Sequence record: MT446416.1
Reading direction: 5' to 3' (one strand)
Length of the DNA stretch: 64,000 nucleotides
Shown: one piece after another, positions 1-64,000 of the stretch
How positions within the stretch are numbered: the stretch's first letter is position 1
Layout: each line of letters starts with the position of its first letter
Notes under the pieces: model-generated
Seen by the model: only the letters and a program-made list of their open reading frames with translations
Told to the model about the DNA's origin: nothing
Database searches by the model: none
Program-made: the position numbers and the translations under genes

Positions 1-155
1 TGCTTATTTGTACCTAAAAGTATATACATCCATAATTCACTGTAATGTACATCTTGTGTATAAGGGTTGTTGTAACTTTTTGATACTATAACATCAAATT
101 CAGATGCATGAACCCTTGTGAACTTAAGAATATCTTTTTGTGTTATGATTCTCAT
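1..155 (-). CDS. Array A member, partial (runs off window)
   Basis: Hand translation: MRIITQKDILKF...LWMYILLGTNK. Confidence 0.85.
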   Translation of the reverse strand, partial: MRIITQKDILKFTRVHASEFDVIVSKSYNNPYTQDVHYSELWMYILLGTNK

Positions 156-367
156 ATCTTTTCCTGTATAAGCTTCTTAAGAATCTCAATATGTGAATTA
201 ACAGTTCTTTATTGATGTTGTGTTCCTAAGAGTGTCAGTACTATCATCTCTGAACGCAAAAGATTTTTTTCAAGTTCACTGATATCAGTTCTTGTATCAA
301 GTACTAAAAATTCTTGACTATTTTTTCTGAATAATGCCAAGTACTCTTGGTTTGATATTACCTTCAT
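152..367 (-). pseudogene. Array A member with an in-frame TAA
   Basis: MKVISNQEY...LLGTQHQ*RTVNSHIEILKKLIQEKI. TAA at 209-211 replaces the conserved Glu, and ATGA coupling is kept at both ends. Confidence 0.8.
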
Positions 368-594
368 AGTTTATCCCTGATGCCATTTAAAAGTGCTCTA
401 ATATGCTCATTGACAAAACGCTCTTGGGAATCTGTGTCTAGGGTGAGAAGCATTCTTAAATCTGAACTTTTGATATGATATTCTAAATCATTATTTGATT
501 CTTGCATCAGTTTCTGAAAGGATGAGAAGTTTGCTGCCATTAGTTCAATGTATTCTGCTGTTCCTAGGGGTTTGTGTATGTGCTGTCTGTGCAT
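364..594 (-). CDS. Array A member
   Basis: LDTDSQE variant motif. Confidence 0.8.
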   Translation of the reverse strand: MHRQHIHKPLGTAEYIELMAANFSSFQKLMQESNNDLEYHIKSSDLRMLLTLDTDSQERFVNEHIRALLNGIRDKL

Positions 595-806
595 TTTAAT
601 TGTATTACCCTTTTGAGTGTATTAATGTAATTATACACATTGGCTTCTTGATAGTTAGTTCCTAGAGTAGCTTGAACGTAGATTTCATTTAACTTAATAA
701 TTTTATCCGTATCTGGTAGTTTTGATGTGTTAATGGCAAATAACTTCAAAAACAGTCCATTTATGATTGTTCTGTATTCTTCTCCGGTAATGATTCGCAT
801 TTGCAT
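564..806 (-). CDS. Array A member
   Basis: TLGTNYQE. Confidence 0.85.
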   Translation of the reverse strand: MQMRIITGEEYRTIINGLFLKLFAINTSKLPDTDKIIKLNEIYVQATLGTNYQEANVYNYINTLKRVIQLKCTDSTYTNP

Positions 807-1012
807 GTTCTCAGTACTGATTCTTTAAGTTCATTGATGTAGCACTCTACATATTCTTCTTGTAGGTTTGTTCCGATATGTAACAGTACTCTTAAATCTG
901 CTCTCAGTACTTCTTTGTCATCTTCATCTATATCAGACAGTGTTATGTTTAAGAATTTACTTGAACTCTCTATAAGTAATATTACTGAATCACCTTTGCT
1001 TAAAATTTTCAT
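761..1012 (-). CDS. Array A member
   Basis: IGTNLQE. Confidence 0.85.
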   Translation of the reverse strand: MKILSKGDSVILLIESSSKFLNITLSDIDEDDKEVLRADLRVLLHIGTNLQEEYVECYINELKESVLRTCKCESLPEKNTEQS

Positions 1013-1220
1013 AATCTCTTTTTGCTTTCCTCGCCAAAAGGTACATATACGATTCTTCGTATTGTGCTTGGTAGTTTGTGTTTAAGAGTCGAAACAACTT
1101 CTGTTCTGCTAGAACGAGTTGCTTATCTTCATAACAACGATAGCGTATCAACTTTTTGTATTCGATGTTGATTACATCCATTACTATAAGCCTATGTTCA
1201 TCATCAGTCAAGTGTTTCAT
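990..1220 (-). CDS. Array A member
   Basis: LLNTNYQA. Confidence 0.85.
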   Translation of the reverse strand: MKHLTDDEHRLIVMDVINIEYKKLIRYRCYEDKQLVLAEQKLFRLLNTNYQAQYEESYMYLLARKAKRDYENFKQR

Positions 1221-1458
1221 GCTTTTTTCTTTTCCTGATGTTCTTAGTTAAAAGGTATATTAGTTTTCTATTGTATTCTTCCTGATAGTTTGTTCCTAAT
1301 AGTGCAAGAAGTTTTGCTTCAACTAGAGCTAATTGACGTTCTTCAAATGTGTGTTCCAGTATATACTTTGGGTTTGATTTTTTAGCGTAAGCACTATTAG
1401 TTTTCATTACAATCTTATGATATTCATTAACTGTTAGGATTTTTAAATTCTTGAGCAT
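1204..1458 (-). CDS. Array A member
   Basis: LLGTNYQE. Confidence 0.85.
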   Translation of the reverse strand: MLKNLKILTVNEYHKIVMKTNSAYAKKSNPKYILEHTFEERQLALVEAKLLALLGTNYQEEYNRKLIYLLTKNIRKRKKHETLD

Positions 1459-1684
1459 GTATCTTTTCCTTTATAGAGAATTTAAGATATCGAAGCATAC
1501 TTTCAATGTAATACTCTTGTCTGTCAGTTCCAAGAAAGTACATGAGTTGAATGTATAAAACTTCTGCACTCCTTTCGGCATGTGACTTGTTTGTGTCGTT
1601 TGGAAGTTGATTTGTAAGTTTTCTGGATTTAATTAATCGTTCTTTTAACTCATCGTCTGTTAAGTATATCATTTCACTTTTCAT
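1427..1684 (-). CDS. Array A member
   Basis: FLGTDRQE; close paralog of 1894..2130. Confidence 0.85.
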   Translation of the reverse strand: MKSEMIYLTDDELKERLIKSRKLTNQLPNDTNKSHAERSAEVLYIQLMYFLGTDRQEYYIESMLRYLKFSIKEKIHAQEFKNPNS

Positions 1685-1904
1685 TTACTTTTTCCTTAAT
1701 ACTCATTACAAGATGTTCAATCATATTTTGAACCATAAATTCTTGTTTATCAGTTCCAAGAACGTATGGTAGCTTCTGAAACAATACATTCGCAGACATT
1801 TCATATATTGATTGATTTGGAACGAACTTAAGAGTAATGTTATTGGCTTTTAACATCTTCTCTTGAAATTCTTCATTCGTTAAGTATATCATTTCATTTT
1901 GCAT
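1674..1904 (-). CDS. Array A member
   Basis: VLGTDKQE. Confidence 0.85.
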   Translation of the reverse strand: MQNEMIYLTNEEFQEKMLKANNITLKFVPNQSIYEMSANVLFQKLPYVLGTDKQEFMVQNMIEHLVMSIKEKVNEK

Positions 1905-2130
1905 TTACTTTTTCCTTAATAGTAATTTTGAGATATTTAATTATACGTTCAATGTGATACTCTTGTCTATCAGTTCCCAGAAGATATGGTAGTGATTGGA
2001 ATAAAACTTCTGCACTCCTTTCTGCTGGGGTTTGGTTTGTGTTGTGAGGAAGTTTATTTGTAAGTCTTTTGGATTTAGATAGTCTTTCTGATAACTCATC
2101 ATGTGTTAAGTATATCATTTCCTTTTGCAT
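1894..2130 (-). CDS. Array A member
   Basis: LLGTDRQE. Confidence 0.85.
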   Translation of the reverse strand: MQKEMIYLTHDELSERLSKSKRLTNKLPHNTNQTPAERSAEVLFQSLPYLLGTDRQEYHIERIIKYLKITIKEKVNAK

Positions 2131-2358
2131 TTACATTCTCTCATGTGCATTTTGGGTTAAAAGATCAATCCAGATTTCCACATATCGTTGTTGGTGTTGC
2201 GTCCCTAACAGTACACCTAACTTGGCTTCGGACTCTAATATCATTCTGGTTTTGAACGGTAGACTTTGAAATCCTATTGTAGCATCTAATTTGGTAATTG
2301 CATATTTGATTCGGATGAATCTTTCTTGTAATGTGATGTTGATCATTTCACAGTACAC
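2131..2358 (-). CDS. Array A member
   Basis: LLGTQHQQ. Confidence 0.85.
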   Translation of the reverse strand: MYCEMINITLQERFIRIKYAITKLDATIGFQSLPFKTRMILESEAKLGVLLGTQHQQRYVEIWIDLLTQNAHERM

Positions 2359-2600
2359 CTTAGTGGTTGGGTCATTTGATAAAAGTACAGCTTACCTTTG
2401 ATTTCCATTAGTAATTCATTTAATACGCGTTGGACCTCTGGTTCTTGATAGTTTGTCCCTAACAATGCACCCATCTTTAGCTCACGATACATAATCATCT
2501 TCTTACGGTGTTGAATTTCTGGGTTGTGATAGATTTCATTTCGTTTAGTTGAGATTTTAGCCATGCGTTCATGATATTCATCTGAATTTAAATTAATCAT
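2343..2600 (-). CDS. Array A member
   Basis: LLGTNYQE; start moved to MINLNS by comparison with paralogs. Confidence 0.8.
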   Translation of the reverse strand: MINLNSDEYHERMAKISTKRNEIYHNPEIQHRKKMIMYRELKMGALLGTNYQEPEVQRVLNELLMEIKGKLYFYQMTQPLRCTVK

Positions 2601-2838
2601 TTTTATTCTCCAAAGCATCACATTTATTTTCGATACAATTCATGAGTTCTCTAAGATAGTTTTTTACCTTACCTGACTGATAGTTCGTCCCTAGGAAGTT
2701 GCACAACACGGCTTCTATGATTTTGATTTTCCTGATATCAGGCTTCAATTTTTTGTTATTGAAGATTTGAATCCTTATATCTCTGGATGCATTTAAACGT
2801 TTTTGATATTCATGGTAAGTTAAATTAATCATTTTCAT
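2593..2838 (-). CDS. Array A member
   Basis: FLGTNYQS. Confidence 0.85.
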   Translation of the reverse strand: MKMINLTYHEYQKRLNASRDIRIQIFNNKKLKPDIRKIKIIEAVLCNFLGTNYQSGKVKNYLRELMNCIENKCDALENKND

Positions 2839-3053
2839 TTACGTTTAACCTCTCGCTGGAGGGCATCAATTAACATCAGTACAGCATTCTCTTGATAGTT
2901 TGTTCCTAAGAATGAAAGCATCTTTATATCAGACACTAAAATCAACTTCTTTGAGCGTTCAATAATGTTACTATTATAAACGGCGTTACGTGCTGGATAA
3001 GTTTTTGCAAGACGAACATAATATTCATCTTTACTTAAATTAATCATTTGCAT
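2835..3053 (-). CDS. Array A member
   Basis: FLGTNYQE. Confidence 0.85.
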   Translation of the reverse strand: MQMINLSKDEYYVRLAKTYPARNAVYNSNIIERSKKLILVSDIKMLSFLGTNYQENAVLMLIDALQREVKRK

Positions 3054-3262
3054 TTACTTTTAACCTCTTTAATTAGTGCATCAACCCATAGGTCTACATA
3101 CATTTGTTGATAGTTTGTCCCCAATAGTGCACCTACATAGAGTTCAGCTTTCATTGCGTGCTTTAGGTCAATAGGGATGCTCTTATCGTTTGATATCATT
3201 CTCCTTCTGCTGCCACATGTTTTCAGAAGCTTAACATATTCGTAACCTATTAATTTTCTCAT
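3044..3262 (-). CDS. Array A member
   Basis: LLGTNYQQ. Confidence 0.85.
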   Translation of the reverse strand: MRKLIGYEYVKLLKTCGSRRRMISNDKSIPIDLKHAMKAELYVGALLGTNYQQMYVDLWVDALIKEVKSKCK

Positions 3263-3474
3263 TCTTTTGATATCACCTTGTTGCGTAAGGCACTTAACAA
3301 TACGTCAGTGTAGATGTTTTGATAGTTTGTTCCTACGAATACACCCAACTTCATTTCAGCTATTATAACACATTTGTCCTCTTGTGCAATAGACTTGTCT
3401 AAAGAAATACTAACAACTTTCCTTCTTATAGCTTGTAACCTCCAATGATACTGATACTCATTTAGGGTTATCAT
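3259..3474 (-). CDS. Array A member
   Basis: FVGTNYQN. Confidence 0.85.
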   Translation of the reverse strand: MITLNEYQYHWRLQAIRRKVVSISLDKSIAQEDKCVIIAEMKLGVFVGTNYQNIYTDVLLSALRNKVISKE

Positions 3475-3709
3475 TCTCTCGTCTCCATATCTCGGTTCTA
3501 ATGTGTTGGCATTGTGCTTCGATGAACATATCTATTGATTTGGCAATTGCTTTTTTATCAGTGCCTGTCATCAGTACAAGCATCTCGGCCTCACAGTGAA
3601 GTAAACGCATGATATCATAGGGTAATATTTCAGATACCGTGTCATAGTGTTTCTGTGCCAGTGTCTGCAATAGTTTACAATACATTTTGTGGTTCATTCT
3701 TTGTCGCAT
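3458..3709 (-). CDS. Array A member (diverged)
   Basis: MTGTDKK variant. Confidence 0.7.
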   Translation of the reverse strand: MRQRMNHKMYCKLLQTLAQKHYDTVSEILPYDIMRLLHCEAEMLVLMTGTDKKAIAKSIDMFIEAQCQHIRTEIWRRENDNPK

Positions 3710-3945
3710 TGTTTATTCCATTCTTTTTTGGCCTTGGTGGTTTTATATTGGATTTGGTTTCTTAATGCTGATAAGTATCGTTGAATGAACAGATCTTGAT
3801 AGTTTGTCCCAATGAATTTCATAAGATAAACATCACCGTTGATAACATCCACTTCAGGTACACCATGTAATGCATTGTTATTTCTAAGGGTTCTAATAAG
3901 AGAGAACAGGGCAGTTTGATACTCAACTCCTGATAAAATCTTCAT
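3694..3945 (-). CDS. Array A member
   Basis: FIGTNYQD; likely start MKILSG. Confidence 0.8.
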   Translation of the reverse strand: MKILSGVEYQTALFSLIRTLRNNNALHGVPEVDVINGDVYLMKFIGTNYQDLFIQRYLSALRNQIQYKTTKAKKEWNKQCDKE

Positions 3946-4180
3946 ATTTTGCGTGGATGTATTCATCTAGTTTATCCTGTATAACATTCGTTAATTGATC
4001 GATATATTCTGTGCAAAACTTATCTTGATATTGAGTCCCCATAAAGTACAGCAACCATAGCTCATCAACTTTAGCTCGCATTTGGTTCCATGTAAGGGTG
4101 GGGTCATCGTAGACTATCCTTGCGACTGGGGTTAGTTTACGAACTATAGTTTCATATTCATCTTGTGTTAAGCGTCTCAT
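3923..4180 (-). CDS. Array A member
   Basis: FMGTQYQD. Confidence 0.85.
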   Translation of the reverse strand: MRRLTQDEYETIVRKLTPVARIVYDDPTLTWNQMRAKVDELWLLYFMGTQYQDKFCTEYIDQLTNVIQDKLDEYIHAKYEDFIRS

Positions 4181-4401
4181 TTACCTAAATCCCTGACATG
4201 ACATTTTAAGGCCGTGATGTGGTTGTCTACCATAACCTCCTGATAGTTTGTCCCTACAAATGGTATTAATGTTGAGTCTGTTAGTATAACATACTTTTCA
4301 TTGGATGTTAGTGATTCATCATCGTAAACTTGAAGTCTAAAGTTCTTCCCTTGTTCTAATCGTTTAAGATATTCTTGAGTGTTTATGTCTTTCATTTGCA
4401 T
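4177..4401 (-). CDS. Array A member
   Basis: FVGTNYQE. Confidence 0.85.
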   Translation of the reverse strand: MQMKDINTQEYLKRLEQGKNFRLQVYDDESLTSNEKYVILTDSTLIPFVGTNYQEVMVDNHITALKCHVRDLGK

Positions 4402-4610
4402 TTGTCCATAATGTATTTCTTGAGTGCAACTATGTGCTCATGGACATAACTTTCCTGATAGTTTGTCCCCAGTACAGCCATCATGCGTACATCGGTGGTG
4501 TTTATCTTGTGTTCAAATCGTGTTAAGCCTTTTTTTTGTAAAAGGGTATCGTATTTGTTTAATGCATCAATGATAATTCTCATCTTCTCTATATTACTTA
4601 AATGTTTCAT
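4392..4610 (-). CDS. Array A member
   Basis: VLGTNYQE. Confidence 0.85.
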   Translation of the reverse strand: MKHLSNIEKMRIIIDALNKYDTLLQKKGLTRFEHKINTTDVRMMAVLGTNYQESYVHEHIVALKKYIMDKCK

Positions 4611-4822
4611 ATTTTGTTTCTATGGTGCTCCATGAGTGTTTCTGTGTAGTTCTTCATGAATTTATCTTGAAACTGTGTCCCGATGAATTGTAAGACCCAT
4701 AGTGCATATATTCGTTCTTCCTTGTCCACCAAAGATAAATGTATATTATTATAAATCCTTTGTTCTTTATCTAGGGTAGACAGTACACGAGCCTCGTATT
4801 CACCTTGTGTTATTTTAATCAT
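4607..4822 (-). CDS. Array A member
   Basis: FIGTQFQD. Confidence 0.85.
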   Translation of the reverse strand: MIKITQGEYEARVLSTLDKEQRIYNNIHLSLVDKEERIYALWVLQFIGTQFQDKFMKNYTETLMEHHRNKI

Positions 4823-5034
4823 AGTTTGCTCTTAATGTATTTCTTGAGTGCATTTATATACACATTCAAGAAATGCTCCTGATAGTCTGTTCCCAAGAAT
4901 GCACCCAATAGTATATCATTTTCCAATACCTCGGCTAAGTTTAAATCAGAAGTCTCTTCATATACTATGAGGATTTCAAGTTGTCTGGCAGCAACGCGTT
5001 CGGTATATTGATGTGAGTTTGTAATGATATTCAT
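4819..5034 (-). CDS. Array A member
   Basis: FLGTDYQE, ends KSKL. Confidence 0.85.
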   Translation of the reverse strand: MNIITNSHQYTERVAARQLEILIVYEETSDLNLAEVLENDILLGAFLGTDYQEHFLNVYINALKKYIKSKL

Positions 5035-5242
5035 AGTTTACTCTTAATGTGGTTCTTGAGTGCAAATAAGTATTCCCCTACATAATACTCCTGAAAGTCT
5101 GTATCCAAAAATGCACCCATGAGTAAATCCTTCTCCATTGCCCTTGATAAGTTAAGGTCTACGCTTGAAAGGTATATCAGTAAGATTTCAGCCTGTGCCG
5201 AATTGAAACGTATCTTATATTCTTCTGGTGTTAAAAAATCAT
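5031..5242 (-). pseudogene. Array A member frameshifted in a homopolymer
   Basis: Reads ATG ATT TTT TAA. One more T in the run at 5233-5238 gives MIFLTPEEY...FLDTDFQE...KSKL, a close paralog of 4819..5034. Confidence 0.8.
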
Positions 5243-5445
5243 AGTTTACTCTTTATATCTTTTATTAAATGTAAAATCCAATCATTAACAAAACTTTCTT
5301 GGAAGTTGGTTCCCAGTCCAGCCATCATCCACCACTCCGATAGAATAAACTTTTTTTCATCCCTAGATAACTCATCTGGTATATATATATTCTTTCTATA
5401 TTCGATCATAAGATTATATAGTTGAAATTGTGTGATAATTTTCAT
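5239..5445 (-). CDS. Array A member
   Basis: GLGTNFQE, ends KSKL. Confidence 0.85.
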   Translation of the reverse strand: MKIITQFQLYNLMIEYRKNIYIPDELSRDEKKFILSEWWMMAGLGTNFQESFVNDWILHLIKDIKSKL

Positions 5446-5639
5446 AGTTTACCCGTTATATCTTCAATTAAATATGAAATCCAATCCTTGACATACCTTT
5501 CCTGAAAGTTAGTTCCAATGAATAGTGCCATAACCAATTCACGCTTATAGGCCATACCACGTTCATGTGACTTATACATTATCATAGCCATGTTATTGAT
5601 AAGTCTTTCGTGATGTTCTGCTTGAGTTAAAATACGCAT
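5442..5639 (-). CDS. Array A member (first in operon)
   Basis: FIGTNFQE; GGAG RBS. Confidence 0.85.
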   Translation of the reverse strand: MRILTQAEHHERLINNMAMIMYKSHERGMAYKRELVMALFIGTNFQERYVKDWISYLIEDITGKL

Positions 5640-5665
5640 AGGGACTCCATTAAAAATAATATCAA

Positions 5666-5698
5666 TCCTATAATATACGATTCGTATAAAAAGTCAAT
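5666..5698 (-). promoter_or_regulatory. sigma70-like promoter for array A, with a 15-bp palindrome in the spacer
   Basis: TTGACT-16-TATTAT on the - strand; TATACGA-T-TCGTATA at 5674-5688. Confidence 0.7.
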
Positions 5699-5888
5699 AA
5701 CATTTTATTAGTAATACCCCTTTATCGAAGTCGCTAAGGTTACCCGCAGTTTAGCCCCCTACGCATTTTGCCATAGTCCAATCCCTTTTTATTCATAAAA
5801 GTCAAGGGATTACCTATGCATTTTTTTAACGCTGAAGTTTAAAAATGCCTTGACTTTTTTATGATTCAGTACTAAATCCTTTTACGCA

Positions 5889-6098
5889 TTAATCCTTCGT
5901 TACGCTTACGATTATCTGTGTATCCCCATAGTCCTGCCATACTTCCACGCCAGCCGCCGACCTGGTTAGTCGTGCTGTCATCTGCTTAATGGTCTTAGGC
6001 TTTAGTGGAACCTGTTGCAGTACTGTACGCATGGCACTATCGACGTTATCATGTACGCCTGCAATAGTACCTAGAACGCTGTATACTGTATAGATCAT
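5889..6098 (-). CDS. Hypothetical early protein
   Basis: ORF with a GGAG RBS. Confidence 0.7.
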   Translation of the reverse strand: MIYTVYSVLGTIAGVHDNVDSAMRTVLQQVPLKPKTIKQMTARLTRSAAGVEVWQDYGDTQIIVSVTKD

Positions 6099-6166
6099 GT
6101 GTATGTACTCCTGATATAGTTAAGGCCGCTACAAGGCGGCCTATGATGTTTGATGATGTGTAACGC

Positions 6167-6568
6167 TTACAACCCTAAGATAGTACGTGCTTCGTTACGT
6201 TCCTTAGTTTGCTGCATGATGTAAGCTAACTGGTCCTTGCTAATGTATCCCTTGTCCATAGCTTCACGGATAGATACATCATAAGCACCGAACCCCGTGC
6301 GAACGATACGCACATCATTCAGGTTAGTGTTATATATACCGCCGAGATCAACGGATTCGAATACTGCATCAACTGTATATTCGTTGTTACCGTCATTGAA
6401 GTTTTCAATCTCAATATTACGGGACACGGCCCAACGTTTACAGCTACCGATAATGCGGCAATATTCCGGTTGCATATGACCATTACTTACAGCGTGCTCA
6501 AGGCCAGCTTTACCAAAAGTCCGGGCCAGTACTAAAACGTCAGCGTAAGAAGTGATAGTGAAAGTCAT
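6167..6568 (-). CDS. Hypothetical early protein
   Basis: Start corrected to MTFTITSY (AGGAG RBS); the track extension is promoter/leader sequence. Confidence 0.75.
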   Translation of the reverse strand: MTFTITSYADVLVLARTFGKAGLEHAVSNGHMQPEYCRIIGSCKRWAVSRNIEIENFNDGNNEYTVDAVFESVDLGGIYNTNLNDVRIVRTGFGAYDVSIREAMDKGYISKDQLAYIMQQTKERNEARTILGL

Positions 6569-6657
6569 GATGATACTCCTTAAGTTAGGAGGGAGAACCA
6601 TTTCCCCCTCTCTATGTAAAACATTATACATGAATCTAAGTACTATGCAAGTACTTT

Positions 6658-6990
6658 TTACATTTTAATACCTGGATTCAGGTAGCGGTGAGATCCATAC
6701 TCTGGGTAGGTTTCAGTCCAGTACTGTAAATCTATAGTACCTTTAGCGTTAATCTTGTCTACCAGCTTATTCATCTTAGCGTATACTACATTAGCATCGA
6801 TGCGTTTAAAGCCAGTGGCTTTAGTGAAGTAGTAGTGATTTGCTTCACTATCATTAAGGATATACCGAGCACCGTTTGCCGTTTGTGCAATAATGATTGA
6901 GTATTCTACTTCCCGATCCAGTCCGTCAATGAATACAGATGAAACATTAGTACGGATGAAAGCGTTTACGATAGCGATTGAAGTACTCAT
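6658..6990 (-). CDS. Hypothetical early protein
   Basis: ORF with RBS and its own promoter (~7044-7072). Confidence 0.75.
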   Translation of the reverse strand: MSTSIAIVNAFIRTNVSSVFIDGLDREVEYSIIIAQTANGARYILNDSEANHYYFTKATGFKRIDANVVYAKMNKLVDKINAKGTIDLQYWTETYPEYGSHRYLNPGIKM

Positions 6991-7149
6991 TTTGAATCTC
7001 CTAACTTTGTGGGCCGTCGCACCATTGCCGCCCTACGAGATACATTATTGCAGTACTGCTATACTTTGTCAATAGTTTTTTATTAATAGTTTTAGTACTG
7101 GCAGTACATCCACCAGCAGATAGTTACTCACCGTTATTAACTATATATT

Positions 7150-7240
7150 TTAGATACACCTATGCACCCGGTGGGCTAGTTTTTGTCTATGCGTATATAA
7201 TAGCAAAGGGACTTACCGGAGTCAATCCCTTTTTTATTCT
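7150..7240 (-). ncRNA. Small-RNA-like unit, family 1 (RCCC-AYN-GGGUGC), copy 1
   Basis: TTGACT(7220-25)-17-TATTAT(7197-7202), then GCCCACCGGGTGCATAGGTGTATCTA; no RBS or ORF. Confidence 0.5.
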
Positions 7241-7242
7241 TT

Positions 7243-7500
7243 TTATGAAATATCTTCGATGTAGTCGGCCCATTTCATTTTTTCAGTACTGTCAATGGCT
7301 ACCGGATTATTTGGATCAAACCATTCACCATTACCGCAATACATACCCACGGCTACGGTTTTATAGCCATCCTGTGCCGTATTCCATGACATTGCACGAT
7401 AGATATGGCCTTTAATTGGTGTTAGTACTGGTAACGTTTTATGGTCTTCTACGTAGGCCATAGCTTGAGGATTTACCCGATATTGTGTGAACTGTTCCAT
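7243..7500 (-). CDS. Hypothetical early protein
   Basis: ORF with its own promoter. Confidence 0.75.
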   Translation of the reverse strand: MEQFTQYRVNPQAMAYVEDHKTLPVLTPIKGHIYRAMSWNTAQDGYKTVAVGMYCGNGEWFDPNNPVAIDSTEKMKWADYIEDIS

Positions 7501-7576
7501 TATGTTTCCCCTTGTAGTTAGTAAAGTTATTACATCAGTACTATCAAGCTATGTCAATAGTACTGAAATAAAACTT

Positions 7577-7801
7577 TTAGATTAGATTATTGATACCTTC
7601 GATGGTAGACTCGCTTTCTTCTTTCTCCCATTGTCGGTAGTACTTCCATGTTTCATGATATGTGGCGATTAGTTCATCTTTTTGATCCTGGTTACATGCC
7701 AGTACTGAATCACGGTGAGCGGTGTTATAGATAGAATCGAATGATTTCTTCTCTTCTGCCAGGTTAGCTACTTCCCGCATCAGTTCATCAAAGTTAGCCA
7801 T
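7577..7801 (-). CDS. Hypothetical acidic early protein
   Basis: ORF with an AGGAG RBS. Confidence 0.75.
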   Translation of the reverse strand: MANFDELMREVANLAEEKKSFDSIYNTAHRDSVLACNQDQKDELIATYHETWKYYRQWEKEESESTIEGINNLI

Positions 7802-7868
7802 TTTAATACTCCTTTTAGTGGGGGAGGATATCTCCCCCTATGCAAAACATTATACGCTTTATTCAGTA

Positions 7869-8132
7869 CTATGCAAGTACTTTTTTCATATAAACATTAA
7901 ATTCTACACCGCCGTAACCTTCCACGATGATATGTTTTGCGTTATCACGCTTGCACATAGTGAAACCGTTGTTGATATGTTCTGCATTTTCCAGGGCTAC
8001 ATCACCGATAGCGGCACATACAGCACTAATAACAGTATTCCGCAAAGTACTGGTATCATTAGCGGTCATAGTAGTTTGCAGTACTACGTTGTCATATACG
8101 TGTGCATTGATAGTGATTTCAATAGCGTTCAT
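7869..8132 (-). CDS. Hypothetical early protein
   Basis: Start corrected to MNAIEIT (AGGAG RBS). Confidence 0.75.
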   Translation of the reverse strand: MNAIEITINAHVYDNVVLQTTMTANDTSTLRNTVISAVCAAIGDVALENAEHINNGFTMCKRDNAKHIIVEGYGGVEFNVYMKKVLA

Positions 8133-8253
8133 GGTGTATCTCCTGGACTTGAGGGGAAACCATTTCCCCCTCTCGATGTAAAACATTATACGCGAATTGC
8201 GATAGTATGCAAGTACTTTTTTAAAATAGTTTTCAGTACTGAATACTTATATA

Positions 8254-8340
8254 ATAGATACATTTATGCACCCGGTGGGTTAGATTGTTTTCATGCATAT
8301 ATAATAGCAAAGGGACTGACCTGAGTCAATCCATTTTTTT
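8254..8340 (-). ncRNA. Small-RNA-like unit, family 1, copy 2
   Basis: TTGACT...TATTAT promoter, then ACCCACCGGGTGCATAAATGTATCTA; no ORF. Confidence 0.5.
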
Positions 8341-8348
8341 AATCTTTT

Positions 8349-8933
8349 TTATCGTGTTATAGTTACGGCTTTTACATCACGCTTTTTATAGTACTGATTC
8401 CAGATATTGCGGGTTAAACCGTAATCAAGTACTTTAATCAAGCCGTTACGATCCTGGCCGATATTCTGTTTTCTGATATCTCTTATAGTTAGTGTTGATA
8501 AGGTATCATCAACGTGTTGTAGTGCATCAGCAAAGCGGTGCTGGCGTTCAATGGTATTACGTTTAATATTGCACTTTAATTCGTTGCACGCGTTAACGTG
8601 CTTTACGCTGCCTTTGCTTGCAGTACTCAAACGATCCATAACAATAAACATATTATCAGGATCGCTTAAATGCATATGCACCTTAGCAAAGTACTGTTTC
8701 ATTTGAGGGCGGTCATAATCTAAAAAATTCCATACCTTACATTCAGTTTCATTTTGTTCTACACCCGCATCACAATTCGCGACCTTGATCACTAACCGAT
8801 CATTTAAAGCGAATACTATACGGGAAGAACCCGCACCGATGATCTCAAGACCAGCTAACCGACAAGCTGAAAGGATCTCTTTGTTGGTTTCCATTTCTGA
8901 CAGTGTACGGATAAATTTAGTATAATTACGCAT
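8349..8933 (-). CDS. Protein kinase-like (ePK/APH fold) protein
   Basis: IGAGSSRIV glycine loop, VIK lysine, NETE helix-C Glu, DIRKQN catalytic loop and LDYG; start MRNYTK. Confidence 0.75.
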   Translation of the reverse strand: MRNYTKFIRTLSEMETNKEILSACRLAGLEIIGAGSSRIVFALNDRLVIKVANCDAGVEQNETECKVWNFLDYDRPQMKQYFAKVHMHLSDPDNMFIVMDRLSTASKGSVKHVNACNELKCNIKRNTIERQHRFADALQHVDDTLSTLTIRDIRKQNIGQDRNGLIKVLDYGLTRNIWNQYYKKRDVKAVTITR

Positions 8934-8980
8934 TGCATTTACTCCTTGAATTGATGAAACTATATTACAGTACTTTACTA

Positions 8981-9208
8981 TCAATGGCAACTACTTTTTT
9001 TAACATTAACGGCGTGGATCACTTCCTTAGTGTTTTTAGTACTGAATACTTTTGCCGCTCCTTGTTCGACCGTGATGCGATAGCGACCATTAACATCAAC
9101 CATATTAATAAAGTCCGGCGTGCTGAATGGTGTTGTTTTACATTTCAGTACGGTTAACAGTTCCACCAGCGATGTAGTTTATTTGATACGTTTTTCTAAA
9201 GTAATCAT
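8981..9208 (-). pseudogene. Early gene interrupted by an in-frame TAA at codon 10
   Basis: ATG at 9208 with a GGGG RBS reads MITLEKRIK*TTSLVELL..., TAA at 9179-9181, in frame with track ORF 8981..9166. Confidence 0.55.
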
Positions 9209-9262
9209 TTTGTTTTCCCCCGTGTTGGTATATATACATAGTACTAAAACATTTGAGTACTG

Positions 9263-9517
9263 TCAACGTGAAATTCTTTTAATAGCAGTATTATACTGCT
9301 GGTGCTCATACAAACTAATTTTACCAGTACTCTCGATAACGATTCTATTGTTAGTGTCTACATCGATAACACGCAGTTTACCGTTGCTTAACTTCCTAGG
9401 TAATATGTTACCATTAATAAACTCATTAGCAAGCTGTACGGCCTTTGTGATGATTCTCTGAGGGGCTTTATAGTGTACCCGCAAGATATTATCTTTAGAT
9501 AGTTGTACCTTAATCAT
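9263..9517 (-). CDS. Hypothetical early protein
   Basis: ORF with RBS. Confidence 0.7.
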   Translation of the reverse strand: MIKVQLSKDNILRVHYKAPQRIITKAVQLANEFINGNILPRKLSNGKLRVIDVDTNNRIVIESTGKISLYEHQQYNTAIKRISR

Positions 9518-9579
9518 TTTAGTTTATCCTATAAAAAAAGCGGGAACTGATCCCGCCGTGTTGTTAGTACTGCTAGGTA

Positions 9580-9984
9580 TTAGATAACCTGTCGGCGTTT
9601 ACTGAATACAGTAACACTGTTTCCCTTGCGGTCGTGGCGGATCTCTCGTTGGTTGCGAATCAGTACACTTGGACGCTTCAAGTTAGCCAGATGATCCGCG
9701 TGAGTCCATGCATTCGAATTTACGGAAACTTTAATATCAGAACCCGCGACGAATTCATCTTGAGCGTTAAGAATTGCCGCCAGTTCTTCAGCTTGTTTTT
9801 GTTCTGCTGCTGTCAGTACTGGCTCAGGTGAATTCACAATATCAGAGATTTCTTTGAACTGTACGGCCCAGCGTTGGCCTTTCGGTGCATCTTTGCCCAT
9901 GTCTTTAAATAGCTCACCTTCCTCGCGTGCAACAATACGGGCAGCTTCACGGGTAGCGTAGAATTTAGTAATCATGGTATACAT
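9580..9984 (-). CDS. Hypothetical early protein, paralog of 21493..21756
   Basis: Shared TRE.AR..AR, FKDMG, RWAV and HDRKGN.VTV. Confidence 0.8.
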   Translation of the reverse strand: MYTMITKFYATREAARIVAREEGELFKDMGKDAPKGQRWAVQFKEISDIVNSPEPVLTAAEQKQAEELAAILNAQDEFVAGSDIKVSVNSNAWTHADHLANLKRPSVLIRNQREIRHDRKGNSVTVFSKRRQVI

Positions 9985-10070
9985 CCTATTAGTTAAGTTA
10001 GTACTACAAGCGAGAGTCTATTATAAAGTACTATCTGTGTAATGTCAAATAGTACTTTAAATGGATTCTA

Positions 10071-10394
10071 TTACATGTCTTTCTTACGTTTTACATCGTA
10101 GTAGCGAACTGTTATTTCTTTGTTAATCTCTTTTTCGATGCGGTGAATAACTTTTTCTTTCGGGTTGAAACCTATAACGGTTTCTTTAATGATCTCCAAA
10201 CCAGTGTATTCGCCTTGCGTACCGTAACCGTATGTAAAGGTTTCGTGTCCCAGGTCTTCCCAGCGGTCGCCAATTAACGCAGACACGTAGCAAGAGTGGT
10301 AAGTATTGCCGTTCCGATCAGTCCAGCGATTAACTTTAATGTCAAAGGAGGTTACAATTTTCAGTTCTACTTTCTGGGTAAGGATCATAGCCAT
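10071..10394 (-). CDS. Hypothetical early protein, paralog of 16639..16983
   Basis: Shared RW...GNTY.S, F.YGYG and DVKRKKD. Confidence 0.8.
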   Translation of the reverse strand: MAMILTQKVELKIVTSFDIKVNRWTDRNGNTYHSCYVSALIGDRWEDLGHETFTYGYGTQGEYTGLEIIKETVIGFNPKEKVIHRIEKEINKEITVRYYDVKRKKDM

Positions 10395-10481
10395 TTTTAT
10401 TTCTCTCTTTTAGTTAGGAGGGGAACCATTCCCCTCACTTGATGTAATCTATTATACAGTACTAAGATACTTTGTCAATAC

Positions 10482-10757
10482 TTAAGTATTGTAAATGTCG
10501 TGAATAGTGATAAAGTTTTTACGACCGTAAACCTGTAAATCGGTATCAATGTAGTGTTTATCTAGTACATCCTCGACGCTTAACGCGGTGTCGTGGATAT
10601 CTTCGTAGAATTGAGGATCTACAATCTTGCTTAAGTCATCCGGTGTTAACTTATCGTTAAGCCATTGCACCGCCTGGATATCTGCTTCACGTTTCCAGTC
10701 TTGCAGGTTAGTAGTCAGTACTTGCTCGATTTCGTTAGCTGTCAGTAGAATCCGCAT
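10482..10757 (-). CDS. Hypothetical acidic early protein
   Basis: ORF with an AAGGA RBS and its own promoter. Confidence 0.75.
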   Translation of the reverse strand: MRILLTANEIEQVLTTNLQDWKREADIQAVQWLNDKLTPDDLSKIVDPQFYEDIHDTALSVEDVLDKHYIDTDLQVYGRKNFITIHDIYNT

Positions 10758-10825
10758 TTTAATGTTTCCTTATCAGTGGTTGATGTAAGTATTATACTCG
10801 TTTACTTTCTATTGTCAATCTTTTT

Positions 10826-10901
10826 ATCAGGGGAGTTTTTCGTATGTCTTACTCCTGGACTACTTAACGGGGTTACTTGTTTCGTTCCCCCGTCCTGATG
10901 T
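10826..10901 (-). ncRNA. Structured RNA, family 2 (14-nt-loop hairpin), copy 1
   Basis: Promoter-driven, no ORF; GGAGT-AAGACATACGAAAA-ACTCC hairpin at 10832-10855; near-identical to 20819-20895. Confidence 0.55.
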
Positions 10902-10975
10902 AAAACATTATACTTGATTTTAAGTACAATGCAAGTACTTTTTAAAAATAGTTTTCAGTACTAGCCACCAGCAAA

Positions 10976-11062
10976 TAATAGATACATTTATGCACCCTGT
11001 GGGCTGATTTGTTTCTATGCGTATATAATAGCAAAGGGACTTACCGGAGTCAATCCCTTTTT
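10976..11062 (-). ncRNA. Small-RNA-like unit, family 1, copy 3
   Basis: Promoter, then GCCCACAGGGTGCATAAATGTATCTA; Chi site just downstream (10965). Confidence 0.5.
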
Positions 11063-11071
11063 TAATTATTT

Positions 11072-11221
11072 TTAAACTTGTTTTGGGTTGCGATATGTGA
11101 TAGCGTTCGGGTACATTTGTTTAATGTTATTCCATGCCTGGTTAACATTATAACCACTTGAGCGAATCAGTTGGTTACTACCGACACCTTGAAACACTAC
11201 TTCGAATAAGAATTCTTTCAT
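11072..11221 (-). CDS. Small hypothetical protein (49 aa)
   Basis: Hand translation MKEFLFEVVFQG...; ATGA-coupled to the upstream gene. Confidence 0.65.
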   Translation of the reverse strand: MKEFLFEVVFQGVGSNQLIRSSGYNVNQAWNNIKQMYPNAITYRNPKQV

Positions 11222-11391
11222 GCTTTCACCTCGCGATCTGCTTTACCTTTACGCCACGCTGTTGCTAATTGTTCGCGTTGCCATAAGTCGAGTGATACGT
11301 AAAGTTTTGCATTATCACCCTTCGGATATTCGCCAGTAGTACCAATCCGATAAAACAGATCTTTCAGTACTGTCAATTCTACCTGGATCAT
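11218..11391 (-). CDS. Small hypothetical early protein
   Basis: Start corrected to MIQVELT. Confidence 0.7.
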   Translation of the reverse strand: MIQVELTVLKDLFYRIGTTGEYPKGDNAKLYVSLDLWQREQLATAWRKGKADREVKA

Positions 11392-11477
11392 TATACTTTC
11401 CTCTTTGTTAGGAGGGGAACTATTCCCCTCTCGATATAAAACATTATACACTTTATTCAGTACTGTGCAAGTACTTT

Positions 11478-11690
11478 TTAATCTTTCAGCCAATGATCCT
11501 GAATGAATTTTTCACCAAATCCCTGTTTCATGGATTCTAACAGGCGTTCACGGTGAGCGTTGGCGAATTGCTCCGTACTATGCGTTACACCTGGTTGATA
11601 TCTGGATTCACCATTGGGGGCGATGTATTGCACATCCCACGGTTTAGCGTTAGTATCAGACCATTTACGAACGATTAGTTGACCTTGCAT
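11478..11690 (-). CDS. Hypothetical early protein
   Basis: ORF with its own promoter module. Confidence 0.75.
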   Translation of the reverse strand: MQGQLIVRKWSDTNAKPWDVQYIAPNGESRYQPGVTHSTEQFANAHRERLLESMKQGFGEKFIQDHWLKD

Positions 11691-11776
11691 TTTTCTTTCC
11701 TCTTAGTGGGGAGAATCATTTCTCCCCTTCATGTAAACTATTATACAGTACTATAATCTATTGTCCAGTACTTTTT

Positions 11777-11965
11777 TTACAGTTTATGAATCAATTCTTT
11801 ATCTAAGCGATAGCGTACATTATTAATAGTAACGGCATTGTTTTTAATGCTACGCTGTACTGGTCCACCAGCAATAACAAACGTTGCCTTATTACCCCGA
11901 ACAATGATAGCACTTCCTGGATTGCTGTATTCATCTTGTACTAAAATACTTGATAAGTTTTCCAT
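11777..11965 (-). CDS. Hypothetical early protein
   Basis: ORF with its own promoter module. Confidence 0.75.
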   Translation of the reverse strand: MENLSSILVQDEYSNPGSAIIVRGNKATFVIAGGPVQRSIKNNAVTINNVRYRLDKELIHKL

Positions 11966-12052
11966 TTTTATTTCCTCTTAGTAGGGGAAGATGTTTCCCC
12001 TTGATGTAATACAGTATACACTATCTTTCAGTACTGTCAATACTTTTTAGTA

Positions 12053-12409
12053 TTACGATAAAATCATGATAGGATATTCACTATCGATCAGTACTTCGAA
12101 TCCAAAACCTTCGTACCATTCTTTAAGATTAAAGGCGTTATCTTCTCCCGTATCGCATTCTAAAATGATACAATCGGAATCATCAGCGGCATCAATAAAG
12201 GCATTCATTAATTCGTTACCTTCACCATTGCCCCGACTATCAGGATCAACATAAAGAGAATCAATAAACGCTACACGGTCATAATCAAGATCCGGTGCAA
12301 TGATTCCACGTTTTTCAAACCAGTACTGCAATTGTGCTACTTTGCCCTGTACTTGATAGCCAGTGATCTCGCCATTGTCAGTAGTACGCGTGATATGTTG
12401 TATTCCCAT
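12053..12409 (-). CDS. GNAT-family acetyltransferase
   Basis: Motif A: IDSLYVDPDSRGNGEGNELM; C-terminal WYEGFGF. Confidence 0.85.
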   Translation of the reverse strand: MGIQHITRTTDNGEITGYQVQGKVAQLQYWFEKRGIIAPDLDYDRVAFIDSLYVDPDSRGNGEGNELMNAFIDAADDSDCIILECDTGEDNAFNLKEWYEGFGFEVLIDSEYPIMILS

Positions 12410-12472
12410 GATTTCTATCCTCAGTTAAGATATAAAATATTATACACTATCTTTCAGTACTGTCAATACTTT

Positions 12473-12730
12473 TTATCTCATAGATCTATGCCAACAATTA
12501 CGCGGGGGACGTTTAAAAGTACTATCATGATCCTCCTGGCAAGTTATGCAGTACATGCACCCTACAACGGCCTGGCGTCGATTCTCAGGGATTAAATCAC
12601 CGCAATCATGACAATGTGTTAGTGATTCTCTTTGTGCGTTAATTTGCTTTCTAGCGTGGTTTACGGCGGCCTGAATCACTGCGTTAATCTCGTCTTGTTC
12701 GGCCCCGTCTTTCGCGAATCCTACTGCCAT
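12473..12730 (-). CDS. ybiI: DksA/TraR C4 zinc-finger protein (YbiI-like)
   Basis: MAVGFAKD..., ESLTHCHDCGDLIPENRRQA...CMYCITCQE; closely follows the YbiI/TraR pattern. Confidence 0.85.
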   Translation of the reverse strand: MAVGFAKDGAEQDEINAVIQAAVNHARKQINAQRESLTHCHDCGDLIPENRRQAVVGCMYCITCQEDHDSTFKRPPRNCWHRSMR

Positions 12731-13065
12731 TATTTTAACCTCATTATAAAAATACTATATTACTGTAATGCTACAATAATACTACTAGTACTAATCTTAT
12801 TCAAACCACATGATACTACATATCCACCAGCATTACCACGGATAGTAACGCCTTTGTACTGTCTATATAAATTCAACTGCGTTTATTGCCTTTGATCAAG
12901 AATTGATCAGAATTATACGCCTTATGCTAAATTGATCCAGTACTTTTTGATCATTTATTGATCAATATTATACAGTTACATTTGTGCACCCTATGGGTTG
13001 GTGACGTTCTCGTCTTGATGTAAGTATTATGCCAGTACTGGATGATATTGTCAATAGATTATTTT
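12731..13065 (-). other. Non-coding AT-rich stretch with a family-1 unit, five TTGATC sites and a Chi site
   Basis: GATC at 12894, 12905, 12934, 12949 and 12960; ACCCATAGGGTGCAC motif at ~12985-12999 behind TTGACA-17-CATAAT; CCACCAGC at 12824. Confidence 0.6.
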
Positions 13066-13256
13066 AACTTTTTTCTGTCATTGATTAATGCTTTCAGTAC
13101 TATACTAATGATTTGCAATGATTCATCAATGACTATAAAATTATTATCTTTCATTAGATGATAGTTACCATTGATATTATATTCTAATGAGTACTGTTTA
13201 CGTTTAATTTTTGATAATGTTTCTATTTGTTTTTGTACTGATTTCATGCTAATCAT
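13059..13256 (-). CDS. Hypothetical protein
   Basis: ORF track. Confidence 0.6.
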   Translation of the reverse strand: MISMKSVQKQIETLSKIKRKQYSLEYNINGNYHLMKDNNFIVIDESLQIISIVLKALINDRKKLK

Positions 13257-13361
13257 TGTTAAACGTCCTGTAACGCATTCTAACGATATAAACGGTTTAG
13301 TACTGGCATTGTATAGGGTAAATGATTAAAGCCCACCAGCGTTAACTAGTGGGCTATAATC

Positions 13362-13505
13362 TTACATCTTGCGGATAATCTTAACAGTATCTTTCACCGA
13401 TTTACCGTCTTGCTGGCATTGCTCGATCATCGCGTATTGTTCTGCGGTCAGATCCTCGCCAGTTTTTGCCAGTACTGCATCGATGAATGAATCCAGTGCG
13501 ATCAT
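13362..13505 (-). CDS. Small hypothetical protein (47 aa)
   Basis: Hand translation MIALDSFIDAVLAKTGE...; own promoter; GCCCAC hairpin terminator at ~13331-13354. Confidence 0.65.
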   Translation of the reverse strand: MIALDSFIDAVLAKTGEDLTAEQYAMIEQCQQDGKSVKDTVKIIRKM

Positions 13506-13595
13506 TTTATTTCTCTCTTAGGTTAAGTTAACTACTGTTTATAAAACTTATTATACAGTACTATCAATCTATGTCAATAGTACTGGTAATATATT

Positions 13596-13847
13596 TTATA
13601 CGGGCTGTACCGCCAGTGTATTATCTGTTATAACCTGGTACATAACTTTTACAGTACTGTATGCTTCTTTGATGCTTAGCCCTTGAACTACAGGGACTTC
13701 ATCAGCACCACCAGGAAGGGTACGCGAGATAACCAGTTTATCATTTTCTGAATGTACACAGTAACGATAGGTCATCTGGCGACGGGCTAACGCATCATTC
13801 AAGTACTGTAAGTGGCGTTCTACGTTCTCGCGAGTAATACGGGTCAT
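13596..13847 (-). CDS. Hypothetical early protein
   Basis: Start corrected to MTRITRE (AAGGA RBS). Confidence 0.75.
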   Translation of the reverse strand: MTRITRENVERHLQYLNDALARRQMTYRYCVHSENDKLVISRTLPGGADEVPVVQGLSIKEAYSTVKVMYQVITDNTLAVQPV

Positions 13848-13930
13848 GATTGTTTCCTTAATAGTGTGGACTTGATAAAACTTATTATACAGTACTATCA
13901 ATCTTTGTCAATAGTACTGTGATAATATTT

Positions 13931-14143
13931 TTAGTTAATGATAGTCAGTGTAAAATTGTAATCCCCTGCCTGGTATAGTACTTTGTCGCCGAACGTACCA
14001 ACACGTTTCATATTGCAATAGATACCCATAACACTTTTTACATCTTTGATATTCCGAACGCCTGTGATATCCTTGTTGAAATTTTCATGATCAGAAAATA
14101 AAACTTGTTTTGCATTTTTCAGTACAGTGCAGATATTAGCCAT
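13931..14143 (-). CDS. Hypothetical early protein
   Basis: ORF with promoter module. Confidence 0.75.
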   Translation of the reverse strand: MANICTVLKNAKQVLFSDHENFNKDITGVRNIKDVKSVMGIYCNMKRVGTFGDKVLYQAGDYNFTLTIIN

Positions 14144-14237
14144 TTTGTTTTCTCTTTGTTAGTGGGGAGAATCATTTCTCCCCTTGATGTAACTTATTAT
14201 ACAGTACTATAATCTATTGTCAAACTATTTTTTAATA

Positions 14238-14576
14238 TTATTCGAAATCTTCTGGACCGGACTGATAATCATCTTCACCGTATGCACTTTCTAACTTCTC
14301 GCCAGTGTGATCATCAGTTAGTGAGTCATCCTCATAGTTCACGTCTACGCCCGTGATGTAAAACTGGCTATCGTCTGGATCATTGAAATTAATTTTCTGA
14401 ATGTTTACAATAACTGTATTGATTCCCAGGACACCGCCATCAGCCGTTACAAAGTACTGATAGTTTTCACAACCGCCTGAATTGAAACCGTAATTAATTT
14501 CGGCCCGACCATCATTTAAACGCAGTGCCTGGGCGATGATTTCGTTTTCAAAGTTAGATTGAGCGATTGAGATCAT
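14238..14576 (-). CDS. Acidic hypothetical phage protein
   Basis: YFVTADGG...VNYEDDSL...ESAYG; the pattern resembles an uncharacterised phage family (from memory). Confidence 0.75.
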   Translation of the reverse strand: MISIAQSNFENEIIAQALRLNDGRAEINYGFNSGGCENYQYFVTADGGVLGINTVIVNIQKINFNDPDDSQFYITGVDVNYEDDSLTDDHTGEKLESAYGEDDYQSGPEDFE

Positions 14577-14640
14577 TTTGTAGTTCCTTGTTTGCTTAAG
14601 ATGGGACTATTATATAATAGCCCCGTTGTGTTGTCTAGTA

Positions 14641-15108
14641 CTATTTCACGTTAATTTCAAAGTACTGCTCTTTGATGTTTTCCTGTTGGTAAATCTCGTT
14701 TAATGCTTTAAGATCTAACACCTGTTTACCTGCGGCCCGAATATACTTGTTAAGAGTCGCTAACAGCTTCTCAGGCGTGTTTGTAGTCTTACGTGTTGGG
14801 ATCTTATCGTGTCCCATAGCGTAGTACTGTTTACGTGGAATAGTACTGATAACGCTGCGGTACGGTTCCATGATCAGCTTGTCTGTGTATTCGTCGCTAT
14901 CCCCGAACTTCATACCGTGGATCGCAAAGGTCATCATCATGCGGTCGTTATCGCGGATATTGTGGGGGCAATCGGCAAGCTCGCGAGTCAGTGACATAGT
15001 GATCCCCACGTCGCCACCCAGCGGTAAAGGTCGGGCGATAAAGAAACCGTTAGGGAATACTTTCAGGAAGTTTTCTTGTACTGCTGCGACGAATTCGATG
15101 CTATTCAT
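14641..15108 (-). CDS. Hypothetical early protein
   Basis: 155-aa ORF with promoter module. Confidence 0.8.
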   Translation of the reverse strand: MNSIEFVAAVQENFLKVFPNGFFIARPLPLGGDVGITMSLTRELADCPHNIRDNDRMMMTFAIHGMKFGDSDEYTDKLIMEPYRSVISTIPRKQYYAMGHDKIPTRKTTNTPEKLLATLNKYIRAAGKQVLDLKALNEIYQQENIKEQYFEINVK

Positions 15109-15228
15109 AATTCATTTCCTTAATTAGTGGGGGAAGTTGTTTCCCCTCTCGATGAAAAACATTATACGCCAATTGAGATAGTTTGCAAGTACTTTTTAAA
15201 AATAGTTTTCAGTACTCAATACTTATAT

Positions 15229-15320
15229 AATAGATACACTTATGCACCCGGTGGGCTAGTGAGCTATCTCTCAATGAATATATAATAGCAAAATGGCTGA
15301 CCGAAGTCAACCACTTTTTT
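15229..15320 (-). ncRNA. Small-RNA-like unit, family 1, behind a UUCG terminator-promoter cassette
   Basis: GGTTGACTTCGGTCAGCC cassette, TATTAT, then GCCCACCGGGTGCATAAGTGTATCTA. Confidence 0.5.
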
Positions 15321-15323
15321 CAT

Positions 15324-15464
15324 TTATTTTTTAGCTTTTAGAATCGCCGCCTTTCGCGTCATGCCTTGCTTAATGTACTCCTTTACTTTCGCTTTACGTG
15401 CTTTCGCTTTATTTGCTTTCGTAAATGCCGAACAACTTTTATAGTTTAAACCTGTTGGATTCAT
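15324..15464 (-). CDS. 46-aa Lys/Ala-rich basic protein
   Basis: Hand translation MNPTGLNYKSCSAFTKANKAKARKAKVKEYIKQGMTRKAAILKAKK. Confidence 0.65.
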   Translation of the reverse strand: MNPTGLNYKSCSAFTKANKAKARKAKVKEYIKQGMTRKAAILKAKK

Positions 15465-15703
15465 TTAAATCACCATAAAGAATAGATAGGTTACTAACAA
15501 CGCCGCGATCAATGCACCGATCACCGCCGAACTGTAATAAGCAAATGATTTCATTTTTTAGCCTGGAAGTAATGTTTAATTTGTGCGGCGGTCAGTGCAC
15601 AATTTCGCAGGAAGTTTTCTGTATAACTGCGGCGAGTACTGAAAGAAAATTGACCTTTGCCGTTGCCGATAGTAACATCAAACCGAGCGTTGTATTGTTT
15701 CAT
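15465..15703 (-). CDS. Two small coupled ORFs (50 aa at 15551..15703; 29-aa hydrophobic peptide at 15465..15554)
   Basis: Hand translation; GGAG RBS and ATGA coupling. Confidence 0.55.
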
Positions 15704-15774
15704 TTTGATTCTCCTTGTATCAGGGAGGAACCATTTCCCCCCCCTCTATGTAAAACATTATACAGTACTGAAAA

Positions 15775-15984
15775 CTAATTGCAAGTATTATTTTCTAAAA
15801 AATGATTGTATGCTGAATCAACCACTCTTTCGATAACATACGCCAACGGCCCGTATCCAACTACATGACTACAATAGAAAGGACTACGATTAGAATCATC
15901 GTATGCAAATACTTTTTCAGGATCTGCATCAATCACATACATATTAACCTCTAAGATGTCGATCTTATCCTGTACAGTAAGCAT
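15775..15984 (-). CDS. Hypothetical protein
   Basis: Start corrected to MLTVQDK, coupled to the upstream stop. Confidence 0.65.
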   Translation of the reverse strand: MLTVQDKIDILEVNMYVIDADPEKVFAYDDSNRSPFYCSHVVGYGPLAYVIERVVDSAYNHFLENNTCN

Positions 15985-15985
15985 A

Positions 15986-16237
15986 TTAATTACCTTTTTC
16001 AATGTTTGATAATTCTTCCCAAAAACTTCCCGGATCAATATTATCATAATCCCCTGTAACGTCCTGTAACGCATTCTCAGGCTGTTTAACGGCTGGGGTA
16101 GCCATAGCCATTGCCTGGACTTGTTCGACGCTATAACGCTCATATAGGCGGCATTCTTCCGGTGTTAACATAGCATCAATGCGTTTCATTGGTTTAATGA
16201 TGCTTTCAACTTCATTCAGTACTTGATTAACGTTCAT
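15986..16237 (-). CDS. Hypothetical protein
   Basis: GAGG RBS. Confidence 0.7.
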   Translation of the reverse strand: MNVNQVLNEVESIIKPMKRIDAMLTPEECRLYERYSVEQVQAMAMATPAVKQPENALQDVTGDYDNIDPGSFWEELSNIEKGN

Positions 16238-16288
16238 GGTATAATCCTCAATATAAGCGGCCTAAATCGACCGCTAACGATGTTTTGA

Positions 16289-16558
16289 TTAATAGGTGTA
16301 TGGTTGACGCTCAAACAATGATTGCACGTTGTACGCCCCGCTAATGGGCTTCGCTGGTATGTCGATCTTATATTTCTCACGCTTAAAGATAATAAAACGG
16401 CAATTGTTCTTAACATCAAAATTGATTGAACGTTCCAGGAGTTTTCCATCGTGCACAAATACAAGATAACCGCTCGCTACTTGTTTTGTAGTACTGGTTG
16501 CAACCATTGACCGCCTAACATGCGTACCTGCATCGATTAAAGTACTGATATTTTTCAT
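16289..16558 (-). CDS. Hypothetical protein
   Basis: GAGG RBS. Confidence 0.7.
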   Translation of the reverse strand: MKNISTLIDAGTHVRRSMVATSTTKQVASGYLVFVHDGKLLERSINFDVKNNCRFIIFKREKYKIDIPAKPISGAYNVQSLFERQPYTY

Positions 16559-16638
16559 TTTACTATCCTCTTAATTTGATTTAATTTCTTTCCCCTATGC
16601 AGACACTATATCAAAGTATCTGCATAAAGTAAAGCTAA

Positions 16639-16983
16639 TTAAAGATCTTTTTTGCGTTTAACATCAGTTACCGAACTGTAAACAGTGATATTATTGTCAC
16701 GGCAAAAACGGGAAAGATAAGAACCGCGTAAAAACTCTTTACCTTCCATATTAATAACCTTGCTAAATTCTTCCATTGCTACAGTGTCAAAGTGATCCCC
16801 ATAGCCATATTGGAACGGCACGTTTACTACTTCAATAAATTCGCCATTGATTTCAACATCTACCGTTAAAGAGAAATAAGTATTACCATAAGACGCCTGG
16901 AACCAACGCCGGGCTGCAATATGTACAACTTCAACAGAAGACAGGTTGATGTTTTGTGCTGTGATAGTGTTGATGATAGCCAT
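16639..16983 (-). CDS. Hypothetical early protein, paralog of 10071..10394
   Basis: GNTYFS, FQYGYG, DVKRKKDL. Confidence 0.8.
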   Translation of the reverse strand: MAIINTITAQNINLSSVEVVHIAARRWFQASYGNTYFSLTVDVEINGEFIEVVNVPFQYGYGDHFDTVAMEEFSKVINMEGKEFLRGSYLSRFCRDNNITVYSSVTDVKRKKDL

Positions 16984-17065
16984 TTTTTGTTTCCTCTTAG
17001 TGGGGGAACCATTCCCCTTGATGTAATGTATTATACTTTATCTGATTTACTTTGCAAGTACTTTT

Positions 17066-17293
17066 TTAATTTAATTCATCCAGGCAAAGGATACGTTCTA
17101 CACCTAAATCAGTTAAACTAATAGACGGCACTTGATAGGTTTCAATGTATGCTACACTTGCCCACTGACCGAACTCATTAACGGCCCAGGTATCCATTGC
17201 AAAATGCAATTCCGCACCTGCCTTGTTGGTAATGACTGCAACTACTTGTTCGTTGCCAGTAGTACCAGATACGCGAGTAATGATAATAGCCAT
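17066..17293 (-). CDS. Hypothetical early protein
   Basis: Start corrected to MAIIITR. Confidence 0.75.
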   Translation of the reverse strand: MAIIITRVSGTTGNEQVVAVITNKAGAELHFAMDTWAVNEFGQWASVAYIETYQVPSISLTDLGVERILCLDELN

Positions 17294-17539
17294 TGTTTTG
17301 ATTCCTTTTATTTGGAGGGGAAACTGTTTCCCCCCCTCTCGATGTAAAACATTATACGCTAATCTCTTTATAGTGCAAGTACTTTTTATTACTTTTTGCA
17401 AAATACTTTAAACGCTCTCAATCGCTCTATAACAACATTAACGCCACCAGCTAGGGAAATGCATCAGATATTCAGTTTAATGCGTTAGAATCGTTTCTAG
17501 GCGGTGCTGGTGGCCTGGTAAACGGTAAACACAAAAAAT

Positions 17540-17566
17540 CCCACTGTTTAAGGTGGGCTAGTGATT
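17540..17566 (-). terminator. Hairpin terminator; identical 27-bp copy at 18831-18857
   Basis: CCCACTGTTTAAGGTGGGCTAGTGATT, with a U-tract on the - strand. Confidence 0.75.
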
Positions 17567-17580
17567 CAGTACTTTAATTG

Positions 17581-18063
17581 TTATGCTTCAACTTTGCGAT
17601 GAGCTTCGATCCATTCCTCGCGAGTCAATCCGCTTTCTTTGATAGCATCCAGTACTACCGAAATGCAGTTACCACGCACCGGAATCAGATATTCTTCCCC
17701 GTTATCAAGTACTACCGCTACACGTTCTTGAATCCATTTTTTAGGCTTAGACTCCGGCTTATCTTCCCCATACTTAACCGCCAGGGCTTTTTGTGCCATC
17801 TCGGTAACTACTTCCATATCCAGCCCATCTACTACCGCCTGGATACTTTCAATTGTTGCTTGTAGTTCTGCTTCACGGGCCGCCTTCGCTGCTTCAATCT
17901 CTGCCGCTTTATTTGCTTGTAGTTCTTTCGCAGTACTGTAAGCGATGTTAAAATTATTGCGAACCGCTTTCATGGTATCGTTATCCAGTTCAGCCAGGAT
18001 CTCTGCCGCTACGTTAGTTTCATTTGCTACCAGTGCTTTGATGAATGATTTGATGTTAGCCAT
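17581..18063 (-). CDS. Divergent H-NS/StpA-like protein
   Basis: By-eye alignment to E. coli H-NS: NIKSFIKA vs NIRTLRA; VVDGLD...LAVKYG vs IADGID...LAAVKSG; VLDNGE...RGNCISVVLDAIKESGLTREEW vs VDENGE...[22 protein letters not shown]. Confidence 0.6.
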   Translation of the reverse strand: MANIKSFIKALVANETNVAAEILAELDNDTMKAVRNNFNIAYSTAKELQANKAAEIEAAKAAREAELQATIESIQAVVDGLDMEVVTEMAQKALAVKYGEDKPESKPKKWIQERVAVVLDNGEEYLIPVRGNCISVVLDAIKESGLTREEWIEAHRKVEA

Positions 18064-18127
18064 TAGATAAATCCTCAATTAAAGTTTAGTTTACGTTCAT
18101 TAGTGTATCAAAGTTTAATCGACGTGT

Positions 18128-18181
18128 CCAGTTTTTCGTTCGACTTACTGGCGGTCTACTTAGTGTTCCCCGTCTTGATGT
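18128..18181 (-). promoter_or_regulatory. Family-2 14-nt-loop hairpin in the 5' leader of the H-NS-like gene
   Basis: CCAGT-AAGTCGAACGAAAA-ACTGG at 18128-18151; promoter TTGACA(18209-14)...TAGAAT(18187-92). Confidence 0.6.
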
Positions 18182-18214
18182 AATACATTCTACGCCTTTT
18201 TGCGGTAATGTCAA

Positions 18215-18775
18215 CTATCTTTTTGAATATTTTTTAATGTATCTCATAATCGCTGGCGGTGTAGTATTATACCTTTCAGCTAGTATAATTGAGTTAGCAT
18301 CATGTGAATATGGTTTATACAGTTGTATAACTTCGTTAATCTCTTTTTCAGTTAGTTTTGTCCTAACATGCCTTATACCTTCACTCTCATACTTCACTAT
18401 TTTTTTAATAGGCGTTGCGTCGTCATGTATTCCGGTATCGTGTGCGTGTATTATGTTTTCCTTTCCGGTTGACCATTCCAAATTACTGTAATGATTATTA
18501 CTTTTATTTCTATCCTTATGATTAACCTGGACTTTCTTTCTTTTTGTTTTTTGTGCCCATTCTATTTGTGCAGGTGTCGGAGGGGGTAGATAGTTGGATG
18601 CAACCAATCTTTGAACATACTCAAAATGTTTTGATTTGTCTTCTCTTACAAGCGTTAATCTATGATACCCATCAGGGCGAATTGTTGGAGAAAGAATATT
18701 ACTACCATAACGCCTAACATCCCCATACTCACTAATTTCATAAAGGGGATTCTCTTTTAATTGTTTCCATTCCAT
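18215..18775 (-). mobile_element. NUMOD4/HNH homing endonuclease-like gene
   Basis: W..L...P.YEISEYG N-terminus; VQRLVA..; VNHKDRNKSNNHYSNLEW HNH motif. Confidence 0.85.
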
Positions 18776-18856
18776 TGATTTGATCCTTTTAGTTTCTCCT
18801 TTGTATTATATCACACAAAAACAAAAAAAGCCCACTGTTTAAGGTGGGCTAGTGAT

Positions 18857-19156
18857 TTATAAACAGTTAATTACTCCTGTGTGCGTTACTTTCTCAGTAT
18901 CCATTACAGTGACCGAACCGCGTTTAGTACTGGCATCATAATAAATTGTTGTGCTACCTTTCGCATCTTCTTCATGGAACGGGCCGTTTTTAAATGCTTC
19001 TGGCTGGATCTCTAGATCCTTTAAAACAATATCGCCAGTTCTTTCTTCGGTCATTGCAACAGTGCACTGAATGAATTTTTCACTACTTACATCTAACGAC
19101 GCATTAACAGCGAAAGAGGAAACAGATAAAGCCAGGGAGATGATTGCTACTTTCAT
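18857..19156 (-). CDS. Secreted/periplasmic protein
   Basis: MKVAIISLALSVSSFAVNA signal peptide; two Cys; start corrected. Confidence 0.75.
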   Translation of the reverse strand: MKVAIISLALSVSSFAVNASLDVSSEKFIQCTVAMTEERTGDIVLKDLEIQPEAFKNGPFHEEDAKGSTTIYYDASTKRGSVTVMDTEKVTHTGVINCL

Positions 19157-19264
19157 TTGATTATCCTTAGTTACCAGGGGAACCGTTCCCCCTATGTAAA
19201 ACATTATACGCGTTTAAAAACTATTATCAAGTACTTTAATATAAAAGTATTTGAAAAATAATTG

Positions 19265-19392
19265 TTGACAACTGCATCCAGTACTGGCATAATACCTACA
19301 TAAAGACAAAACAGTCTCCAACCCACCGGGTGCATAGATCCGTCTATTAAATGATTCAGTACTGCAAAATAAAGGGGATCAATTGATCCCCT
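19265..19392 (+). ncRNA. Small-RNA-like unit, family 1, + strand
   Basis: TTGACA(19265)-17-CATAAT, motif ACCCACCGGGTGCATAG at 19321, then the GGGGATC-AATT-GATCCCC hairpin at 19374-19391. Confidence 0.55.
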
Positions 19393-19397
19393 CTGTA

Positions 19398-19619
19398 TTA
19401 CTTAGTAAGGTATAAACAGAAGTCACCTTTATTTGCTACGCCGCCAGTGTAACGCGATGAATAGTTAGAAATATCTTGTACTTCTGCTATTACCAGTGTA
19501 TCATCATTCATTTCGTCGCAGAAGCAAACGGCTGGATCTTTTACGCCGATATTGTCGGCATGTTCCCGCATAGATTTAACCAGTGCTTCCAGTTGAGAAA
19601 GAGTAGTGATATTAGCCAT
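19398..19619 (-). CDS. Hypothetical early protein
   Basis: Start corrected to MANITTL. Confidence 0.75.
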   Translation of the reverse strand: MANITTLSQLEALVKSMREHADNIGVKDPAVCFCDEMNDDTLVIAEVQDISNYSSRYTGGVANKGDFCLYLTK

Positions 19620-19809
19620 TGTATTTTCCTCATTACCAGGGAGAACCATTTCTCCCCTCTATGTAAACTATTATACAGTACTGGAAACTAATTGCAAGTA
19701 CTTAATGGTAAGATCCGCAACGGTTGCAGTAGTTTTATTTGTTCGATCATGATGCTTACTCCTGGTTAAAGGCGGGAACCATTCCCCGCCATTGTCACAG
19801 TACTGAATA

Positions 19810-20049
19810 TTACATTCCAACCATTGCAGCACGGATCGCAGTAGTGCTATACTTGAATCCGTCCGGCGTTGTAGTAGTACCGTTGGCTTTTAATCTGCGG
19901 TACATACATTCCGCTGCAATATCTTTCGTTTTACTTTGAGCGATGCAATTTTGAGCAATCCGGTACAATGATTCATCGTTATTGATCCAAAGGCTTACAT
20001 TCCAATGAGTTTTGTTTTTGTGTCCGTTGTAAGTTTTAGTACTAGCCAT
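19810..20049 (-). CDS. Hypothetical early protein, paralog of 21838..22065
   Basis: NGHKN..HWNVSLWINNDESLY shared. Confidence 0.8.
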   Translation of the reverse strand: MASTKTYNGHKNKTHWNVSLWINNDESLYRIAQNCIAQSKTKDIAAECMYRRLKANGTTTTPDGFKYSTTAIRAAMVGM

Positions 20050-20138
20050 TTTTTAATCCTCTTATATAGTGGGGAACTATTCCCCACCTGATGTAAAGTA
20101 TTATACGCTTTTAAACTTAGTTTGCAAGTACTTTTTAA

Positions 20139-20750
20139 TTAATATGCGATTGATTCTACTACGCCATCAATAACATTGAATTGATATTCGTTACCCTCAA
20201 TCAGTGCCGTAATGTTTTCAGTAGTGAATTGATCCTTATATGCATTCTCTAAATCACGGTAAAACTTGCGTGACAATTCACGAATAGTATCAGTTAGTAG
20301 TTTCTCAAGCTCATTAACTAACGTTTCTTGTTTTGAGGTTAAATCAGTGTAAGCCGATTCAATGTACCCGCTTACAGTGTTCTCATGCGAGTAATGGGAG
20401 TGAGATCGCTTTACACTCATCGCCAAATCATCTTCATTCAGCAGGTGACGGATTGAGCGATACTTAGTTAATGCTCTTACCTTGCGTAAAAACTTCACTG
20501 CGTCAACGTGGTCAGTACTGATTGATGCACCGTCACCCTGGGACCAAAAACCACTGAATTGTATTTCAGCGTCATTAATGCCATATTCTGGTAGTACTGT
20601 TTCTTTATAGTATTCAATTTCACTTTCAGAAAAATAATCGTCGTTTGTGTTTTTTTCACGTTCCCGAACCAGTTCGATAGCTGACGTTTTTTGTTCTGCG
20701 TTCAATTCAGAAAAATCCATAACATAAGTAGTAGTAGTGATAGTTTTCAT
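20139..20750 (-). CDS. Conserved acidic phage/ICE-type hypothetical protein
   Basis: FSELNAE..A and FSGFWSQGDGA motifs; function unvalidated. Confidence 0.75.
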   Translation of the reverse strand: MKTITTTTYVMDFSELNAEQKTSAIELVREREKNTNDDYFSESEIEYYKETVLPEYGINDAEIQFSGFWSQGDGASISTDHVDAVKFLRKVRALTKYRSIRHLLNEDDLAMSVKRSHSHYSHENTVSGYIESAYTDLTSKQETLVNELEKLLTDTIRELSRKFYRDLENAYKDQFTTENITALIEGNEYQFNVIDGVVESIAY

Positions 20751-20818
20751 TTTGTAACCCTCATTCAGTAGTTGATGTAAGTATTATACGCTTTTAAAAA
20801 CAATTGTCAAACTATTTT

Positions 20819-20895
20819 ATCAGGGGAGTTTTTCGTATGCCTTACTCCTGGGCTACTCAACGGGGAGTTACTTATTTCGTTCCCCGTCCTGATGT
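20819..20895 (-). ncRNA. Structured RNA, family 2, second standalone copy
   Basis: GGAGT-AAGGCATACGAAAA-ACTCC at 20825-20848, an ACGGGGA/TCCCCGT stem and an ATCAGG/CCTGAT closing stem; no ORF. Confidence 0.55.
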
Positions 20896-20971
20896 AATAC
20901 ATTATACGCCGTTAAACATAGTATGCAAGTACTTTTTAAAATAGTTTTCAGTACTGAATAGTAAAAAGGTA

Positions 20972-21145
20972 TTGACAGCACTATCCAGTACTGGCATAAT
21001 ATACCCCATGACAACAGCTAACCCACCGGGTGCACAATTGTAACTGTACTAAACTACTTTTTCTATAGATACACTCCCGCACCCCGTGGGCCAAATTGTT
21101 CGTTTCAATAGATACATTATGCCAGTACTGACAAAATAAGTCAAT
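20972..21145. ncRNA. Convergent pair of family-1 units
   Basis: + strand: TTGACA(20972)-17-CATAAT, motif at 21021. - strand: TTGACT(~21139-44)-17-CATAAT, motif GCCCACGGGGTGCGGGAGTGTATCTA at ~21066-21091. Confidence 0.5.
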
Positions 21146-21174
21146 ACTGGCAATTGTAAAGATTTGTAAACTAC

Positions 21175-21405
21175 TTATACTGCAATCGCGTCCAGGCTAT
21201 AATAATAATAAGTGCCGTATTGGTGTACTTTATTACCTTTTATTTCAGTACTGAATGAATCCGAACGATTAGCATATGATGTTAATTTAAAGTACTTTGC
21301 TTTACTAATACGTTGCCATACACCGCAGATCCGCTGTAAGTAAGTAGTTTTATTAGTGGTAGTATCTTTTACGGTTTTAACTTCGGTCATATACATATTA
21401 GCCAT
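21175..21405 (-). CDS. Hypothetical early protein
   Basis: Start corrected to MANMYMT. Confidence 0.75.
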   Translation of the reverse strand: MANMYMTEVKTVKDTTTNKTTYLQRICGVWQRISKAKYFKLTSYANRSDSFSTEIKGNKVHQYGTYYYYSLDAIAV

Positions 21406-21492
21406 TTTTTTAATCCTCTTATGTAGTGGGGAAGTATTCCCCATCTGATATAAAGTATTATACGCTTTTAAACTTAGTATGCAAGTACTTTT

Positions 21493-21756
21493 TTATAGTA
21501 CTGCAATCTTTTTAGTACGGTACACGGTAACGCGATTGCCCTTGCGGTCGTGCTTTATTTCTACTACTCGCCGCGATACACTATCAGGACTTTTTAACGC
21601 CGCCAACCAGTACTGTAAAGATCTGGCTTTACTTTGCTTTACTACCGCCCAACGTTTACCACGTTCCGATTGTCCGCCCATATCTTTAAACGTCGCCCCG
21701 TCCAGACGTGCGGCGATCCGTGCTTGTTCACGCGTCACAAAGTACATAATATTCAT
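21493..21756 (-). CDS. Hypothetical early protein, paralog of 9580..9984
   Basis: Shared motifs as noted for 9580..9984. Confidence 0.8.
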   Translation of the reverse strand: MNIMYFVTREQARIAARLDGATFKDMGGQSERGKRWAVVKQSKARSLQYWLAALKSPDSVSRRVVEIKHDRKGNRVTVYRTKKIAVL

Positions 21757-21837
21757 GCTGTTACCCCATCGTTGACGTATAAAAGAAATCTATTATAAAG
21801 TACTATCACCGTGCAATAGTACTTTAAATATATTCTA

Positions 21838-22065
21838 TTACATTCCAACCATCGCCGCACGCACGCTTGATTTGCTATAACGTGCCCCATCAGGCGTGTG
21901 AGTACCTAAAAGGCGTAACATCCGCTCAACCGCTTTATCTCGCGTGTTGGTGCTTTTAATACTTTCCAGGGCCAATTGGTACAGTGATTCATCGTTATTG
22001 ATCCAAAGGCTTACATTCCAATGGTTGTAGTTTTTATGGCCGTTGAAAGTTTTAGTAGTAGTCAT
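21838..22065 (-). CDS. Hypothetical early protein, paralog of 19810..20049
   Basis: WNVSLWINNDESLY. Confidence 0.8.
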   Translation of the reverse strand: MTTTKTFNGHKNYNHWNVSLWINNDESLYQLALESIKSTNTRDKAVERMLRLLGTHTPDGARYSKSSVRAAMVGM

Positions 22066-22158
22066 TTTTAATTCCTCTTAAGTGCAGCGGGAACCATTCC
22101 CGCTCTCGATGTAATACATTATACGCTATTTGATAGTACTGTCAAACTAATTTTTAAC

Positions 22159-22521
22159 TTATTCGTAAATTTTGCCACTGTCAGCCCATACCAGGAAACG
22201 AGGCATATTATCCCATGCATCTTGTTTTAAATTTAAACCGTGTAATACTTCTGTACTTTCCATTCCTGGTACTGGTTTACTATACACCGCGAACATTTCA
22301 CCCATATACTGATAAGCCATCGTTAAATCACTGGCGATCATCTTATGGATCATCGCATCAAGCATCACGGTAGCGGCGTATTGTTCACGCTTAAGCGGCA
22401 ACATTGCAATAAGTCCACGATAAGCTGAAATGTGAATTTTTACCGTTTCTGCCGGAAGATCTTTCATCTCGTCGCGGAAGTTAACCAGGTTAGCAATAAT
22501 TTTATTGATTTGTGTCGCCAT
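22159..22521 (-). CDS. Hypothetical protein, first gene of the early block
   Basis: ORF with promoter module at 22546-22610. Confidence 0.8.
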   Translation of the reverse strand: MATQINKIIANLVNFRDEMKDLPAETVKIHISAYRGLIAMLPLKREQYAATVMLDAMIHKMIASDLTMAYQYMGEMFAVYSKPVPGMESTEVLHGLNLKQDAWDNMPRFLVWADSGKIYE

Positions 22522-22660
22522 CGTTTTTAATCTCTCTTAAAGTGCAGCGGGAACCATTCCCGCTCTCGATGTAATACATTATACGCCGTTAAACATAGTA
22601 TGCAAGTACTTTCTACAAATACTTTTAAAATAGTTTTCTTTCTATATAGGGGAACTATCT

Positions 22661-22712
22661 TTCAGTACTATCTTTCAGTACTATCATTCAGTACTATCAT
22701 TCAGTACTGAAT
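22661..22712. repeat. 13-bp tandem repeat x4 (TTCAGTACTATCW)
   Basis: Units start at 22661, 22674, 22687 and 22700. Confidence 0.9.
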
Positions 22713-22871
22713 CAATCCACTAAATCATCCCTATACCCCGTAAAACGGCCTCAGACGCATTCTAACGCATTAATACACCTAAGCTATACATTTGCACCAT
22801 TCCAATCATTCCAGGGCTTTACGGGCCGTTGAAACGCGTTAAATTATTTTCAATTATTTTGTTTTTAGGTA

Positions 22872-23170
22872 TTGACTTGATCCTGAAAAAGCGTATAATT
22901 ACTACATAAGCCGGACACAAGGCACTAACCCACAGGGTGCGGAATTACGCCCAAAATTCAAGATATAAAAAAAGGATACACTCCCGCACCCTAGCAGGTC
23001 AACGCACTTTCTCAGTACTGAAATATAGTACCATAGTACTTGCCAGGATAGCAAGCAAATTAATTAAAACTTTTTTGCTTCCAGGGTATTGCTTTATTTT
23101 TTCAGTACTGTATAATAGTTTCATCAAGTCGAGAAAGACTCAAGCCCACCGGGTGCATAGTTACGCCCAA
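22872..23170 (+). ncRNA. Two + strand family-1 units and one degenerate - strand copy
   Basis: Motifs at 22928 (ACCCACAGGGTGC) and 23144 (GCCCACCGGGTGCA), each behind a TATAAT promoter; degenerate copy at ~22976-22999. Confidence 0.5.
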
Positions 23171-23338
23171 AATTCAGTACTGAAAAAATTTTTAAAATAT
23201 CTGTCCAGGCCGTTGACATTGCCCCCAGTTTATAAGATAATGATTCCAGATTCAGAAAAATCTAACTCCAGATACTGCGGGGAAACTATCCCCACGCGGT
23301 AGGGGAACTATTGGAAAAAACAAAATAAAATTTTGATT

Positions 23339-23490
23339 TAGCCGTCTATACTTCCAGACGTGTAACCATCTAGCCGTTTAGCCGTCCAAACGTCTAGCCA
23401 TCCAGCCATCCAGAAATCTAGCCGTTTAGCCGTCTAGATGGATAGCCATCTTTACTTCCATACTTCTGGAGGTCTAGACATATCTACGTC
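23339..23490. repeat. Degenerate 8-bp tandem array, consensus YAGCCRTC, about 19 units
   Basis: Eight YAGCCRTY copies in exact 8-bp phase: 23339, 23371, 23379, 23395, 23403, 23419, 23427, 23443. Confidence 0.85.
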
Positions 23491-23648
23491 CAAAATCCAC
23501 CCAGGGTTACTACACCCAAAATCCGTCAGTACTATACCATAGATCTATCTTTTGAAAGGGAGTATTCAGTACTGCCATCATAGCCCTCACTATGTTACCC
23601 TAGGAGGATGAAGACTATCATGTAGTACTGAATACTGTTAGAGGGAAT

Positions 23649-23668
23649 CCACCAGCTTGTGCTGGTGG
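23649..23668. other. Inverted pair of Chi sites
   Basis: CCACCAGC-TTGT-GCTGGTGG. Confidence 0.85.
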
Positions 23669-24077
23669 CATAATGCTTTAGATTAAAATCAGTACTGACA
23701 CCATTCTGTTAATATCAGTACTGTTATTACGATTTTCATATGAGGTTCAAAAAGATGTACCACCACAGGAGGAACTATCTTTTCTGTACTGTCTCACGAC
23801 AGGAGGTAGAGTAAATGAATTGTTCGCAGCAACTCATCTCTCTATGTAGAACATTATACAGTACTGAATCATAATGTCAATAACTTTCTTTCACCATTCA
23901 GTACTGATATTCTTGAGAACTACCCGTCTACAAACATCATTATATCCCACAAATCATAAACGTCCCAACGTAAATTTCAACTTTCGAAGATCCAACTTTT
24001 ATTTCATAGGTACTCCAAAATTTTTAGGATCGAGATTTAGGATGGAGTACTAACCAACTTTTTGCTGGAGCCTCAAG

Positions 24078-24119
24078 GGGTAATTGAATTTTACCCCGAA
24101 GGGTAAAAGGGTAATTGAA
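24078..24119. terminator. TTTTACCC-CGAA-GGGTAAAA hairpin flanked by GGGTAATTGAA direct repeats
   Basis: Perfect 8-bp stem with a UUCG loop on the - strand (24089-24108). Confidence 0.6.
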
Positions 24120-24587
24120 ATTAAGGTGAAAGTAATAATTCAGTACTAATCATTGCGTGATTACTTTTGATTACATTTGATGTAATTTGCAAAATGGAAA
24201 AGGAGCTTGGAAACTAAAAAGTACGGTAGACTTCCTCTGCCTACTTAGTGGGATATCGACACCTTCAGTACTGAATACTTTTGGGGCAGTACTGCTACGT
24301 TCTTGATTAAACGTGCACATTCCTGTACTCTATTACACTCTAGTACTCACTACTGATCAGTACTGATCACTACAGTGATTATAAATGATTACTTAAATGT
24401 TTATATATGATTACTTATGATTACTTATGACAAAGAGAAGCCAAAAGCTTCTCTGTAGAGTTACGGGGTTTAGCCTGGAGAGAATCCTAGTGATCGCATT
24501 TGTCCAGGCTGAATTTTAACAATTCGCCTGTACATAAAGGTTGTTCACTAGGAGCTTCCCCAGTCTCTATGTGCTCTATATGTTGAA

Positions 24588-24797
24588 TTACTTCCTATAT
24601 ATAAGTATTAACATATAGTAGTACTGATTATGCTGTACATTCTCTTTAATATTATAAGGGTCTATAGCAATCTCGGTACATCTGTTAAATGCATATCTAT
24701 TAAATGCCAGTACTATTAGATTGTTAACCCATGCTTGTTCGTTTTCTTTTAGTTTACTTATATAGTACTCTTTATACTCTTTATACTCTTTATGCAT
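24588..24797 (-). CDS. Array B member
   Basis: KEY x3, encoded by a 9-bp tandem repeat at 24766-24792. Confidence 0.8.
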   Translation of the reverse strand: MHKEYKEYKEYYISKLKENEQAWVNNLIVLAFNRYAFNRCTEIAIDPYNIKENVQHNQYYYMLILIYRK

Positions 24798-24810
24798 AGT
24801 ATTATCTCTA

Positions 24811-24993
24811 TTAATATGATAGTACTAGTGTTAGTACTGAGCACAATTGTTCTTTATAGTTCTTAGGGTATATAGAATCTTTTATGCACTCATTGAAGTG
24901 CCATAGGTATAATCTTGGGTCGCATTCTTTATATATTTTTACGGGGACGAATGTTAGTTTTCTTATATAGAAGTCTTTATGTTCTTTATTCAT
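24811..24993 (-). CDS. Array B member
   Basis: KDFYI...FNECI. Confidence 0.8.
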   Translation of the reverse strand: MNKEHKDFYIRKLTFVPVKIYKECDPRLYLWHFNECIKDSIYPKNYKEQLCSVLTLVLSY

Positions 24994-25195
24994 ATAGGAA
25001 TAGTATACCTATGATGCCTGAGTACAGGTTAGTACTGTTATTATTGTCGTTTGCGTTTAAAGTCATTTGAATACAATTATTGTAGCATAATCTGCCGAAA
25101 TATGTATCAGTACTTAAAGGTGGTGTAGTTCTTAGAAACATTTGTTCTGATGTACTGAGGTGTTTGGAGTAGTATTCTTTATGTTCTTTATTCAT
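24986..25195 (-). CDS. Array B member
   Basis: KEYY...YNNCI. Confidence 0.8.
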   Translation of the reverse strand: MNKEHKEYYSKHLSTSEQMFLRTTPPLSTDTYFGRLCYNNCIQMTLNANDNNNSTNLYSGIIGILFLYE

Positions 25196-25200
25196 ATTAG

Positions 25201-25386
25201 TTAGTGTCTGTATATAAGTAATAGTAAGAATACGTACTGCACCTGTTCATCTTTAGTATTGAGTACTGTACGTATTGCGTCATGGAACAAGAATATAGTA
25301 CTTGGGTCATTAGAATTTAAGGGGTTTACGGGGACGGCGTGTTTGTAGTTCCCTTTAACAAATTGTATATAGTATTCTTTATACAT
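25201..25386 (-). CDS. Array B member
   Basis: MYKEYYI. Confidence 0.8.
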   Translation of the reverse strand: MYKEYYIQFVKGNYKHAVPVNPLNSNDPSTIFLFHDAIRTVLNTKDEQVQYVFLLLLIYRH

Positions 25387-25387
25387 A

Positions 25388-25567
25388 TTAGTACCTGAAT
25401 ATTAGGGCGAGAATGTAGTACATATAATTTTGGTTCACAGCACAGTCAGTATGGTCAATGAATTGTTGGGTCTTTTTCTTATCCTTGAAATCTATTGGGT
25501 TTAGTAGTATAAGCATTTGGGAGTTTATATCCAGATGGCTTACGTAGAATTCTTTATAGTTATTCAT
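25388..25567 (-). CDS. Array B member (59 aa, below track cutoff)
   Basis: MNNYKEFYVSHL...YYILALIFRY. Confidence 0.75.
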   Translation of the reverse strand: MNNYKEFYVSHLDINSQMLILLNPIDFKDKKKTQQFIDHTDCAVNQNYMYYILALIFRY

Positions 25568-25766
25568 AGAAGAATATTAGTCCTATTACACCTGAGTACA
25601 TAATATTTTTGTTATTGTATTCTAATGCGTCTAGAGTACTACGTATACAATTATTAAAGCAATCTCTGGCGTGTTGTGTATCTAAACGTAAAGGTGATAC
25701 ACTCCTTAGAAACATTTGTTCTTCGTTGCTGAGGTATTTGGTGTAGAATTCTTTCTGTTCGTTCAT
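25560..25766 (-). CDS. Array B member
   Basis: KEFY...FNNCI. Confidence 0.8.
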   Translation of the reverse strand: MNEQKEFYTKYLSNEEQMFLRSVSPLRLDTQHARDCFNNCIRSTLDALEYNNKNIMYSGVIGLIFFYE

Positions 25767-25776
25767 ATTGGCCTCT

Positions 25777-25965
25777 TTAGTACACGAAAGCTAGGTACAG
25801 TACATGATACAGTACTTGATTATAGTTGTAATAATTTATCACGCATTTAGTGCACGTAATGAAGTAGTCTTTTTCGTAGTTTATTTCTATACCGCGAGGT
25901 TCATCTTCTAACAGATTACCTTGAAGGTGCGGTGGTAAATCTTTTATGTAGTATTCTTTATACAT
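25777..25965 (-). CDS. Array B member
   Basis: Start corrected to MYKEYYIKDL. Confidence 0.8.
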   Translation of the reverse strand: MYKEYYIKDLPPHLQGNLLEDEPRGIEINYEKDYFITCTKCVINYYNYNQVLYHVLYLAFVY

Positions 25966-25966
25966 A

Positions 25967-26157
25967 TTAGTACCTGAATATAAGTAGGATAGTGTTATAT
26001 AGTTGGTCATAACTACTACTATTTTCTATACTGCGTTCTATGCAGTTATTGAATCCCAGTACTGCCAAATCGTTATCCAGGGGGGGACTTTATATCTGGC
26101 GTAGTATTCAAAAATGCTGGGGAGAAATTGTGTGTAGTATTCTTTGTGGTTGTTCAT
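25967..26157 (-). pseudogene. Array B member frameshifted at a G7 tract
   Basis: G8 at 26080-26086 would restore ...KVPPLDNDLAVLGFNNCIERSI...LLIFRY. Confidence 0.8.
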
Positions 26158-26167
26158 ATTGTTCTCT

Positions 26168-26350
26168 TTAGTACTTATATATTAGGGCGAGGATGTAGTA
26201 CAGTTTATATATTCTATCCTCGTACATTAGGGTGTACTTAGTACATTCTTGAAACATTGTTTTTGCGTCATCTTTTATGCCCAATGCAACGTTTGGTATA
26301 TGGCTCTGTAGATGCATTGGAAGTTTCTCTATGTAGTATTCTTTATACAT
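26168..26350 (-). CDS. Array B member
   Basis: Start corrected to MYKEYYIEKL. Confidence 0.8.
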   Translation of the reverse strand: MYKEYYIEKLPMHLQSHIPNVALGIKDDAKTMFQECTKYTLMYEDRIYKLYYILALIYKY

Positions 26351-27014
26351 AGTTTGAAATATACGTAATGAGGTGATGAATTTTCTTATCAGTACTGATA
26401 AGTTCCTGTACATGTTTTGTTAGTTTGTACGCGTTTTTATAGAGTCCTGGATTATCGATTACAGTACTGTACATGAATTCTTCTTCTGGTGTTAATTCTT
26501 TGTTTTGTAGTTCTTTTAGGAATTGCAGTACTGTAATAGTTTCTTCTGTACGTTGCTGTTGGAAGAAATGCATGTTATCGTGTACTTTTTCTGAACCAAT
26601 GCAGTACATATCGCCGATTTGGAATTGTGCTGTACGGATATCATGGGTGCTATTACAATTCCCGAAGAAGTATACATTCCCGAAAGATAGAATTATAGTG
26701 CACGGGATATTATCCAGGTGCATATAGATATAGATAGATGCGTCCTCTAGTGCTTTTGTGCTGGTATTAGTACTCAATACTTTTAAATCAGTATTATAGA
26801 TATTCATATAATGAACAGCTATATTATTTTTCTTCATGTACAATTCAAGGTTCTTTGATACGTTAACTCCATTTGTACTGGTTTTTTTACTTTTCTTTAG
26901 GTTCTTTAGTACATTAGGGTGATAAGTATATGCATTAGTAATAGATTCAGCCTGGATGGATTGCAAGTACTTAAAGTGCTGTAGGTATCGTTTACTTTGT
27001 GGATTGAGTTTCAT
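26343..27014 (-). CDS. Hypothetical protein, paralog of 35932..36582
   Basis: LELYMKKNNIAVHY vs FELLMRKKNINMHY; LTPEEEFMYSTV vs LSEEQLFQYSLI. Confidence 0.8.
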   Translation of the reverse strand: MKLNPQSKRYLQHFKYLQSIQAESITNAYTYHPNVLKNLKKSKKTSTNGVNVSKNLELYMKKNNIAVHYMNIYNTDLKVLSTNTSTKALEDASIYIYMHLDNIPCTIILSFGNVYFFGNCNSTHDIRTAQFQIGDMYCIGSEKVHDNMHFFQQQRTEETITVLQFLKELQNKELTPEEEFMYSTVIDNPGLYKNAYKLTKHVQELISTDKKIHHLITYISNYV

Positions 27015-27025
27015 ATTGGTTTCCT

Positions 27026-27205
27026 TTATATAGATGCGAGTGCGAGGATTTCCCTGTAGGGATTATCTTGTGTTAGTGCGTGATGAATGCAGCTATTGAG
27101 ATTAATATTTTTAGTACTGTTAGTTGCTAGGTTGTAGTACTTCACGAAGGTGTCGTACATGAAACGGTCTTTAATGCTTATGTGTTCTATATAGTATTCT
27201 TGCAT
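27026..27205 (-). CDS. Array B member
   Basis: Start corrected to MQEYYIEH. Confidence 0.75.
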   Translation of the reverse strand: MQEYYIEHISIKDRFMYDTFVKYYNLATNSTKNINLNSCIHHALTQDNPYREILALASI

Positions 27206-27219
27206 ATTATTCCTTAGAT

Positions 27220-27392
27220 TTAGATTAGTTTTAGTACTTCTCTGTACGTGTACTTTTCGTTTTGTGCTTCTACTGTACATGATAGAAAGTATCGTTTTTA
27301 TCTCTTTTGTTCCCGACTGTGTAGTACCTTTGGAATTGATTATAAATGTATCTATCTTTGTGCTGAAGTTTATAGATATAGAATTCTTGCAT
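27220..27392 (-). pseudogene. Array B member frameshifted at a T5 tract
   Basis: One more base at 27295-27299 gives RDKKRYFLSCTVEAQNEKYTYREVLKLI, matching paralog 27597..27782. Confidence 0.75.
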
Positions 27393-27400
27393 AGAGTACC

Positions 27401-27586
27401 TTAGATAGAGATTAGTTTTAGTACTTCAATATATGTGCGGTACTCTGCTTTAATTAAATTTGTACACACTGTAAGGGAACTTCTTTGTATAAGTTTATTG
27501 CCGCTTTTATACGCATTTCTCCACACATAGAGATGAGATCTTTCTGGCATAGATAGTTTATTTGTATAGTACTCAAATGTATTCAT
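27401..27586 (-). CDS. Array B member
   Basis: MNTFEYY. Confidence 0.75.
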   Translation of the reverse strand: MNTFEYYTNKLSMPERSHLYVWRNAYKSGNKLIQRSSLTVCTNLIKAEYRTYIEVLKLISI

Positions 27587-27596
27587 AGTATTCTCT

Positions 27597-27782
27597 TTAC
27601 ATATCAATAAGTTTCAGTACTGCTCTGTACGTGTACTTAGTTGTTAGTGTTTCTTTTATAGCAGTACAGAAGTAATGTTGTTTGTCTCTAGTACTGACGC
27701 GTTTGTAGTACCATACATGGGAGTTGTGGCTGTACTTGTCCCTGTCGGATAGTTTTTGGTAATAGTAGCTTTTATGATTCAT
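27597..27782 (-). CDS. Array B member
   Basis: KSYYY...KYTYRAVLKLI. Confidence 0.8.
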   Translation of the reverse strand: MNHKSYYYQKLSDRDKYSHNSHVWYYKRVSTRDKQHYFCTAIKETLTTKYTYRAVLKLIDM

Positions 27783-27992
27783 TGTAATGTAATTAGCCTT
27801 ATTATGTTAAAGTACTCGGTCCCTGGTACACCTTGTAGAATATTATCAACTACATTTATTTGGTGCAGGATGAGTACATTCGGTGCGGATCTTTTAAGGT
27901 TTTTTTAAAGTACTGAATTCTTGTTTAAGGATGTTCTGCACATCTTTAGGGAGAATATCTAAGTAGTACTGATGAATGTTCATAGTTTTCAT
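27779..27992 (-). pseudogene. Array B member frameshifted at a T7 tract
   Basis: T6 at 27900-27906 gives ...TLKNLKRSAPNVL...NILQGVPGTEYFNIIRLITLQ, matching 28191..28403. Confidence 0.75.
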
Positions 27993-28003
27993 ATAGTACT
28001 CTT

Positions 28004-28189
28004 TTAGAACTTAAAGATGAGGTTCATGATAGATAAGTACTTAGTTTCAGGAAATTGATGTTCTATTGCATAACGTGTCGCCAGTCTGAAGTCAAATTTA
28101 TAAAAGGGAGTATTCATATCCAGAGGTTCATTGGGGAATGAATCTCGGTATTGCTTGTGCAGCTTACTACAGTAGAATTCTTTATACAT
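28004..28189 (-). CDS. Array B member
   Basis: MYKEFY. Confidence 0.8.
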   Translation of the reverse strand: MYKEFYCSKLHKQYRDSFPNEPLDMNTPFYKFDFRLATRYAIEHQFPETKYLSIMNLIFKF

Positions 28190-28190
28190 A

Positions 28191-28403
28191 TTAGTGCTCG
28201 ATTAATAGGGTAAGGATGTAATAGTATTGCATACTTTCTACCCCTTGTAAAGCATTTCTTATTTTATTATTCCTGTACGAGTTCAAGAGTTTAGGACAAT
28301 GTTTGAGGTTTATATAATTATTTTGTGTATACAGTAGGCTTTCTCGTAGACCTTTTGTTGGTAGTGCATCGATGTAGTACTGTTCAATGTTCATAGTGTT
28401 CAT
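28191..28403 (-). CDS. Array B member
   Basis: IEQYYIDALP. Confidence 0.8.
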   Translation of the reverse strand: MNTMNIEQYYIDALPTKGLRESLLYTQNNYINLKHCPKLLNSYRNNKIRNALQGVESMQYYYILTLLIEH

Positions 28404-28627
28404 AGAGCTACCAGTACTAAGATTTTTGATAATTGTTTATTGCTATCCCCGCAGATGTTGCTGTGTAAAATACTCGCGGTGAGGGTATCAAGTGCACTGT
28501 TCAGCATAAGGTTACATCCAGTACTGTTATGTGTTTTTAGCTCTATCAGCCACGAACTATCCGCGAGAAACTTCGCGTACTCTAGTTCAGTTAGAGTATT
28601 GATGTAGTACTTAAGTGTAGTTGTCAT
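28400..28627 (-). CDS. Array B member (first in operon)
   Basis: LKYYINTL; AGGAG RBS. Confidence 0.75.
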   Translation of the reverse strand: MTTTLKYYINTLTELEYAKFLADSSWLIELKTHNSTGCNLMLNSALDTLTASILHSNICGDSNKQLSKILVLVAL

Positions 28628-28652
28628 GTACAGTTCTCCTTATATTCCTTCT

Positions 28653-28681
28653 ATAGTACACCAGTACTGAAAGGATGTCAA
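28653..28681 (-). promoter_or_regulatory. sigma70 promoter for array B
   Basis: TTGACA-17-TACTAT, with CAGTACTG in the spacer. Confidence 0.75.
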
Positions 28682-28730
28682 GGGTTTTGTTTATGGGGTA
28701 AATATGATATAATGAATAAAGGAGGGAAAT

Positions 28731-29852
28731 ATGTTACCTTTTGTTAGAATGTTTGATTATGGAAATGAAGCACCTGATCCTAGTTCGGGATTTCGAATAA
28801 TAAGTACAGGAGACGCATTACTATTAATTACTGAGAGTGGTGATTTGTGGGTGCGTGGTTATAACCGTTATGGCAAGTTAGGTATAGGTAATAACACCAC
28901 TACCTATGTACTTGATTGGACGAAGGTTAGAAGTGATGTGAAGTTTGCGTGTGGTAGTGGATTGGTAACAGTTATCTTTACTAAGGATAATCGTATATTG
29001 TACTGTGGTGACAAATGGTTTGAAACGGGTGGTGTTGGTAGTGCACAGATTTTCACATGGACAGATGTTACGCACCAATTTGGGGTAGTAGATTTGAGTA
29101 CAGTAAGGGATATGAAAATGTCTTATTACACGATTGGATTATTGACTACTAATAATCAATTATACGCTAAGGGATTTGATAATAACCTATCATTTGGTGG
29201 GGTTACTAATAAGGCGACTGCTGTGTTTATTGCGAATAATGTACAAGAGTTGTATACGAGTTTAGTTAGTACTATCTACGTTGATACAAGTGGTATATTA
29301 CATCGTTGTGGCATGAGTGATAACGGTTCGTTGGGTAATAATGGTAGTTTAACTTCGTATCTAAGTTATTCACAGCCTGGTATGACGATTAAGGACATTG
29401 GAATGATGACTACGAACACTGGGTTATTATATACTGATTCTAGTGCACGCACGAGATATTTTATTGCTGGACAGAACTTGAATAAACAGATGGGTAATGC
29501 GGCGTCTGCGAGTGCCATTACGAGTACTTACACAGAGCTTTCTGGTAGTGTTGATAAGTTTTCTTCTTTATGGGAGAATGATGGGATATTGATGACATTT
29601 GCTGTGGGTAAGAACACTAATCAGTTATTTTATGCTGGGACGAATACTTTTCATGCGAGTGGTGGTGAATCTTCATATGCGGATACATATGAGTTAGTCC
29701 CGATGGTGTTTAATGACATACAGGAAGTGTTATGTGCACAGCGTTTATCGGTGGTACATGATTCTACGAAGTGGTATTACTGTGGTGATGCTAATTCAAT
29801 GTATGGTTTACCGGACGTAAGTACTTTTACTGAGTTACCGTTGCCCTTTTAA
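28731..29852 (+). CDS. RCC1/BLIP-II-like beta-propeller protein 1
   Basis: MLPFVRMFDYGN tag; LWVRGYNRYGKLGIG repeat. Confidence 0.8.
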   Translation: MLPFVRMFDYGNEAPDPSSGFRIISTGDALLLITESGDLWVRGYNRYGKLGIGNNTTTYVLDWTKVRSDVKFACGSGLVTVIFTKDNRILYCGDKWFETGGVGSAQIFTWTDVTHQFGVVDLSTVRDMKMSYYTIGLLTTNNQLYAKGFDNNLSFGGVTNKATAVFIANNVQELYTSLVSTIYVDTSGILHRCGMSDNGSLGNNGSLTSYLSYSQPGMTIKDIGMMTTNTGLLYTDSSARTRYFIAGQNLNKQMGNAASASAITSTYTELSGSVDKFSSLWENDGILMTFAVGKNTNQLFYAGTNTFHASGGESSYADTYELVPMVFNDIQEVLCAQRLSVVHDSTKWYYCGDANSMYGLPDVSTFTELPLPF

Positions 29853-29929
29853 TAATAGGTCAGTACTGAAATATGTACTGGTATTTTTTGTAAATACTAT
29901 ATAATTATTTTAATTTTGGAGATTTAATC

Positions 29930-31099
29930 ATGTTACCTTTTGTTAGAATGTTTGATTATGGGAATGTAGCACCTGCACCACCGAAATTTAAAAAAATACT
30001 CACCAATAACTACAACGTTGCAGTTTTAACAAGCAGTGGGGATTTATATGTACGTGGGAATAATCAAAACGGTCAATTGGGTTTAGGTCACAAAGAAAAA
30101 GTTACTACATGGACGTTTAGTACTTCTGGTGTTCAAGATTTTTGGTTTGGTAGTTCAACACTAGTGGTTAAAAAAACCGATGATGAAATATGGTACAGTG
30201 GACAGTCAACCTCTGTTGGTATGCCAGGGGCATCTGTATCGGGGTGGACTTCTGCCATGCCGACATTCAATACATTAACATTACCAATATTAGATATGGC
30301 AGTTAGTAATCAGACTACAAGTGTATTACTATCAGACCGAACAATATGGAGTACTGGGGTAGGAAGTAATGGTCAATTGGGTAATGGAACTGCGACGAAC
30401 AACATTTCAGGTAAATTCGTCAAAAGTACTGTTTCGACAGAAGAAGAACAATTACCAGTTAAATTGTTTGCCAGTAATTTAATGCATGGATATGTTACCG
30501 AGAACGGCTGGTTATACTACACTGGGCAACCCAATGCAGTTAGCACTAATGGCAGTGCGGTATATAGTGTTTATACTAGTGCTCCTATTAGTCTAAGGAA
30601 TACCATTAATATCAAGTACTATACAAATAATGGAACTTCGATGGCGATGGCTATTGGTACAGATCCAAATGGTAAGACCGTACTTGCTAATGGTGGCCCT
30701 AGGATATTTGGTGCACAGGCTGACGGAGTAAATGGTCAACTAAGTAATATTAGGCCATTTGCTGTTCAAACCGAATCATTGATGCCTCCTGGGGATTTGG
30801 TAAGTATTGCTCATAATACTTCATATTATAACCAAGTTATTGCTACAACAGATGGTATATATTGTTGCGGCTACAACCAATCTACACACGCTGGTATGTT
30901 AGGCATTGGTACATCTACTAACGCATTAGTATATACCAAAGCAATCGTACCTGATGGTTTTGATTATAGTAAATCGCAAATGGCAGGTGAGTATAACCGT
31001 ACTTATATAACTGATGGTAATTTTGTATATAGTACAGGGACAGATGTCACATATGGTGGCATTAATAGCTTAGAATTTGTAATAGATTCACCATTATAA
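29930..31099 (+). CDS. RCC1/BLIP-II-like protein 2
   Basis: LYVRGNNQNGQLGLG; STGVGSNGQLGNG. Confidence 0.85.
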   Translation: MLPFVRMFDYGNVAPAPPKFKKILTNNYNVAVLTSSGDLYVRGNNQNGQLGLGHKEKVTTWTFSTSGVQDFWFGSSTLVVKKTDDEIWYSGQSTSVGMPGASVSGWTSAMPTFNTLTLPILDMAVSNQTTSVLLSDRTIWSTGVGSNGQLGNGTATNNISGKFVKSTVSTEEEQLPVKLFASNLMHGYVTENGWLYYTGQPNAVSTNGSAVYSVYTSAPISLRNTINIKYYTNNGTSMAMAIGTDPNGKTVLANGGPRIFGAQADGVNGQLSNIRPFAVQTESLMPPGDLVSIAHNTSYYNQVIATTDGIYCCGYNQSTHAGMLGIGTSTNALVYTKAIVPDGFDYSKSQMAGEYNRTYITDGNFVYSTGTDVTYGGINSLEFVIDSPL

Positions 31100-31106
31100 A
31101 AAGAAA

Positions 31107-31132
31107 AGCCAGTACTTGATACTGGCTTTTCT
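31107..31132. terminator. GCCAGTACTTGATACTGGC hairpin; similar copies at ~32297, ~34698, ~35905 and ~37793
   Basis: Inverted repeat followed by a T-tract between the RCC1 genes. Confidence 0.75.
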
Positions 31133-31172
31133 TTTTGTATTAAATATAGTATAATGAATAAAGGAGGGAATT

Positions 31173-32282
31173 ATGTTACCTTTTGTTAGAATGTTTGATT
31201 ACGGGAATATTGCACCTGAAGCTCCAAAGATAAAGAAAGTACTGTGCGGTCGTGATAATTTGTACGTCCTCTATGGCGATGGCTCACTTTATGGTTGTGG
31301 GGATAATGCGTATTTTCAGTTAAACGTTAAAAATGCAGCAACAAGAAATACTTGGATATTAATTTCAGAAGGTGTTACTGATGTATGGGCTGGGGCGTAC
31401 AATATTCTTTATCTCAAGGGTGAAGAATTCATAATGCATGGAGTTACCACACAATTAGGCACAGGAGATACTATGATTCCGTTGGGTGGTTTGAATGTTA
31501 CTTCTTCATTTCCACATATATCTAATATTAAAATGATATCAATTGGTGCAGATACAATGCACTACGTTGATGCTAGTGGTTCGATTGTTTATGGTAGAGG
31601 CATGAATGGTAACTATTCACTCGGTGGTGGGTATTCCACGGCTCAGAGTACTTTTGTTTCAGTTATTAATACCGGAGCTAATACAGTCCTTGATATATTG
31701 GGTACACAGAATAACACATTAATATTAACATCAAATGGTGAACTTCTCGGTTGTGGGAGTAGTGGGTATGGTTCACTTGGCGTAAGTCCAGGACAGTATA
31801 CTACACTAGTAAGCAGGTTAACCAGTGTTAAACTGTTTGGTGGTAACAGTACTGGTACTCTTGCTTATTCAGCCAGCAATATATACAACGCAGGTTGGCA
31901 GTATGTTGGTCAACTTGGTAACGGTATTACAACGAACACACTACTATATCCATTTGCATTAAACTCCACTACTATTGATAGTAAGATACATAAAATATCA
32001 AAATCAAGTACAACTTCACGTGTTAATATGTACGCAACAACCGAAGGAAAGATATATAGTACTGGTGAATTTGGTAGAAATGGTTCTGGTGGTAGTTTGA
32101 GTAGATTCACCAATACACTAACTTTAGATAATTACAACCCAGAAAAATCAGCATTATACACATGTGCAAATTTTAGTATAGTATTTGATGGTAATAATCA
32201 AATTTATGCTTGTGGTTCTTTTTTGTATGTGCCAGGTCCTATTACCACGAACTCATGGTCTGCAATTACAATGCCGAAATGA
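31173..32282 (+). CDS. RCC1/BLIP-II-like protein 3
   Basis: LYGCGDNAYFQL; NAGWQYVGQLGNG. Confidence 0.85.
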   Translation: MLPFVRMFDYGNIAPEAPKIKKVLCGRDNLYVLYGDGSLYGCGDNAYFQLNVKNAATRNTWILISEGVTDVWAGAYNILYLKGEEFIMHGVTTQLGTGDTMIPLGGLNVTSSFPHISNIKMISIGADTMHYVDASGSIVYGRGMNGNYSLGGGYSTAQSTFVSVINTGANTVLDILGTQNNTLILTSNGELLGCGSSGYGSLGVSPGQYTTLVSRLTSVKLFGGNSTGTLAYSASNIYNAGWQYVGQLGNGITTNTLLYPFALNSTTIDSKIHKISKSSTTSRVNMYATTEGKIYSTGEFGRNGSGGSLSRFTNTLTLDNYNPEKSALYTCANFSIVFDGNNQIYACGSFLYVPGPITTNSWSAITMPK

Positions 32283-32360
32283 TACTATAAAACTATGCCA
32301 GTACTTGATACTGGCTTTTCTTTTTGATTAAATATAGTATAAAGAATAAAGGAGGGAATT

Positions 32361-33518
32361 ATGTTACCTTTTGCTAGAATGGTTAAGTACGGAAATAGAG
32401 TTCCAGTACCTGTTGGGATTAAGAAGATAAACTCTGTCGGTACTAGTCAGATGATATTGACGAATACAGGCGACGTGTATGCATATGGTCAAAACACCAA
32501 CTGGAGATTTGGTAGTGGTAGTTCTAGTGAGATTAGTGGGGGAGTTCCACAGATGGTAATGCAGGGTGTATCGGATATGATATGTCATCCCAGATGTACA
32601 TTATTAATAATGTCTGATGGACGTTATCTTGCTGCTGGGAACTCTACAGTACTGGGAGGTAGTTCAGGATTGAATTATGTAGATGTTAGTTCTAAGTTCG
32701 CTACATTAGGAACTATCAAGAAAATTGATTTTACCCGAAGGAACAGTACTTCGTATACAGTATATGCATTAAACACTGATGGTGATTTATATGGTATTGG
32801 ATATGGAAACCGTGGTCAATTGGGGTTAGGTAAAAATAATAGTTTAGGTGCATTTACGAAGATAAACACCAATTGCAGGAATTTTGTAAGTTGTTCTTAT
32901 GAGACGATAGTGGCTCTTAAGAATGATAATACTGCGTGGTTCTGTGGAAATTATTCGTTTATTAGTGGTAATACTGATGTTACTACATTTACTAACCTTG
33001 GTGATACTGCAATACTTAATATCTACGGTAATGGTTTAAATGGTGAGTTGTTATACACAAAAAGTGATGGTTTATATTTCCGTGGTTTAGCGTCGAACCG
33101 ATATGGTTATTCATTCAGTTTAGAACAGCGTGCAATTAATAGCAAGATTACATTGCCGTTTGCTTATGATGTAAGTACGTTTAAGATTCTCACAGATGAA
33201 CAGACAACAACCGTCAGTGTGTGGATTTCCAATTCAGACGTTCATTATGGGGTTGGTGCAAATAGCAGTAACACTAACAGAATGGGATTCACCAACCCAA
33301 CTATGCCAGGTGCTGGTTCAAACTTTACATTACAGGATTTCAGTTCAGTGCAGGGCACTATTGAGACTGTTGTTAGTGCAAGTTATTATACAACTCTTAT
33401 AAACTCTAATGGGAAAGTATTTGGCAGTGGGCCTTTTGATGATGATTCTTTAACTTATTTTCCTGGGAATAATCCAAAACTGATGAACTACACAGAAATT
33501 AAATTGAATATAAATTAG
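32361..33518 (+). CDS. RCC1/BLIP-II-like protein 4
   Basis: MLPFARMVKYGN; LYGIGYGNRGQLGLG. Confidence 0.85.
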   Translation: MLPFARMVKYGNRVPVPVGIKKINSVGTSQMILTNTGDVYAYGQNTNWRFGSGSSSEISGGVPQMVMQGVSDMICHPRCTLLIMSDGRYLAAGNSTVLGGSSGLNYVDVSSKFATLGTIKKIDFTRRNSTSYTVYALNTDGDLYGIGYGNRGQLGLGKNNSLGAFTKINTNCRNFVSCSYETIVALKNDNTAWFCGNYSFISGNTDVTTFTNLGDTAILNIYGNGLNGELLYTKSDGLYFRGLASNRYGYSFSLEQRAINSKITLPFAYDVSTFKILTDEQTTTVSVWISNSDVHYGVGANSSNTNRMGFTNPTMPGAGSNFTLQDFSSVQGTIETVVSASYYTTLINSNGKVFGSGPFDDDSLTYFPGNNPKLMNYTEIKLNIN

Positions 33519-33530
33519 GAGAGAATAATT

Positions 33531-34691
33531 ATGTTACCTTTTGCTAGAATGGTTAAGTACGGAAACATTGCACCATCCCCTGCTGCCATTAAAAAATTAG
33601 TTACCGGATATAACTGGGTTATGGTATTGGGTAGTAATGGTAAATTATATACCCGTGGTGCCAATTCAAGTGGTCAGTTGGGTTTAGGAGACAATACAGC
33701 CAGAACATCATGGACATTAACTGCATCGGATGTCATTGATGTATGGTGTGGTCAGTATGCCACAATGATTCACAAATCAGATGGTACATATCAATACACA
33801 GGGAAACAATACAATGTGTGTATGGGTACATCATCTGTTAATGCATGGACTTCTATGCAAACTCTTATTAATCAAGTTAATTCTCAAGGAACAATTACAG
33901 AAATATCACTAGGAAATAACTTCATTTCAATACTTATGAGTAATGGGACCATTTGGTGTGGTGGTTATAACACAGGAGGACAGCTTGGCAATGCTTCTTA
34001 TTCTAACAGTTTTACTACATTAGTAAAATCAATTATACCAAGTGGTGCGGTTCCGAAAAGGATTATTGCAGGTATAAACATGTGTTCATTTATTGCCGAA
34101 AGTGGTAGATTATATTACACAGGTGAAGTTAATGGTGATACTAACAGTACTTCAACCGTGAGTTTTTATAATGTATTCACATTGTCAGATAGATTACCAG
34201 CAACTGTTAGTACTATAGCATTTATAAGTACTGTTAATGATATGGTGCAAGGTATTGCAAGAAACAAAAGCACGTCAGTTGTTTCAGTGTACACAGGTGG
34301 TGATCAATTATATGGACAGGCTGCTACTGGTACTGATACTACAACAAAAATATTGACAACTGTTGTGGCAAATCAACCACAAGGAAATATATTAGATATA
34401 GGATATGGGTACGGATATTACTCTAACTTTGTTATTACTGACACAGGTGTATACGTTGCTGGTAATAACTCAGCGACTTCATACTATGGACAATTAAGTA
34501 CAGGTTCAACTACTAACGTATTAACTTACACTAAGTCTATTACTCCTGATTTAAATTTCAATGATGTTAAAATCCAAAGTTGCTATGGTAAAACATATAT
34601 GACAGATGGAAACAAAATATATTCAAGTGGTACTAACCTAGTATCTGGTGGTACTGCTAGTACTATATTTGTTGAAGATTCACCAATTTAA
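33531..34691 (+). CDS. RCC1/BLIP-II-like protein 5
   Basis: LYTRGANSSGQLGLG; closest to protein 2. Confidence 0.85.
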   Translation: MLPFARMVKYGNIAPSPAAIKKLVTGYNWVMVLGSNGKLYTRGANSSGQLGLGDNTARTSWTLTASDVIDVWCGQYATMIHKSDGTYQYTGKQYNVCMGTSSVNAWTSMQTLINQVNSQGTITEISLGNNFISILMSNGTIWCGGYNTGGQLGNASYSNSFTTLVKSIIPSGAVPKRIIAGINMCSFIAESGRLYYTGEVNGDTNSTSTVSFYNVFTLSDRLPATVSTIAFISTVNDMVQGIARNKSTSVVSVYTGGDQLYGQAATGTDTTTKILTTVVANQPQGNILDIGYGYGYYSNFVITDTGVYVAGNNSATSYYGQLSTGSTTNVLTYTKSITPDLNFNDVKIQSCYGKTYMTDGNKIYSSGTNLVSGGTASTIFVEDSPI

Positions 34692-34761
34692 AATAATGCC
34701 AGTACTCTGTACTGGTATTCTTATTTGTATTAAATATAGTATAATGAATAAAGGAGGAATT

Positions 34762-35898
34762 ATGTTACCTTTTGCAAGAATGGTTAAGTACGGGAATATA
34801 AAAGTAAAGAGTACTATCCAAAAAGTTATCCTTGGTGGTGGTGGTCAATGTGTGGTAACATTACTCAGTGATGGTAGAGTGTATGGACGTGGTTACAACA
34901 CTACACATGGGTTAGGTACTGGTACAACAACATTCGTAAGTGATTGGGTATTAATGGGCGATAATATTGTTGATATCCATTCAAATGGTGTTCCTGGCAC
35001 ATTCCTTATCACCAAAGAAAATAGAATTTTGTATTCTGGTTGGGCGACACCAATCAATGGTACAACTGCACATTATACACGTTTCACTGATTTAACATCA
35101 ACTGTATTTGCTGCGGTGGATGTTAGTAATATTAAAACAATTACTGGAAATATTAATGCTACAATGGTCCTGTTGAATGATGGTTCTCTTTATGGTAGTG
35201 GTGCAAATACAGGTGTTATTGGTAATGGTAGAAATGTTGCATTATCAACACAAACATATGTAACTAATGATGTGAGAGAAGTAAAAACATATGGATCCAT
35301 GACTACTATAACAAAAAATAACAATCAAATACTGGGTAGTGGTCTTTTATACCACGGCGTGAACGGTACAAATTCAATAATAAACACGTCTTCATATACA
35401 TTACTGTACACATTACCGAGTTCTGATTGTTTTCAATTTGCATTTGATGAATATACATTTGGATATGTTGACCCTAGCACTAATACTTCTTATATAAGAG
35501 GTATACCAATAAATGGTTCATTGGGTAATGGTGTTACTAATAATACAGCAGTTACAACATGGGTTACTAAAGTTTGGAATACACCAATTGATAGTTCTAT
35601 ACCTAATAAATCACATACACTTAACCATGTCTCCTTGTTCAATGATGGAAACTTATGGACAACTGGTGCATCTAATGTCGGTTATTCCAATGGTACAAAT
35701 AGCACAACAGCTAATACTTGGACCAGTTCATCTAATTTACCATTCAACACCAATAACATCACAGACTATGCGTTGGGTAGTAATATTACTGTGGTGGTAA
35801 TCGACTACAGGTCTATGTACATACTAGCTAACAACTTAATTGCTGGAACTACATCAACCACTTACAAATTTGAGCCATATAATTCTCCACCAGTTTAA
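34762..35898 (+). CDS. RCC1/BLIP-II-like protein 6
   Basis: Start corrected to MLPFARMVKYGN (AGGAGG RBS). Confidence 0.85.
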   Translation: MLPFARMVKYGNIKVKSTIQKVILGGGGQCVVTLLSDGRVYGRGYNTTHGLGTGTTTFVSDWVLMGDNIVDIHSNGVPGTFLITKENRILYSGWATPINGTTAHYTRFTDLTSTVFAAVDVSNIKTITGNINATMVLLNDGSLYGSGANTGVIGNGRNVALSTQTYVTNDVREVKTYGSMTTITKNNNQILGSGLLYHGVNGTNSIINTSSYTLLYTLPSSDCFQFAFDEYTFGYVDPSTNTSYIRGIPINGSLGNGVTNNTAVTTWVTKVWNTPIDSSIPNKSHTLNHVSLFNDGNLWTTGASNVGYSNGTNSTTANTWTSSSNLPFNTNNITDYALGSNITVVVIDYRSMYILANNLIAGTTSTTYKFEPYNSPPV

Positions 35899-35931
35899 TA
35901 TAATGCCAGTACTTGAGTACTGGCTTTTCTT

Positions 35932-36582
35932 TTACATATTATATAATGTGAATGCAGTCACTTTACCAGTTGTTGTTAGTTCATTATAAAGATACTCCAA
36001 GATTCTCGCACACTCTAAGTATATCTCGATATCATCATGAATAAGTGAGTACTGGAATAGCTGTTCTTCAGATAATTTGTATTGACTCCCTCTTAATGAA
36101 TTGAGAATATCTTTCACATCATCAAGTACTGGGTAAAGTACGAAATCTTCATCATATTTTGAAGCAATAAATTCAAATCCACCACCATCAGTACTAGATA
36201 TACCAATCAGTACTTTATCAATCAAGTTAATGTTTATATAACGGTTGTGATTTGGGTGAATTGAAATCTCAAACATACGAGTACTGTTACAATCAACATC
36301 AATATACAAATATACATCATTGAATTTATAAGTTAAGCAACCATACTCAATGTAATCAGAGCAAATAATTGATGAATTTTTTCTCGTCTCTGCGTAATGC
36401 ATATTGATATTCTTTTTACGCATAAGTAATTCGAACTTTGCACTAAACTTACCACCAGTAAGATAATTAGTATTAGGACGTTTGTAACTGGCAACTGGCC
36501 TATGGGATGATGAAAAGTATCTTTTTGTGAATCGTTTCTGTTTAGTGAAATATTCTTGATAGAACTTATTTCTTTTATTCAT
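35932..36582 (-). CDS. Hypothetical protein inside the RCC1 array, paralog of 26343..27014
   Basis: Start corrected to MNKRNKF (GAGG RBS). Confidence 0.8.
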   Translation of the reverse strand: MNKRNKFYQEYFTKQKRFTKRYFSSSHRPVASYKRPNTNYLTGGKFSAKFELLMRKKNINMHYAETRKNSSIICSDYIEYGCLTYKFNDVYLYIDVDCNSTRMFEISIHPNHNRYININLIDKVLIGISSTDGGGFEFIASKYDEDFVLYPVLDDVKDILNSLRGSQYKLSEEQLFQYSLIHDDIEIYLECARILEYLYNELTTTGKVTAFTLYNM

Positions 36583-36660
36583 GAGTGCCTCAATTAAATT
36601 GCTGTAAAATTGTACGTTATAAAATGAGTAAATAAAGTATAACACAAGGAGATTTTTATT

Positions 36661-37785
36661 ATGTTACCTTTCGTATTGTTATTTGATTATGGGAACGAAA
36701 AACAAGAAAGTTCTTATGATGTTAGTGTATATGGAAACAATAACTACATTTTAAATAAACAAACTGGAAACCTTTTTGCATCTGGTGCTGCGGCATTTAT
36801 GGGTGATAACACCGTTAAGTATTATATTACCCAAATCGAATCAAATGTTCATAGCTGTGAGATAGGCTTCCTATCATCATGGATAATTAAGAAGGACAAA
36901 ACTGTTTTCATTTTAGGAAACAAAAGTTCAATTGGTCTAACCGATTCGACCACATCATGGTTTGAAATTACAAATTTATTTTCTGCTGTTCCTGAAATAT
37001 GGGACAACCTATTTGAATGTAAAGTTCAATTGGGATATAACTGCATACGTGTTATGACACCACTAGGTTCAATCTATGCGATTGGCACAAACACTTATGG
37101 TGCATTGGGTACTGGTACTACATCCTCATCAACTTCGTTCGTTAAAAGTGGTGCTGTGGATGCTGTACGCATGGAATCAACTGAACGTTCAGTTTTCTAT
37201 CAAAACAGTTCTGGAAAATGGTTTGGATGTGGTGATAACACATATGGTATACTAGGTCTAGGAACTACCGCCAGTCGTGTAAACTCATACACCGCACCAG
37301 TATGGACTAATGCAGAAGCTGTTAGCTTCTCTAACCGTGGTATCATATACAGCCTCAATGGTACTCTATACTCATGTGGTGACAAAGTTAATGGTCAGCT
37401 AGGGGATGGATATACACAAAGCATAGACGCTGCCAGGAGCACACCATACACCATAGGAACCGCATTCCAAATTGGTAAGGCAATAACATCAGCTACACAA
37501 GCATCAGCCAACGTATTCATTGGTAAAGATAATAAGTTCTATGGTACTGGTAGTATTGCTGCTGGTATAAATGGTAGTGCTAGTGCTACATTAAGTAAAG
37601 TTACTGCGTTATCAGCATCACTACCACCTGACATTACATACAATGATATTATAACATTTAATACAGGGACCGTAACTTTTATTCAAGCAAAAGGACAACT
37701 ATATTATGTTGGTAGAAGAACTTACATAGATAATAGTTCAGACGTTACCACACAGTTCAGTTTAATTGGTGGCTTAGATAATTAA
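36661..37785 (+). CDS. RCC1/BLIP-II-like protein 7
   Basis: MLPFVLLFDYGN; AIGTNTYGALGTG; CGDKVNGQLGDG. Confidence 0.85.
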   Translation: MLPFVLLFDYGNEKQESSYDVSVYGNNNYILNKQTGNLFASGAAAFMGDNTVKYYITQIESNVHSCEIGFLSSWIIKKDKTVFILGNKSSIGLTDSTTSWFEITNLFSAVPEIWDNLFECKVQLGYNCIRVMTPLGSIYAIGTNTYGALGTGTTSSSTSFVKSGAVDAVRMESTERSVFYQNSSGKWFGCGDNTYGILGLGTTASRVNSYTAPVWTNAEAVSFSNRGIIYSLNGTLYSCGDKVNGQLGDGYTQSIDAARSTPYTIGTAFQIGKAITSATQASANVFIGKDNKFYGTGSIAAGINGSASATLSKVTALSASLPPDITYNDIITFNTGTVTFIQAKGQLYYVGRRTYIDNSSDVTTQFSLIGGLDN

Positions 37786-37821
37786 AATTAATCCAGTACT
37801 ATAATAGTACTGGATTTTTTA

Positions 37822-40261
37822 TTATAACATACGTTTTTTACGAATAGTATTGTGGATATTTTTTAAGTAGTTCACACCTTTACACAACCCATAAAATACA
37901 CCAGCACATACACCAAATACAGGTATCATACATGCAAACATCGTTATCAATTCCCACATCTCCATGCCATCTTGATTCGGTCCAAGGTCAAAGATAACAA
38001 CCGAAACCAAACCTGTGATACTTAGCATATAATATGCCATGAAGATAAAAAAAGAAACAATACCAACATCAGAGCGAACTGAATTTAGCATATTATATAC
38101 TGGGGTTACACAGAAGTAATACAATAACCAAACCAAAGAGCCTAAACTAAACACAATAATAGTAATGATCGAAAATATTTCACGATAACTCATTTTAGTT
38201 CCTCTTACCTAAACGCTCATGGATTTCGGAAATCTTATTATACATCCACGCCATCAACTCAACGGATGCACAGAGAATAACCACACACAGTGTTAGTGAA
38301 CATACCATAATACCAAATGTTATAAAATTCAAACTCGATGTTAATAATGCAACCAGCATTAGAATAAAACCAAAATTGAATGCTGTACTCAACACAGTAT
38401 ATGCTGGACTATATCTCCTTTGTATTACATCATATATATTTGATAATGGTCGCTTATGGAAGTACTTCCCAATGCACACGAATGCATTCAGTGAGAAGAT
38501 AAATGTATACGCCATTACCATTAATTGACCAATAAAAGATAATTCAATATTATTCATGTTATCCTCGTTTGCGGTATTTGATGCTTTGGTGCATTCTCTG
38601 AAAATGTGGAACTAATACATATTGTACGGTTTGCCAAATTACCATCAGATTATGGACAGCACCACCGAGTAGACCAAACATTAGACAGATAATTACCAGT
38701 ACTGGATCACCATCTACCATACCCCATTTGAATATATGTAAAATCCATACAGTGATAAGTAGTAATAAACTAATCCAATACGTAGTAAAAAATCCCGCAT
38801 GTAATTCATAATCATCAGCAATTTCATCGTATACGGTTTCCAAGAAGGATACACAGAAGAACTTGCCAATAATAACAATTGTACTAATAAACAACATAGC
38901 AGTTAATATAATAAGTGCAATTTCCATCACATCCCTCGTTTACGCTTTTGATTGCGTCTAAATTCGGTTAGCCCACGAATAATCGGTGGCATCAGACTAC
39001 ATAAAAAAATAACAGTTGTTGGCAATAACATGAAGTCAATCATTGCTGTATTAACAGGTGGATCACATACCAAATAATACAAACACGTAATACTAATTAT
39101 GGTTGACCCAATAAAAAGAATACAAAATTCTTTTATCTGTTTTTCAACATAATCAAACATCTTCAATACAAATAAAAATCCAACCCAACACATAATAAAA
39201 TAGAATGAATACAACGTGTAAATCAATGTTACGATATCCATTAGTACCTCGCATCAGGAACTTTAGAACGCAATTTATGAACGGCTGGGATCAACAACAA
39301 ACTTACATATGCAATAGTTGAACCCCAATAGAATACTAATATAATTGGTTCACCATTAGAACGTAAACCTCTACTAATCATTGAGTAGTGAATAATAGGC
39401 ATAAACATCGCCATAAAAAACCATGCGTGTAATTTTAATTGCAGCATGTTATCAGAGATGAATACTGAAATTGGTCGTTTAAAGAACCACATCAGAAAGT
39501 AGAACCCAGCACTAACAATATAGTACATAGTACTAACTTTCATATACCACGGCATTAAGTGTAAAAAATATTCCATCATTCCTCCGGTATCTTGTTTCGA
39601 AGTTCAATCATAACACAACAAAGTTTAATGAACAAGTAAAAAACTACACATATCATACCTATGGTTCCATAAACGACTGAAAAAGCTGGTAGTGCTTTTC
39701 CGGCGAGAACAGCCACAACACATGCTATAAATGTTGATGCAAACAATGATTGATTAATGAAAGAATTCATAAAATCTTCACCATTACGCTTATAGAATTG
39801 TCGTTTAAAATACCATCCTAGAAACATAACTACCCAAAATGTTACATAACCTGTTAGAATAATCCCTGCAATTGAATGTGCAACAGAACTACTCTTTAAA
39901 AACTCAAGATAAGATTCAAACATTAGAAGTCCCCACGAATTTTTGCTCTACCATTAATGATGAGATTAAACAAGTATATCAGCACCCAAATTAGTAATCC
40001 AAGGAATACAATATATTGTGATATTGAGTTCAACTGTGGATTAGCACAATAAATTAAGTGTGCGATAAGACCAACAATTGCAAACATACCTTGGATAATA
40101 GTGAAAAGAAGTAGTGAAATGTTTCCATCAGGATACAGTTTGAAAACGATTTTCTTTTTAAAATACCATAGTACTACAACTAGTGCATGATAAAAGAAAA
40201 AACCAAACAGATAAATCAAAGTAATACTAAGCATTGTATCTGAATTAAAAAACTCAAGCAT
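37822..40261 (-). repeat. Tandem array of seven ~105-123 aa three-TM membrane proteins
   Basis: ORFs start (low end) at 37822, 38195, 38559, 38927, 39241, 39576 and 39923. Hydrophobic helices, (W/K)YF(K/H/C) after TM1, basic C-tails. Confidence 0.8.
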
Positions 40262-40328
40262 ATCGTATCTCCGGTGGTGAATATTAAGTTATAGTACTAC
40301 ACTATGGTAGTACTGTCAATACATGTAA

Positions 40329-41099
40329 TTAAATTTTCTCAAGGAACAAGTTTTCGCACTGCTCTTCCCAATCATACGGGTTGTTGTTGTATACTGCTGA
40401 AATCAACAGAGGCATACGCAGTGAAGGAGCACGAAGTGCATCTTCATGTTTCAGCATCCAATTCAGGATTGCTTTGCTACCATTACTATTAACACCTTTA
40501 GTTGACAGGATGTTGGTCTTGTTCATTACGTTTTCAATGTGAATCATGATATCGCTTTTAGTCTGGATCTGTAAGTCAACATACACAGAGCGAGACATAA
40601 GAGCAGCATAGTGAGCAGACATTTTGGTTTTAGCTTTAGCATTCAGTGCTAAATCTTTGTTAGTAATGAATACGATACGACCGTTAAAATCAAAGCTGTT
40701 AGGGATACCGTTGGTAGTTAAGTACTTAGAGCTAGTCATGTAAGACACAGTACGTTTACCGCTGTCCAGTACTGCTTTGAGCAGGTTCATACCGTCTTCT
40801 GAATCAAAGATGCTGTCCATATCATCCAGTACTAATACGTTAGTGCTGTGACGATTCTTGTACAGAACTTCATACAGAGCAAGAGTAGTCATCTTACCAC
40901 TGATAGTAACTACGTTCCATTCTGCTGCGTCATGAGCTTTCTGGAGGCGTTGTGACAGGGTGTAAGTCTTACCAACACCAGGTGCACCGCTGACAACCAT
41001 ACTTTTTACAGTACTGCTATCATCGAGCAAACACTCAAGAGCAACCATCATGGAGTTGAAGTTTTTCTGGATTTGAATGCTACGTGCTTCTCTGGTCAT
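40329..41099 (-). CDS. AAA-family P-loop ATPase
   Basis: Walker A GAPGVGKT; Walker B VLVLDDMD. Confidence 0.85.
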   Translation of the reverse strand: MTREARSIQIQKNFNSMMVALECLLDDSSTVKSMVVSGAPGVGKTYTLSQRLQKAHDAAEWNVVTISGKMTTLALYEVLYKNRHSTNVLVLDDMDSIFDSEDGMNLLKAVLDSGKRTVSYMTSSKYLTTNGIPNSFDFNGRIVFITNKDLALNAKAKTKMSAHYAALMSRSVYVDLQIQTKSDIMIHIENVMNKTNILSTKGVNSNGSKAILNWMLKHEDALRAPSLRMPLLISAVYNNNPYDWEEQCENLFLEKI

Positions 41100-41170
41100 T
41101 TCGTTATCCTCATCAGTTGATGAAATAATTATAGCAAAAAGGGCTGACCGAAGTCAACCCTTTTGTATTG

Positions 41171-42319
41171 TTATTTCTTGTCTAAGATTTGTACTTCACC
41201 ATAAATCTGTACGATTTGCTTTTCTGGATTACCTTCGATAAGTTTTAGAAAAGATTTCAGTACTGCAACGTGGTCTTCATAGTATGCAATCCTAATGAAG
41301 TTGTAACCGTTGTTGATGGCGTACTCAGTTTTTATTGCGTCTTTTATCTTTCTTTGTTCAAAAGCACTTTTGCCGCCCCATAATTTGATTGATTGAAAAT
41401 GTTGTACTCCATCATATTCCAGAAGGATTCGTTTACTTTCAATAAATCGATCAAAAGGTAATGGCTTTTTGAACTTACAATCAATGAAGCGTTTCTCTTT
41501 TATGGTATCATCTTCTAACATACCATCAATATCAACTAAATTCTTACTCTCACCTGATGAACAGGTAGGACATGAAGACTCAGATGATATATAGTTATGA
41601 TATGATGGATAAAATGGGTTATTACAATCATTACACTGTAAATGTAATTTTGTTTTTGATGTTTCATAAACACCTCCCACAAATCCAATAAAGGTATTAT
41701 TACAAACTGCGTTTCTTTTATCTATTTCATATTTGACTACTAGAATATTCAAACGAATCTTTTTTGCCGAGCTGTAATCACGACATTCAACACAATTATG
41801 ACCATTAAGAAAATCATAAATGTTCTCACATAAACGAGTATGGTTGTTTTTACATTTGTACCAAAATTTAGATTTGAATTTTGTAGTAAATTCACCTTCA
41901 AATTTGATAAATGTAATAGATTCACGTTTACACTCTTTTTGTATTTCTTTTAATGCATCAGATTCAGATATTTTGATAGTGTTTTGGTACTCTTTTCTTT
42001 TCTTCTTACCACATATCTGACATCCACCAGAGATAAGATAACTTTTCAGTGAACTTGTACATAAAGTGCTGCATGTTCCACATCTAAACAGAACTTTATT
42101 CTTTTCTAGTCCAAAAAATTGATTACTGTTTGATATCTGTAAGCCAAAAATAGTATCTTCTTTTTCAATGGCTTTTAGTTTAATTTCATCAATTCTAACG
42201 ATAGTTTTTTTATTTTTTACAGGAACATTTTCTATTTTCATGTACTCAAATTTAGTACATAATTCTTCAATAATATAAACTTTCTCACCATCTTCATTTA
42301 AATAGTACTTTTCAAACAT
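41171..42319 (-). mobile_element. Zn-ribbon-repeat plus Vsr/DUF559-like PD-(D/E)XK endonuclease (homing endonuclease-like)
   Basis: Repeated CxxC; PFDRF...LLEYDGVQHF...D..K..YA..NGYNFIRI. Confidence 0.75.
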
Positions 42320-42335
42320 TACTCAATACTCCTTT

Positions 42336-42548
42336 TCAGTACTGAACCCGTCCAGCACCATTAATCTTAGCCTGAATCTTATCTTTTTCGACAAGACCTT
42401 CTTTGTAATCGATGGACGTATTATCGCACTGAATTACATCTAAGTCAAGTACTTCTTGTGTACTTAATGAAGTATTGTCTGCAATTTGTTGTAAAGTAAT
42501 GATATCAGTACCGAAGAATTCTGCTAAACGTATAAAAGATAATTTCAT
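42336..42548 (-). CDS. Hypothetical protein
   Basis: ORF behind a cassette promoter. Confidence 0.7.
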   Translation of the reverse strand: MKLSFIRLAEFFGTDIITLQQIADNTSLSTQEVLDLDVIQCDNTSIDYKEGLVEKDKIQAKINGAGRVQY

Positions 42549-42600
42549 GTGTTACCTCTTAAGTTGATGAAATAATTATAGCAAAAAGGGCCGACCGAAG

Positions 42601-43110
42601 TCAACCATGTTTGAAAGGATTTTTTAATGGTTTTAGTACTGTATGTATTCTGCTGTGTAGTTCTTCTTCCCACAAAACATTTACATTATAAACTAAATCA
42701 TTGTAATCACTGTACTCAAATATAAAATCATACTTTTCATCAAAAGTATGAGAAATCAATTTCATTTTCATCAGTACAATAGAACTTTTAAATTTATATG
42801 TTTCTTTTTCTTCTCCGGTTTTTGAGATTGGTATATTTTTTACAAATTCTTTGAATTCATCATCAGTCATAGTTTAACCATATATTATTTAACCAGTATT
42901 AGTCCCAATATAGTCACTCCATAAATTATATATATTGTTTTCAACACAATCATCATCGCTTAATTCTATCATTGATGATATAAGTACTGATACGGTTTGT
43001 GTGTTCAAATCGGTATCGCGATGTTTCAACCACCATTTCAGGGTGAGGGTGAGTGTTCGTGCTGTGTTTGGATTATTTGTAAATTTATATCTGGTGGTAT
43101 CGAGAATCAT
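42601..43110 (-). CDS. Two hypothetical proteins (42601..42870 and 42889..43110)
   Basis: ORF track; both end with an N..LW helix. Confidence 0.6.
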
Positions 43111-43158
43111 TTTAAATCTTCTTTCATTTAATTATATAAACAAAGTACTCATGTAATT

Positions 43159-43356
43159 TTAATTACTTTTGTATATTGAATCACATTGTCTACTCAATAG
43201 TTTATAGTATGCTTTACCACGAGGAAATAGTTTACGTGTATGTTCTCCTTTTCCCCACGGTCCTAAATATGTTTTACGCGTGTCATGATTATTAAAGTTC
43301 TTTGATACAGTTGATTTTGTACCAATAGGATCTTTCTTACTAAAATAGATAGACAT
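43159..43356 (-). CDS. Small basic hypothetical protein
   Basis: ORF track. Confidence 0.6.
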   Translation of the reverse strand: MSIYFSKKDPIGTKSTVSKNFNNHDTRKTYLGPWGKGEHTRKLFPRGKAYYKLLSRQCDSIYKSN

Positions 43357-43418
43357 TATAAAGTTTTCTCTTTACTAAGTTTATGTATTAACGGACTGAC
43401 CGAAGTCAACCCTTTCCT

Positions 43419-43934
43419 TTAATAATTATTCATTTCATCTTTGATTTGTTCTTCAATTTCGTCGAACATATCAGTACTAGATTCTATATTACTACTTACG
43501 TCCTGCATATCTTTAACGTACTGTGGGCGTTCAACGTCAGTAAATTTATACCACTTAGGCTTCATCTGGAGCTTCTCAATCAAACGCTCACGAGACATTT
43601 TAATCTCTGACTCCGATGGTACGTAGTCATTACAAAACTCAGCAGGGAAGCCGCTAATGTCGTTTACTTCAGTGTTTTGAATCTTCATACCACGACGCAA
43701 ACATTCATTAACAATATCAATATGACGCTTCTGTAAGTACAATAACTTGTTGTAGAAGAATGTTACATGACCTGAACCTAACAGGTAAGTACTGTTAATT
43801 TTGAAATCACGGACTCGCTTACGTGCTTGAACATGTTTTTGTACAGCACCAAACACACGTGGGAGTTCACGATATTCAGCCATCAGATGTTGGTCAGCAA
43901 GTTCTTTAACGTGTACTAAGTTAATGCGTGTCAT
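43419..43934 (-). CDS. denV: Pyrimidine-dimer DNA glycosylase / endonuclease V (T4 DenV family)
   Basis: MTRINL...[37 protein letters not shown]; about 35-aa acidic extension. Confidence 0.95.
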
Positions 43935-44003
43935 GTATTCATCCTCTCGTTTCGATGAAATGATTATAGCAAAAAGGGCTGACCGAAGTCAACCTTTTTC
44001 TTA

Positions 44004-45527
44004 TTATTGTTTTACCCCGCCCCACTTTTCATAGATTGCAATAATCTTATACAAGTTTGTGATGTTAGTTGTTTCCGTGTAACCATCTTTCATTTCATTT
44101 TTGGTAAGTACACCTTTACCAAAAATCCTCTTACACTCCTGTTCTGCTGACCTACAACTTTTGGGAGTGCTGAAATGATAATACAACATTGAAGAAACTT
44201 TATATATACATTTATTGTCTTGGTGCTTCTGGCGGCGACCATGAACCTTTTCAATTCCATATTTCAATGCAATAGGTAACTCACCATCATAGATCACATG
44301 AATGTATGCAAATTGTTGATTATGATTAGAACATTCGGGGCAACCGGAACCACCAAGGTGAGCATTTGGAGTTATTTTGAACTCACCATGTTCGCTACAT
44401 TCAACCTTAACTAATTTATGTGCATTCACATAATTCGTTTTAGGATATGTGTACTTCCCATTATGTACTTTAGATGCCTTTTCAATAAATTCAGGTGTAC
44501 TAGAACGTTCACATCCTGAACATTTAGAACAACCATTTTTTTCATGTAGATGGTGTGTTGGTTGCTGCGTGAACACACCATGTTCTTTACAAACAATCGA
44601 TACTTTAGTTTTTAAGTTTTTATATTTAACTAAAGAATAATCATATTTGTCTCCATGTATTTCATGTGCTTTTTTGATGAACGTTTCGGTAGTTAACGCC
44701 ATCTTTCCACTACACTCTAAACAACCATTGCCAGCCACATGTTTACTGGCAAGTTGCTCAAAATCACCATGTTCTGGACATGTAATTATAACTTTTCCAC
44801 GTCCATTTATATAGATAGTTTTATCATATGAATATTTGTCACCGTGAACTTCTTTACATTTTTTGATGAAATCCGGGGTGTCTTTATATCTATACGTACC
44901 ACTACATTTAGCACATTTAAAACCACTTAGGTGGTTTGCTGGGGTTTGTTCAAAATCACCATGTTCTTTGCATGTTATTGTAACTTTGGTTTTTGAGTTG
45001 ATGTACACAACTTTATCGTATGTGTACTCAAAATTATGTTTAACATTTGCCTTCATGATAAAGTGCTCATTCGTAGAAACTCTTCCCAAGTGTACAATTG
45101 AACCGTCTTTATTCATCTTAGTGCATAAATTACATCCACGTTTTTTTCTTAAATGATCACTAACTCTTTTCTCAAAATCACCATGTTCTGGACATGTTAT
45201 AATTACTCTAGAAGAATTAGAAACATCATCTTGTACCTTATCATAAAGGTACACATCACCAAAAATAGCACGAGACTGTTCGATGAATTTAGCTTTACCC
45301 TTTCGAAAGTGTAGTCCATTTTTTGTATATCTACATTTTTTGCAGCCAGATGACCGTAAATGAGTTCCAGCAATTTGTTCGAACTCACCATGTTCTGGAC
45401 ATGTAATAATCACTGAGGTTCTTGAATTAACATAAACCACTTTAGTATAATCGTACTTAAAATTATGCAATTTATTCGCTTGTTTTACAAACTCTTCTTT
45501 ATTCATTGCGACTGGCATTGTATTCAT
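44004..45527 (-). mobile_element. Homing endonuclease-like protein with six DUF723-type C..HG.F...H...CxxC repeats and a C-terminal GIY-YIG-like domain
   Basis: ITCPEHG repeats x6; AYIH...KYGI...DGYTET. Confidence 0.75.
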
Positions 45528-45573
45528 CCTCTCGTCTTGATGAAATAATTATAGCAAAAAGGGCTGACCGAAG

Positions 45574-45987
45574 TCAACCCTTTTTTCTTTCAATCAAACA
45601 TAGTCTACCAGAATGTACCATGCGATGGTGATTAGAACAAAGAATCATACACTTTCGAATTTCATCTTTGATAGATTCTCGACTTTTACTGAACATAGAA
45701 CTTGGTGTATGTTCTTTGGTATTAGGATCAAGATGGTGAAAGTCTAAACATTCTGGATACTTCATCATACAAATACTACAACCATAAAATGATTTAACTC
45801 TGGTCATGAAATCTTTATTTTTTCTTTTGATTTCTTCAAGTTTTTTGACCTCAGTTTTTTTATTTCTGGTTTTCTTACTGGTAATATTTCTACAATCGTT
45901 GCATGTATTTCTATGTTTCCCAGTATCACTTCTTATACCAAATTCACTAATGTTTTTTTCAATATTACATGTAATACACTTCTTCAT
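45574..45987 (-). CDS. HNH endonuclease
   Basis: CITC...CNDC; GCSIC...LDFHHLDP..K...KCMILCSNHHRMVH. Confidence 0.8.
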   Translation of the reverse strand: MKKCITCNIEKNISEFGIRSDTGKHRNTCNDCRNITSKKTRNKKTEVKKLEEIKRKNKDFMTRVKSFYGCSICMMKYPECLDFHHLDPNTKEHTPSSMFSKSRESIKDEIRKCMILCSNHHRMVHSGRLCLIERKKG

Positions 45988-45999
45988 TGTTTAATCCAT

Positions 46000-46269
46000 T
46001 TATTCAACAATACCCAACTTCACAATCTCATACCCGTCCAGATAGCCGTAGTAACACTCAGGTGTTTCATAAGATGAACCATCATGGATGCCCTGGCATT
46101 GACTTTTGGAATTCTCAAGCAATCGTTGCAGTACTGATACGTCATCATGAACGTAATACAAGTTAGCATATAGGTCAGTTACAATACAGTACTCCAACAT
46201 GTCAAATGTATCAATCGAAATTTCAACCTTAGCAAATCGTTTCTTTTCTTTATTACACAATGCGTACAT
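46000..46269 (-). CDS. Hypothetical protein, probable paralog of 47564..47821
   Basis: M(Y/F)AL.NK..K and VHD...L..LL; start corrected. Confidence 0.7.
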   Translation of the reverse strand: MYALCNKEKKRFAKVEISIDTFDMLEYCIVTDLYANLYYVHDDVSVLQRLLENSKSQCQGIHDGSSYETPECYYGYLDGYEIVKLGIVE

Positions 46270-46270
46270 A

Positions 46271-46541
46271 TTAATCTCCATAATCAAGTTTAACCAACTT
46301 ACCACACAGATACCCAAAGTTTTCAGGCTTCGCATCTGAATAGAAGAAGTCAGTACTTAACTCTGAATTCAATGCTAAAGCACACAACTCCACCCAAAAT
46401 AAACCCCTATGTTGTACTGGCTTACAACGTTTCTGTACAGTTACTAGTCCAGTACATGATGACCACAAAGTAGGACAGATACCAGTATCACTACGCTTGG
46501 AGTACTGCATCCATCAGTCGATTACGAGTACGTAGTTTCAT
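46271..46541 (-). pseudogene. Truncated, frameshifted protein kinase-like remnant
   Basis: CPTLWS...VQKRCKP and DAKPENFG...KLDYG are kept; no glycine loop or VIK. The RBS-linked ATG (46541) is out of frame. Confidence 0.55.
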
Positions 46542-46552
46542 ATAAGTTATCC

Positions 46553-47107
46553 TTATTTCAAAGAATCATAGTAAGCAGTGTCAAAGATTGGAGTCATAAT
46601 AACATAGTCAATACGGTCAATGTAAGTTGAACTCCACATTTCTGGTTTGTCATAAAATTGACGCTCGCGTTCATTCATACGAGTCAGTACTTCTTCCAAT
46701 TTACTACGTGAAGCCATCAATGTATTACGCGATCCATAAGTGAAGTACTCAGTCCATTGATATTCATATTCAGTACTGATAGATTGAATAGTACCATCTT
46801 TGAAATGAGCTAAGGCATATCCTTTCTCTACAAAGTTATCAGGTGGAAGAACACCATCTGGATTAGTTTTCAATGCTTTGGTTAACTTTTCTTTAATTTC
46901 AGTTAACGTGCATACTGAACGAATGTTCTTCAGGTTTGATACTTGAAAATCACTGTACTTTCCAAAGAAAAATACACGCCAATCTTTAGGTTCATTATCA
47001 GATACGGTAATATTCGGATGATGGGCGAGTAAACGAAGAAGGCCAGCTTTGTGACCGTTAATGTAGATCTCATGGATGTGGTTAGCAGTTTTCTTAAAAG
47101 TAATCAT
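46553..47107 (-). CDS. Hypothetical protein
   Basis: 184-aa ORF with its own promoter and hairpin. Confidence 0.75.
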   Translation of the reverse strand: MITFKKTANHIHEIYINGHKAGLLRLLAHHPNITVSDNEPKDWRVFFFGKYSDFQVSNLKNIRSVCTLTEIKEKLTKALKTNPDGVLPPDNFVEKGYALAHFKDGTIQSISTEYEYQWTEYFTYGSRNTLMASRSKLEEVLTRMNERERQFYDKPEMWSSTYIDRIDYVIMTPIFDTAYYDSLK

Positions 47108-47183
47108 GACAATTCCTCGATTGTGGGGATGAGAAGTTCATCCCCTTGATAAACATTATACAGTACTGAATGAGTTTGTCAAC

Positions 47184-47564
47184 TCAAAATAAATTCATTT
47201 CATGTGCGTATTGTGGTTCAAGATGCGATAAGTTTTTGAAGCTTTCTTTCAACTCAGCATCATCTACATACACCGTGCCTGGTACATTCCCCATAGTGAA
47301 ACCTACCCACACAGTCATGTCACCAGTCCCTAAGCGTGGCATTGATAGCGAACCATCAGGTGAAACATCAAACGCTACACTGAAGTCATCAGTAACAACG
47401 TCATAACCATTTTCGAGAATAATACATCCACTATCTTTAAGCTTCTGAATGTGGATAGCAGCCTCTACAGCACGTTTGAAGTTATAGTAAGACTCTTTAT
47501 CCTCAAACATTGATTGTTTAATCAGACGCTTGTTTAGCTCGGTTACTTTGTGCATTTGACGCAT
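47184..47564 (-). CDS. Hypothetical protein
   Basis: ORF track. Confidence 0.75.
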   Translation of the reverse strand: MRQMHKVTELNKRLIKQSMFEDKESYYNFKRAVEAAIHIQKLKDSGCIILENGYDVVTDDFSVAFDVSPDGSLSMPRLGTGDMTVWVGFTMGNVPGTVYVDDAELKESFKNLSHLEPQYAHEMNLF

Positions 47565-47821
47565 TACTTATCCATCTCCAACAGTTGTAGAATTTCATAA
47601 GAGCCTGGTGGTGCTGGATTCCTGATCTCAGGGAATTGAGTACTTTTAGGATTACCACCAGCATTAAATTCATCAAGTAATGATTCGAGTTCATTCCTAT
47701 CATGAACAACAAACACGCAATATCCAGTACCTTCTTCAAGAACAGTAGTTGAACCCGCACAATCCCATACTGTATCAATACATAATAATTCTTTAGTGTT
47801 TTTGTTACGCAATGCAAACAT
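47564..47821 (-). CDS. Hypothetical protein
   Basis: ORF track; see 46000..46269. Confidence 0.75.
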   Translation of the reverse strand: MFALRNKNTKELLCIDTVWDCAGSTTVLEEGTGYCVFVVHDRNELESLLDEFNAGGNPKSTQFPEIRNPAPPGSYEILQLLEMDK

Positions 47822-47830
47822 ATATGTCTC

Positions 47831-48866
47831 CTATCGATTCGGCATATTCTTTCGTAGTCGCAAGAGAAATTCAACCACTGACCATGTTGAAATGAAGGTA
47901 ATATAAGTTGCCAAGAATCCGGTAAGAATAAATGCAACCAGCGTACTACCATTTGGTCCATCTGCTTTAATACCAATTATACCATCAACTACAGTGAAAC
48001 ATGTAGCCATTAGCGTGTAGCAGACGTACAACACAAAGAAGAACTCATTCTCCATTGAAGGGTAGAAACGGTTAAACACTTTATAAAATTTAAAGTACAG
48101 TAGGATTATACCAACAAAGACATAAAATGTAAACAGGGTTGTTATAATATATGAGATTAGGTTCAAATTATACATATTAACGCTCCGGTAAATTATCACG
48201 TAAGGTTTTAATTCGATTATACAATTTCACTGAAACATTACCAAATATACCATATCCAAGTACTAAAATGTATGCAATAAGCATAGTAATAATTACTATA
48301 GTGCCAAAACTATAATGTACACTACTGATACCCAATGTAGTTTCAACGATTATTTGGGAAAGAGAAAGAATCAAAAGTACAACTACAATAGGATGATTTG
48401 GATACATCCTATTAAATAGTGTTTTGTACTTGAAGAAGCAAAGCACTCCACCAAATAAGAAGTAAACAATGTAAATGCAAGCAACAGCATAGGCAAACAC
48501 GTTAGTGTAATAAATCATTATCAATCCTTATTTTTCAGGGATATTAGAACGCCATACATCAAGGCGATGGATCAGCTCAAAAAACAACCATACTGGAAAG
48601 AAAGATATCATAACACCAAGTGATAACCCGGTCAATACCGATACCAGATTTAATTCATCAGTACTATATCCACATATCAGTACTTCTAATATTCCCCACG
48701 TACACGCACAGAATACCAAGAATGAAATCGGTGCATCATAATAGATACGTTCATATAAAGTAGTGTATCGGAAGAATGCAATAATGTAGCAAAACATGAA
48801 ATATACCCACATCAATGACACTACATAGAATGACACTTTATTAATTAATTCAAAATTTTGTTCCAT
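47831..48866 (-). repeat. Three more three-TM membrane paralogs (47831..48175, 48177..48524, 48528..48866)
   Basis: F(K/R)Y..L(F/Y).R.Y motif and LR.N(M/L/I)P ends; similar to the 37.8-40.3 kb array. Confidence 0.75.
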
Positions 48867-48867
48867 T

Positions 48868-49149
48868 TTATACCTTCAAATATTCAGAAAATAATGCATG
48901 AGCTTCTTCTATATTCTTGAGATAATACATATGATATAGATTTGGTTGACCATTTTTATAACTTAAATCGAAGTACTTTAAACTATGCACCTTCATGACA
49001 AAAACAAATAATGACTTAAAACCAATCTCACCGTACTTAATAAACAGTTCATCTAAATGAATGTAACTCTTAGTTTCAGATAATTCCTTCACATCAGCTT
49101 CAATTTCTTGTAAGCGAAGTTTACCGATTAAGTTTTCAAATGAACGCAT
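48868..49149 (-). CDS. Hypothetical protein
   Basis: Likely start MRSFENL. Confidence 0.65.
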   Translation of the reverse strand: MRSFENLIGKLRLQEIEADVKELSETKSYIHLDELFIKYGEIGFKSLFVFVMKVHSLKYFDLSYKNGQPNLYHMYYLKNIEEAHALFSEYLKV

Positions 49150-49160
49150 GATGTTGTTCC

Positions 49161-49574
49161 TTATGCTGGTACACAATTTTTTATAATGAATACACGTTTC
49201 ATGAATGAACTTTCATATACGTACTTCAGTTTACCATTTTCACGCATACGATGAAACACATCTTTACCACTAGTACTCCAGGTTGAACCAGTCTCTGTAT
49301 CAACATTGTTCATAACACCAGATGTTACGTTCACCCCGTACTTGAAGCTAAAGGTACTACCTTCTTCTACCAGAGGGATTGGTGTACTACGTTCATGTTC
49401 CAGTACAAGTTTACTGCCGATGATGTTGTACGAAGTTAGATTGCATTTTAAAACACCCATCTCTTGTGCAGTTGGGTAATTCTTCTCAAACAAATCAGAT
49501 ACTTCATTTGCATAACAAACTGAACTAATCATCAGAAGTAATGAACTGATAGAACGGAAAATAACTTTTAACAT
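49161..49574 (-). CDS. Secreted/periplasmic protein
   Basis: Signal peptide ...SSVCYA; two Cys. Confidence 0.75.
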   Translation of the reverse strand: MLKVIFRSISSLLLMISSVCYANEVSDLFEKNYPTAQEMGVLKCNLTSYNIIGSKLVLEHERSTPIPLVEEGSTFSFKYGVNVTSGVMNNVDTETGSTWSTSGKDVFHRMRENGKLKYVYESSFMKRVFIIKNCVPA

Positions 49575-49638
49575 GTTTGCCTCCAGTAGTTGATGAAATG
49601 ATTATAGCAAAAAGGGCCGACCGAAGTCAACCCTTTTT

Positions 49639-50251
49639 TTATATTTTACATATTATGTCTGGTTTTGGCTTTTCATTCTTTGGCTTTTCAAATGGATTTG
49701 GCTTAGGGGACTTTTTATCTTTGTCATCTTTAGCTTTCTTTTTGTTTTCTTTTTTATCCGATTTGTCAGCTTTGTCTTTCTTATCCTTGGAATCTTTGTC
49801 AGCTTTAGATTGTGGTTCCTCACATACAGCAGCTTTTGGCTCCGGCATATCACATGAGTTATCCACAGGTTTAATGAACTCTTTACAGTTGTAGAAGTAT
49901 AAACTTTCATTGGTAGTAAGATTGTGGAATCTAAAGGTATTTTCACCATTAGTATATACTTTCTTAGTACTCTCAATATCATTACACATTGCAACCGTGT
50001 CACCGGAATTCATGCTCGACACCTAGTACATCAGATTTACGTTCAGATAGTATTCCAGACGTATATCGATCTTTGTTATCAAATGCATTGAACCCTATAG
50101 TTTTATTATTGTCATGTACTAATCCTCTAGTGTAAGACTTAGTATAGAACTCACCGTTTCTAAACTCCTGTCTAGCAATGGAGCACTGGTATTCAGTACT
50201 ATAAGCTATATCAGTAAACAATACAAGTGAAAATAAAACATATTTAAACAT
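49639..50251 (-). CDS. Secreted protein, apparently split into two overlapping ORFs (50000..50251 and 49639..50022); K/D/P-rich tail
   Basis: Signal peptide in the first part; TSG(I/V) and NC motifs shared with 49161..49574; possible single-base frameshift near 50005. Confidence 0.5.
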
Positions 50252-50325
50252 TGCATTACCTCTTATAAAAACCCTCTACAATATTTACAAAAAAAAAGGT
50301 TGACCGAAGTCAACCTTTTAAATGT

Positions 50326-51855
50326 TTATTTTTGATACTTGCTCATGATATCTTTTTCCCAAGAAGTTACGTTACCATTGTCGTAATCCTTGAATGAGTT
50401 ATCAAGTGTAGTTAGTGCATACTCATATGCTTCTGGTGATTCGATGTCAACATCATCTGCACCATTGACTAAATCAGACCAAGCCTTTTGAAGTTTACGA
50501 GCATTATTACCAACATTATTTTTAATCCAACTAATGTTTCTGTTGATACTTTTACTATCAGCCCCGGCTTTTTTACCAATCTCTGATATCCACATCATTA
50601 GCTTTTGAAGTTCATGAATTGAGTTATCGTTCATTTCACGATCTTTAGAAAGTTCTGCTTCCATACCATCGGAACCAGTACTGTCAGATGAACCAACGTC
50701 AATTCCATTTTTAGCTAATAGTTTACCAAGTTCAAAGAATGCAGCTTCAGCAGGGAAGTCATAACCTTTCTCTTTGTAGTTATTCCATGCACTATCAAAC
50801 TCGTCAACAAAACGGTTAGCATAATCTGGATTTTTAACTAATGCTTTATATACTGCCATTGCATGTTCAAAACCTTCTTTATCTGACCCAAACTCTTCCA
50901 TCTCAGGACGATGAATGTATCCATCCATATCAACGGTATCAGGTAGTTCTTCTTGCTCAGGCTCAACATCTTTCTGTTCAACTGCACCTTCTTCATCTTT
51001 ACGTAGTAGATATCCATCAGGTGTCACTTTCTCACCATGTTCTGCTTCATACTTTTTCATGGTATTGAATGCAGCATCCATAGCTGTTACGAAGCGACTT
51101 TTCTCACCTTGTACATAAGATTTAAGTGCACTATTAACAGCGTCAGATACGAGCTTAACCTTATCGTCTTTACCTTCTAAACGGTTTTCAAGTTTAGCCA
51201 GTACATTCTTGACTTGCTGGGCATTAGCACGGTCTGCTTTACCAATACTATCAAAAGTTTTAAGAATACCATCAAGACTTGCTTCACCCTGTTCAGGTTC
51301 TTTGGAATCTTCTTTGTGTGTACCTTCAAGTGCACGCATGATAGTACTGAATACTTCAGTAGGTTCAGTGCTCTTATTACCTTTCATTGCATCAAGTACA
51401 GCTTGTGCTTTACCTTTGAGTTCTTCTTTAGGAACTGCCTGTAGTGCTTTGACAATACCCTGAATCAACTGTGGTTTGTTAGCAAATATCTTACCTAAGT
51501 TATCAGAAAGTTCTTTGACAGGGTTAGATGCTTTTGATTGTGCAGGTGCTTCTGGTTCTACTTCTGGACGTTCTTGTGCATTATCCATTGCAGCTAGTTG
51601 TTCTTTTTGATGAGCATTAAGTAATCCCAAAGCATTCATGTATTTTAATTTTTCATGTGGATTCATTTTGGAAGTATCTGTTACTTCACCTGGCTTTGCA
51701 TTTTCTACACCTTGTGCACCAGTGCTTTGGTTACGACTCATTTTTCTACCACTATGATAGTTTCCAGCAGGGCGGTACTCCGACTTGCGTTTTGAATGTT
51801 GAACAATTGCACCATTTCTGTGCTTCATATCACCATTATTATAATCACTAGGCAT
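50326..51855 (-). CDS. 509-aa acidic helical protein, possibly virion-internal
   Basis: AAGGAGG RBS; TAATAAATA late-promoter-like element upstream; function inferred only. Confidence 0.75.
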   Translation of the reverse strand: MPSDYNNGDMKHRNGAIVQHSKRKSEYRPAGNYHSGRKMSRNQSTGAQGVENAKPGEVTDTSKMNPHEKLKYMNALGLLNAHQKEQLAAMDNAQERPEVEPEAPAQSKASNPVKELSDNLGKIFANKPQLIQGIVKALQAVPKEELKGKAQAVLDAMKGNKSTEPTEVFSTIMRALEGTHKEDSKEPEQGEASLDGILKTFDSIGKADRANAQQVKNVLAKLENRLEGKDDKVKLVSDAVNSALKSYVQGEKSRFVTAMDAAFNTMKKYEAEHGEKVTPDGYLLRKDEEGAVEQKDVEPEQEELPDTVDMDGYIHRPEMEEFGSDKEGFEHAMAVYKALVKNPDYANRFVDEFDSAWNNYKEKGYDFPAEAAFFELGKLLAKNGIDVGSSDSTGSDGMEAELSKDREMNDNSIHELQKLMMWISEIGKKAGADSKSINRNISWIKNNVGNNARKLQKAWSDLVNGADDVDIESPEAYEYALTTLDNSFKDYDNGNVTSWEKDIMSKYQK

Positions 51856-51898
51856 CGTGTGCCCTCCTTTAACATAAAATATATTATTATTTATTATA

Positions 51899-53083
51899 CT
51901 ACTTAATACTGTTCACATCAAGTTCTTGTACATTATATGATTCAATTATTTTTATTAATTTTTCATATTCCGATTCATTGATTGTTTCAGTATACCCGTC
52001 CAAATAATTTATTTTATCAATAACTTTTCTTTTTATGCCACTCATATGTTTAATAAAATATTCAAGTTCTTTGATTAAAATACCATCAGCACTGTAATAT
52101 GTTTTATATTTTTCAGTTCTAAATAAGTTTTTATTATATTGTTCAAATCTGTATATATAGTTGTTTGTTATACCAAATTTATAATATAACCTACCATTAC
52201 CTAGTACTCGATGTATATAAAAATACCCAGGTTTACTTGGGTCATATCCACCTCGACTACAACTTGGACAACCTCTTTTCTTTTGAACAATATTTTGATA
52301 TCGAGTTGTCCATTCAGGATGTTCACATTCTGAACATTTTAATGTAATTAATGTATGTACATTTTTATATATAAATGGTTTATAAGTATATCCGTTAGAT
52401 GTGCAAATTTCATTAAGTCTTTTAATTGATTCATCTTGTGAAAGACAAAGTTTTCTAGCTGTGGATTGATTTCCACATTTTGCACATCCATTACCTTGAT
52501 ATACAAATTTATCATAACTTAAACTAAATTCATCATGGTCGGGATTGCAACATTTTAATGTAATTTTAGTTCTATTATTTTTATATTCAAAAGGTTTATA
52601 AGTATATCCAGTAGTATTACATATGTTATTTACATTTAATTCTGCTTGTTGTTGGGTTAATTTTAACTTTCCACCACATTCAATACATCCATTTTTCTTA
52701 TTAACTAAAGAATTATAATTAGTTTCATGTGGTTTATGGGAGGCAACTCCACAATGAATTATTATTTTTGTTCCTATAGCACCTTTAAAATCAAAGGGTT
52801 CATAAGTATATCCTTTTAATTCACATATTTCATGAACTTTAGTTCTTGCTGTTTTTTCTTTTAAAGAATTTCTTCCTTTACATTCTGGACACCCAGTTCT
52901 TTTATAAATGAATTTACTAAATTTACATTTCCATTCTTCATGTTTAAAGTTATCACATTTAAGTTCTAATATTGTTTTAGTGTTAATATAAGTGAAAGGT
53001 TTATATGTATAATTTTGTTCTAAACATCTGTTCGCTACTATTTTTTCAGCTTCTTCTTGTGTTAATCGTATCCCACTAGCCAT
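51899..53083 (-). mobile_element. Homing endonuclease-like protein with four C..H...CxxC repeats and a GIY-YIG-like C-terminus
   Basis: GCPEC/GCIEC/GCAKC/GCPSC; GYFYIH...YKFGIT...DGYTET. Confidence 0.75.
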
Positions 53084-53162
53084 GAAATATAATCCTTGAA
53101 TCTTTGTTATTTCATATATTTACTATATAAAAAAAAGGCTGACCGAAGTCAACCCCTTTTAA

Positions 53163-53546
53163 TTATTTTTTAAACTTATGTTTTTCGCCGTCAATAGAGT
53201 TCACGATGACATCATGAATCTTGCGAAGGTTATGAGTTTTCTTTAGTGCTTCATGTAGTGCACGGAATGCTGCGTGTACTGTTGCCTTGAAGTGCTCTTT
53301 AGGAGTCACTTTAAGTTTCTCAATGATATCACGTACATAAATTGGATGATCTTCAAATACACGATTCAATTCATGGCCTAGTGATTATAAACTGAAAGCT
53401 TTTTCGCGTGAAGGACGATCATGTGCAAGACTTTGGTCAGGCTTTAGTAGACCTAGTGAATCAAGATACTTATGCTTATGTGCATTATCAATTCCAGAAA
53501 TATCCACATCATGCGATGGATCTTTCTTATTCCATTTATCAACCAT
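53163..53546 (-). pseudogene. Short paralog of the 509-aa protein N-terminus, with an in-frame TAA
   Basis: HKHKYLDSLGLL vs HEKLKYMNALGLL; VFEDHP..VRDIIEKLKVTPKE vs IFANKP..IQGIVKALQAVPKE; TAA at 53385-53387; TATAAATA at 53579-53586. Confidence 0.7.
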
Positions 53547-53657
53547 TTCACACTCCTTAAAGAGATAAATTACTTTAATATTTATACTTCATGTGCTGTT
53601 TATTTCCACAGACACTTAAGATTATATCACATATGAAATGGTTGTTCCAAAGTCAAA

Positions 53658-54101
53658 TCAGTACTGTTTAAGTTCTGAACTGAAGATAAAGGAATCCATA
53701 TCTTCTAGTGTTAACTTCAAGTCCGGTGTGTACTTTAATATCACACATTCAGGTTTCTTAATGGCAGCTTGATAGGCAGCAATTGCCAACTGTTGAAGCT
53801 GCTCTGGTGTGTAGTTCATGCGTTCTGCATTGAATACGATGTTGTTAATATCACCACCTGGCAGCTTCTCAAACTCACGCATAACAGCAGCCATCACATC
53901 ATCAGATGTATTCTTATAAGCCCAATGAGGTAGTTGCATAACATCATAAATCTCGCCATTGTCGTTCATAAGAGAGATCCATTTTTTACCGTCCGATGAA
54001 CTAAACAGACGACCTTTAATAGCAATGTTCTCTACCAAATTAACAAAGGCAAATATGTCTTGCTCATTTAGTTCAATGCTATTAACGTTAATCCAACCCA
54101 T
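53658..54101 (-). CDS. Hypothetical protein
   Basis: Start corrected to MGWINV (GGAG RBS). Confidence 0.7.
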   Translation of the reverse strand: MGWINVNSIELNEQDIFAFVNLVENIAIKGRLFSSSDGKKWISLMNDNGEIYDVMQLPHWAYKNTSDDVMAAVMREFEKLPGGDINNIVFNAERMNYTPEQLQQLAIAAYQAAIKKPECVILKYTPDLKLTLEDMDSFIFSSELKQY

Positions 54102-54114
54102 ACTACATCTCCAG

Positions 54115-54687
54115 TTATAAATCACGAACGACATTCATTAAACACAATTTGGGCTTTATCGCATTCAAAACCCATATGCATTCTTTGTAAGTTGCTATTA
54201 TAGCATCTAAATGCTCAGTTACAATGCTTTCTTGAAAATATTCTTCTTCATTGAGTTTTGCTAAATTAGTCACATCACATGTAGGTACTATAGGTCTGGA
54301 TTGTACACCCATTCCATTATTGATATTGGTAAAATGTAAAAAATTGTACTTCACCACACCGTTATCTACACTTATGATGCATGTCAAATGTTCCAACTCA
54401 GTTAGTTCGGTATTACAAGTGACATGAATGAATCCAGCATTATAGGCTCTATAATCATCTACTAATATCTCAAAATCATTACGTTCAAATATAAGTGAAA
54501 TGAGTTTGTCTTGTGGTTTAACCTTCTGAAATTTTACCGAATTTACGTATGATACTTTAATCTTAGATGAAATTATCTTTTTACTAAGTGCAGTTAATTC
54601 TTCTTTAGCCTTAAAAGTTAAAGTTATAGGTCTAAATCTAGAACTTTTGTTCTTCTTTGATACTTTGAACTTACCTTTTCTATTCAT
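54115..54687 (-). CDS. Hypothetical protein with an EEYFQESI motif
   Basis: ORF track. Confidence 0.75.
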   Translation of the reverse strand: MNRKGKFKVSKKNKSSRFRPITLTFKAKEELTALSKKIISSKIKVSYVNSVKFQKVKPQDKLISLIFERNDFEILVDDYRAYNAGFIHVTCNTELTELEHLTCIISVDNGVVKYNFLHFTNINNGMGVQSRPIVPTCDVTNLAKLNEEEYFQESIVTEHLDAIIATYKECIWVLNAIKPKLCLMNVVRDL

Positions 54688-54741
54688 TAATTAAACCCCA
54701 CATAAAGTAAAAGGGATGGCATATTACCAACCCTATATCTT

Positions 54742-54993
54742 TTATTTTTTAATAGATTCATAAAGCAGAAACAACCAAATAAACATTGATGAACAAACTA
54801 CTACTGGGATTAATGTAAATTCAGTAAAGAATAAAAGTATTCCATAAGTTAGTATGCAACATAAGTTTACGTACATAATTGCTTCTGCATTTTTATTTTT
54901 CATTTTATATGCAATGAATGTTGGTGACCACATTACCAAAAATGCAAACAACGCACATATGATGATTACAGTTTCCATATTACACCTCCGCAA
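54742..54993 (-). CDS. Superinfection immunity (T4 Imm-like) membrane protein
   Basis: W-S-P-x-F-I-A-x-x-x-K-N-K-N...I..VNL resembles the Imm LP..IA..R...N...I...NL pattern. Confidence 0.5.
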   Translation of the reverse strand: MRRCNMETVIIICALFAFLVMWSPTFIAYKMKNKNAEAIMYVNLCCILTYGILLFFTEFTLIPVVVCSSMFIWLFLLYESIKK

Positions 54994-55049
54994 AATAATG
55001 TTCTGTACTGCTATTATTTACAGAGAATATCTAAAAAAATTGATCTAGA

Positions 55050-55274
55050 TCAATTTTTAGTCACTTTACAATTTGAATCTTTTTTGTACTGAACAATCAC
55101 ATTGTTCTTAAGGAAGATGATGGTCCCATAGGAACCTTGGGCTGCAACTTCAACAATATGGTTCTTATATGTTTCAGTATACCCTTCCATCTCGTTGATA
55201 CACACTACATGATACTTTGGTTTAGCACATACAACAGTACTCAAGAATAGCAGTACTAGTACTAGATATTTCAT
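55050..55274 (-). CDS. Small secreted protein
   Basis: Signal peptide MKYLVLVLLFLSTVVCA. Confidence 0.7.
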   Translation of the reverse strand: MKYLVLVLLFLSTVVCAKPKYHVVCINEMEGYTETYKNHIVEVAAQGSYGTIIFLKNNVIVQYKKDSNCKVTKN

Positions 55275-55324
55275 TTTATTACCTTATAAACAAGAACAGG
55301 AATCCTTTTACGGATTCCTATAAT

Positions 55325-56256
55325 TTAGTCCTTTAATGTACCATTGTGTAAACGATTATACACATCATTGCGACGCAACGCAACAATATCTTCAGCGTAC
55401 TTCATTGTAAACGCCCATGCTTTTGGATGCACATTAAGCTTCATACGAATGCGATTCTTCATCAATTCACCGCTTAGGCGAACAAACTCATGAACACCAC
55501 GACTTCCGTACTCTGAAATCAAATCATTGATGTACATGTTGCGAAGGGTTTCGTCTGTACATTCTTTAACCATTTCTACGTCTGCCACGATGCTTGCATT
55601 TACTGAAGTACTGATCATTTTTAAGTTACCTTATTTGAATTGGACTGTAATTTTATCACCTTCAACTACGAACTTACAGTCGTAGCGACGGGCCATATCC
55701 ATATACATATGCTCAGAATACCACGGAACATCAATATCAGGATGCTCTGCGTATTGTAGCACTTCACGGTCACCAACAGTAGTGATGACGAAAGGAATGT
55801 TCATCTCTCGCAAAAACAACTCAGCACCTGGTGAACGATTGACAAACTCAGTGTCGTTACGCAAAGTAAAACCATTGTATTGTAATTTAAGCTTCATGAT
55901 TATCCTCTAAGTTAATACCATTCTTTTAAACCATCAAGTTCGGCTATGTGAGTAATTATAACACAGATCACACTGAGGTCAAGCATTATTTGCTCATAAT
56001 TTAATTTTATTCTATCATCATTGTATGCTCTAAAAACAACATCAAAGTCGAAGTAGTTATCGTTTTCATCATTCATTGGAATGATTCTATATCTACGCCT
56101 ACCATCATCATTGAATACAGTTAAACACTGTTTAAATTTCTTCATTATCTGTGTATTCAATGCATTGTAATATGCAACATCATATTGTGTACAACGTGGG
56201 TCATTGGGTAGATAAAACGATACAAATTTTTTTAATTCTATTTGAGTCTTATCCAT
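55325..56256 (-). CDS. Three hypothetical proteins (55325..55618, 55631..55897, 55912..56256)
   Basis: ORF track, with RBSs. Confidence 0.7.
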
Positions 56257-56689
56257 ATACAGCCTCATGTATTACTCTTTTACTTTGGCGGTACTCATCC
56301 TTTGCTTCTTTCACTGACATGATACGAACCAGTTTAGCACTACCACAATAGTACTGAACCTGACTACGACCAATGTCAACATGATTATCAGGAACTTCAT
56401 ATACTGATACAGCAAACCCTGCACGATGTAATTTACCCAAGTCCATAGTAAAGAACTTAAACAAATCATTCAAACTCTGACAGCCAAATGCCCAGCCACG
56501 TTTGATTGAATAGATTCCATCTTCAGTTGGTTCTGGTTGGAATTGCGAAGGCGTGGTCATGCACAAACGGTCAAATCCATTTTTAGTACTGTATCGTGAA
56601 GAGTACCGTGCGAACGGACCTACTGTTTTTGCTGGATCTAAGTTAGGTTCAATATAACTGAATTTAAGTTCAAAACGATATACGTACAT
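56249..56689 (-). CDS. Conserved phage hypothetical protein (weak ADP-ribosyltransferase-like pattern)
   Basis: VYR...GPF...P.P.ED...FGCQS...GF.VSVYEV...G.SQV. Confidence 0.6.
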   Translation of the reverse strand: MYVYRFELKFSYIEPNLDPAKTVGPFARYSSRYSTKNGFDRLCMTTPSQFQPEPTEDGIYSIKRGWAFGCQSLNDLFKFFTMDLGKLHRAGFAVSVYEVPDNHVDIGRSQVQYYCGSAKLVRIMSVKEAKDEYRQSKRVIHEAVYG

Positions 56690-56744
56690 AATTAAAATCC
56701 CCAGTATTTGATGAAATAATTATAACAAAAAAGGCTGACCGAAG

Positions 56745-56966
56745 TCAACCTTTATTTTGAAGTTCTTGAACTAATTGTCGTACTTCTTTGATGTTATGAC
56801 ACTGCTTTACAGTGAAGTAATCATACTTACGACCATAGGTTCTTGGGTCATCACCTTCCATATACTGCTGCACATCAAAGATTTGTAAGTAGGGATGCTG
56901 CATAACACGAATGTTATCACATTGATAAATCAACATATGTTTAGTCCTCATATTTACACAAGCCAC
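56745..56966 (-). CDS. Hypothetical protein
   Basis: ORF track. Confidence 0.6.
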   Translation of the reverse strand: MACVNMRTKHMLIYQCDNIRVMQHPYLQIFDVQQYMEGDDPRTYGRKYDYFTVKQCHNIKEVRQLVQELQNKG

Positions 56967-57291
56967 CGAATGTTGCCTGTTTTGCTGCCTTACGCATCAT
57001 CACAAGTTTAACATACTGTTCGCCATTACTTTCTTCATATACATCAACTTGAAGAAATGCAAGCATATTGGGATCAGTATCATTCGAGTACTGCGTAAAA
57101 CTAATGTCACCTACAGTATGTTCTTTAACAAAATTATACACTTCACCGTCGATATAAACGATAGTATGGTCATCGCTATCACCTTGGTAAATGTGTTTAA
57201 TATCACCTTCAGTACAGACTAGTCCAGGTAATGGTTCTGCATAAGACATACCACACACAATCATACAAACAAAAAACAAAATTACTTTCAT
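56941..57291 (-). CDS. Secreted protein, paralog of 57682..58047
   Basis: Signal peptide; IDGEVYNF vs VDNEVYRF. Confidence 0.75.
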   Translation of the reverse strand: MKVILFFVCMIVCGMSYAEPLPGLVCTEGDIKHIYQGDSDDHTIVYIDGEVYNFVKEHTVGDISFTQYSNDTDPNMLAFLQVDVYEESNGEQYVKLVMMRKAAKQATFGGLCKYED

Positions 57292-57671
57292 GATTTGTTT
57301 CCTTTGGATAAAATTGATTTCTTCACTTTGTACTGCTTGTAGTTATTATACCAAACATCGGTTACATAAATCAAGTACCAAAGTGATGGATATAATGCTA
57401 GACCAATAAAAACTGAAAAAATACTTGTATTAATAAAATCAATACAGTACAGTGTAAATGCAAAGATTAGAATACCAATGGTAATCATACTAGCTGTATA
57501 TGGTACACTATCAGATGCAAACCATGAATCAATCTTACTAATTAAAGTATACTTTCCAGTACTAACAGCATAAACAATTGCTACTATACCAAATAATGCC
57601 ATTGAAATAGTTATTACTGAGTTAATAAGAATCGGAGTAATTAATACATAAAGCATTACATCGTTTATCAT
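57288..57671 (-). CDS. Three-TM membrane protein
   Basis: Hydrophobic helices, basic tail. Confidence 0.7.
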   Translation of the reverse strand: MINDVMLYVLITPILINSVITISMALFGIVAIVYAVSTGKYTLISKIDSWFASDSVPYTASMITIGILIFAFTLYCIDFINTSIFSVFIGLALYPSLWYLIYVTDVWYNNYKQYKVKKSILSKGNKS

Positions 57672-57681
57672 TTGTTATACC

Positions 57682-58047
57682 TTAAAGTTCACAATGAATA
57701 TTCAATTTATCAATATCCTGATCGCGTTTGTTCGACGAATCTTGATAAATGTCTATGTAAATATCCCCATCCTTTGTCTTGGGGTCCACTATCAATATTA
57801 CATTTGCTATTATACCAGCATCTGATTTATATGTCGATACCTTTTTATTCCCAATCAAACTCTCGGCCCTGAAACGGTAAACCTCATTATCTACGACAAT
57901 ATTGTTTCCATTTTGTGGGTCATTAGAAAGTACATGCCATGTTCCATCGTTTCCCATACAATCAAGGGAAGCAGGTACGGCTGTACTGAACCTTGAATAA
58001 AGCATGAATACTACAAACACCATTATCATTCTTATATATTTTTTCAT
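57682..58047 (-). CDS. Secreted protein
   Basis: Signal peptide; see 56941..57291. Confidence 0.75.
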   Translation of the reverse strand: MKKYIRMIMVFVVFMLYSRFSTAVPASLDCMGNDGTWHVLSNDPQNGNNIVVDNEVYRFRAESLIGNKKVSTYKSDAGIIANVILIVDPKTKDGDIYIDIYQDSSNKRDQDIDKLNIHCEL

Positions 58048-58125
58048 TATAACCTCTAACGAGTAATACTTCTATACAAATAATATGTACAGAAGTATTT
58101 AATACTATTAGAGAATTTTTGAACG

Positions 58126-58452
58126 TTACTTCTTGCTAGTTAGTTTTTCTTTCAGGATATCAATCCAAATGGAAACTTTACCAGCAAACAATGCATTAGC
58201 AAACCATACAATTCCAACAATGTTCTCAACTAAATTCATAATTGAAACAAAAGGTCCAATTGGGAATACAAAACTTACTAACCATGACAGTACTGAAATA
58301 AGTACTACAACAAAGAAGATTCGTGCAATAGGTGAGTCTAGCATAAACAACTCACGAAACTCATCACGCTCGGTTTCGTCTTTAATGAAGAATTCGAAAA
58401 CCATAACCAATAACAGAATTAGAGCAGGAATTGAAATTAGAACTGATAACAT
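58126..58452 (-). CDS. Membrane protein
   Basis: Three hydrophobic segments. Confidence 0.7.
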   Translation of the reverse strand: MLSVLISIPALILLLVMVFEFFIKDETERDEFRELFMLDSPIARIFFVVVLISVLSWLVSFVFPIGPFVSIMNLVENIVGIVWFANALFAGKVSIWIDILKEKLTSKK

Positions 58453-58510
58453 GTTTTATATCCTCAAGTTTAAGTGTTAAGTTTCAGACTACAAGAACCA
58501 TTATACAGTA

Positions 58511-58753
58511 CTACGAACGTTTGTCAACATTTGTTTCTTCAATAAGCATAAGATAACTTAACACGAAGAGTAATACAGATACAATGTCAATAACGGTGAA
58601 GCTTACTGGAATGATAATAGACACTAGAACGAGTGCCACGTTTAGCAAGAATACAGTAGTGATATCTACCAGCTTTCGTTTAGTGGCTACTGCTACTAGT
58701 GTAGGGTAGAACATAAACAATAATGCAACTACAAAACTCAATACTAGATACAT
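58511..58753 (-). CDS. Imm-like membrane protein
   Basis: FYPTLVA...K...VFLLNV. Confidence 0.45.
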   Translation of the reverse strand: MYLVLSFVVALLFMFYPTLVAVATKRKLVDITTVFLLNVALVLVSIIIPVSFTVIDIVSVLLFVLSYLMLIEETNVDKRS

Positions 58754-59406
58754 TTCTTTTTCACCTTAAGAAAATTATAACATAAAACAACCTCAACATC
58801 TGGCTCATCATACAAGTACTCAAAGCGTTCTTTACTACGCTTAGTACCGATGTACTCACCATTCTTATGCCAACGCCACCCACCACTCTCTGGTTGGTCA
58901 GACTTCAGTACTGGATGATAGCACATGACAATTTCTTCTGGACCTTCAATAAGGTTCTTGTACTTCGTCAAAATCTGTTCAAGCGTATCTGCTACACCAT
59001 AAGATGGGTGCATAAGATAAGACTCAGGACGTGGACGACCACTTGGCAGAATGTCATCAGTACTATTAAAGATAGCACGGAAGTCTTCTGACGTGTATAA
59101 ACTTCCATCTTCATGGATCATTGGATATTCATCCACTACATCATAATCAGTGAAGTGCTCGATGGCATGTTCAGGTCTGTAACCTGCGAGAATACCTGTA
59201 TGTTTCGTCTGTACAATAGTCATAACAGATGTACTATTGTTTACATTAGGATCATGAATCTCAGCCCAAAAAGGATGATGAGGATCAAATGTAGCATTAA
59301 CTAAAGTACAATCACCAATGTAGTCGAAATTAGTTTCTTTAAAGTTCAAAGAAACACCACGCAATGCCCAATCAGGAGAAGTGATGAAATTAAGATTTAC
59401 TAACAT
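58744..59406 (-). CDS. Conserved phage hypothetical protein
   Basis: YGVADT.EQ and GGWRWHKNGEYIG motifs. Confidence 0.8.
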   Translation of the reverse strand: MLVNLNFITSPDWALRGVSLNFKETNFDYIGDCTLVNATFDPHHPFWAEIHDPNVNNSTSVMTIVQTKHTGILAGYRPEHAIEHFTDYDVVDEYPMIHEDGSLYTSEDFRAIFNSTDDILPSGRPRPESYLMHPSYGVADTLEQILTKYKNLIEGPEEIVMCYHPVLKSDQPESGGWRWHKNGEYIGTKRSKERFEYLYDEPDVEVVLCYNFLKVKKKCI

Positions 59407-59439
59407 AGTATCCTCAGTTGCAGTTGTTTTTTGATGTAG

Positions 59440-60091
59440 TTATTGTATCAGAGACGTGTCAATTTGTACAACATTTATTGTAACTATTTCGTACATATAT
59501 TCAATTGCATTGAACTCTGCATACCACTCTACAATCTCACAAGCAGCATCAACTTGGTTTTTCGCATTAACACGTCTGGCATAGGTGCTGCTCATTTTGA
59601 ATCTACCATATTCATAGACATTGTAGACACCATGACACCACCACATCTTAGTCATTAATGCTAGGCCATACAGTGAATTGTAAGTCTTGGTATTCAAATT
59701 TACCAATATCATTCTTCTTACGGAATGATTCTTCAACCTGAATTTCTGCGTCGTACTGACCATCGGCCTTTACTACGTACTTAAAATTTTCTACATGTGA
59801 AAAACGATACCCTTCTCCGTCTTGCTTGGATACTTGTACTGACCCTTCAACTAGATATAAATTCATTTGTCATTCTCCATCATATTCTGTGAGTATTACA
59901 CTATGTACTGTTTCAACATAGCGTTGTGTTTTTGGTGTGTTGTACTTAGTTACTTCATCAAACAATTTAAATAGAGCATGTGTGGGGCTTAATGCACGAA
60001 CAAATACATCAATCTTCTGAACTTCTTTCTTATAACCACGTACATTATTAAACTCAGATACATGCTCATAAACAATGTAGTAACGATTCAT
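59440..60091 (-). CDS. Triplet of small probable paralogs (59440..59655, 59648..59866, 59870..60091)
   Basis: Shared V.A....A helix motif; the partial ORF at 63800..64000 is similar. Confidence 0.6.
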
Positions 60092-60603
60092 ATATTAAGT
60101 AGTTCCATAAATTCATCGATCAAGGAAGTTCTAATGCACATAACAAATTCAAAATCAACATCGATAGTATCGAGTAGTTTGAACAACTTTGGTACATTTG
60201 GATCATTCAACTGGAAGTTATGAATCAAGCTCTGTTGAAACACACTTTCTTCAGTACTGTAATCAATAACAAAATATTCAGCTACACCTGGTGGTGAATA
60301 AACATCATATAATATCTGACGTTTATTGTGTGTTTCTGAACCAGGACAATATATAAGTTCTATTTCATACGAACCTGCCGAGGATCTATCATAAAACACA
60401 ATTTCAGTACTGATTATTTCACTACCATCACTACGTTCATAAAAACATACATCGGCATATCGTTTACCATTGGGCTTCAAAATCTCATGAGTTGTTTTAC
60501 CATAACATTTATCAGTTTCAATGTGAATTTTGTCTTGATATTCAGAACGTCTTACATCATTTCCACGATTAAACAATAAGATTAACAACTCATTAATATC
60601 CAT
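60088..60603 (-). CDS. Hypothetical protein with an EESVFQQSLIH motif
   Basis: ORF track. Confidence 0.75.
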   Translation of the reverse strand: MDINELLILLFNRGNDVRRSEYQDKIHIETDKCYGKTTHEILKPNGKRYADVCFYERSDGSEIISTEIVFYDRSSAGSYEIELIYCPGSETHNKRQILYDVYSPPGVAEYFVIDYSTEESVFQQSLIHNFQLNDPNVPKLFKLLDTIDVDFEFVMCIRTSLIDEFMELLNI

Positions 60604-61169
60604 TATTTCGCCTCAATGACTTTAAGGTTAACGAAATCACCTTTTACTTTCATGCATTTGAATTCAGTGCGAGTTTCATCCCCACTATCGCGAGGCCAAT
60701 GAGTAGCAGAGTAGCACTGGTCTGGTGTTTTATATACACCTTCACCAATAGTACGAGTGATTTCACCATTGGTGAGAACTACTGCGAGATATAAAGTAAA
60801 CATGATATTCGCCTTAGAATAATTTATTAATAATAGCACCCACCGCAAGAACTGCAATAATTACAGATACCCACATTACTGCATTCACTGTACCAGTTAG
60901 TTCTTTATCAAACTCCCTGCACTTCTTACGGTACTCTTCCCACTCTTTGTTATTCACACTGCCGCTCCTAATAGGTCGGTAGCTTTCTTCAGTACTACGT
61001 CAATGGTTTCCAGTACTGCACCTTTGTGTTCAATTGATACAATATTATTATAAGTATCAAGGTCCAAGTACTCCATATATTCAGTTTTGAATACACGAAC
61101 ATCAGTACTGGTGATTTTAAGATCGCAACCTTTATCCCAGATGACCTGCATCATTTCATTGGTAGTCAT
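60603..61169 (-). CDS. Small hypothetical proteins (60603..60803, a ~47-aa TM peptide, 60954..61169)
   Basis: ORF track plus hand translation. Confidence 0.6.
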
Positions 61170-61444
61170 TATTCAACCTTATCATAAACAAGTTTGTGTG
61201 TACTTATTACTTTGTTGAGGTGTCCTGGACAATCATATACATACAGACGCTCCTGACGTTTTTCCCAACTCCCACAAATACGTCCTGCTTGTGTACATAT
61301 TTCATATTCGTTAATAAAAGACTTACCTGTGAATGTACAATCCTGACGAACTAAGTCTTTTGCACTAAACCTGCCGTCATCATTACATGCTGTAAGAAAC
61401 ATTGTACAGAATACAAAGACAACAGTCAATAGTTTTTTAATCAT
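61169..61444 (-). CDS. Lipoprotein
   Basis: Lipobox LTAC. Confidence 0.75.
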   Translation of the reverse strand: MIKKLLTVVFVFCTMFLTACNDDGRFSAKDLVRQDCTFTGKSFINEYEICTQAGRICGSWEKRQERLYVYDCPGHLNKVISTHKLVYDKVE

Positions 61445-61809
61445 TGAACATCACCCCAACGGAAGCCATTCATATAATTTAAATTCACCTCAACGAGTTC
61501 ATGTGTTTTTGTACACCAAATTGACAGAGTTTTTGTAAAATCACCTGGTGAACTTTCATATTTCACACAATATCCTTCGATACGGAGAACCGAATGAGTC
61601 CATAATTCCCACTCAATCCAAATTTCATTTGGGTGATATACAATATCTTCGTTTAACTTGTGATATTCATCCAGTGGAAGCTGTGTAGTGATATCAATAT
61701 ATTTTACATTTCGACTGAGTTTTTCAAGCTGATATCGTGTATTAGCTAGATATTCTTCGTCATTCAGACGAGTTAATAAACCTGCTGCACGGGTTGTATC
61801 AAGACTCAT
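61441..61809 (-). CDS. Hypothetical protein
   Basis: ORF track. Confidence 0.7.
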   Translation of the reverse strand: MSLDTTRAAGLLTRLNDEEYLANTRYQLEKLSRNVKYIDITTQLPLDEYHKLNEDIVYHPNEIWIEWELWTHSVLRIEGYCVKYESSPGDFTKTLSIWCTKTHELVEVNLNYMNGFRWGDVQ

Positions 61810-61811
61810 TG

Positions 61812-62057
61812 TTATTCTCCATGAACCACAGATGTATCCACGCGAACTGTACCACTCATATAAGACGTAGTAGTGTTTGCATTAGGGCAATAAACTGTAT
61901 ACAAGGTTACGCCAGAACCATCCTTTTGCATACGATAAATCTTACATCCTGCTTCTTGTAATTCAATAGGGAGAATAAAATCACTTGTGCGTTCTTTGGT
62001 TGAAGCGTCACATGCAGTGAGTAAAAATGCAACGAGTACTGCTACGATATATTTCAT
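61812..62057 (-). CDS. Lipoprotein
   Basis: Lipobox LTAC. Confidence 0.75.
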   Translation of the reverse strand: MKYIVAVLVAFLLTACDASTKERTSDFILPIELQEAGCKIYRMQKDGSGVTLYTVYCPNANTTTSYMSGTVRVDTSVVHGE

Positions 62058-62365
62058 TAACGAACCTCCACTTCTTGAGAAAGAGCATGAGTCAGTGCAT
62101 TTGAATTCGAACCATTCATTTCATGCTGACATACAAACATAATGGCATCTTGTACTGAACCTGCGATTTCATACTCACGACCTTCAGGATCAGTTACCAG
62201 GTGTTCAACGATGCAACCACCACTAAGTACAGAAGCACCAGTACTTACACTAATTCTGTAACCTAAAAAATCAAACTGCATACATGCGTCAGTAGGTTTC
62301 ATCCAATAACCGCTGTTTTGATTCAAATCGATGATTACAAAACCTTGAGTGTTAGTTTGAAACAT
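62057..62365 (-). CDS. Hypothetical protein
   Basis: GAGG RBS; own promoter at ~62459-62487. Confidence 0.75.
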   Translation of the reverse strand: MFQTNTQGFVIIDLNQNSGYWMKPTDACMQFDFLGYRISVSTGASVLSGGCIVEHLVTDPEGREYEIAGSVQDAIMFVCQHEMNGSNSNALTHALSQEVEVR

Positions 62366-62394
62366 AGTTAATTCCTCATTTAATTTAAAAGGGC

Positions 62395-62446
62395 GGGAAC
62401 GCAGTGACGAGTACGATTATGCTGTCTTTCCTTTCACTGCATTCCC
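62395..62446 (-). promoter_or_regulatory. 13-bp-stem 5' leader hairpin
   Basis: GGGAAUGCAGUGA...UCACUGCGUUCCC with a G-U pair and a 26-nt loop. Confidence 0.6.
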
Positions 62447-62582
62447 TTTGATATAAACATTATACAGTACTGATATCTTATGTCAAGTATTAATCACCAA
62501 AAATCATCAGATACCCAAACCAACCCACACAGACGACTAAGCTAACAATACCAAAGACAATCTCTAAAGTCATGTTGCATCC

Positions 62583-62975
62583 TTAATCAAGGATTTTATA
62601 TTCAATATGACCAAAGTATCCAGCCTCAAGGATGCGATTACCATCAGCATCTTCCAAATCCCACCCACGGGATGTTTCGGCAATAATAGTCATGATGTGA
62701 CCTTTAGTGAAGGTTCCACTCATAGTGGATACATCCTCAAGTAATTGAACCTTCTTACCAACATTTGTATTTGATTTAAACATACTTTACCCTTATTCGT
62801 TGATTACGTCAAGTACTTTGTCCAGTTTCTTACCAATACTATCCTTTGGTTTCTCACCATTCTGGAATACATTAGTACTGCAATACTCAGGACGGGTATT
62901 AGGGAACTTCTCGTTCATCCAGGAGTGACCATATACACCAAGAATGATACCTACGATAAGAATGATGATTTGCAT
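62583..62975 (-). CDS. Two small proteins (62583..62783; 62793..62975 with an N-terminal TM segment)
   Basis: ORF track. Confidence 0.65.
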
Positions 62976-62989
62976 GATATATCCTCTAA

Positions 62990-63784
62990 TTAAATTACAT
63001 ACGGTTTATAGTAATGAATCTCGTTTGCGATTGCAGTGAAGACTTTATTATTAAATCTTTCACCATAATCACGAAGTGATTCACCTTCTTCGCTTTCAAT
63101 GAAGTAATTATATACTGGTAGACGTGCGTTGTCAACACCTATAAATGATTTCATGTAAATTTGTACTAAACGATTCATTCCTTCATTTAAGCATTGCACC
63201 TCAAAGTGCTTGATACCTTTGTCTAAATGTTTGAATGCATTAATGATACCACGTTTAAAATCACGCTGCATAGTACTGAATAAATTCTCAGGGAACACGG
63301 TAATAGGTGACATTGATTTAAGAATGTATGTATCTTTGGCATTCTTAATGTACTCAATAAAGCAGTAGTTAACGTCCGGCTCAATTGAACGATCCGCGTT
63401 ATGATACCAGTGTTTAAACTCACTGTACTCAGCAAACTTATGCTGGCGTAATGCGTTACAATCCTCACACAGTGCAGTTATGTTCTCTTTATCATTACCG
63501 CCCTGGAGACAGTCCAGTACATTATGGTCTAACGTCATGCGTACAAGGCGTTTACCTTTAAGTACATAAGGTCTGAATTTATAACGGTCTTTAGTACTGT
63601 GCTTATGTAAAGTGAATACCACATTGGATTCACCACAACAATCACATTTAAAGCCATCACGTGACATTACATGAATGAGTTTTCGAGTATTTGGGCCGAA
63701 CTCAGATTTAGTAATGTTGCCGACAATTTCTGATGGGTCGTAGTATTTTGAATTCCGGCGAATCAATTCATCTATAGTGCTCAT
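62990..63784 (-). CDS. HNH-domain protein
   Basis: RDGFKCDCCG...TLDH......GGND..NITALCEDCN. Confidence 0.75.
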   Translation of the reverse strand: MSTIDELIRRNSKYYDPSEIVGNITKSEFGPNTRKLIHVMSRDGFKCDCCGESNVVFTLHKHSTKDRYKFRPYVLKGKRLVRMTLDHNVLDCLQGGNDKENITALCEDCNALRQHKFAEYSEFKHWYHNADRSIEPDVNYCFIEYIKNAKDTYILKSMSPITVFPENLFSTMQRDFKRGIINAFKHLDKGIKHFEVQCLNEGMNRLVQIYMKSFIGVDNARLPVYNYFIESEEGESLRDYGERFNNKVFTAIANEIHYYKPYVI

Positions 63785-63799
63785 TTTACATTAATCCTT

Positions 63800-64000
63800 C
63801 TATGCTACAACCAATAAGTACTTTTTTCACTTCAATAACTCGTACCAAATAGAATCCATTTGAAAAGTTAAAACTATACATTTGTACTAAGGCATCTGCT
63901 TCAGATTTCGCACGGATACATGATAGATATAGTTCTCGTATATCGCCATCCAACGATGCTTGTTTCTCGTCATTGATAACAATAGAACGAATCTCAAAAC
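63800..64000 (-). CDS. Partial hypothetical protein (starts beyond window)
   Basis: Open frame ...CIRAKSEADALVQMY...LVVA*. Confidence 0.6.

What the first reader, a model, noticed from the sequence alone, without database searches (positions are those of the whole stretch)
1..64000. Window-wide over-representation of the palindrome AGTACT (often CAGTACTG)
Seen: 9 copies in 22600-23180 and 7 in coding 24600-25120, against about 0.2 expected per 600 bp at ~33% GC. The site occurs inside genes (read as ST, VL or xY), in the -35/-10 spacer or at the -35 edge of most promoters, in the RCC1 terminator stems, and as a 13-bp tandem array. Established: lytic phages usually avoid 6-bp palindromes. Inference: this is a functional DNA code, such as a binding site for a phage nucleoid or regulator protein, a modification target, or a self-recognition, packaging or ejection mark.
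Basis: partly seen in the sequence, partly recalled or inferred. Interest (0 to 1): 0.72.

Follow-up and report, generated by a model that had tools for sequence, protein, structure and literature searches.

The report
Hyper-abundant AGTACT palindrome in jumbo phages
A whole lineage of giant bacterial viruses has packed its DNA with the six-letter palindrome AGTACT, about nine times more often than chance and roughly forty times more densely than a sample of its host's DNA; natural selection keeps the sites, which also sit inside the virus's earliest gene switches, so some still-unknown factor must read them.

Summary
AGTACT occurs 266 times in the window against 21 ± 4 expected. It occurs 917 times against about 104 expected in the near-identical whole genome (Escherichia virus TH47, a Rak2/121Q-like jumbo phage).

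The excess survives codon-aware shuffling (189 coding sites against 56 ± 6) and uses all three reading frames. About half of all Ser-Thr dipeptides are spelled AGT-ACT. Sites are conserved against phage 121Q more than their own flanks (78% against 60%).

Seven sampled Rak2-like phages (four named genera and three unassigned) carry 1.9–3.2 sites per kb, including one on Xanthomonas. Four more distant jumbo phages and an E. coli sample have 0.07 per kb or less. The trait therefore follows the phage clade, not the host.

There are two tiers. A baseline of about 2.3 sites per kb runs throughout the genome. Density rises to 6.6–8.8 per kb in the 18.5-kb direct terminal repeat (window ~5740–24245) and the adjacent early genes. 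There, 27 of 30 σ70-type promoters carry the site at fixed positions.

Mobile genes and tandem paralogue arrays lack sites.

Most likely the motif (best form TTCAGTACTGAA) is read by a phage-encoded dyad-symmetric DNA-binding factor. A HIP1-like methylation target is the main rival. I found no published description.

The parts
1..64000 (.). 266 dispersed AGTACT sites (consensus C-AGTACT-G, best form TTCAGTACTGAA), in genes in all three frames and in intergenic DNA
5740..24245 (-). Direct terminal repeat (DTR) of the genome, carrying small early genes on the minus strand. High-density tier: 123 sites, 6.65/kb (coding 5.3/kb, non-coding 9.7/kb)
   Evidence: Mapped from the annotated DTR of phage vB_Ec-M-J; densities
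24246..28700 (-). Small early-type genes on the other side of the terminus (right end of the unique genome): 39 sites, 8.75/kb; Ser-Thr dipeptides at 15.6 per 1000 aa against Thr-Ser at 2.6
22522..24587 (.). Gene-free terminus region of about 2 kb with 22 sites (about 12/kb), many as the 12-bp palindrome TTCAGTACTGAA. The physical genome end of relatives maps to about 24245
22654..22708 (.). Tandem array of four sites with a 13-bp period (CAGTACTATCWTT x4), just upstream of the first DTR promoter
23853..23880 (-). Class A early promoter TTGACA-N9-AGTACT-G-TATAAT (site one base upstream of the -10 box). Same layout at 14196-14223, 13884-13911, 13550-13577, 10451-10478 and 10020-10048, several with a second site 20-23 bp upstream abutting the -35
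   Evidence: identical layout in RaK2
22118..22145 (-). Promoter with the site overlapping the last base of the -35 box (TTGAC|AGTACT); same at 12439-12466
   Evidence: same layout in GAP32
22560..22612 (-). Class B early promoter cassette aaaaAGTAC|TTGCAt-N16-gTATAAT (site overlaps the first T of the -35). 13 copies in the DTR, with sites at 6649, 7875, 8211, 10933, 11469, 15187, 17056, 17377, 19229, 20126, 20927, 21483 and 22604
31105..31135 (+). Terminator hairpin gCCAGTACT..TACTGGc after an RCC1-like gene. Similar hairpins near 29862, 32300, 34701, 35908/35916 and 37795/37806
907..5867 (-). Site-free stretch of 4.96 kb: a tandem array of about 20 small paralogous genes just inside the DTR boundary (Ser-Thr spelled AGTACT only 19% in the arrays)
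43794..46129 (-). Site-free stretch of 2.3 kb containing a 507-aa zinc-ribbon homing-endonuclease-like gene (44004-45527) found at more than 60% identity only in TH47
18215..18775 (-). HNH/NUMOD4 homing endonuclease gene inside the DTR, lying in a site-free gap of about 1 kb (17938-18925)

Best explanation
AGTACT (preferred form C-AGTACT-G, strongest form TTCAGTACTGAA) is the recognition site of a sequence-specific, two-fold-symmetric factor that acts on duplex DNA. The factor is encoded by the Rak2-like phage clade itself and is most likely a homodimeric DNA-binding protein.

It would work on two levels. (1) In the roughly 18.5-kb terminal repeat, which carries the small early genes under near-consensus sigma70 promoters, sites sit one base upstream of the -10 box and/or overlap either edge of the -35 box, often as pairs 20-23 bp apart. 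Occupancy would then gate, most likely shut off, early transcription. (2) About 800 further sites lie scattered through the rest of the genome at about 2.3/kb, roughly 40 times the density of a host DNA sample. These would let the same factor distinguish and load onto phage DNA. Each site would add a small benefit, so selection has filled about half of all synonymous opportunities and has even raised the frequency of Ser-Thr and Val-Leu dipeptides. Recently acquired or fast-duplicating DNA has not yet gained sites.

Shown: the enrichment, its independence of coding, purifying selection on sites, clade-specific distribution, the two density tiers and the fixed promoter positions.

For: DNA-level and dyad-symmetric: all frames are used, flank preferences are symmetric (C at -1 and G at +6, both 46-47%; T at -3 and A at +8), although about 85% of genes are on one strand. 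The 12-mer TTCAGTACTGAA occurs 20 times, which by my rough estimate is about four times the independent-flank expectation, and dominates the non-coding terminus region.

Selection: 189 coding sites against 55.9 ± 6.3 after synonymous shuffling. 51%, 45% and 39% of permissive positions are used in the three frames; Ser-Thr is at 1.53x while Thr-Ser is at 0.98x. Site hexamers are 77.8% conserved against 121Q, local flank hexamers 59.5%, p = 3e-6. One-mismatch neighbours are not depleted.

Density rather than position: only 22-37% of sites are shared at the same codon across genera, yet 62-79% of conserved Ser-Thr dipeptides are AGTACT in each genome, and co-occurrence is close to independent. 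Usage of permissive positions is spatially near-random.

Operator-like placement: 27 of 30 DTR gene-strand promoters carry the site. Genome-wide offsets are discrete (18 at -7/-8 from the -10 box, 5 overlapping the -35 end, 8 at its upstream edge, none elsewhere in the spacer). Promoter-embedded sites are 97.2% identical to 121Q, against 92.3% for the -35, 94.2% for the -10 and 84.5% for the rest of the spacer. Pairs at 20-23 bp: 26 against 10.8 expected. A 4 x 13-bp array lies upstream of the first DTR promoter. The same TTGACA-N9-AGTACTG-TATAAT layout, with divergent spacers, occurs 8 times in a RaK2-length contig, inside a zone with 6.5 sites/kb. GAP32 uses the same -35-overlap layouts.

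Phage-encoded rather than host: the motif is present in Xanthomonas phage XaC1 (96 against 10.9) as well as in six phages of Enterobacterales. It is absent from PA5oct, Atu_ph07, XacN1 and Phosso.

Discriminating power: 0.06/kb in an E. coli K-12 sample against 2.6/kb in the phage.
Against: No reader has been identified. The larger DTR proteins have no recognisable DNA-binding domain. GAP32's HTH_19 protein is absent from TH47. The one small winged-helix candidate I traced also has a weak homologue in Phosso, which lacks the motif.

Nearly all the information is in the 6-bp core; flanks add only about 0.3-0.5 bits at position ±1. That looks as much like a methylase or nuclease site as like an operator.

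Most sites are solitary and lie inside genes, where no regulatory role is evident.

The promoter cassettes are partly paralogous, with conserved leaders. The fixed offsets are therefore not independent events and could reflect ancestry plus a general advantage of keeping any existing site.

A PF05869 adenine methylase co-occurs with the motif.

There are no experimental data on binding, modification or promoter effects.
Confidence: 0.42

Rival explanations
1. Modification target, HIP1-like. AGTACT is the target of a phage-encoded DNA-modifying enzyme, with the conserved 174-aa PF05869 adenine methylase as the obvious candidate. The methylated site would be the functional mark. For example, it could distinguish incoming or packaged (fully methylated) DNA from newly replicated DNA at early promoters, or serve as a chemical self-mark read by other factors.
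For: Cyanobacterial highly iterated palindromes behave the same way: hyper-abundant, in all frames, conserved by selection. Their abundance correlates with a cognate orphan methylase (PMC5861425, PMC4390886).

The information sits in a sharp 6-bp palindrome, typical of type II methylases.

A syntenic PF05869 adenine methylase orthologue is present in every motif-bearing lineage listed, including Xanthomonas phages XaC1 and XbC2. No DNA methylase is mentioned for PA5oct or XacN1, and Atu_ph07 has a different one.

The Dam/Dcm-type methylation reported for RaK2 DNA could come from host enzymes, which would leave the phage adenine methylase without an assigned target.
Against: Characterised members of the PF05869 'Dam' family are, to my knowledge, GATC-specific (from memory, not tested here).

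Many clade-specific genes share the same distribution, so the correlation is weak.

There is no deamination signature: AGTATT/AATACT is neither enriched nor depleted relative to other neighbours (1.42x), and only 3 of 32 lost sites changed to it. This argues only against m5C.

The clade's C5-methylase is linked to CpG methylation in RaK2.

Methylation alone does not explain why more sites would be better, so a reader would still be needed.

No published digest used ScaI.
Confidence: 0.25
2. Cis-acting site for DNA-processing machinery. AGTACT would be a Chi-like attenuator of a phage-encoded helicase-nuclease, or a preferred site of a phage nickase, homing-type endonuclease or T4-type topoisomerase II (A|GTAC|T would give a 4-base stagger). 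It would promote recombination-dependent replication and concatemer formation, or protect phage DNA while host DNA is degraded.
For: Density is highest on both sides of the genome terminus (6.6-8.8/kb against 2.3/kb), where ends are exposed and where terminal repeats must recombine.

The benefit looks additive and position-independent, as for Chi.

The contrast with host DNA is about 40-fold.

The clade encodes RecB-like exonuclease, UvsX/UvsW, topoisomerase II and many HNH endonucleases.
Against: This does not explain the fixed positions in promoters, or why embedded sites are more conserved than the -35 and -10 boxes.

Known Chi-type signals are asymmetric and read on one strand.

Cleavage hot spots tend to be lost by gene conversion rather than gained (established knowledge).

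The phage already carries canonical Chi at about 8 times expectation, clustered and oriented in the DTR, so protection from host RecBCD does not need AGTACT.
Confidence: 0.12
3. A host protein reads the site. The candidate is the nucleoid-occlusion factor SlmA, whose 12-bp binding site GTGAGTACTCAC has AGTACT at its centre. The phage would recruit or titrate it, for example to block cell division.
For: The SlmA site contains the hexamer (PMC3020112). Six of the seven motif-bearing phages sampled infect Enterobacterales.
Against: There are no SBS-like sites (GTRAGYRCTYAC) in 352 kb. The position where SlmA needs a purine is C in 46-51% of sites and G in only 7-8%. SBS-type half flanks are, if anything, depleted (27 against about 48 expected).

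The motif is equally enriched in Xanthomonas phage XaC1, so it follows the phage clade and not the host order.
Confidence: 0.04
4. Non-adaptive origin: a by-product of codon or dipeptide usage, a mutational bias, or a repair-driven molecular drive of the very-short-patch type.
For: The codons AGT, ACT, GTA and TAC are all common in this AT-rich genome. Elhai proposed a repair-drive model for HIP1.
Against: The excess survives synonymous shuffling by about 21 SD and is present in non-coding DNA at up to 10/kb.

One-mismatch neighbours are not depleted, as a conversion drive would require.

Sites diverge more slowly than their flanks.

Related AT-rich jumbo phages (PA5oct at 32.7% GC) have fewer sites than chance.
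Confidence: 0.03

Closest known systems
HIP1, the highly iterated palindrome GCGATCGC of cyanobacteria (and alternate HIPs)
   Same: A short palindrome many-fold over-represented across a whole genome. It occurs inside genes in all frames as well as between them. It is conserved between related genomes beyond background, implying selection. Its function has long been unknown. It is associated with orphan methylases, and is absent or replaced in some related lineages.
   Different: HIP1 is a GC-rich octamer in cellular chromosomes. This motif is an AT-rich hexamer in lytic jumbo phages. HIP1 showed no link to gene regulation, whereas AGTACT sits at fixed positions in early promoters and is concentrated three- to four-fold around the genome terminus. 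HIP1 shows 10-90 kb periodicity, while here the usage of permissive positions is near-random. No cognate methylase has been shown here.
Operators of dimeric phage repressors, and genome-wide repressor sites such as mycobacteriophage L5 'stoperators' or phage P1 C1 operators (from general knowledge)
   Same: A short site repeated many times along a phage genome. The sites overlap core promoter elements and come in pairs roughly two helical turns apart, consistent with promoter occlusion.
   Different: Stoperators and C1 operators are asymmetric, number in the tens, are mostly intergenic and belong to temperate phages. Here there are about 900 palindromic sites, 85% of them inside genes, in a virulent phage. 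No binding protein is known.
Self-marking over-represented words of bacterial chromosomes: Chi, DNA uptake sequences (DUS/USS), and SlmA and Noc binding sites (from general knowledge; SlmA and Noc sites from PMC3020112)
   Same: Genome-wide words that let a protein machine tell 'own' DNA from other DNA. Their benefit grows with copy number. They occur in coding DNA and bias peptide content. Uptake sequences, like AGTACT here, often pair up to form terminator stems.
   Different: Chi and DUS/USS are asymmetric, and their readers are known (RecBCD and the uptake machinery). The SlmA site shares the AGTACT core, but its flanks are not those enriched here.
ScaI-type restriction-modification target (AGTACT)
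   Same: Identical 6-bp palindrome. Methylases with this specificity exist; for example, giant-virus methylomes list AGTACT among methylase targets.
   Different: Restriction targets are normally avoided by phages, not accumulated nine-fold. No ScaI-like nuclease or matching methylase has been identified in these phages.

Membership tests
Highly iterated palindrome (HIP-type genome-wide motif) | A short palindrome over-represented many-fold across the whole genome | tested here: met
   917 against 104 expected in 352 kb; every 5-kb bin but one carries sites; 7.6-11x in baseline samples of six other phages
Highly iterated palindrome (HIP-type genome-wide motif) | Occurs within ORFs in all frames and between ORFs; not a peptide or RNA motif | tested here: met
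   Frames 382/259/147 genome-wide; symmetric flanks; present in non-transcribed promoter spacers
Highly iterated palindrome (HIP-type genome-wide motif) | Sites conserved between related genomes beyond background (selection, not replenishment) | tested here: met
   77.8% against 59.5% for local control hexamers, p = 3e-6; neighbours not depleted
Highly iterated palindrome (HIP-type genome-wide motif) | A cognate orphan methylase is present when the motif is abundant | tested here: inconclusive
   The PF05869 adenine methylase co-occurs with the motif, but its specificity is unknown and many other genes share the same distribution
SlmA-binding site (SBS) | 12-bp palindrome GTGAGTACTCAC with G1, T2, A4, G5 required and a purine at position 3 | tested here: not met
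   No GTRAGYRCTYAC in 352 kb; position 3 is C in 46-51% and G in 7-8% of sites
SlmA-binding site (SBS) | Confined to phages of hosts that have SlmA | tested here: not met
   Equally enriched in Xanthomonas phage XaC1. That Xanthomonas lacks SlmA is from memory and was not tested
Operator of a dimeric transcriptional regulator | Dyad-symmetric site overlapping core promoter elements at fixed positions | tested here: met
   Offsets -7/-8 from the -10 box and both edges of the -35 box; 27 of 30 DTR promoters
Operator of a dimeric transcriptional regulator | Site conserved relative to surrounding non-functional promoter DNA, also across genera | tested here: met
   97.2% against 84.5% for the rest of the spacer; the site is invariant in RaK2 promoters with divergent spacers
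Operator of a dimeric transcriptional regulator | A cognate DNA-binding protein that binds the site and changes transcription | not testable with these tools
   No candidate could be tied to the motif
Chi-like recombination or anti-nuclease signal | Asymmetric word with orientation bias relative to DNA ends or replication | tested here: not met
   The motif is a palindrome. The canonical Chi word is separately enriched and oriented in the DTR
Type II restriction-modification or methylase target (ScaI type) | The base in the site is modified in phage DNA | not testable with these tools
   Published digests did not include ScaI; the RaK2 methylation data are not shown in that paper
Repeat-element family (MITE-like or REP-like) | Copies share extended flanking sequence | tested here: not met
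   Flanks beyond ±3 carry no information. Only the 13 class B promoter cassettes share longer context

The most novel reading that the evidence does not exclude
Rak2-like jumbo phages have no nucleus-like shell and no wholesale base substitution. They may instead mark their 350-kb genomes as 'self' purely by sequence. An AGTACT density about 40 times that of the host would be read by a phage factor. That factor would time the shut-off of the terminal-repeat early promoters. It would also direct protection, replication or recombination, or packaging functions to phage DNA rather than host DNA. This would be a third strategy for self/non-self discrimination in large phages, beside chemical DNA modification (T4) and physical compartmentation (phiKZ-like).
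Probability: 0.25. Interest if true: 0.85.

Novelty: new variant of a known kind. Interest (0 to 1): 0.7.

Why it matters
If a factor reads about 900 sites per genome strongly enough for selection to reshape codon choice and even dipeptide content across at least four named genera and several unassigned lineages, it is probably central to how these very large, poorly understood phages run their infection.

- It would give an experimental handle on early-gene timing in Rak2-like phages, where 80% of genes have no known function.
- It offers a tractable model for the 30-year-old question of what highly iterated palindromes do. A virulent coliphage with a laboratory host is far easier to recode and assay than a cyanobacterial chromosome.
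- AGTACT density is a simple, alignment-free signature for recognising this clade in metagenomes. It also flags recently acquired DNA (homing endonucleases, paralogue arrays) within these genomes.
- ScaI would cut these genomes into about 900 fragments unless the site is modified, which makes the first test very cheap.

Tried and rejected
1. Codon or amino-acid artefact: rejected by synonymous and codon-order shuffles and by the non-coding densities.

2. VSP-like repair drive: one-mismatch neighbours are not depleted (1.2-2.0x) and there is no C-to-T signature.

3. Host SlmA site: the core matches but the flanks do not; there are no SBS-like sites; the motif is also present in a Xanthomonas phage.

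4. Host-order explanation (Enterobacterales only): rejected by XaC1.

5. Candidate readers from annotation. GAP32 HTH_19 protein, GAP32 rV5-type N6A methylase and RaK2 Mom-like protein are all absent from TH47. The C5-methylase (PF00145) is conserved but linked to CpG methylation in RaK2. The 72-aa winged-helix protein is present in all motif-bearing lineages but also, weakly, in motif-free Phosso. The ten largest DTR proteins have no DNA-binding domain in Pfam or PHROGs.

6. Known RNA families in 5-29 kb: none.

7. Regular spacing or large-scale clustering of sites in the baseline genome: not found (CV 0.98 against a null of 1.04 ± 0.04).

8. Extended -10 explanation for the spacer site: only the -8 offset would create TGnTATAAT, and the commoner -7 offset does not.

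9. Literature: no paper in the library couples AGTACT with these phages or with phage over-representation. The RaK2, CBB, Sharanji and fEgEco12 papers do not mention it, and no published digest used ScaI.

10. A T4 control was started but only 3 kb was fetched. I dropped it because PA5oct already serves as the AT-rich control.

Full report
**What the window is.** The window is 99.7% identical to Escherichia virus TH47 (MT446416.1, positions 81726-145725). TH47 is a 352-kb Rak2/121Q-like jumbo myovirus of the genus Asteriusvirus. It has 35.7% GC, no N runs and no tRNA genes.

AGTACT occurs 266 times against 21.3 ± 4.4 in dinucleotide-preserving shuffles.
- It is the most over-represented hexamer, at 12.3 times the order-1 expectation. 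It is the only strongly enriched palindrome. Several other palindromes are avoided in the usual phage manner: GGATCC 0.18x, GGTACC 0 against 8.1, CGTACG 0 against 5.5.
- The flanks are symmetric: C at -1 in 47% of sites and G at +6 in 47%, with weaker T at -3/-4 and A at +8/+9. CAGTACTG accounts for 67 of the 266 sites.

**It is not a coding artefact.** I used a simple ORF model (145 genes, 85% coding, 124 on the minus strand).
- 188 sites are coding and 76 intergenic, and the three frames are used 77/45/66 times.
- Shuffling synonymous codons within genes gives 55.9 ± 6.3 sites against 189 observed. Shuffling codon order gives 24.5.
- Genome-wide, 51% of all Ser-Thr dipeptides are spelled AGT-ACT, against about 15% expected from codon usage. 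In the other two frames, 45% and 39% of permissive positions are used.
- The motif has even shaped proteins. Ser-Thr occurs at 1.53 times expectation while Thr-Ser is at 0.98. Val-Leu is at 1.34 while Leu-Val is at 0.96.

**It is under selection.** I aligned the window to phage 121Q (87% identity over 24.5 kb).
- 77.8% of AGTACT hexamers are fully conserved, against 59.5% of hexamers in their own flanks (p = 3e-6).
- Per-base identity peaks over the motif, at 92.6% against 87.6%.
- One-mismatch neighbours are not depleted (1.2-2.0 times expectation) and there is no deamination signature. A repair-conversion drive is therefore unlikely.

**It is a trait of a phage clade, not of a host.** The whole TH47 genome has 917 sites against 104 expected, in every region. 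Baseline samples of other lineages are notably uniform:

| Genome (sample) | AGTACT observed | Expected |
|---|---|---|
| RaK2 (Alcyoneusvirus) | 114 | 10.8 |
| GAP32 (Mimasvirus), first sample | 114 | 14.2 |
| GAP32 (Mimasvirus), second sample | 141 | 12.5 |
| Yersinia phage fHe-Yen9-04 (Eneladusvirus) | 58 | 6.7 |
| Salmonella phage Munch | 66 | 8.7 |
| Xanthomonas phage XaC1 | 96 | 10.9 |
| PA5oct | 3 | 14.3 |
| Atu_ph07 | 2 | 5.3 |
| XacN1 | 0 | 7.3 |
| Phosso | 2 | 3.5 |
| E. coli K-12, 50-kb sample | 3 | 4.8 |

- The motif-bearing samples all lie at 1.9-3.2 sites per kb. The more distant jumbo relatives and the host sample lie at 0.07 per kb or less.
- The XaC1 result matters because its host is outside Enterobacterales. 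It argues against a host-specific reader.
- None of the motif-free relatives has a substitute hyper-abundant palindrome.

**Number of sites matters more than position.** In 38-46 orthologue pairs between TH47 and RaK2 or GAP32 (59-64% amino-acid identity), only 22-37% of sites sit at the same codon and frame. Yet 62-79% of conserved Ser-Thr dipeptides are AGTACT in each genome, and their co-occurrence is close to independent (20 against 16.2 expected; 11 against 10.3). Within the baseline genome, the choice among 1460 permissive positions is spatially close to random. This is the pattern expected if each site adds a small, additive benefit.

**There are two tiers of density, and the hot zone is the terminal repeat.**
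- The annotated 21.5-kb direct terminal repeat (DTR) of phage vB_Ec-M-J begins at a physical genome end. That end maps to window position ~24245, at a hairpin. The repeat ends at window ~5740. fEgEco12 has a comparable experimentally supported repeat of 20,993 bp.
- Density is 6.65/kb in the DTR (coding 5.3, non-coding 9.7). It is 8.75/kb in the 4.4 kb of small genes on the other side of the terminus. It is about 2.3/kb in both coding and non-coding DNA elsewhere.
- RaK2 has an equivalent zone, with 72 sites in 11 kb.

**DNA that lacks sites.**
- The two longest site-free stretches in the genome, 8.4 kb and 5.0 kb (the latter at window 907-5867), are tandem arrays of paralogous small genes. 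There, Ser-Thr is spelled AGTACT only 19% of the time.
- Further gaps contain a GIY-YIG endonuclease, a LAGLIDADG insert, zinc-ribbon endonuclease-like genes (window 44004-45527, unique to TH47 above 60% identity) and an HNH gene inside the DTR (18215-18775).
- Older homing endonucleases in RaK2 do carry sites.
- New or fast-turning-over DNA is therefore poor in sites, consistent with slow accumulation under selection.

**Promoters.** The DTR carries near-consensus sigma70 promoters on the gene strand, and 27 of 30 contain AGTACT.
- Class A is TTGACA-N9-AGTACT-G-TATAAT, often with a second site abutting or overlapping the upstream edge of the -35 box 20-23 bp away.
- A variant has the site overlapping the last base of the -35 box (TTGAC|AGTACT).
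- Class B is a 13-copy cassette, aaaaAGTAC|TTGCAt-N16-gTATAAT, with a conserved leader.
- Among 117 strict promoter matches genome-wide, sites start at -7/-8 from the -10 box (18 cases), at -17/-18 (5) or at -27 to -31 (8). None fall elsewhere in the spacer. This layout accounts for the excess of site pairs at 20-23 bp (26 against 10.8).
- In 26 promoters that align to 121Q, embedded sites are 97.2% identical. That compares with 92.3% for the -35 box, 94.2% for the -10 box and 84.5% for the rest of the spacer.
- The exact class A pattern occurs 8 times in a RaK2-length IMG/VR contig, with unrelated spacer sequences. It occurs 11 times in a 121Q-length contig. GAP32 uses the same -35-overlap layouts.
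- A 4 x 13-bp array of sites lies just upstream of the first DTR promoter. In the gene-free terminus region of about 2 kb, the motif expands to TTCAGTACTGAA.
- Caveat: the cassettes are partly paralogous, so the fixed offsets are fewer independent events than they appear.

**Who reads it?** This remains unknown.
- SlmA is excluded on flank preferences and on the XaC1 result.
- The larger DTR proteins show no DNA-binding domain.
- GAP32's HTH_19 protein, GAP32's rV5-type methylase and RaK2's Mom-like protein are not shared with TH47. An RpoD-like sigma factor is shared.
- The clade has a C5-methylase (PF00145) and a small adenine methylase (PF05869). The latter is a syntenic orthologue in every motif-bearing lineage listed, including XaC1 and XbC2.
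- The RaK2 paper reports Dam/Dcm/CpG-type methylation as data not shown. The Dam/Dcm part could be due to the host, so the adenine methylase's target is open.
- No published digest used ScaI.
- The fEgEco12 annotation lists several small winged-helix or HTH candidates. The one I traced (72 aa, TH47 219888-220106) is present in all motif-bearing lineages. It also has a weak homologue in motif-free Phosso.

**Interpretation.**
- I favour a phage-encoded, dyad-symmetric DNA-binding factor that gates the early promoters of the terminal repeat and uses the dispersed sites as a genome-wide self-mark (confidence about 0.4).
- The main rival is a HIP1-like methylation target (about 0.25).
- A DNA-processing site of the Chi, nickase or topoisomerase kind is third (about 0.12). 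It fits the concentration near the ends but not the promoter positions, and canonical Chi is already enriched and oriented in the DTR.
- Host-factor and non-adaptive explanations are largely excluded.

**Comparison with what is known.** The closest precedent is the cyanobacterial highly iterated palindrome HIP1. It too is hyper-abundant, found in all frames, selectively conserved, of unknown function and associated with methylases. This case differs in four ways. It occurs in virulent phages. The site is embedded in promoters. The sites are concentrated at the genome termini. No cognate methylase has been shown. I found no publication describing the motif in these phages, so I rate it a new variant of a known kind.

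Noticed in passing
window 5740-24245; terminus near 24245: The window spans a collapsed direct terminal repeat. The physical genome end annotated in relative vB_Ec-M-J maps to about 24245, at a hairpin (24226-24244). The inner repeat boundary maps to about 5740. TH47 is deposited as a 352-kb record with no feature annotation; I saw no second repeat copy in it but did not test for one.
   Followed up: yes
window 24158-24190 and 24376-24430; 23343-23494: Ten-bp repeats TGATTACTTW flank the mapped terminus on both sides. A block with an 8-bp period (about 14 units, CGTCTAGC/CATCCAGC-like) lies 0.8 kb inside it. These are candidate terminase or replication recognition elements, distinct from AGTACT.
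   Followed up: no
window 7110, 9163, 10965, 11865, 12824, 13333, 17444, 23649 (CCACCAGC); 17506, 23661 (GCTGGTGG): The E. coli Chi octamer is about 8-fold over-represented in the genome (23 copies against 2.7 expected). Eight copies in one orientation cluster in the terminal repeat. By my reading of Chi polarity, that orientation would stop RecBCD entering from the right genome end. An inverted Chi pair (ccaccagcttgtgctggtgg, 23649-23668) lies 0.6 kb from the terminus.
   Followed up: partly
window 1-5640 (and TH47 71.8-80.2 kb, outside the window): Two tandem arrays of paralogous genes of unknown function: about 20 genes of 65-92 aa here, and about 19 genes of 130-212 aa upstream. Both are almost free of AGTACT, which suggests recent expansion.
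   Followed up: partly
window 44004-45527 (-) and 18215-18775 (-): A 507-aa zinc-ribbon/treble-clef homing-endonuclease-like gene found at more than 60% identity only in TH47, and an HNH/NUMOD4 endonuclease inside the terminal repeat. Both lie in site-free DNA.
   Followed up: yes
window 28731-37785 (+): Seven paralogous genes of 369-416 aa, annotated in 121Q as RCC1-like 'regulator of chromosome condensation'. Each is followed by a conserved promoter-like and Shine-Dalgarno module, and most by a CCAGTACT...TACTGG terminator hairpin. They are the only long plus-strand block in the window.
   Followed up: partly
window 22919-22972 and 23135-23188 (+): Two copies of a 54-nt element (76% identical), each downstream of a plus-strand promoter-like site in the gene-free terminus region and antisense to the early genes. 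These are possible small RNAs; there is no Rfam match.
   Followed up: partly
whole window / TH47 genome: Classical restriction-site avoidance coexists with the AGTACT excess: GGTACC 0 against 8.1 and CGTACG 0 against 5.5 in the window, and GATC 0.54x and GGCC 0.52x genome-wide.
   Followed up: no
window 8349-8990 (-): A 213-aa DTR protein with weak, sub-threshold Pfam matches to protein kinase domains (E about 2e-3). It is a possible early host-takeover kinase.
   Followed up: no
L024, L030, L031 (IMG/VR contigs of 15-35 kb, 42% GC): Three unrelated small viral contigs share one identical promoter, TTGACA-N9-AGTACTG-TATAAT, with conserved flanks but no genome-wide AGTACT enrichment. This may be chance or a transferred promoter cassette.
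   Followed up: no

What the first reader, a model, noticed from the sequence alone, without database searches (positions are those of the whole stretch)
1..5639. Gene accordion: at least 26 tandem, highly diverged ~70-aa paralogs sharing only LGT(N/D)YQE
Seen: translationally coupled copies behind one sigma70 promoter, with a conserved C-terminal motif and helix and a hypervariable middle. Sub-groups show recent duplication (1427/1674/1894; the KSKL-ending copies at 4819-5639). Inference: a constant scaffold with a variable surface, as expected for diversifying anti-defence or host-protein-binding effectors. I recognise no known domain.
Basis: partly seen in the sequence, partly recalled or inferred. 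Interest (0 to 1): 0.65.

Follow-up and report, generated by a model that had tools for sequence, protein, structure and literature searches.

The report
Jumbo-phage operon of ~30 small paralogs
A giant E. coli phage carries, right after its terminal repeat, one operon of about 26 back-to-back genes for related ~70-residue three-helix proteins with a fixed core and varied surfaces. The family is real, old, selectively maintained and has never been described, and it most likely acts on host proteins early in infection.

Summary
The window is Escherichia virus TH47, an Asteriusvirus jumbo phage. On the minus strand, 1-5639 holds 26 tandem copies of one family. One is cut by the window edge, one is frameshifted and one has a nonsense codon. 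Five more copies lie outside the window, giving 31 per genome.

The copies overlap or abut. They follow a single sigma70-type promoter about 40 bp inside the inner end of the ~21 kb direct terminal repeat.

AlphaFold2 gives a confident small helical bundle (pLDDT 97). The LGT(N/D)YQE motif sits at the turn between helix 2 and helix 3. No Pfam family and no PDB relative was found; the only database match is an unnamed PHROG.

Orthologues evolve at dN/dS of about 0.4, so they are coding and constrained. Exposed helix positions are close to neutral.

It is not an active accordion:
- Paralogues have a median identity of 28% and a maximum of 64% (dS at least 0.56).
- Sixteen orthogroups are collinear in eight phages.
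- About 20 accessory cassettes come and go.

The family is confined to RaK2-like phages: 73 clusters among 1.84 billion proteins.

Best reading: an early battery of diversified host-protein or defence binders. Function is inferred, not shown.

The parts
1..5639 (-). Tandem array of 26 copies of the LGT(N/D)YQE family, in one transcription unit. Copy coordinates: 5442-5639, 5239-5445, 5034-5240 (frameshifted), 4819-5034, 4607-4822, 4392-4610, 4177-4401, 3923-4180, 3694-3966, 3458-3709, 3259-3474, 3044-3262, 2835-3053, 2593-2838, 2343-2621, 2131-2358, 1894-2130, 1674-1904, 1427-1684, 1204-1458, 990-1220, 761-1012, 564-806, 364-594, 152-367 (nonsense codon), and 3-155 (cut by the window edge).
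   Evidence: ORF list. Alignment A1. Profile hits with E-values from 7e-27 to 4e-10. 23 of 24 copies match phrog_4148. Pooled orthologue dN/dS 0.39-0.42.
5670..5697 (-). Sigma70-type promoter (TTGACT, 16-nt spacer, TATTAT) with an A/T-rich upstream stretch. It is the only strong promoter match for the whole array. A GGAG ribosome-binding site lies 6 nt before the first ATG at 5639.
   Evidence: Conserved in fEgEco12 (alignment). It belongs to the same motif class as 26 other early-type promoters in the window (27 observed against 1.3 expected).
5736..5737 (.). Inferred inner boundary of the ~21 kb direct terminal repeat: unique DNA at 5736 and below, repeat at 5737 and above. The array is therefore the first transcription unit of the unique genome.
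   Evidence: The fEgEco12 repeat is 20,993 bp and was confirmed by PhageTerm and restriction digests (PMC13070987). It was mapped onto the window by alignment. vB_Ec-M-J is annotated with a 21,525 bp repeat that ends 99 nt before its first array gene.
5034..5240 (-). Copy broken by a 1-nt deletion in a T-run directly after its ATG (T6 here, T7 in vB_Ec-M-J). It is otherwise intact.
   Evidence: Intact orthologues of 70-71 aa, 79-87% identical, occur in six relatives. The TH47 record is flagged UNVERIFIED, so a homopolymer sequencing error is possible.
152..367 (-). Copy with a single in-frame stop in place of the motif's Glu. The remaining C-terminal helix is still readable.
   Evidence: Orthologues in the relatives are intact (71 aa, 81-92% identical).
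1427..2130 (-). The most similar paralogue trio: 1427-1684, 1674-1904 and 1894-2130. Identities are 45-64% and dS is 0.56-1.29.
   Evidence: DNA repeat D1 (300 nt, 73% identical). The outer two copies form orthogroup 0, which is present twice in seven of the eight close phages (UE-S1 has one copy). The middle copy is an accessory cassette found in three of them.
4607..4822 (-). Accessory cassette with no orthologue at 60% identity or more in eight other phages. Wastewater contigs join 4606 directly to 4819, which skips exactly this unit.
   Evidence: and (joint that skips 212 nt).
5239..5445 (-). Second TH47-specific cassette; the best hit in other phages is 48% identical or less.
4177..4401 (-). 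Accessory cassette that is 100% identical at protein level in fEgEco12 and WPEC5 and absent from five other relatives (33% or less).
210..5113 (.). Thirteen copies of a 25-nt DNA repeat that encodes the LGTNYQE motif. Copies are 72-92% identical to the reference copy and spaced 212-215 nt apart or multiples of that. The gene junctions also share a conserved sequence (AAACTATGA type). Both offer microhomology for unit-length recombination.
   Evidence: families D2, D4 and D10.

Best explanation
**What it is (shown).** The array is an old expansion of a phage-specific family of ~70-residue proteins, specific to the RaK2-like jumbo-phage lineage.
- Each copy folds into a small three-helix bundle in which a short N-terminal strand is bridged to the Thr of the motif.
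- LGT(N/D)YQE is a fold element. Gly ends helix 2, Thr makes the bridge, and the N/D...E pattern looks like an N-capping box for helix 3. The T/S-x-x-E pattern before helix 1 looks like a second capping box.
- The hydrophobic core is constant, while surface positions and net charge differ from copy to copy.

**How it is expressed (inferred).** All ~26 genes sit behind one host-type sigma70 promoter, about 40 bp inside the unique genome next to the left terminal repeat, and their frames overlap. They should therefore be transcribed by host RNA polymerase soon after DNA entry and made together as one polycistronic, translationally coupled batch.

**What it does (inferred, untested).** The copies are a battery of small binders. 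Each is specialised for a different host or defence protein, and they contribute to host takeover and host range.

**How it evolves.** The repertoire changes by gain, loss and exchange of whole cassettes, helped by the conserved 25-nt motif and junction sequences. It does not change by rapid amplification.
For: **Reality and size of the family.**: 31 copies, with E-values down to 7e-27.

**Fold.**
- pLDDT is 97.3 and 96.6, and pTM is 0.79 and 0.82.
- Both models show helices plus a beta-bridge, between residue 2 and Thr43 in one model and between residue 4 and Thr51 in the other.

**Constant core, variable surface.**
- Column entropy and per-site pN/pS along helix 3 alternate with helical periodicity.
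- pI runs from 4.6 to 9.8.

**Selection.**
- Pooled dN/dS is 0.39-0.42 against seven phages.
- This is about twice the 0.18-0.26 of neighbouring terminal-repeat genes at similar dS.
- Each paralogue keeps its own middle region (omega 0.37-0.43), which argues for individual specialisation.

**Early-operon architecture.**; position at the terminal-repeat boundary.

**Not in virions.** The phAPEC6 proteome lacks gp470c-489c.

**Cassette dynamics.**
- 57 orthogroups among 254 copies in nine phages.
- 16 are universal and collinear in eight phages, and about 20 are accessory.
- Wastewater contigs show skips of 212-474 nt, one exactly one unit.
- The DNA-level motif repeat is described.

**Narrow distribution.**
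- 73 clusters at 50% identity among 1.84 billion proteins.
- The family is present in Alcyoneusvirus K64-1 and phiKp_21 and in metagenomic relatives with the same gene layout.
Against: - There are no expression data. Metatranscriptome contigs cover parts of the array but cannot show transcription, and no Asteriusvirus transcriptome was found in the literature.
- No region has dN/dS above 1, so there is no clear arms-race signature. The site values are pairwise, pseudo-replicated and noisy.
- A backbone of 16 orthogroups conserved in order in eight phages looks more like fixed early functions than fast-changing counter-defence.
- There is no sequence or fold similarity to any known anti-defence or host-takeover protein.
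- Equimolar coupled translation would also suit a multi-subunit assembly.
Confidence: 0.45

Rival explanations
1. The paralogues are subunits of one hetero-oligomeric assembly made early in infection, such as a helical-bundle lattice, scaffold or chaperone-like complex. Translational coupling would set their stoichiometry.
For: Overlapping or abutting frames throughout one operon. A collinear backbone of 16 orthogroups in eight phages. A small helical-bundle fold of a kind that often packs against other helices.
Against: - More than half of the orthogroups are accessory, and two TH47 copies are broken.
- Turkey5 has only 21 copies and shares just two orthogroups at 60% identity.
- K64-1 has about 13 dispersed copies.
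- A fixed complex should not tolerate this variation.
- The monomer models are confident on their own.
- Oligomer prediction could not be run.
Confidence: 0.15
2. The copies are small nucleic-acid-binding regulators, helix-turn-helix-like or RNA-binding, that retune host or phage gene expression.
For: - They are small helical proteins in an early region.
- About half the copies are basic (pI 9 or above).
- Phage G's expansion of about 35 zinc ribbons was proposed to encode transcription factors or DNA-binding proteins (PMC7824862).
Against: - There is no HTH or other DNA-binding Pfam match. The best was a single sub-threshold HTH_65 hit at E 0.16.
- No DNA-binding fold appears among the structural matches. 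The best Z is 6.5, and all matches are generic helices.
- Several copies are acidic (pI 4.6-5.5).
- The conserved polar residues are explained by helix capping.
Confidence: 0.12
3. The array is functionless, selfishly expanded DNA that is now decaying.
For: Two of the 26 copies in the window are disrupted. Presence and absence vary between phages. dN/dS is higher than in flanking genes.
Against: - dN/dS is about 0.4 overall and 0.20-0.22 in helix 2 and the motif.
- 24 of 26 frames are open despite synonymous saturation between paralogues.
- Co-variation is strong enough to give pLDDT 97 from paralogues alone.
- The orthologues of both broken copies are intact in the relatives checked, and the TH47 record is UNVERIFIED.
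Confidence: 0.05
4. It is an active gene accordion: recent amplification of one gene under strong selection, as with poxvirus K3L.
For: Tandem head-to-tail units of about 212-215 nt with conserved junction and motif DNA. Skips of 212-474 nt, one exactly one unit, in environmental contigs.
Against: - Median paralogue identity is 27.7% and the maximum is 64%.
- dS is at least 0.56 even for the closest pair, against about 0.2 between phage isolates.
- Copy number is 27-33 in eight close phages with conserved order.
Confidence: 0.03

Closest known systems
Multigene families at the genome ends of large eukaryotic DNA viruses (African swine fever virus MGF110/360/505; poxvirus terminal host-range families). 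This comparison rests on established knowledge and was not tested here.
   Same: Tandem, deeply diverged paralogues lie next to terminal repeats. The complement varies between isolates by gain and loss of whole genes. They are non-structural and are presumed to act on host responses.
   Different: The host is bacterial. The proteins are only about 70 aa with an unrelated fold. All copies sit in one translationally coupled operon behind one host-type promoter. No function has been shown.
Lineage-specific expansion of about 35 zinc-ribbon proteins in Bacillus phage G (Iyer et al. 2021, PMC7824862)
   Same: A paralogue expansion of comparable size in a jumbo phage, also of unknown role. That paper called the phage G expansion unprecedented.
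   Different: The fold is different: there are no Cys/His ligands and the protein is a helical bundle. The phage lineage is different. Here the arrangement, selection and pan-repertoire have been worked out.
Host-takeover modules of small early genes in or next to terminal redundancies (Bacillus phage SPO1 gp37-60; T5 pre-early genes; T4 early 'monkey-wrench' proteins). This comparison rests on established knowledge.
   Same: Clusters of small ORFs at the genome end, read from strong host-sigma promoters. The known products bind and disable host proteins.
   Different: Those modules are collections of unrelated genes. This one is a single family expanded about 30-fold.
Poxvirus gene accordion (K3L amplification; established knowledge)
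   Same: Tandem head-to-tail units, with repeat microhomology that would permit unequal recombination.
   Different: Accordion copies are near-identical and transient. These copies are saturated at synonymous sites and are orthologous across a genus.
phrog_4148 and phrog_28039 (PHROGs v4, unknown function)
   Same: 23 of 24 window copies match phrog_4148, with E-values down to 2e-25. Nine also match phrog_28039.
   Different: The PHROG entry gives no name, function or description. It adds nothing beyond showing that the cluster exists.

Membership tests
phrog_4148 (unnamed phage protein cluster) | Significant match to the family profile | tested here: met
   23 of 24 copies match; best E-value 2e-25.
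Gene accordion (recent tandem amplification) | Near-identical tandem copies | tested here: not met
   Maximum identity 64% and median 27.7%. dS is 0.56 for the closest pair and saturated for most pairs.
Gene accordion (recent tandem amplification) | Copy number swings between close isolates | tested here: not met
   27-33 copies in eight close Asteriusvirus genomes, with 16 orthogroups collinear. Gain and loss of single cassettes does occur.
Terminal multigene family of a large DNA virus (by analogy with ASFV MGFs) | Tandem diverged paralogues adjacent to a terminal repeat | tested here: met
   The array starts about 98 nt inside the inner boundary of the terminal repeat.
Terminal multigene family of a large DNA virus (by analogy with ASFV MGFs) | Complement differs between isolates | tested here: met
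   39 orthogroups occur among eight phages and only 16 are universal. 18 of Turkey5's 20 copies form orthogroups found in no other phage.
Terminal multigene family of a large DNA virus (by analogy with ASFV MGFs) | Modulates host defence or host range | not testable with these tools
   This needs deletion mutants and host panels.
Early host-takeover operon | Host-sigma promoter, and expression at the start of infection | tested here: inconclusive
   A promoter consensus is present and conserved. No transcriptome exists. Metatranscriptome contigs are uninformative.
Helix-turn-helix or other DNA-binding regulators | Profile or fold match to a DNA-binding domain | tested here: not met
   Pfam and NCBIfam give nothing above threshold. 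A PDB sequence profile gives nothing. Foldseek and VIA-align give only generic helices, with Z of 6.5 or less.
Virion structural or internal proteins | Detected in purified particles | tested here: not met
   None of phAPEC6 gp470c-489c is among its 62 virion proteins (PMC7247149 Table 1). Caveat: small proteins can escape mass spectrometry.
Known anti-defence proteins (anti-CRISPR, anti-restriction and similar) | Sequence or structural similarity to a characterised inhibitor | tested here: not met
   No match in Pfam, PHROGs with a named function, PDB or BFVD. No dedicated anti-defence library was available.

The most novel reading that the evidence does not exclude
The array is a phage-encoded library built on one dedicated binder scaffold: a fixed three-helix core presenting about 30 different surfaces. 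Each cassette neutralises a different host defence or takeover target. The set of cassettes a phage carries, reshuffled by unit-length recombination at the conserved 25-nt motif, helps set its host range. This would be a bacterial-virus counterpart of the terminal multigene families of giant eukaryotic viruses. Together with the neighbouring array of 32 or more copies of a second family, it would mean that about 25-30 kb of the early genome is given over to two such libraries.
Probability: 0.22. Interest if true: 0.85.

Novelty: new variant of a known kind. Interest (0 to 1): 0.6.

Why it matters
Paralogue expansions of this size are rare in phages. A ~35-copy expansion in phage G was called unprecedented (PMC7824862). 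I found no paper that describes this family, its fold or its arrangement, although the genes sit in dozens of public genomes annotated as 'hypothetical protein'.

It offers a compact, testable system:
- one promoter;
- about 30 small soluble proteins on one scaffold;
- natural presence/absence variants across sequenced phages;
- hosts that are laboratory E. coli strains.

If the copies are binders of host or defence proteins, the array would be a ready source of new inhibitors. It would also help explain how these jumbo phages infect many strains. If instead the copies form one assembly, that would be a new kind of early phage structure.

Tried and rejected
- **Family libraries.** Pfam, NCBIfam and a PDB sequence profile gave nothing above noise.
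- **Fold searches.** Foldseek against the PDB, run on both models, gave no hit with E-value of 0.001 or below. VIA-align against about 48,000 chains gave best Z of 5.5 and 6.5, all generic helical hairpins or bundles including membrane helices. I rejected these as uninformative. BFVD returned only family members.
- **ESM Atlas.** There was no usable feature hit. Its own model of the 121Q orthologue is poor (pLDDT 0.59), so I ignored the structure rows. The first Atlas call failed because the service was busy.
- **Link to the neighbouring family.** A profile-profile comparison with the neighbouring EE-x-FQ-x-S family showed no relationship (probability 0.1), so the two families are not merged.
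- **Own genome.** No whole genome is held for this window. I searched the phage record through its locus handle instead.
- **Expression.** Four wastewater metatranscriptome runs hold only contigs of about 130-1,100 nt from relatives. They cannot show transcription, strand or level.
- **Turkey5 comparison.** I considered the sharp drop in similarity at the terminal-repeat boundary as evidence that the array is hypervariable, and did not rely on it. The two retained orthologues and the single comparable gene downstream of the array are also divergent (dS 0.85 and 1.26, against 0.20 in the repeat). The unusually conserved repeat may therefore be the anomaly.
- **Literature.** Searches on Asteriusvirus, RaK2, phAPEC6, Sharanji, jumbo-phage paralogues and gene accordions found only generic remarks, such as that about 10% of RaK2 proteins are paralogues.

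Full report
**Identity and setting**

The first 6 kb of the window is 100% identical to Escherichia virus TH47. This is record MT446416.1, 352 kb, genus Asteriusvirus, unannotated and flagged UNVERIFIED. It is 86-91% identical over most of its length to about 35 other Asteriusvirus genomes from E. coli and Salmonella. Window position 1 is record position 81,726. No cellular genome is held for the window, so I reached whole phage records through locus handles.

**The observation**

- Between 3 and 5639 the minus strand carries 25 open frames of 51-92 aa. All contain a G-T-x-x-Q-(E/D) motif.
- The apparent gap at 5035-5238 is a 26th copy. Its frame is displaced by one base in a T-run directly after the ATG: six T here and seven in vB_Ec-M-J. 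Six relatives have intact orthologues of 70-71 aa.
- The short ORF at 209-367 is a full copy, 152-367, with one nonsense codon at the Glu of the motif. Its orthologues are intact.
- A profile of 24 copies (A1) finds 31 copies in the TH47 record, all on one strand. Twenty-six lie in the window. One lies immediately to the left, and two pairs lie about 2 kb and about 14 kb further downstream.
- Adjacent genes overlap by 4-46 nt or abut.
- The only strong promoter match is TTGACT-16-TATTAT at 5697-5670, with a GGAG site before the first ATG.
- The looser motif TTGACW-N16-18-TAWWAT occurs 27 times in the window against 1.3 expected. Twenty-six are on the minus strand and none is inside the array.
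- No minus-strand terminator-like site lies within the array.

So the description of about 26 translationally coupled copies behind one sigma70-type promoter holds at the sequence level.

**Position in the genome**

In fEgEco12 the physical ends were determined by PhageTerm and restriction mapping, and the direct terminal repeat is 20,993 bp (PMC13070987). Its first array gene starts at 21,091. Aligning that junction to the window puts the inner end of the repeat at 5736/5737. That is about 40 bp upstream of the -35 element and 98 nt upstream of the first ATG. vB_Ec-M-J is annotated the same way.

The repeat itself carries about 55 small genes, each spaced with its own promoter. The array is the first transcription unit of the unique genome and is read in the same direction, away from the left end. 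Whether this end enters the cell first is not known.

**The protein**

- No Pfam or NCBIfam family matches. Twenty-three of 24 copies match phrog_4148, which has no name or function.
- AlphaFold2 was run on the 65-aa first copy using only the paralogues as alignment. It gives pLDDT 97.3 and pTM 0.79, with helices at 6-27, 29-39 and 46-64 and a beta-bridge between residue 2 and Thr43.
- A typical 72-aa copy with a 92-sequence alignment gives pLDDT 96.6 and pTM 0.82. The fold is the same, with helix 1 kinked and a bridge between residue 4 and Thr51.
- The motif therefore sits exactly at the turn between helix 2 and helix 3. My reading, an inference from the models and from standard helix-capping rules, is as follows. 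Gly terminates helix 2. Thr anchors the N-terminal strand. (N/D)-x-x-(E/D) is an N-capping box. The conserved (T/S)-x-x-E near residue 5-8 is the capping box of helix 1.
- Conserved hydrophobic residues in helix 3 recur at i, i+4, i+7 and i+11 (profile states 56, 60, 63, 67). The positions between them are highly variable.
- pI runs from 4.6 to 9.8, and GRAVY is negative for all copies.
- Structure searches found no relative. Foldseek against the PDB gave nothing at E-value 0.001 or below. VIA-align gave best Z of 5.5 and 6.5 among generic helical matches. BFVD returned only family members.

**Selection**

I paired TH47 copies with best hits of at least 60% identity in eight other phages and applied Nei-Gojobori counting.

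| Gene class | Pooled dN/dS | dS |
|---|---|---|
| Array family, against seven phages | 0.39-0.42 | 0.20-0.30 |
| Neighbouring terminal-repeat genes | 0.18-0.26 | similar |
| Downstream region | 0.28-0.35 | - |

By protein region, omega is as follows:

| Region | omega |
|---|---|
| N-terminus | 0.43 |
| Helix 1 | 0.43 |
| Middle | 0.37 |
| Helix 2 | 0.22 |
| Motif | 0.20 |
| Helix 3 | 0.41 |

- Single exposed positions (states 54, 57, 58, 61) have pN/pS of 0.8-1.4. Core positions have 0.1-0.4.
- These site values are pairwise against one reference, and so are pseudo-replicated. They are also affected by gene overlaps at the termini.
- Conclusion: the genes are coding and constrained, and each paralogue conserves its own 'hypervariable' middle. 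Surfaces are relaxed or mildly diversifying. There is no region-wide positive selection.

**Age and dynamics**

- Within TH47 the median paralogue identity is 27.7%. The closest pair, 1894 and 1427, is 64% identical with dS 0.56. Most pairs are saturated at synonymous sites.
- Profile counts per genome are 31 (TH47), 31, 32, 27, 33, 32, 29 and 30 in eight close phages. Turkey5 has 21, and Klebsiella phage K64-1 (Alcyoneusvirus) has about 13.
- Clustering 254 copies from nine loci at 60% identity gives 57 orthogroups. Sixteen are present in all eight close phages in the same order. About 20 are accessory cassettes inserted at fixed points. Two are unique to TH47: 4607-4822 and 5239-5445.
- Orthogroups 33 and 34 appear restricted only because the other loci were fetched with shorter flanks. 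Whole-record searches do find those distal copies.
- The motif is conserved at the DNA level: 13 copies of a 25-mer, 72-92% identical to the reference copy, spaced 212-215 nt apart or multiples of that. The gene junctions are also conserved.
- Wastewater contigs from relatives join 4606 to 4819, 4143 to 4383 and 2546 to 3021. These skip 212, 239 and 474 nt; the first removes exactly one unit.

This is an old, stably inherited family with cassette turnover. It is not a recent accordion.

**Distribution**

- An exhaustive HMMER search of 1.84 billion representative proteins found 73 clusters at E-value 0.001 or below. All are 52-102 aa except one 5,271-aa hit, which has ten short matched stretches and is probably spurious.
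- The word-based search found only relatives of the same kind, many on contigs of about 350 kb.
- Two of the most distant hits lie on metagenomic contigs with the same layout: tight runs of 60-100 aa genes followed by 150-200 aa genes.
- In K64-1 and phiKp_21 there are 62-aa short forms. There are also 115-128 aa proteins in which the module is followed by an extra C-terminal domain.

**Function**

- Orthologues (phAPEC6 gp470c-489c) are absent from that phage's 62-protein virion proteome.
- No transcriptome of an Asteriusvirus was found. RNA-library contigs are uninformative on transcription.
- The reading I favour rests on several observations: the early position, the host-type promoter, the constant core with copy-specific surfaces and charges, the copy-specific constraint, the non-virion status and the cassette variation. 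On that basis the array is a co-expressed battery of small binders aimed at different host or defence proteins. I give this reading about 0.45.
- The main rival is a hetero-oligomeric assembly (0.15). A nucleic-acid-binding role (0.12) is less likely, and neutral decay (0.05) and an active accordion (0.03) are largely excluded.

**Comparison and novelty**

- The closest analogues work alike but are not homologous. They are the terminal multigene families of African swine fever virus and poxviruses, the host-takeover modules of SPO1, T5 and T4, and the ~35-copy zinc-ribbon expansion of phage G.
- Published papers on RaK2-like phages mention paralogues only in passing. CBB is said to have 22 paralogous ORFs, and about 10% of RaK2 proteins are said to be paralogues.
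- I therefore rate this a new variant of a known kind: an uncharacterised family with an unusual single-operon, ~30-fold arrangement at the terminal-repeat boundary.

No N stretches were filled. No alternative genetic code was used. Read laying was given 6,000 letters. The two broken copies are phage genes of unknown function, and I read them through by reference only.

Noticed in passing
Left of the window: TH47 record about 62,400-81,400 (L001 about 700-19,700, minus strand): A second, larger paralogue family fills the 19 kb downstream of the array. It has at least 32 ORFs of 103-212 aa that share little beyond an acidic-x-FQ-x-S-(L/T)-(V/I) motif about two-thirds of the way along. There is no Pfam match. 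The family is split over about 20 PHROGs of unknown function. No profile relationship to the LGT family was found. Four LGT-family copies are interspersed within it.
   Followed up: partly
window 5670-63135, mostly minus strand: There are 27 sigma70-type promoter matches against 1.3 expected. They fall into two near-identical sub-types. One ends AGTACTGTATAAT. The other has a -35 element embedded in a G+C hairpin (TTGACTYCGGTMAG...), so it doubles as a terminator-like site. The second sub-type recurs six times between 41,128 and 56,748.
   Followed up: partly
window 31,100-34,800 (query positions 5,100-8,800): A ~110-130 nt element recurs many times in the corresponding regions of 121Q and Turkey5 at 84-94% identity. 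This suggests a dispersed intergenic repeat in this part of the genome.
   Followed up: no
L003 6504-6869 and 9849-10196; L004 5586-5957 and 6078-6464 (Klebsiella phages K64-1 and phiKp_21): In Alcyoneusvirus the LGT module occurs as the N-terminal half of 115-128 aa proteins. Their C-terminal ~55 residues form a second conserved, unannotated domain with a shared E-E-A-x-x-(F/Y)-(I/C)-x-x-N-N pattern.
   Followed up: no
window 5641-8665 against L011 (phage Turkey5): The terminal-repeat side is 89-95% identical between TH47 and Turkey5, but similarity collapses at the repeat/array junction. Only three short 69-78% segments match inside the array. The two retained orthologues have dS 0.85, against 0.20 in the repeat. 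This hints at recent exchange of the terminal repeat between otherwise divergent phages.
   Followed up: partly
window 24,000-36,000: GC skew changes sign at about 24 kb, from negative to positive. The predicted outer end of the terminal repeat (about 26.7 kb) lies just past this point. No tRNA genes occur anywhere in the 64 kb window.
   Followed up: no
window 1-4000 against 6000-24,000: The array is more A+T-rich (31-35% G+C) than the adjacent terminal-repeat genes (37-40%).
   Followed up: no

Follow-up and report, generated by a model that had tools for sequence, protein, structure and literature searches.

The ten exact copies of the E. coli Chi sequence that cluster in the giant phage TH47 lie within the roughly 18.5-kb stretch inferred to be its direct terminal repeat (DTR), that is, the DNA that such a phage carries at both ends of its virion genome. 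The sites are oriented so that the host nuclease RecBCD, entering from either inferred end, would soon meet a correctly oriented Chi, and related giant phages of enteric bacteria share this layout. This suggests, from sequence alone, that the phage uses RecBCD to save and join its DNA ends.

A cluster of Chi sites in the inferred terminal repeat

We analyzed a 64,000-nucleotide stretch (here, the window) of sequence record MT446416.1, which is Escherichia virus TH47, a 352,450-bp Asteriusvirus jumbo phage. An earlier note, made from the sequence alone, had listed ten Chi sites in an early block and one elsewhere, and this observation is borne out at every position. Exact GCTGGTGG occurs on the minus strand at 7110, 9163, 10965, 11865, 12824, 13333, 17444 and 23649, on the plus strand at 17506 and 23661, and once more at 47655 (minus). 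These 11 sites compare with 0.56 expected from dinucleotide shuffles, in which the largest count was 3 and none of 100 shuffles reached 11.

To relate the cluster to the physical ends of the phage, we aligned the window with relatives whose ends have been mapped. Position 1 of fEgEco12 aligns to window 24245, while fEgEco12 position 20993 and position 1 of the G17 record, which independently agree, both align to window 5737. In fEgEco12 the two 20,993-bp copies are identical, and the DTR was confirmed by PhageTerm and restriction digests; G17 showed about 20 kb of terminal redundancy by coverage. The inferred TH47 DTR thus spans 5737-24245 (18,509 bp), although its termini are transferred by homology and the TH47 record holds a single collapsed copy of the repeat. 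In virion orientation, which is the reverse complement of the window, the left terminus is window 24245 and the right terminus is window 5737. The same DNA is the early region transcribed by host RNA polymerase, with 10 perfect TTGACA-16/17-TATAAT promoters on the minus strand.

All ten clustered sites lie inside this interval, where Markov models of order 0 to 3 expect 0.2 to 0.4, in agreement with the earlier note's estimate of about 0.2. The whole genome contains 23 Chi, 10 of them in this 5.25% of its length (binomial P = 1e-7), a density 13.9 times that of the rest of the genome. The 13 sites elsewhere roughly match a third-order Markov expectation (13 against 8.9) and all lie in ORFs, mostly long ones, 8 of them in frame as Ala-Gly-Gly. 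Within the DTR the signal is specific to the exact octamer: its 24 one-mismatch neighbors together occur 5 times, and Chi ranks 8th of about 10,800 octamers, behind only AGTACT-family and promoter words.

One possibility is that the cluster is a by-product of composition or coding, or chance, helped by duplication of repeat units. The DTR is slightly richer in G+C (38.7% against 34.9%), its sense strand is G rich, and Chi outside the repeat is a by-product of Ala-Gly-Gly codons. However, the Markov models built on the repeat itself expect at most 0.4 sites, most sites are intergenic, their flanks are unrelated (so the sites are not copies of one unit), and the pattern recurs in independent lineages. 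We regard this explanation as very unlikely.

Placement and context of the individual sites

Seven of the ten sites (7110, 10965, 13333, 17444, 17506, 23649 and 23661) are intergenic by homology to the annotated genes of fEgEco12, as the earlier note had claimed, although about 68% of the DTR is coding. The note's claim of two inverted pairs is half right, as only 23649/23661 is a true palindrome, CCACCAGC-N4-GCTGGTGG, which folds as an 8-bp hairpin, whereas 17444/17506 are simply two opposed Chi 62 bp apart with unrelated flanks. Its claim that three sites lie just downstream of family-1 units is loosely true: ten such units exist (core AGCCCACNGGGTGCA), and Chi follows three of them at 19, 46 and about 150 nt, but the spacing varies, so Chi is not part of that repeat.

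Minus-strand sites of the window are on the virion top strand, active against entry at the right end. The first Chi that RecBCD entering the right terminus would meet is at 7110-7117, 1,373 bp in, 46 nt downstream of a family-1 core. The next, at 9163-9170, lies in the truncated remnant of the g43 homologue, which has a TH47-specific TAA stop just upstream, and is coding in the relatives. The site at 10965-10972 falls 19 nt after a family-1 core and about 35 nt before the next promoter, and the site at 11865-11872 lies inside the intact g32-homologue coding sequence (11777-11965). The site at 13333-13340 forms the 3' arm of an 11-bp terminator-like hairpin followed by TTT (-9.9 kcal/mol, z = -5.9), and G17 has a terminator annotated at the homologous place. 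These five sites, together with 17444-17451, a member of the opposed pair 6.7 to 6.8 kb from the left terminus, are conserved in all five aligned phages. In contrast, the site at 12824-12831, within the small, coding g29-homologue region, appears young or labile: it is present in TH47 and fEgEco12, 121Q has GCTGGGGA, and the region is absent in G17 and A4. The eighth top-strand site, at 23649-23656, is one arm of the terminal palindrome and, in the right DTR copy, the innermost Chi.

The two plus-strand sites are on the virion bottom strand, active against entry at the left terminus. The first, at 23661-23668, is the other arm of the palindrome, 578 bp in. The second, at 17506-17513, is 6.7 kb in and is found in TH47 and fEgEco12 only, with G17 and A4 differing by 1 base and 121Q by 3.

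These contexts raise the question as to whether the octamer acts as Chi at all, or is instead a binding site or structural element of the phage's own (a terminase or packaging signal, an early-transcript terminator or stability hairpin, or a regulator site) that happens to equal Chi. One site is the arm of a terminator-like hairpin, two form a perfect hairpin, several sit between a terminator and the next promoter, and the repeat is full of other repeated regulatory words. Against this, an 8/8 match to the host's Chi recurs 8 to 14 times in five lineages whose flanks differ and share no common extended motif, one-mismatch variants are not enriched, sites occur in coding and noncoding DNA alike, and the octamer is absent from the DTR of a Pseudomonas relative (see below). 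No factor other than RecBCD is known to use this octamer. We consider this alternative unlikely.

Conservation and orientation among related phages

To determine whether the arrangement is shared, we examined four lineages with mapped or predicted DTRs. fEgEco12 has 12 Chi in its DTR and 0 in 6.7 kb of flanks, Muenster has 8 against 0 in the next 20 kb, fENko-Kae01 has 14 against 0, and CBB has 9 against 3. Chi ranks 1st to 17th among octamers in each DTR. As evidence of selection, among five Asteriusvirus-like phages the octamers diverge by 3.8% against 9.0% for their flanks (P = 0.0017). The terminal palindrome is retained in fENko-Kae01 (at 484-503) although its flanks and loop have diverged, and 121Q has gained a lineage-specific site; A4, however, lacks the palindrome.

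The records give E. coli as the host of TH47, and Klebsiella and Pectobacterium are the hosts of the relatives; enteric RecBCD enzymes recognize this Chi. The related Pseudomonas phage PA5oct has no GCTGGTGG in its 39-kb DTR, consistent with a link to the host. PA5oct also shows no compensating enrichment of the proposed Pseudomonas Chi (2 against 0.56 expected, only 1 in the DTR), so the strategy is not universal in the wider clade.

Across the four lineages, top-strand sites have a mean relative position of 0.62, towards the right terminus, and bottom-strand sites 0.26, towards the left (Mann-Whitney P = 0.0014). The first correctly oriented Chi lies 0.38 to 1.43 kb from the right end, and 0.48 to 0.58 kb from the left end in three phages; Muenster's first left-end Chi is 6.5 kb in. 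The arrangement in TH47 is lopsided (8:2), of which about 2:1 is expected from the G-richness of the sense strand.

The top-strand bias is 36:7 across lineages, which could instead mean that the sites serve replication, being co-oriented with forks that start near the left end and move rightward; if such a fork collapsed, RecBCD entering the broken arm would meet Chi and restart it, as on the E. coli chromosome. An iteron-like array and a large noncoding region near the left terminus could be an origin, and GC skew switches sign at about window 24000. Yet this does not explain why Chi stops exactly at the repeat boundary while the next 20 kb (in Muenster and fENko-Kae01) has none, nor why bottom-strand sites gather next to the left terminus, and the rest of the 334-kb genome shows no Chi selection. 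We think this reading improbable.

A proposed role at the genome ends

The earlier note had proposed self-mimicry that protects both ends of incoming linear DNA and/or drives recombination between terminal repeats, and our analysis supports that interpretation. The refutations it had named in advance that could be examined computationally all came out in its favor: Chi density is not uniform across the genome, shuffled controls give about 0.3, and the host is E. coli, whose Chi is this octamer. The early block also coincides with the repeat whose ends were mapped in close relatives, and the geometry is the one the proposal requires. Sequence alone does not separate protection from recombination, however, and self-mimicry is a contested label (Subramaniam & Smith).

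We propose, with a probability of roughly 0.6, that the Chi cluster is a cis-acting feature of the long DTR. In this view, the virion DNA is linear with the same early block at both ends, and RecBCD can load on either end of the injected DNA and degrade inward, meeting eight top-strand Chi from the right and two bottom-strand Chi from the left. On recognizing Chi it would stop destroying the 3'-ended strand, load RecA on it, and itself be disabled. The RecA-coated tail, homologous to the repeat at the other end, could invade that repeat, so that the genome is rescued and converted into a circular or concatemeric, replication-primed form before any phage protein exists, including the phage's own RecA-like recombinase. 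Correctly oriented Chi reportedly protects linear DNA in vivo in a RecA-dependent way and inactivates RecBCD (Dabert et al. 1992; Kuzminov et al. 1994; Taylor & Smith 1999). Our analysis shows the octamers and their exactness, their confinement to the repeat, their orientation and position relative to mapped ends, and their conservation and link to the host. That RecBCD acts on these ends, that Chi stimulates recombination or protects DNA here, that its recognition benefits the phage, and which benefit is selected (end survival, recombination, or both) are inferences. The ends could be capped by protein, as in T4, and because the repeat and the early region are the same DNA in every lineage, belonging to the ends cannot be separated from belonging to early transcription units. 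In addition, Zheng et al. found no phage that RecBCD inhibits, so the selective pressure may be weak.

A related possibility is that the molecular event is the same but the benefit selected is immune evasion. Limiting RecBCD degradation of the injected ends would starve Cas1-Cas2 of fragments and avoid triggering defenses that sense RecBCD activity or its products, so that fewer CRISPR spacers are taken from the first DNA to enter. Chi sits near both termini in the correct orientation, Chi is reported to limit spacer acquisition (Levy et al. 2015), a finding the earlier note had cited, and the phage, having its own recombinase, may not need host recombination. However, many E. coli strains have silent CRISPR systems, and this idea does not explain why the sites are confined to the repeated DNA rather than extending inward. 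It cannot be told apart from our main proposal by sequence alone, and we consider it doubtful.

Chi enrichment is already known in P1 and in lambdoid phages without recombination genes; TH47 differs in that it is virulent and has its own RecA-like gene. In P1 (and P7 and D6), Chi is dense where the terminally redundant ends fall, on both strands and oriented towards the ends, and has been proposed to drive RecBCD/RecA recombination of the repeats to circularize the genome (Subramaniam & Smith). P1, however, is temperate and packages by headful from a pac site, so its redundancy is variable and spread over 20 to 40 kb; it has 50 Chi genome-wide (1 per 1.9 kb), and its growth needs RecBCD and RecA. 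In TH47 the repeat is inferred to be exact, the clustered Chi are confined to it, the rest of the genome is not enriched, and no dependence on RecBCD is known.

Rec-less lambdoid phages such as LLS (Zheng et al. 2025; Bobay et al. 2013 as cited there) likewise carry exact Chi far above expectation, among their most frequent octamers, clustered near a genome end and matching the orientation of RecBCD entry, and Chi is proposed to aid growth of LLS. LLS has cos ends and a single polarity (20 of 23 sites face the right end), and it lacks recombination genes and a RecBCD inhibitor. TH47 has a two-way arrangement inside a repeat, with most sites intergenic, and encodes a RecA-like protein (PF00154, 54 bits), a gp32-like protein and a Dda/RecD-like helicase, which breaks the rule of no Rec genes and many Chi seen in lambdoid phages; Sharanji is annotated likewise. 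No known RecBCD inhibitor was recognized among ten repeat-encoded proteins, though most are of unknown function. At 1 Chi per 15 kb, the TH47 genome as a whole falls below the E. coli density of about 1 per 4.6 kb that marks such phages, and only the repeat (1 per 1.85 kb) exceeds it.

The 10.2-kb terminal repeat of T5 follows the same genome logic as the Asteriusvirus repeat, being a long exact repeat carrying the first genes expressed from host promoters (the first-step-transfer, pre-early region), but it has only 2 Chi, both on one strand (rank 497 among octamers, P = 0.03), and so shows no strong enrichment; by report, the genome-wide density of T5 is already near that of E. coli. On the E. 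coli chromosome, where the same octamer and enzyme are at work with an orientation bias relative to where double-strand ends arise, Chi are less dense than in the TH47 repeat (about 0.22 against 0.54 per kb), mostly in genes, linked to codon usage, and oriented with replication, whereas those of the TH47 repeat are mostly intergenic and oriented with respect to the inferred physical ends of the molecule.

A bolder and more tentative reading, which we think less likely than not, is that the Chi array would be an essential cis element of a start-up mechanism shared by long-repeat jumbo phages of enteric bacteria. The phage would deliberately let RecBCD resect its ends to Chi and load RecA, and the invasion of one terminal repeat by the other would be the event that first primes replication or concatemer formation of a genome of about 370 kb, while also disabling the RecBCD molecules that engage the ends. 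RecBCD would then be a required host factor for a virulent phage that carries its own recombinase, and Chi clusters could be used to predict terminal repeats and host range in unmapped jumbo genomes.

Exact Chi octamers in the inferred terminal repeat of TH47

To verify the Chi cluster described in the earlier note, we first searched the window for exact matches to the octamer. GCTGGTGG was found at exactly the eleven positions that the note had listed, and the observation therefore held. Ten of these lie between 7110 and 23668 (eight on the minus strand and two on the plus strand), and one lies at 47655. Dinucleotide shuffles of the window give an expectation of 0.56, and no shuffle gave more than 3. 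The signal belongs to the exact octamer, as it occurs 10 times in the block, while each one-mismatch neighbor occurs at most once and the two internal 7-mers occur 11 times each. Under a third-order Markov model it ranks 8th of about 10,800 octamers, and only words of an AGTACT family and sigma-70 promoter words rank higher. The AGTACT-containing words are extremely overrepresented across the window: the palindrome CAGTACTG occurs 36 times in the repeat described below and 167 times elsewhere in TH47. This motif often sits in promoter spacers just upstream of the -10 element, and also stands alone.

One possibility is that Chi is simply part of a longer repeat. However, the flanks of the ten sites are unrelated and share no longer motif, indicating that the sites are not copies of one repeat unit. 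A repeated unit, here called family-1, consists of a strong promoter (TTGACT or TTGACA, 17 nt, TATTAT or CATAAT), then about 25 nt, then the conserved core AGCCCACCGGGTGCA followed by ta..tgtatct. It has ten copies, all inside the terminal repeat and on both strands, at window positions 7163, 8267, 10991, 12985, 15243, and 21078 (minus strand) and 19320, 21020, 22927, and 23143 (plus strand). The exact core occurs 6 times in the repeat and nowhere else in the genome. Chi follows only three of these units, at variable spacing, and we therefore rejected this reading. The family-1 unit looks like a family of very short promoter-proximal transcripts or a regulator site. An Rfam search of positions 5000 to 25000 returned no match at an E value of ≤0.1, either for these units or under the Chi sites. 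We also found no fixed distance from Chi to promoters or terminators.

We next examined what this block represents. The window is 100% identical to Escherichia virus TH47 (MT446416, 352,450 bp), an Asteriusvirus jumbo phage related to 121Q, PBECO4, and G17. A close relative, fEgEco12, has a 20,993-bp direct terminal repeat established by PhageTerm and restriction digests. Similar repeats of about 20 kb are reported for vB_Ec-M-J, Sharanji, Muenster, and fENko-Kae01, and G17 showed about 20 kb of terminal redundancy by coverage, although three of the repeat maps in relatives rest on PhageTerm or coverage alone. Aligning the record ends to the window gave single-nucleotide boundaries: fEgEco12 position 1 corresponds to window position 24245, while fEgEco12 position 20993 and G17 position 1 both correspond to window position 5737. 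The two fEgEco12 copies are identical. The inferred TH47 repeat, whose ends thus rest on homology, is therefore window 5737 to 24245 (18,509 bp), and the deposited TH47 record carries one collapsed copy and starts at an arbitrary point.

The repeat holds about 45 small genes, all on the window's minus strand, and has ten perfect TTGACA-16/17-TATAAT promoters, so it is a host-polymerase early region. Transcriptome sequencing (RNA-seq) of the related phage PA5oct shows that its repeat genes are early. Immediately outside both repeat boundaries (window 1 to 5700 and 24500 to 26000) lie dense arrays of head-to-tail, often overlapping small open reading frames (ORFs) of 60 to 90 amino acids on the same strand, with no intergenic promoters and no Chi, so their architecture differs from that of the repeat. 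PHROGs and Pfam searches of the repeat genes for a known RecBCD inhibitor gave only families of unknown function, a weak kinase-like match, and an HNH endonuclease, which is uninformative as to whether an inhibitor is encoded there. An HNH/NUMOD4 homing endonuclease gene (186 amino acids; window 18215 to 18775, minus strand) sits inside the TH47 repeat where fEgEco12 has different small genes (g09 to g11), and is probably a mobile insertion.

To determine whether Chi is enriched in the repeat specifically, we counted it across the entire genome. TH47 has 23 Chi sites in all. The repeat, which makes up 5.25% of the genome, holds 10 against 0.2 to 0.4 expected under Markov models of order 1 to 3, and the remaining 334 kb holds 13 against 2.5 to 8.9 expected. 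The density in the repeat is 13.9 times that of the rest of the genome (binomial P = 1e-7). At 0.54 per kb, it is also about 2.5 times that of the E. coli chromosome (1 per 4.6 kb). The 13 outside sites all lie in ORFs, among them genes resembling an RNA ligase and a ClpP protease, a likely tail fiber gene, and DNA polymerase and helicase genes, and eight of them read in frame as Ala-Gly-Gly. Six sites on one strand at 222 to 245 kb of the TH47 record resembled a second cluster. All six lie in ORFs, five of them long replication gene ORFs, and they mostly read as in-frame Ala-Gly-Gly. This second cluster is a coding by-product and is not comparable. In the repeat, by contrast, 7 of 10 sites are intergenic although about 68% of the repeat is coding.

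Orientation of Chi relative to the inferred genome ends

To further investigate a potential role at the genome ends, we examined the orientation of each site. Top-strand 5'-GCTGGTGG-3' is active for RecBCD entering from the right end. In virion orientation (the reverse complement of the window), the eight top-strand sites, which face the right end, lie at positions 590, 6795, 10906, 11415, 12374, 13274, 15076, and 17129 of the repeat, and the two bottom-strand sites, which face the left end, lie at 578 and 6733. RecBCD entering the right terminus would meet its first active Chi after 1,373 bp, with seven more behind it, while RecBCD entering the left terminus would meet one after 578 bp and another at 6.7 kb. 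If about 30 to 40% of encounters are recognized, roughly 94 to 98% of right-end entries and 51 to 64% of left-end entries would be converted within the repeat.

The sites at 578 and 590 form a perfect palindrome, CCACCAGC-N4-GCTGGTGG. Its 4-nt loop (window 23657 to 23660) reads ACAA on the virion top strand in TH47, but TTGT in fEgEco12 and 121Q and TTAA in fENko-Kae01; the TH47 loop is the reverse complement of its relatives' loop, as if the hairpin had flipped. About 200 bp inward of the palindrome, in the 1.7-kb noncoding stretch next to the left terminus, lies an iteron-like array of about 12 copies of an 8-bp unit (TAGCCGTC-like, 64% matches; window 23339 to 23437), which is a candidate replication origin or packaging signal. 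A perfect consensus promoter about 370 bp from the left terminus (window 23853 to 23880, minus strand; virion 366 to 393) fires inward into about 1.3 kb with no annotated gene, and its transcript would run through the palindrome. Similar promoters occupy the same place in fENko-Kae01 and Muenster. The TH47 promoter may produce a conserved noncoding early transcript.

Chi in the repeats of related phages

We next asked whether other lineages with mapped or predicted terminal repeats share this arrangement. In the E. coli phage fEgEco12, the repeat holds 12 Chi sites (10 top strand and 2 bottom strand), with 0 in 6.7 kb of adjacent unique DNA. In Muenster, a Klebsiella phage of the genus Alcyoneusvirus with ~30% genome similarity to fEgEco12, there are 8 (7 and 1), with 0 in the adjacent 20 kb. 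In fENko-Kae01, which infects Klebsiella aerogenes, there are 14 (12 and 2), with 0 in 20 kb. In CBB, a Pectobacterium phage of the genus Mimasvirus, there are 9 (7 and 2), with 3 in 22.5 kb. Chi ranks 1st to 17th among about 11,000 octamers in each repeat. The AGTACT words top the octamer ranking in four of the five enteric relatives and rank second in fENko-Kae01, but do not appear among the top words of PA5oct; AGTACTGA occurs 97 times in the Muenster repeat.

Pooled across lineages, the polarity of the sites is 36:7, which exceeds the 64:36 expected from strand composition (P = 0.004). Top-strand sites lie toward the right terminus (mean relative position, 0.62) and bottom-strand sites lie toward the left (0.26; Mann-Whitney P = 0.0014). 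These statistics pool related genomes and some sites may be orthologous between genera, so the P values are approximate. This link between orientation and position is what an end-directed function predicts, and a purely compositional or transcriptional bias does not predict it.

Individual sites show both constraint and turnover. In an alignment of TH47, fEgEco12, G17, 121Q, and A4, six TH47 sites (7110, 9163, 10965, 11865, 13333, and 17444) are intact in all five phages. Octamer positions differ at 3.8%, compared to 9.0% for the 40-nt flanks (Fisher P = 0.0017, not corrected for phylogeny). fENko-Kae01 has the same terminal palindrome at 484 to 503, although its flanks and loop have diverged. 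On the other hand, 121Q gained a site where the others have unrelated bases, the 6.7-kb bottom-strand site is intact only in TH47 and fEgEco12, and A4 lacks the palindrome. At the site at 9163, the TH47 homolog of fEgEco12 g43 (window 8965 to 9220, minus strand) is cut short by a TAA stop 10 nt upstream of Chi, where the relatives read GAA and continue through Chi in frame.

Another possibility is that the octamer is an intrinsic signal of the phage family. Arguing against this, the Pseudomonas relative PA5oct has no GCTGGTGG in its 39-kb repeat or the next 11 kb. We also tested the prediction that PA5oct would instead carry the proposed Pseudomonas Chi in its repeat, but it shows no clear enrichment of that sequence (2 against 0.56 expected). 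The strategy is thus not universal, and only the absence of the E. coli octamer is informative here. T5 was considered as a parallel and rejected, since its 10.2-kb repeat has 2 Chi sites (rank 497) and is not specially enriched.

Putative role of the Chi array

Taken together, the best-supported reading is that the repeat carries cis-acting Chi sites that convert RecBCD, at either injected end, from a nuclease into a RecA loader. The 3' tail so formed would be homologous to the other repeat copy, so it could rescue the end and generate a circular, concatemeric, or replication-primed form before any phage protein is made. The earlier note's interpretation, that Chi protects both incoming ends and/or drives recombination between the terminal repeats, is supported on the sequence evidence. 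What the analysis shows directly is the octamers, their confinement, and their orientation and conservation, while the TH47 ends, the access of RecBCD to them, and any function of the sites are inferred from sequence and homology alone. Protection, recombination, and reduced CRISPR adaptation all follow from the same molecular event and cannot be separated by sequence. Because the repeat is also the early region in every lineage, end function and early-region function are confounded, although the sharp stop at the repeat boundary and the link between orientation and position favor the former.

This is the mechanism proposed for the terminal redundancy of P1 and for phage LLS. The authors of the fEgEco12 study expect circularization through the repeats but do not mention Chi or RecBCD, and in the literature that we searched we found no prior description of Chi in jumbo phage terminal repeats. 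Chi enrichment near phage ends is already known for temperate P1-like phages and for lambdoid phages without recombination genes. The present case differs in that the phages are virulent and giant, enrichment is restricted to an exact terminal repeat while the rest of the genome is neutral, the arrangement is two-way, and most sites are intergenic. In addition, the phage has its own RecA-like and gp32-like proteins and a Dda-like helicase, which breaks the rule that phages without a Rec module have high Chi content.

In practice, a Chi cluster together with perfect host promoters appears to mark the terminal repeat in Asteriusvirus-like genomes that were deposited with arbitrary starts, as TH47 was. 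For this group of phages, a conserved, oriented Chi array confined to the terminal repeat gives a concrete hypothesis, testable genetically in E. coli K-12, for how very large linear genomes survive the first minutes in the cell and turn into a replicating form. It would extend the link between phages and Chi from temperate phages lacking recombination genes to virulent jumbo phages that have their own recombinase, and would also challenge the simple rule that phages either inhibit RecBCD or carry Chi.
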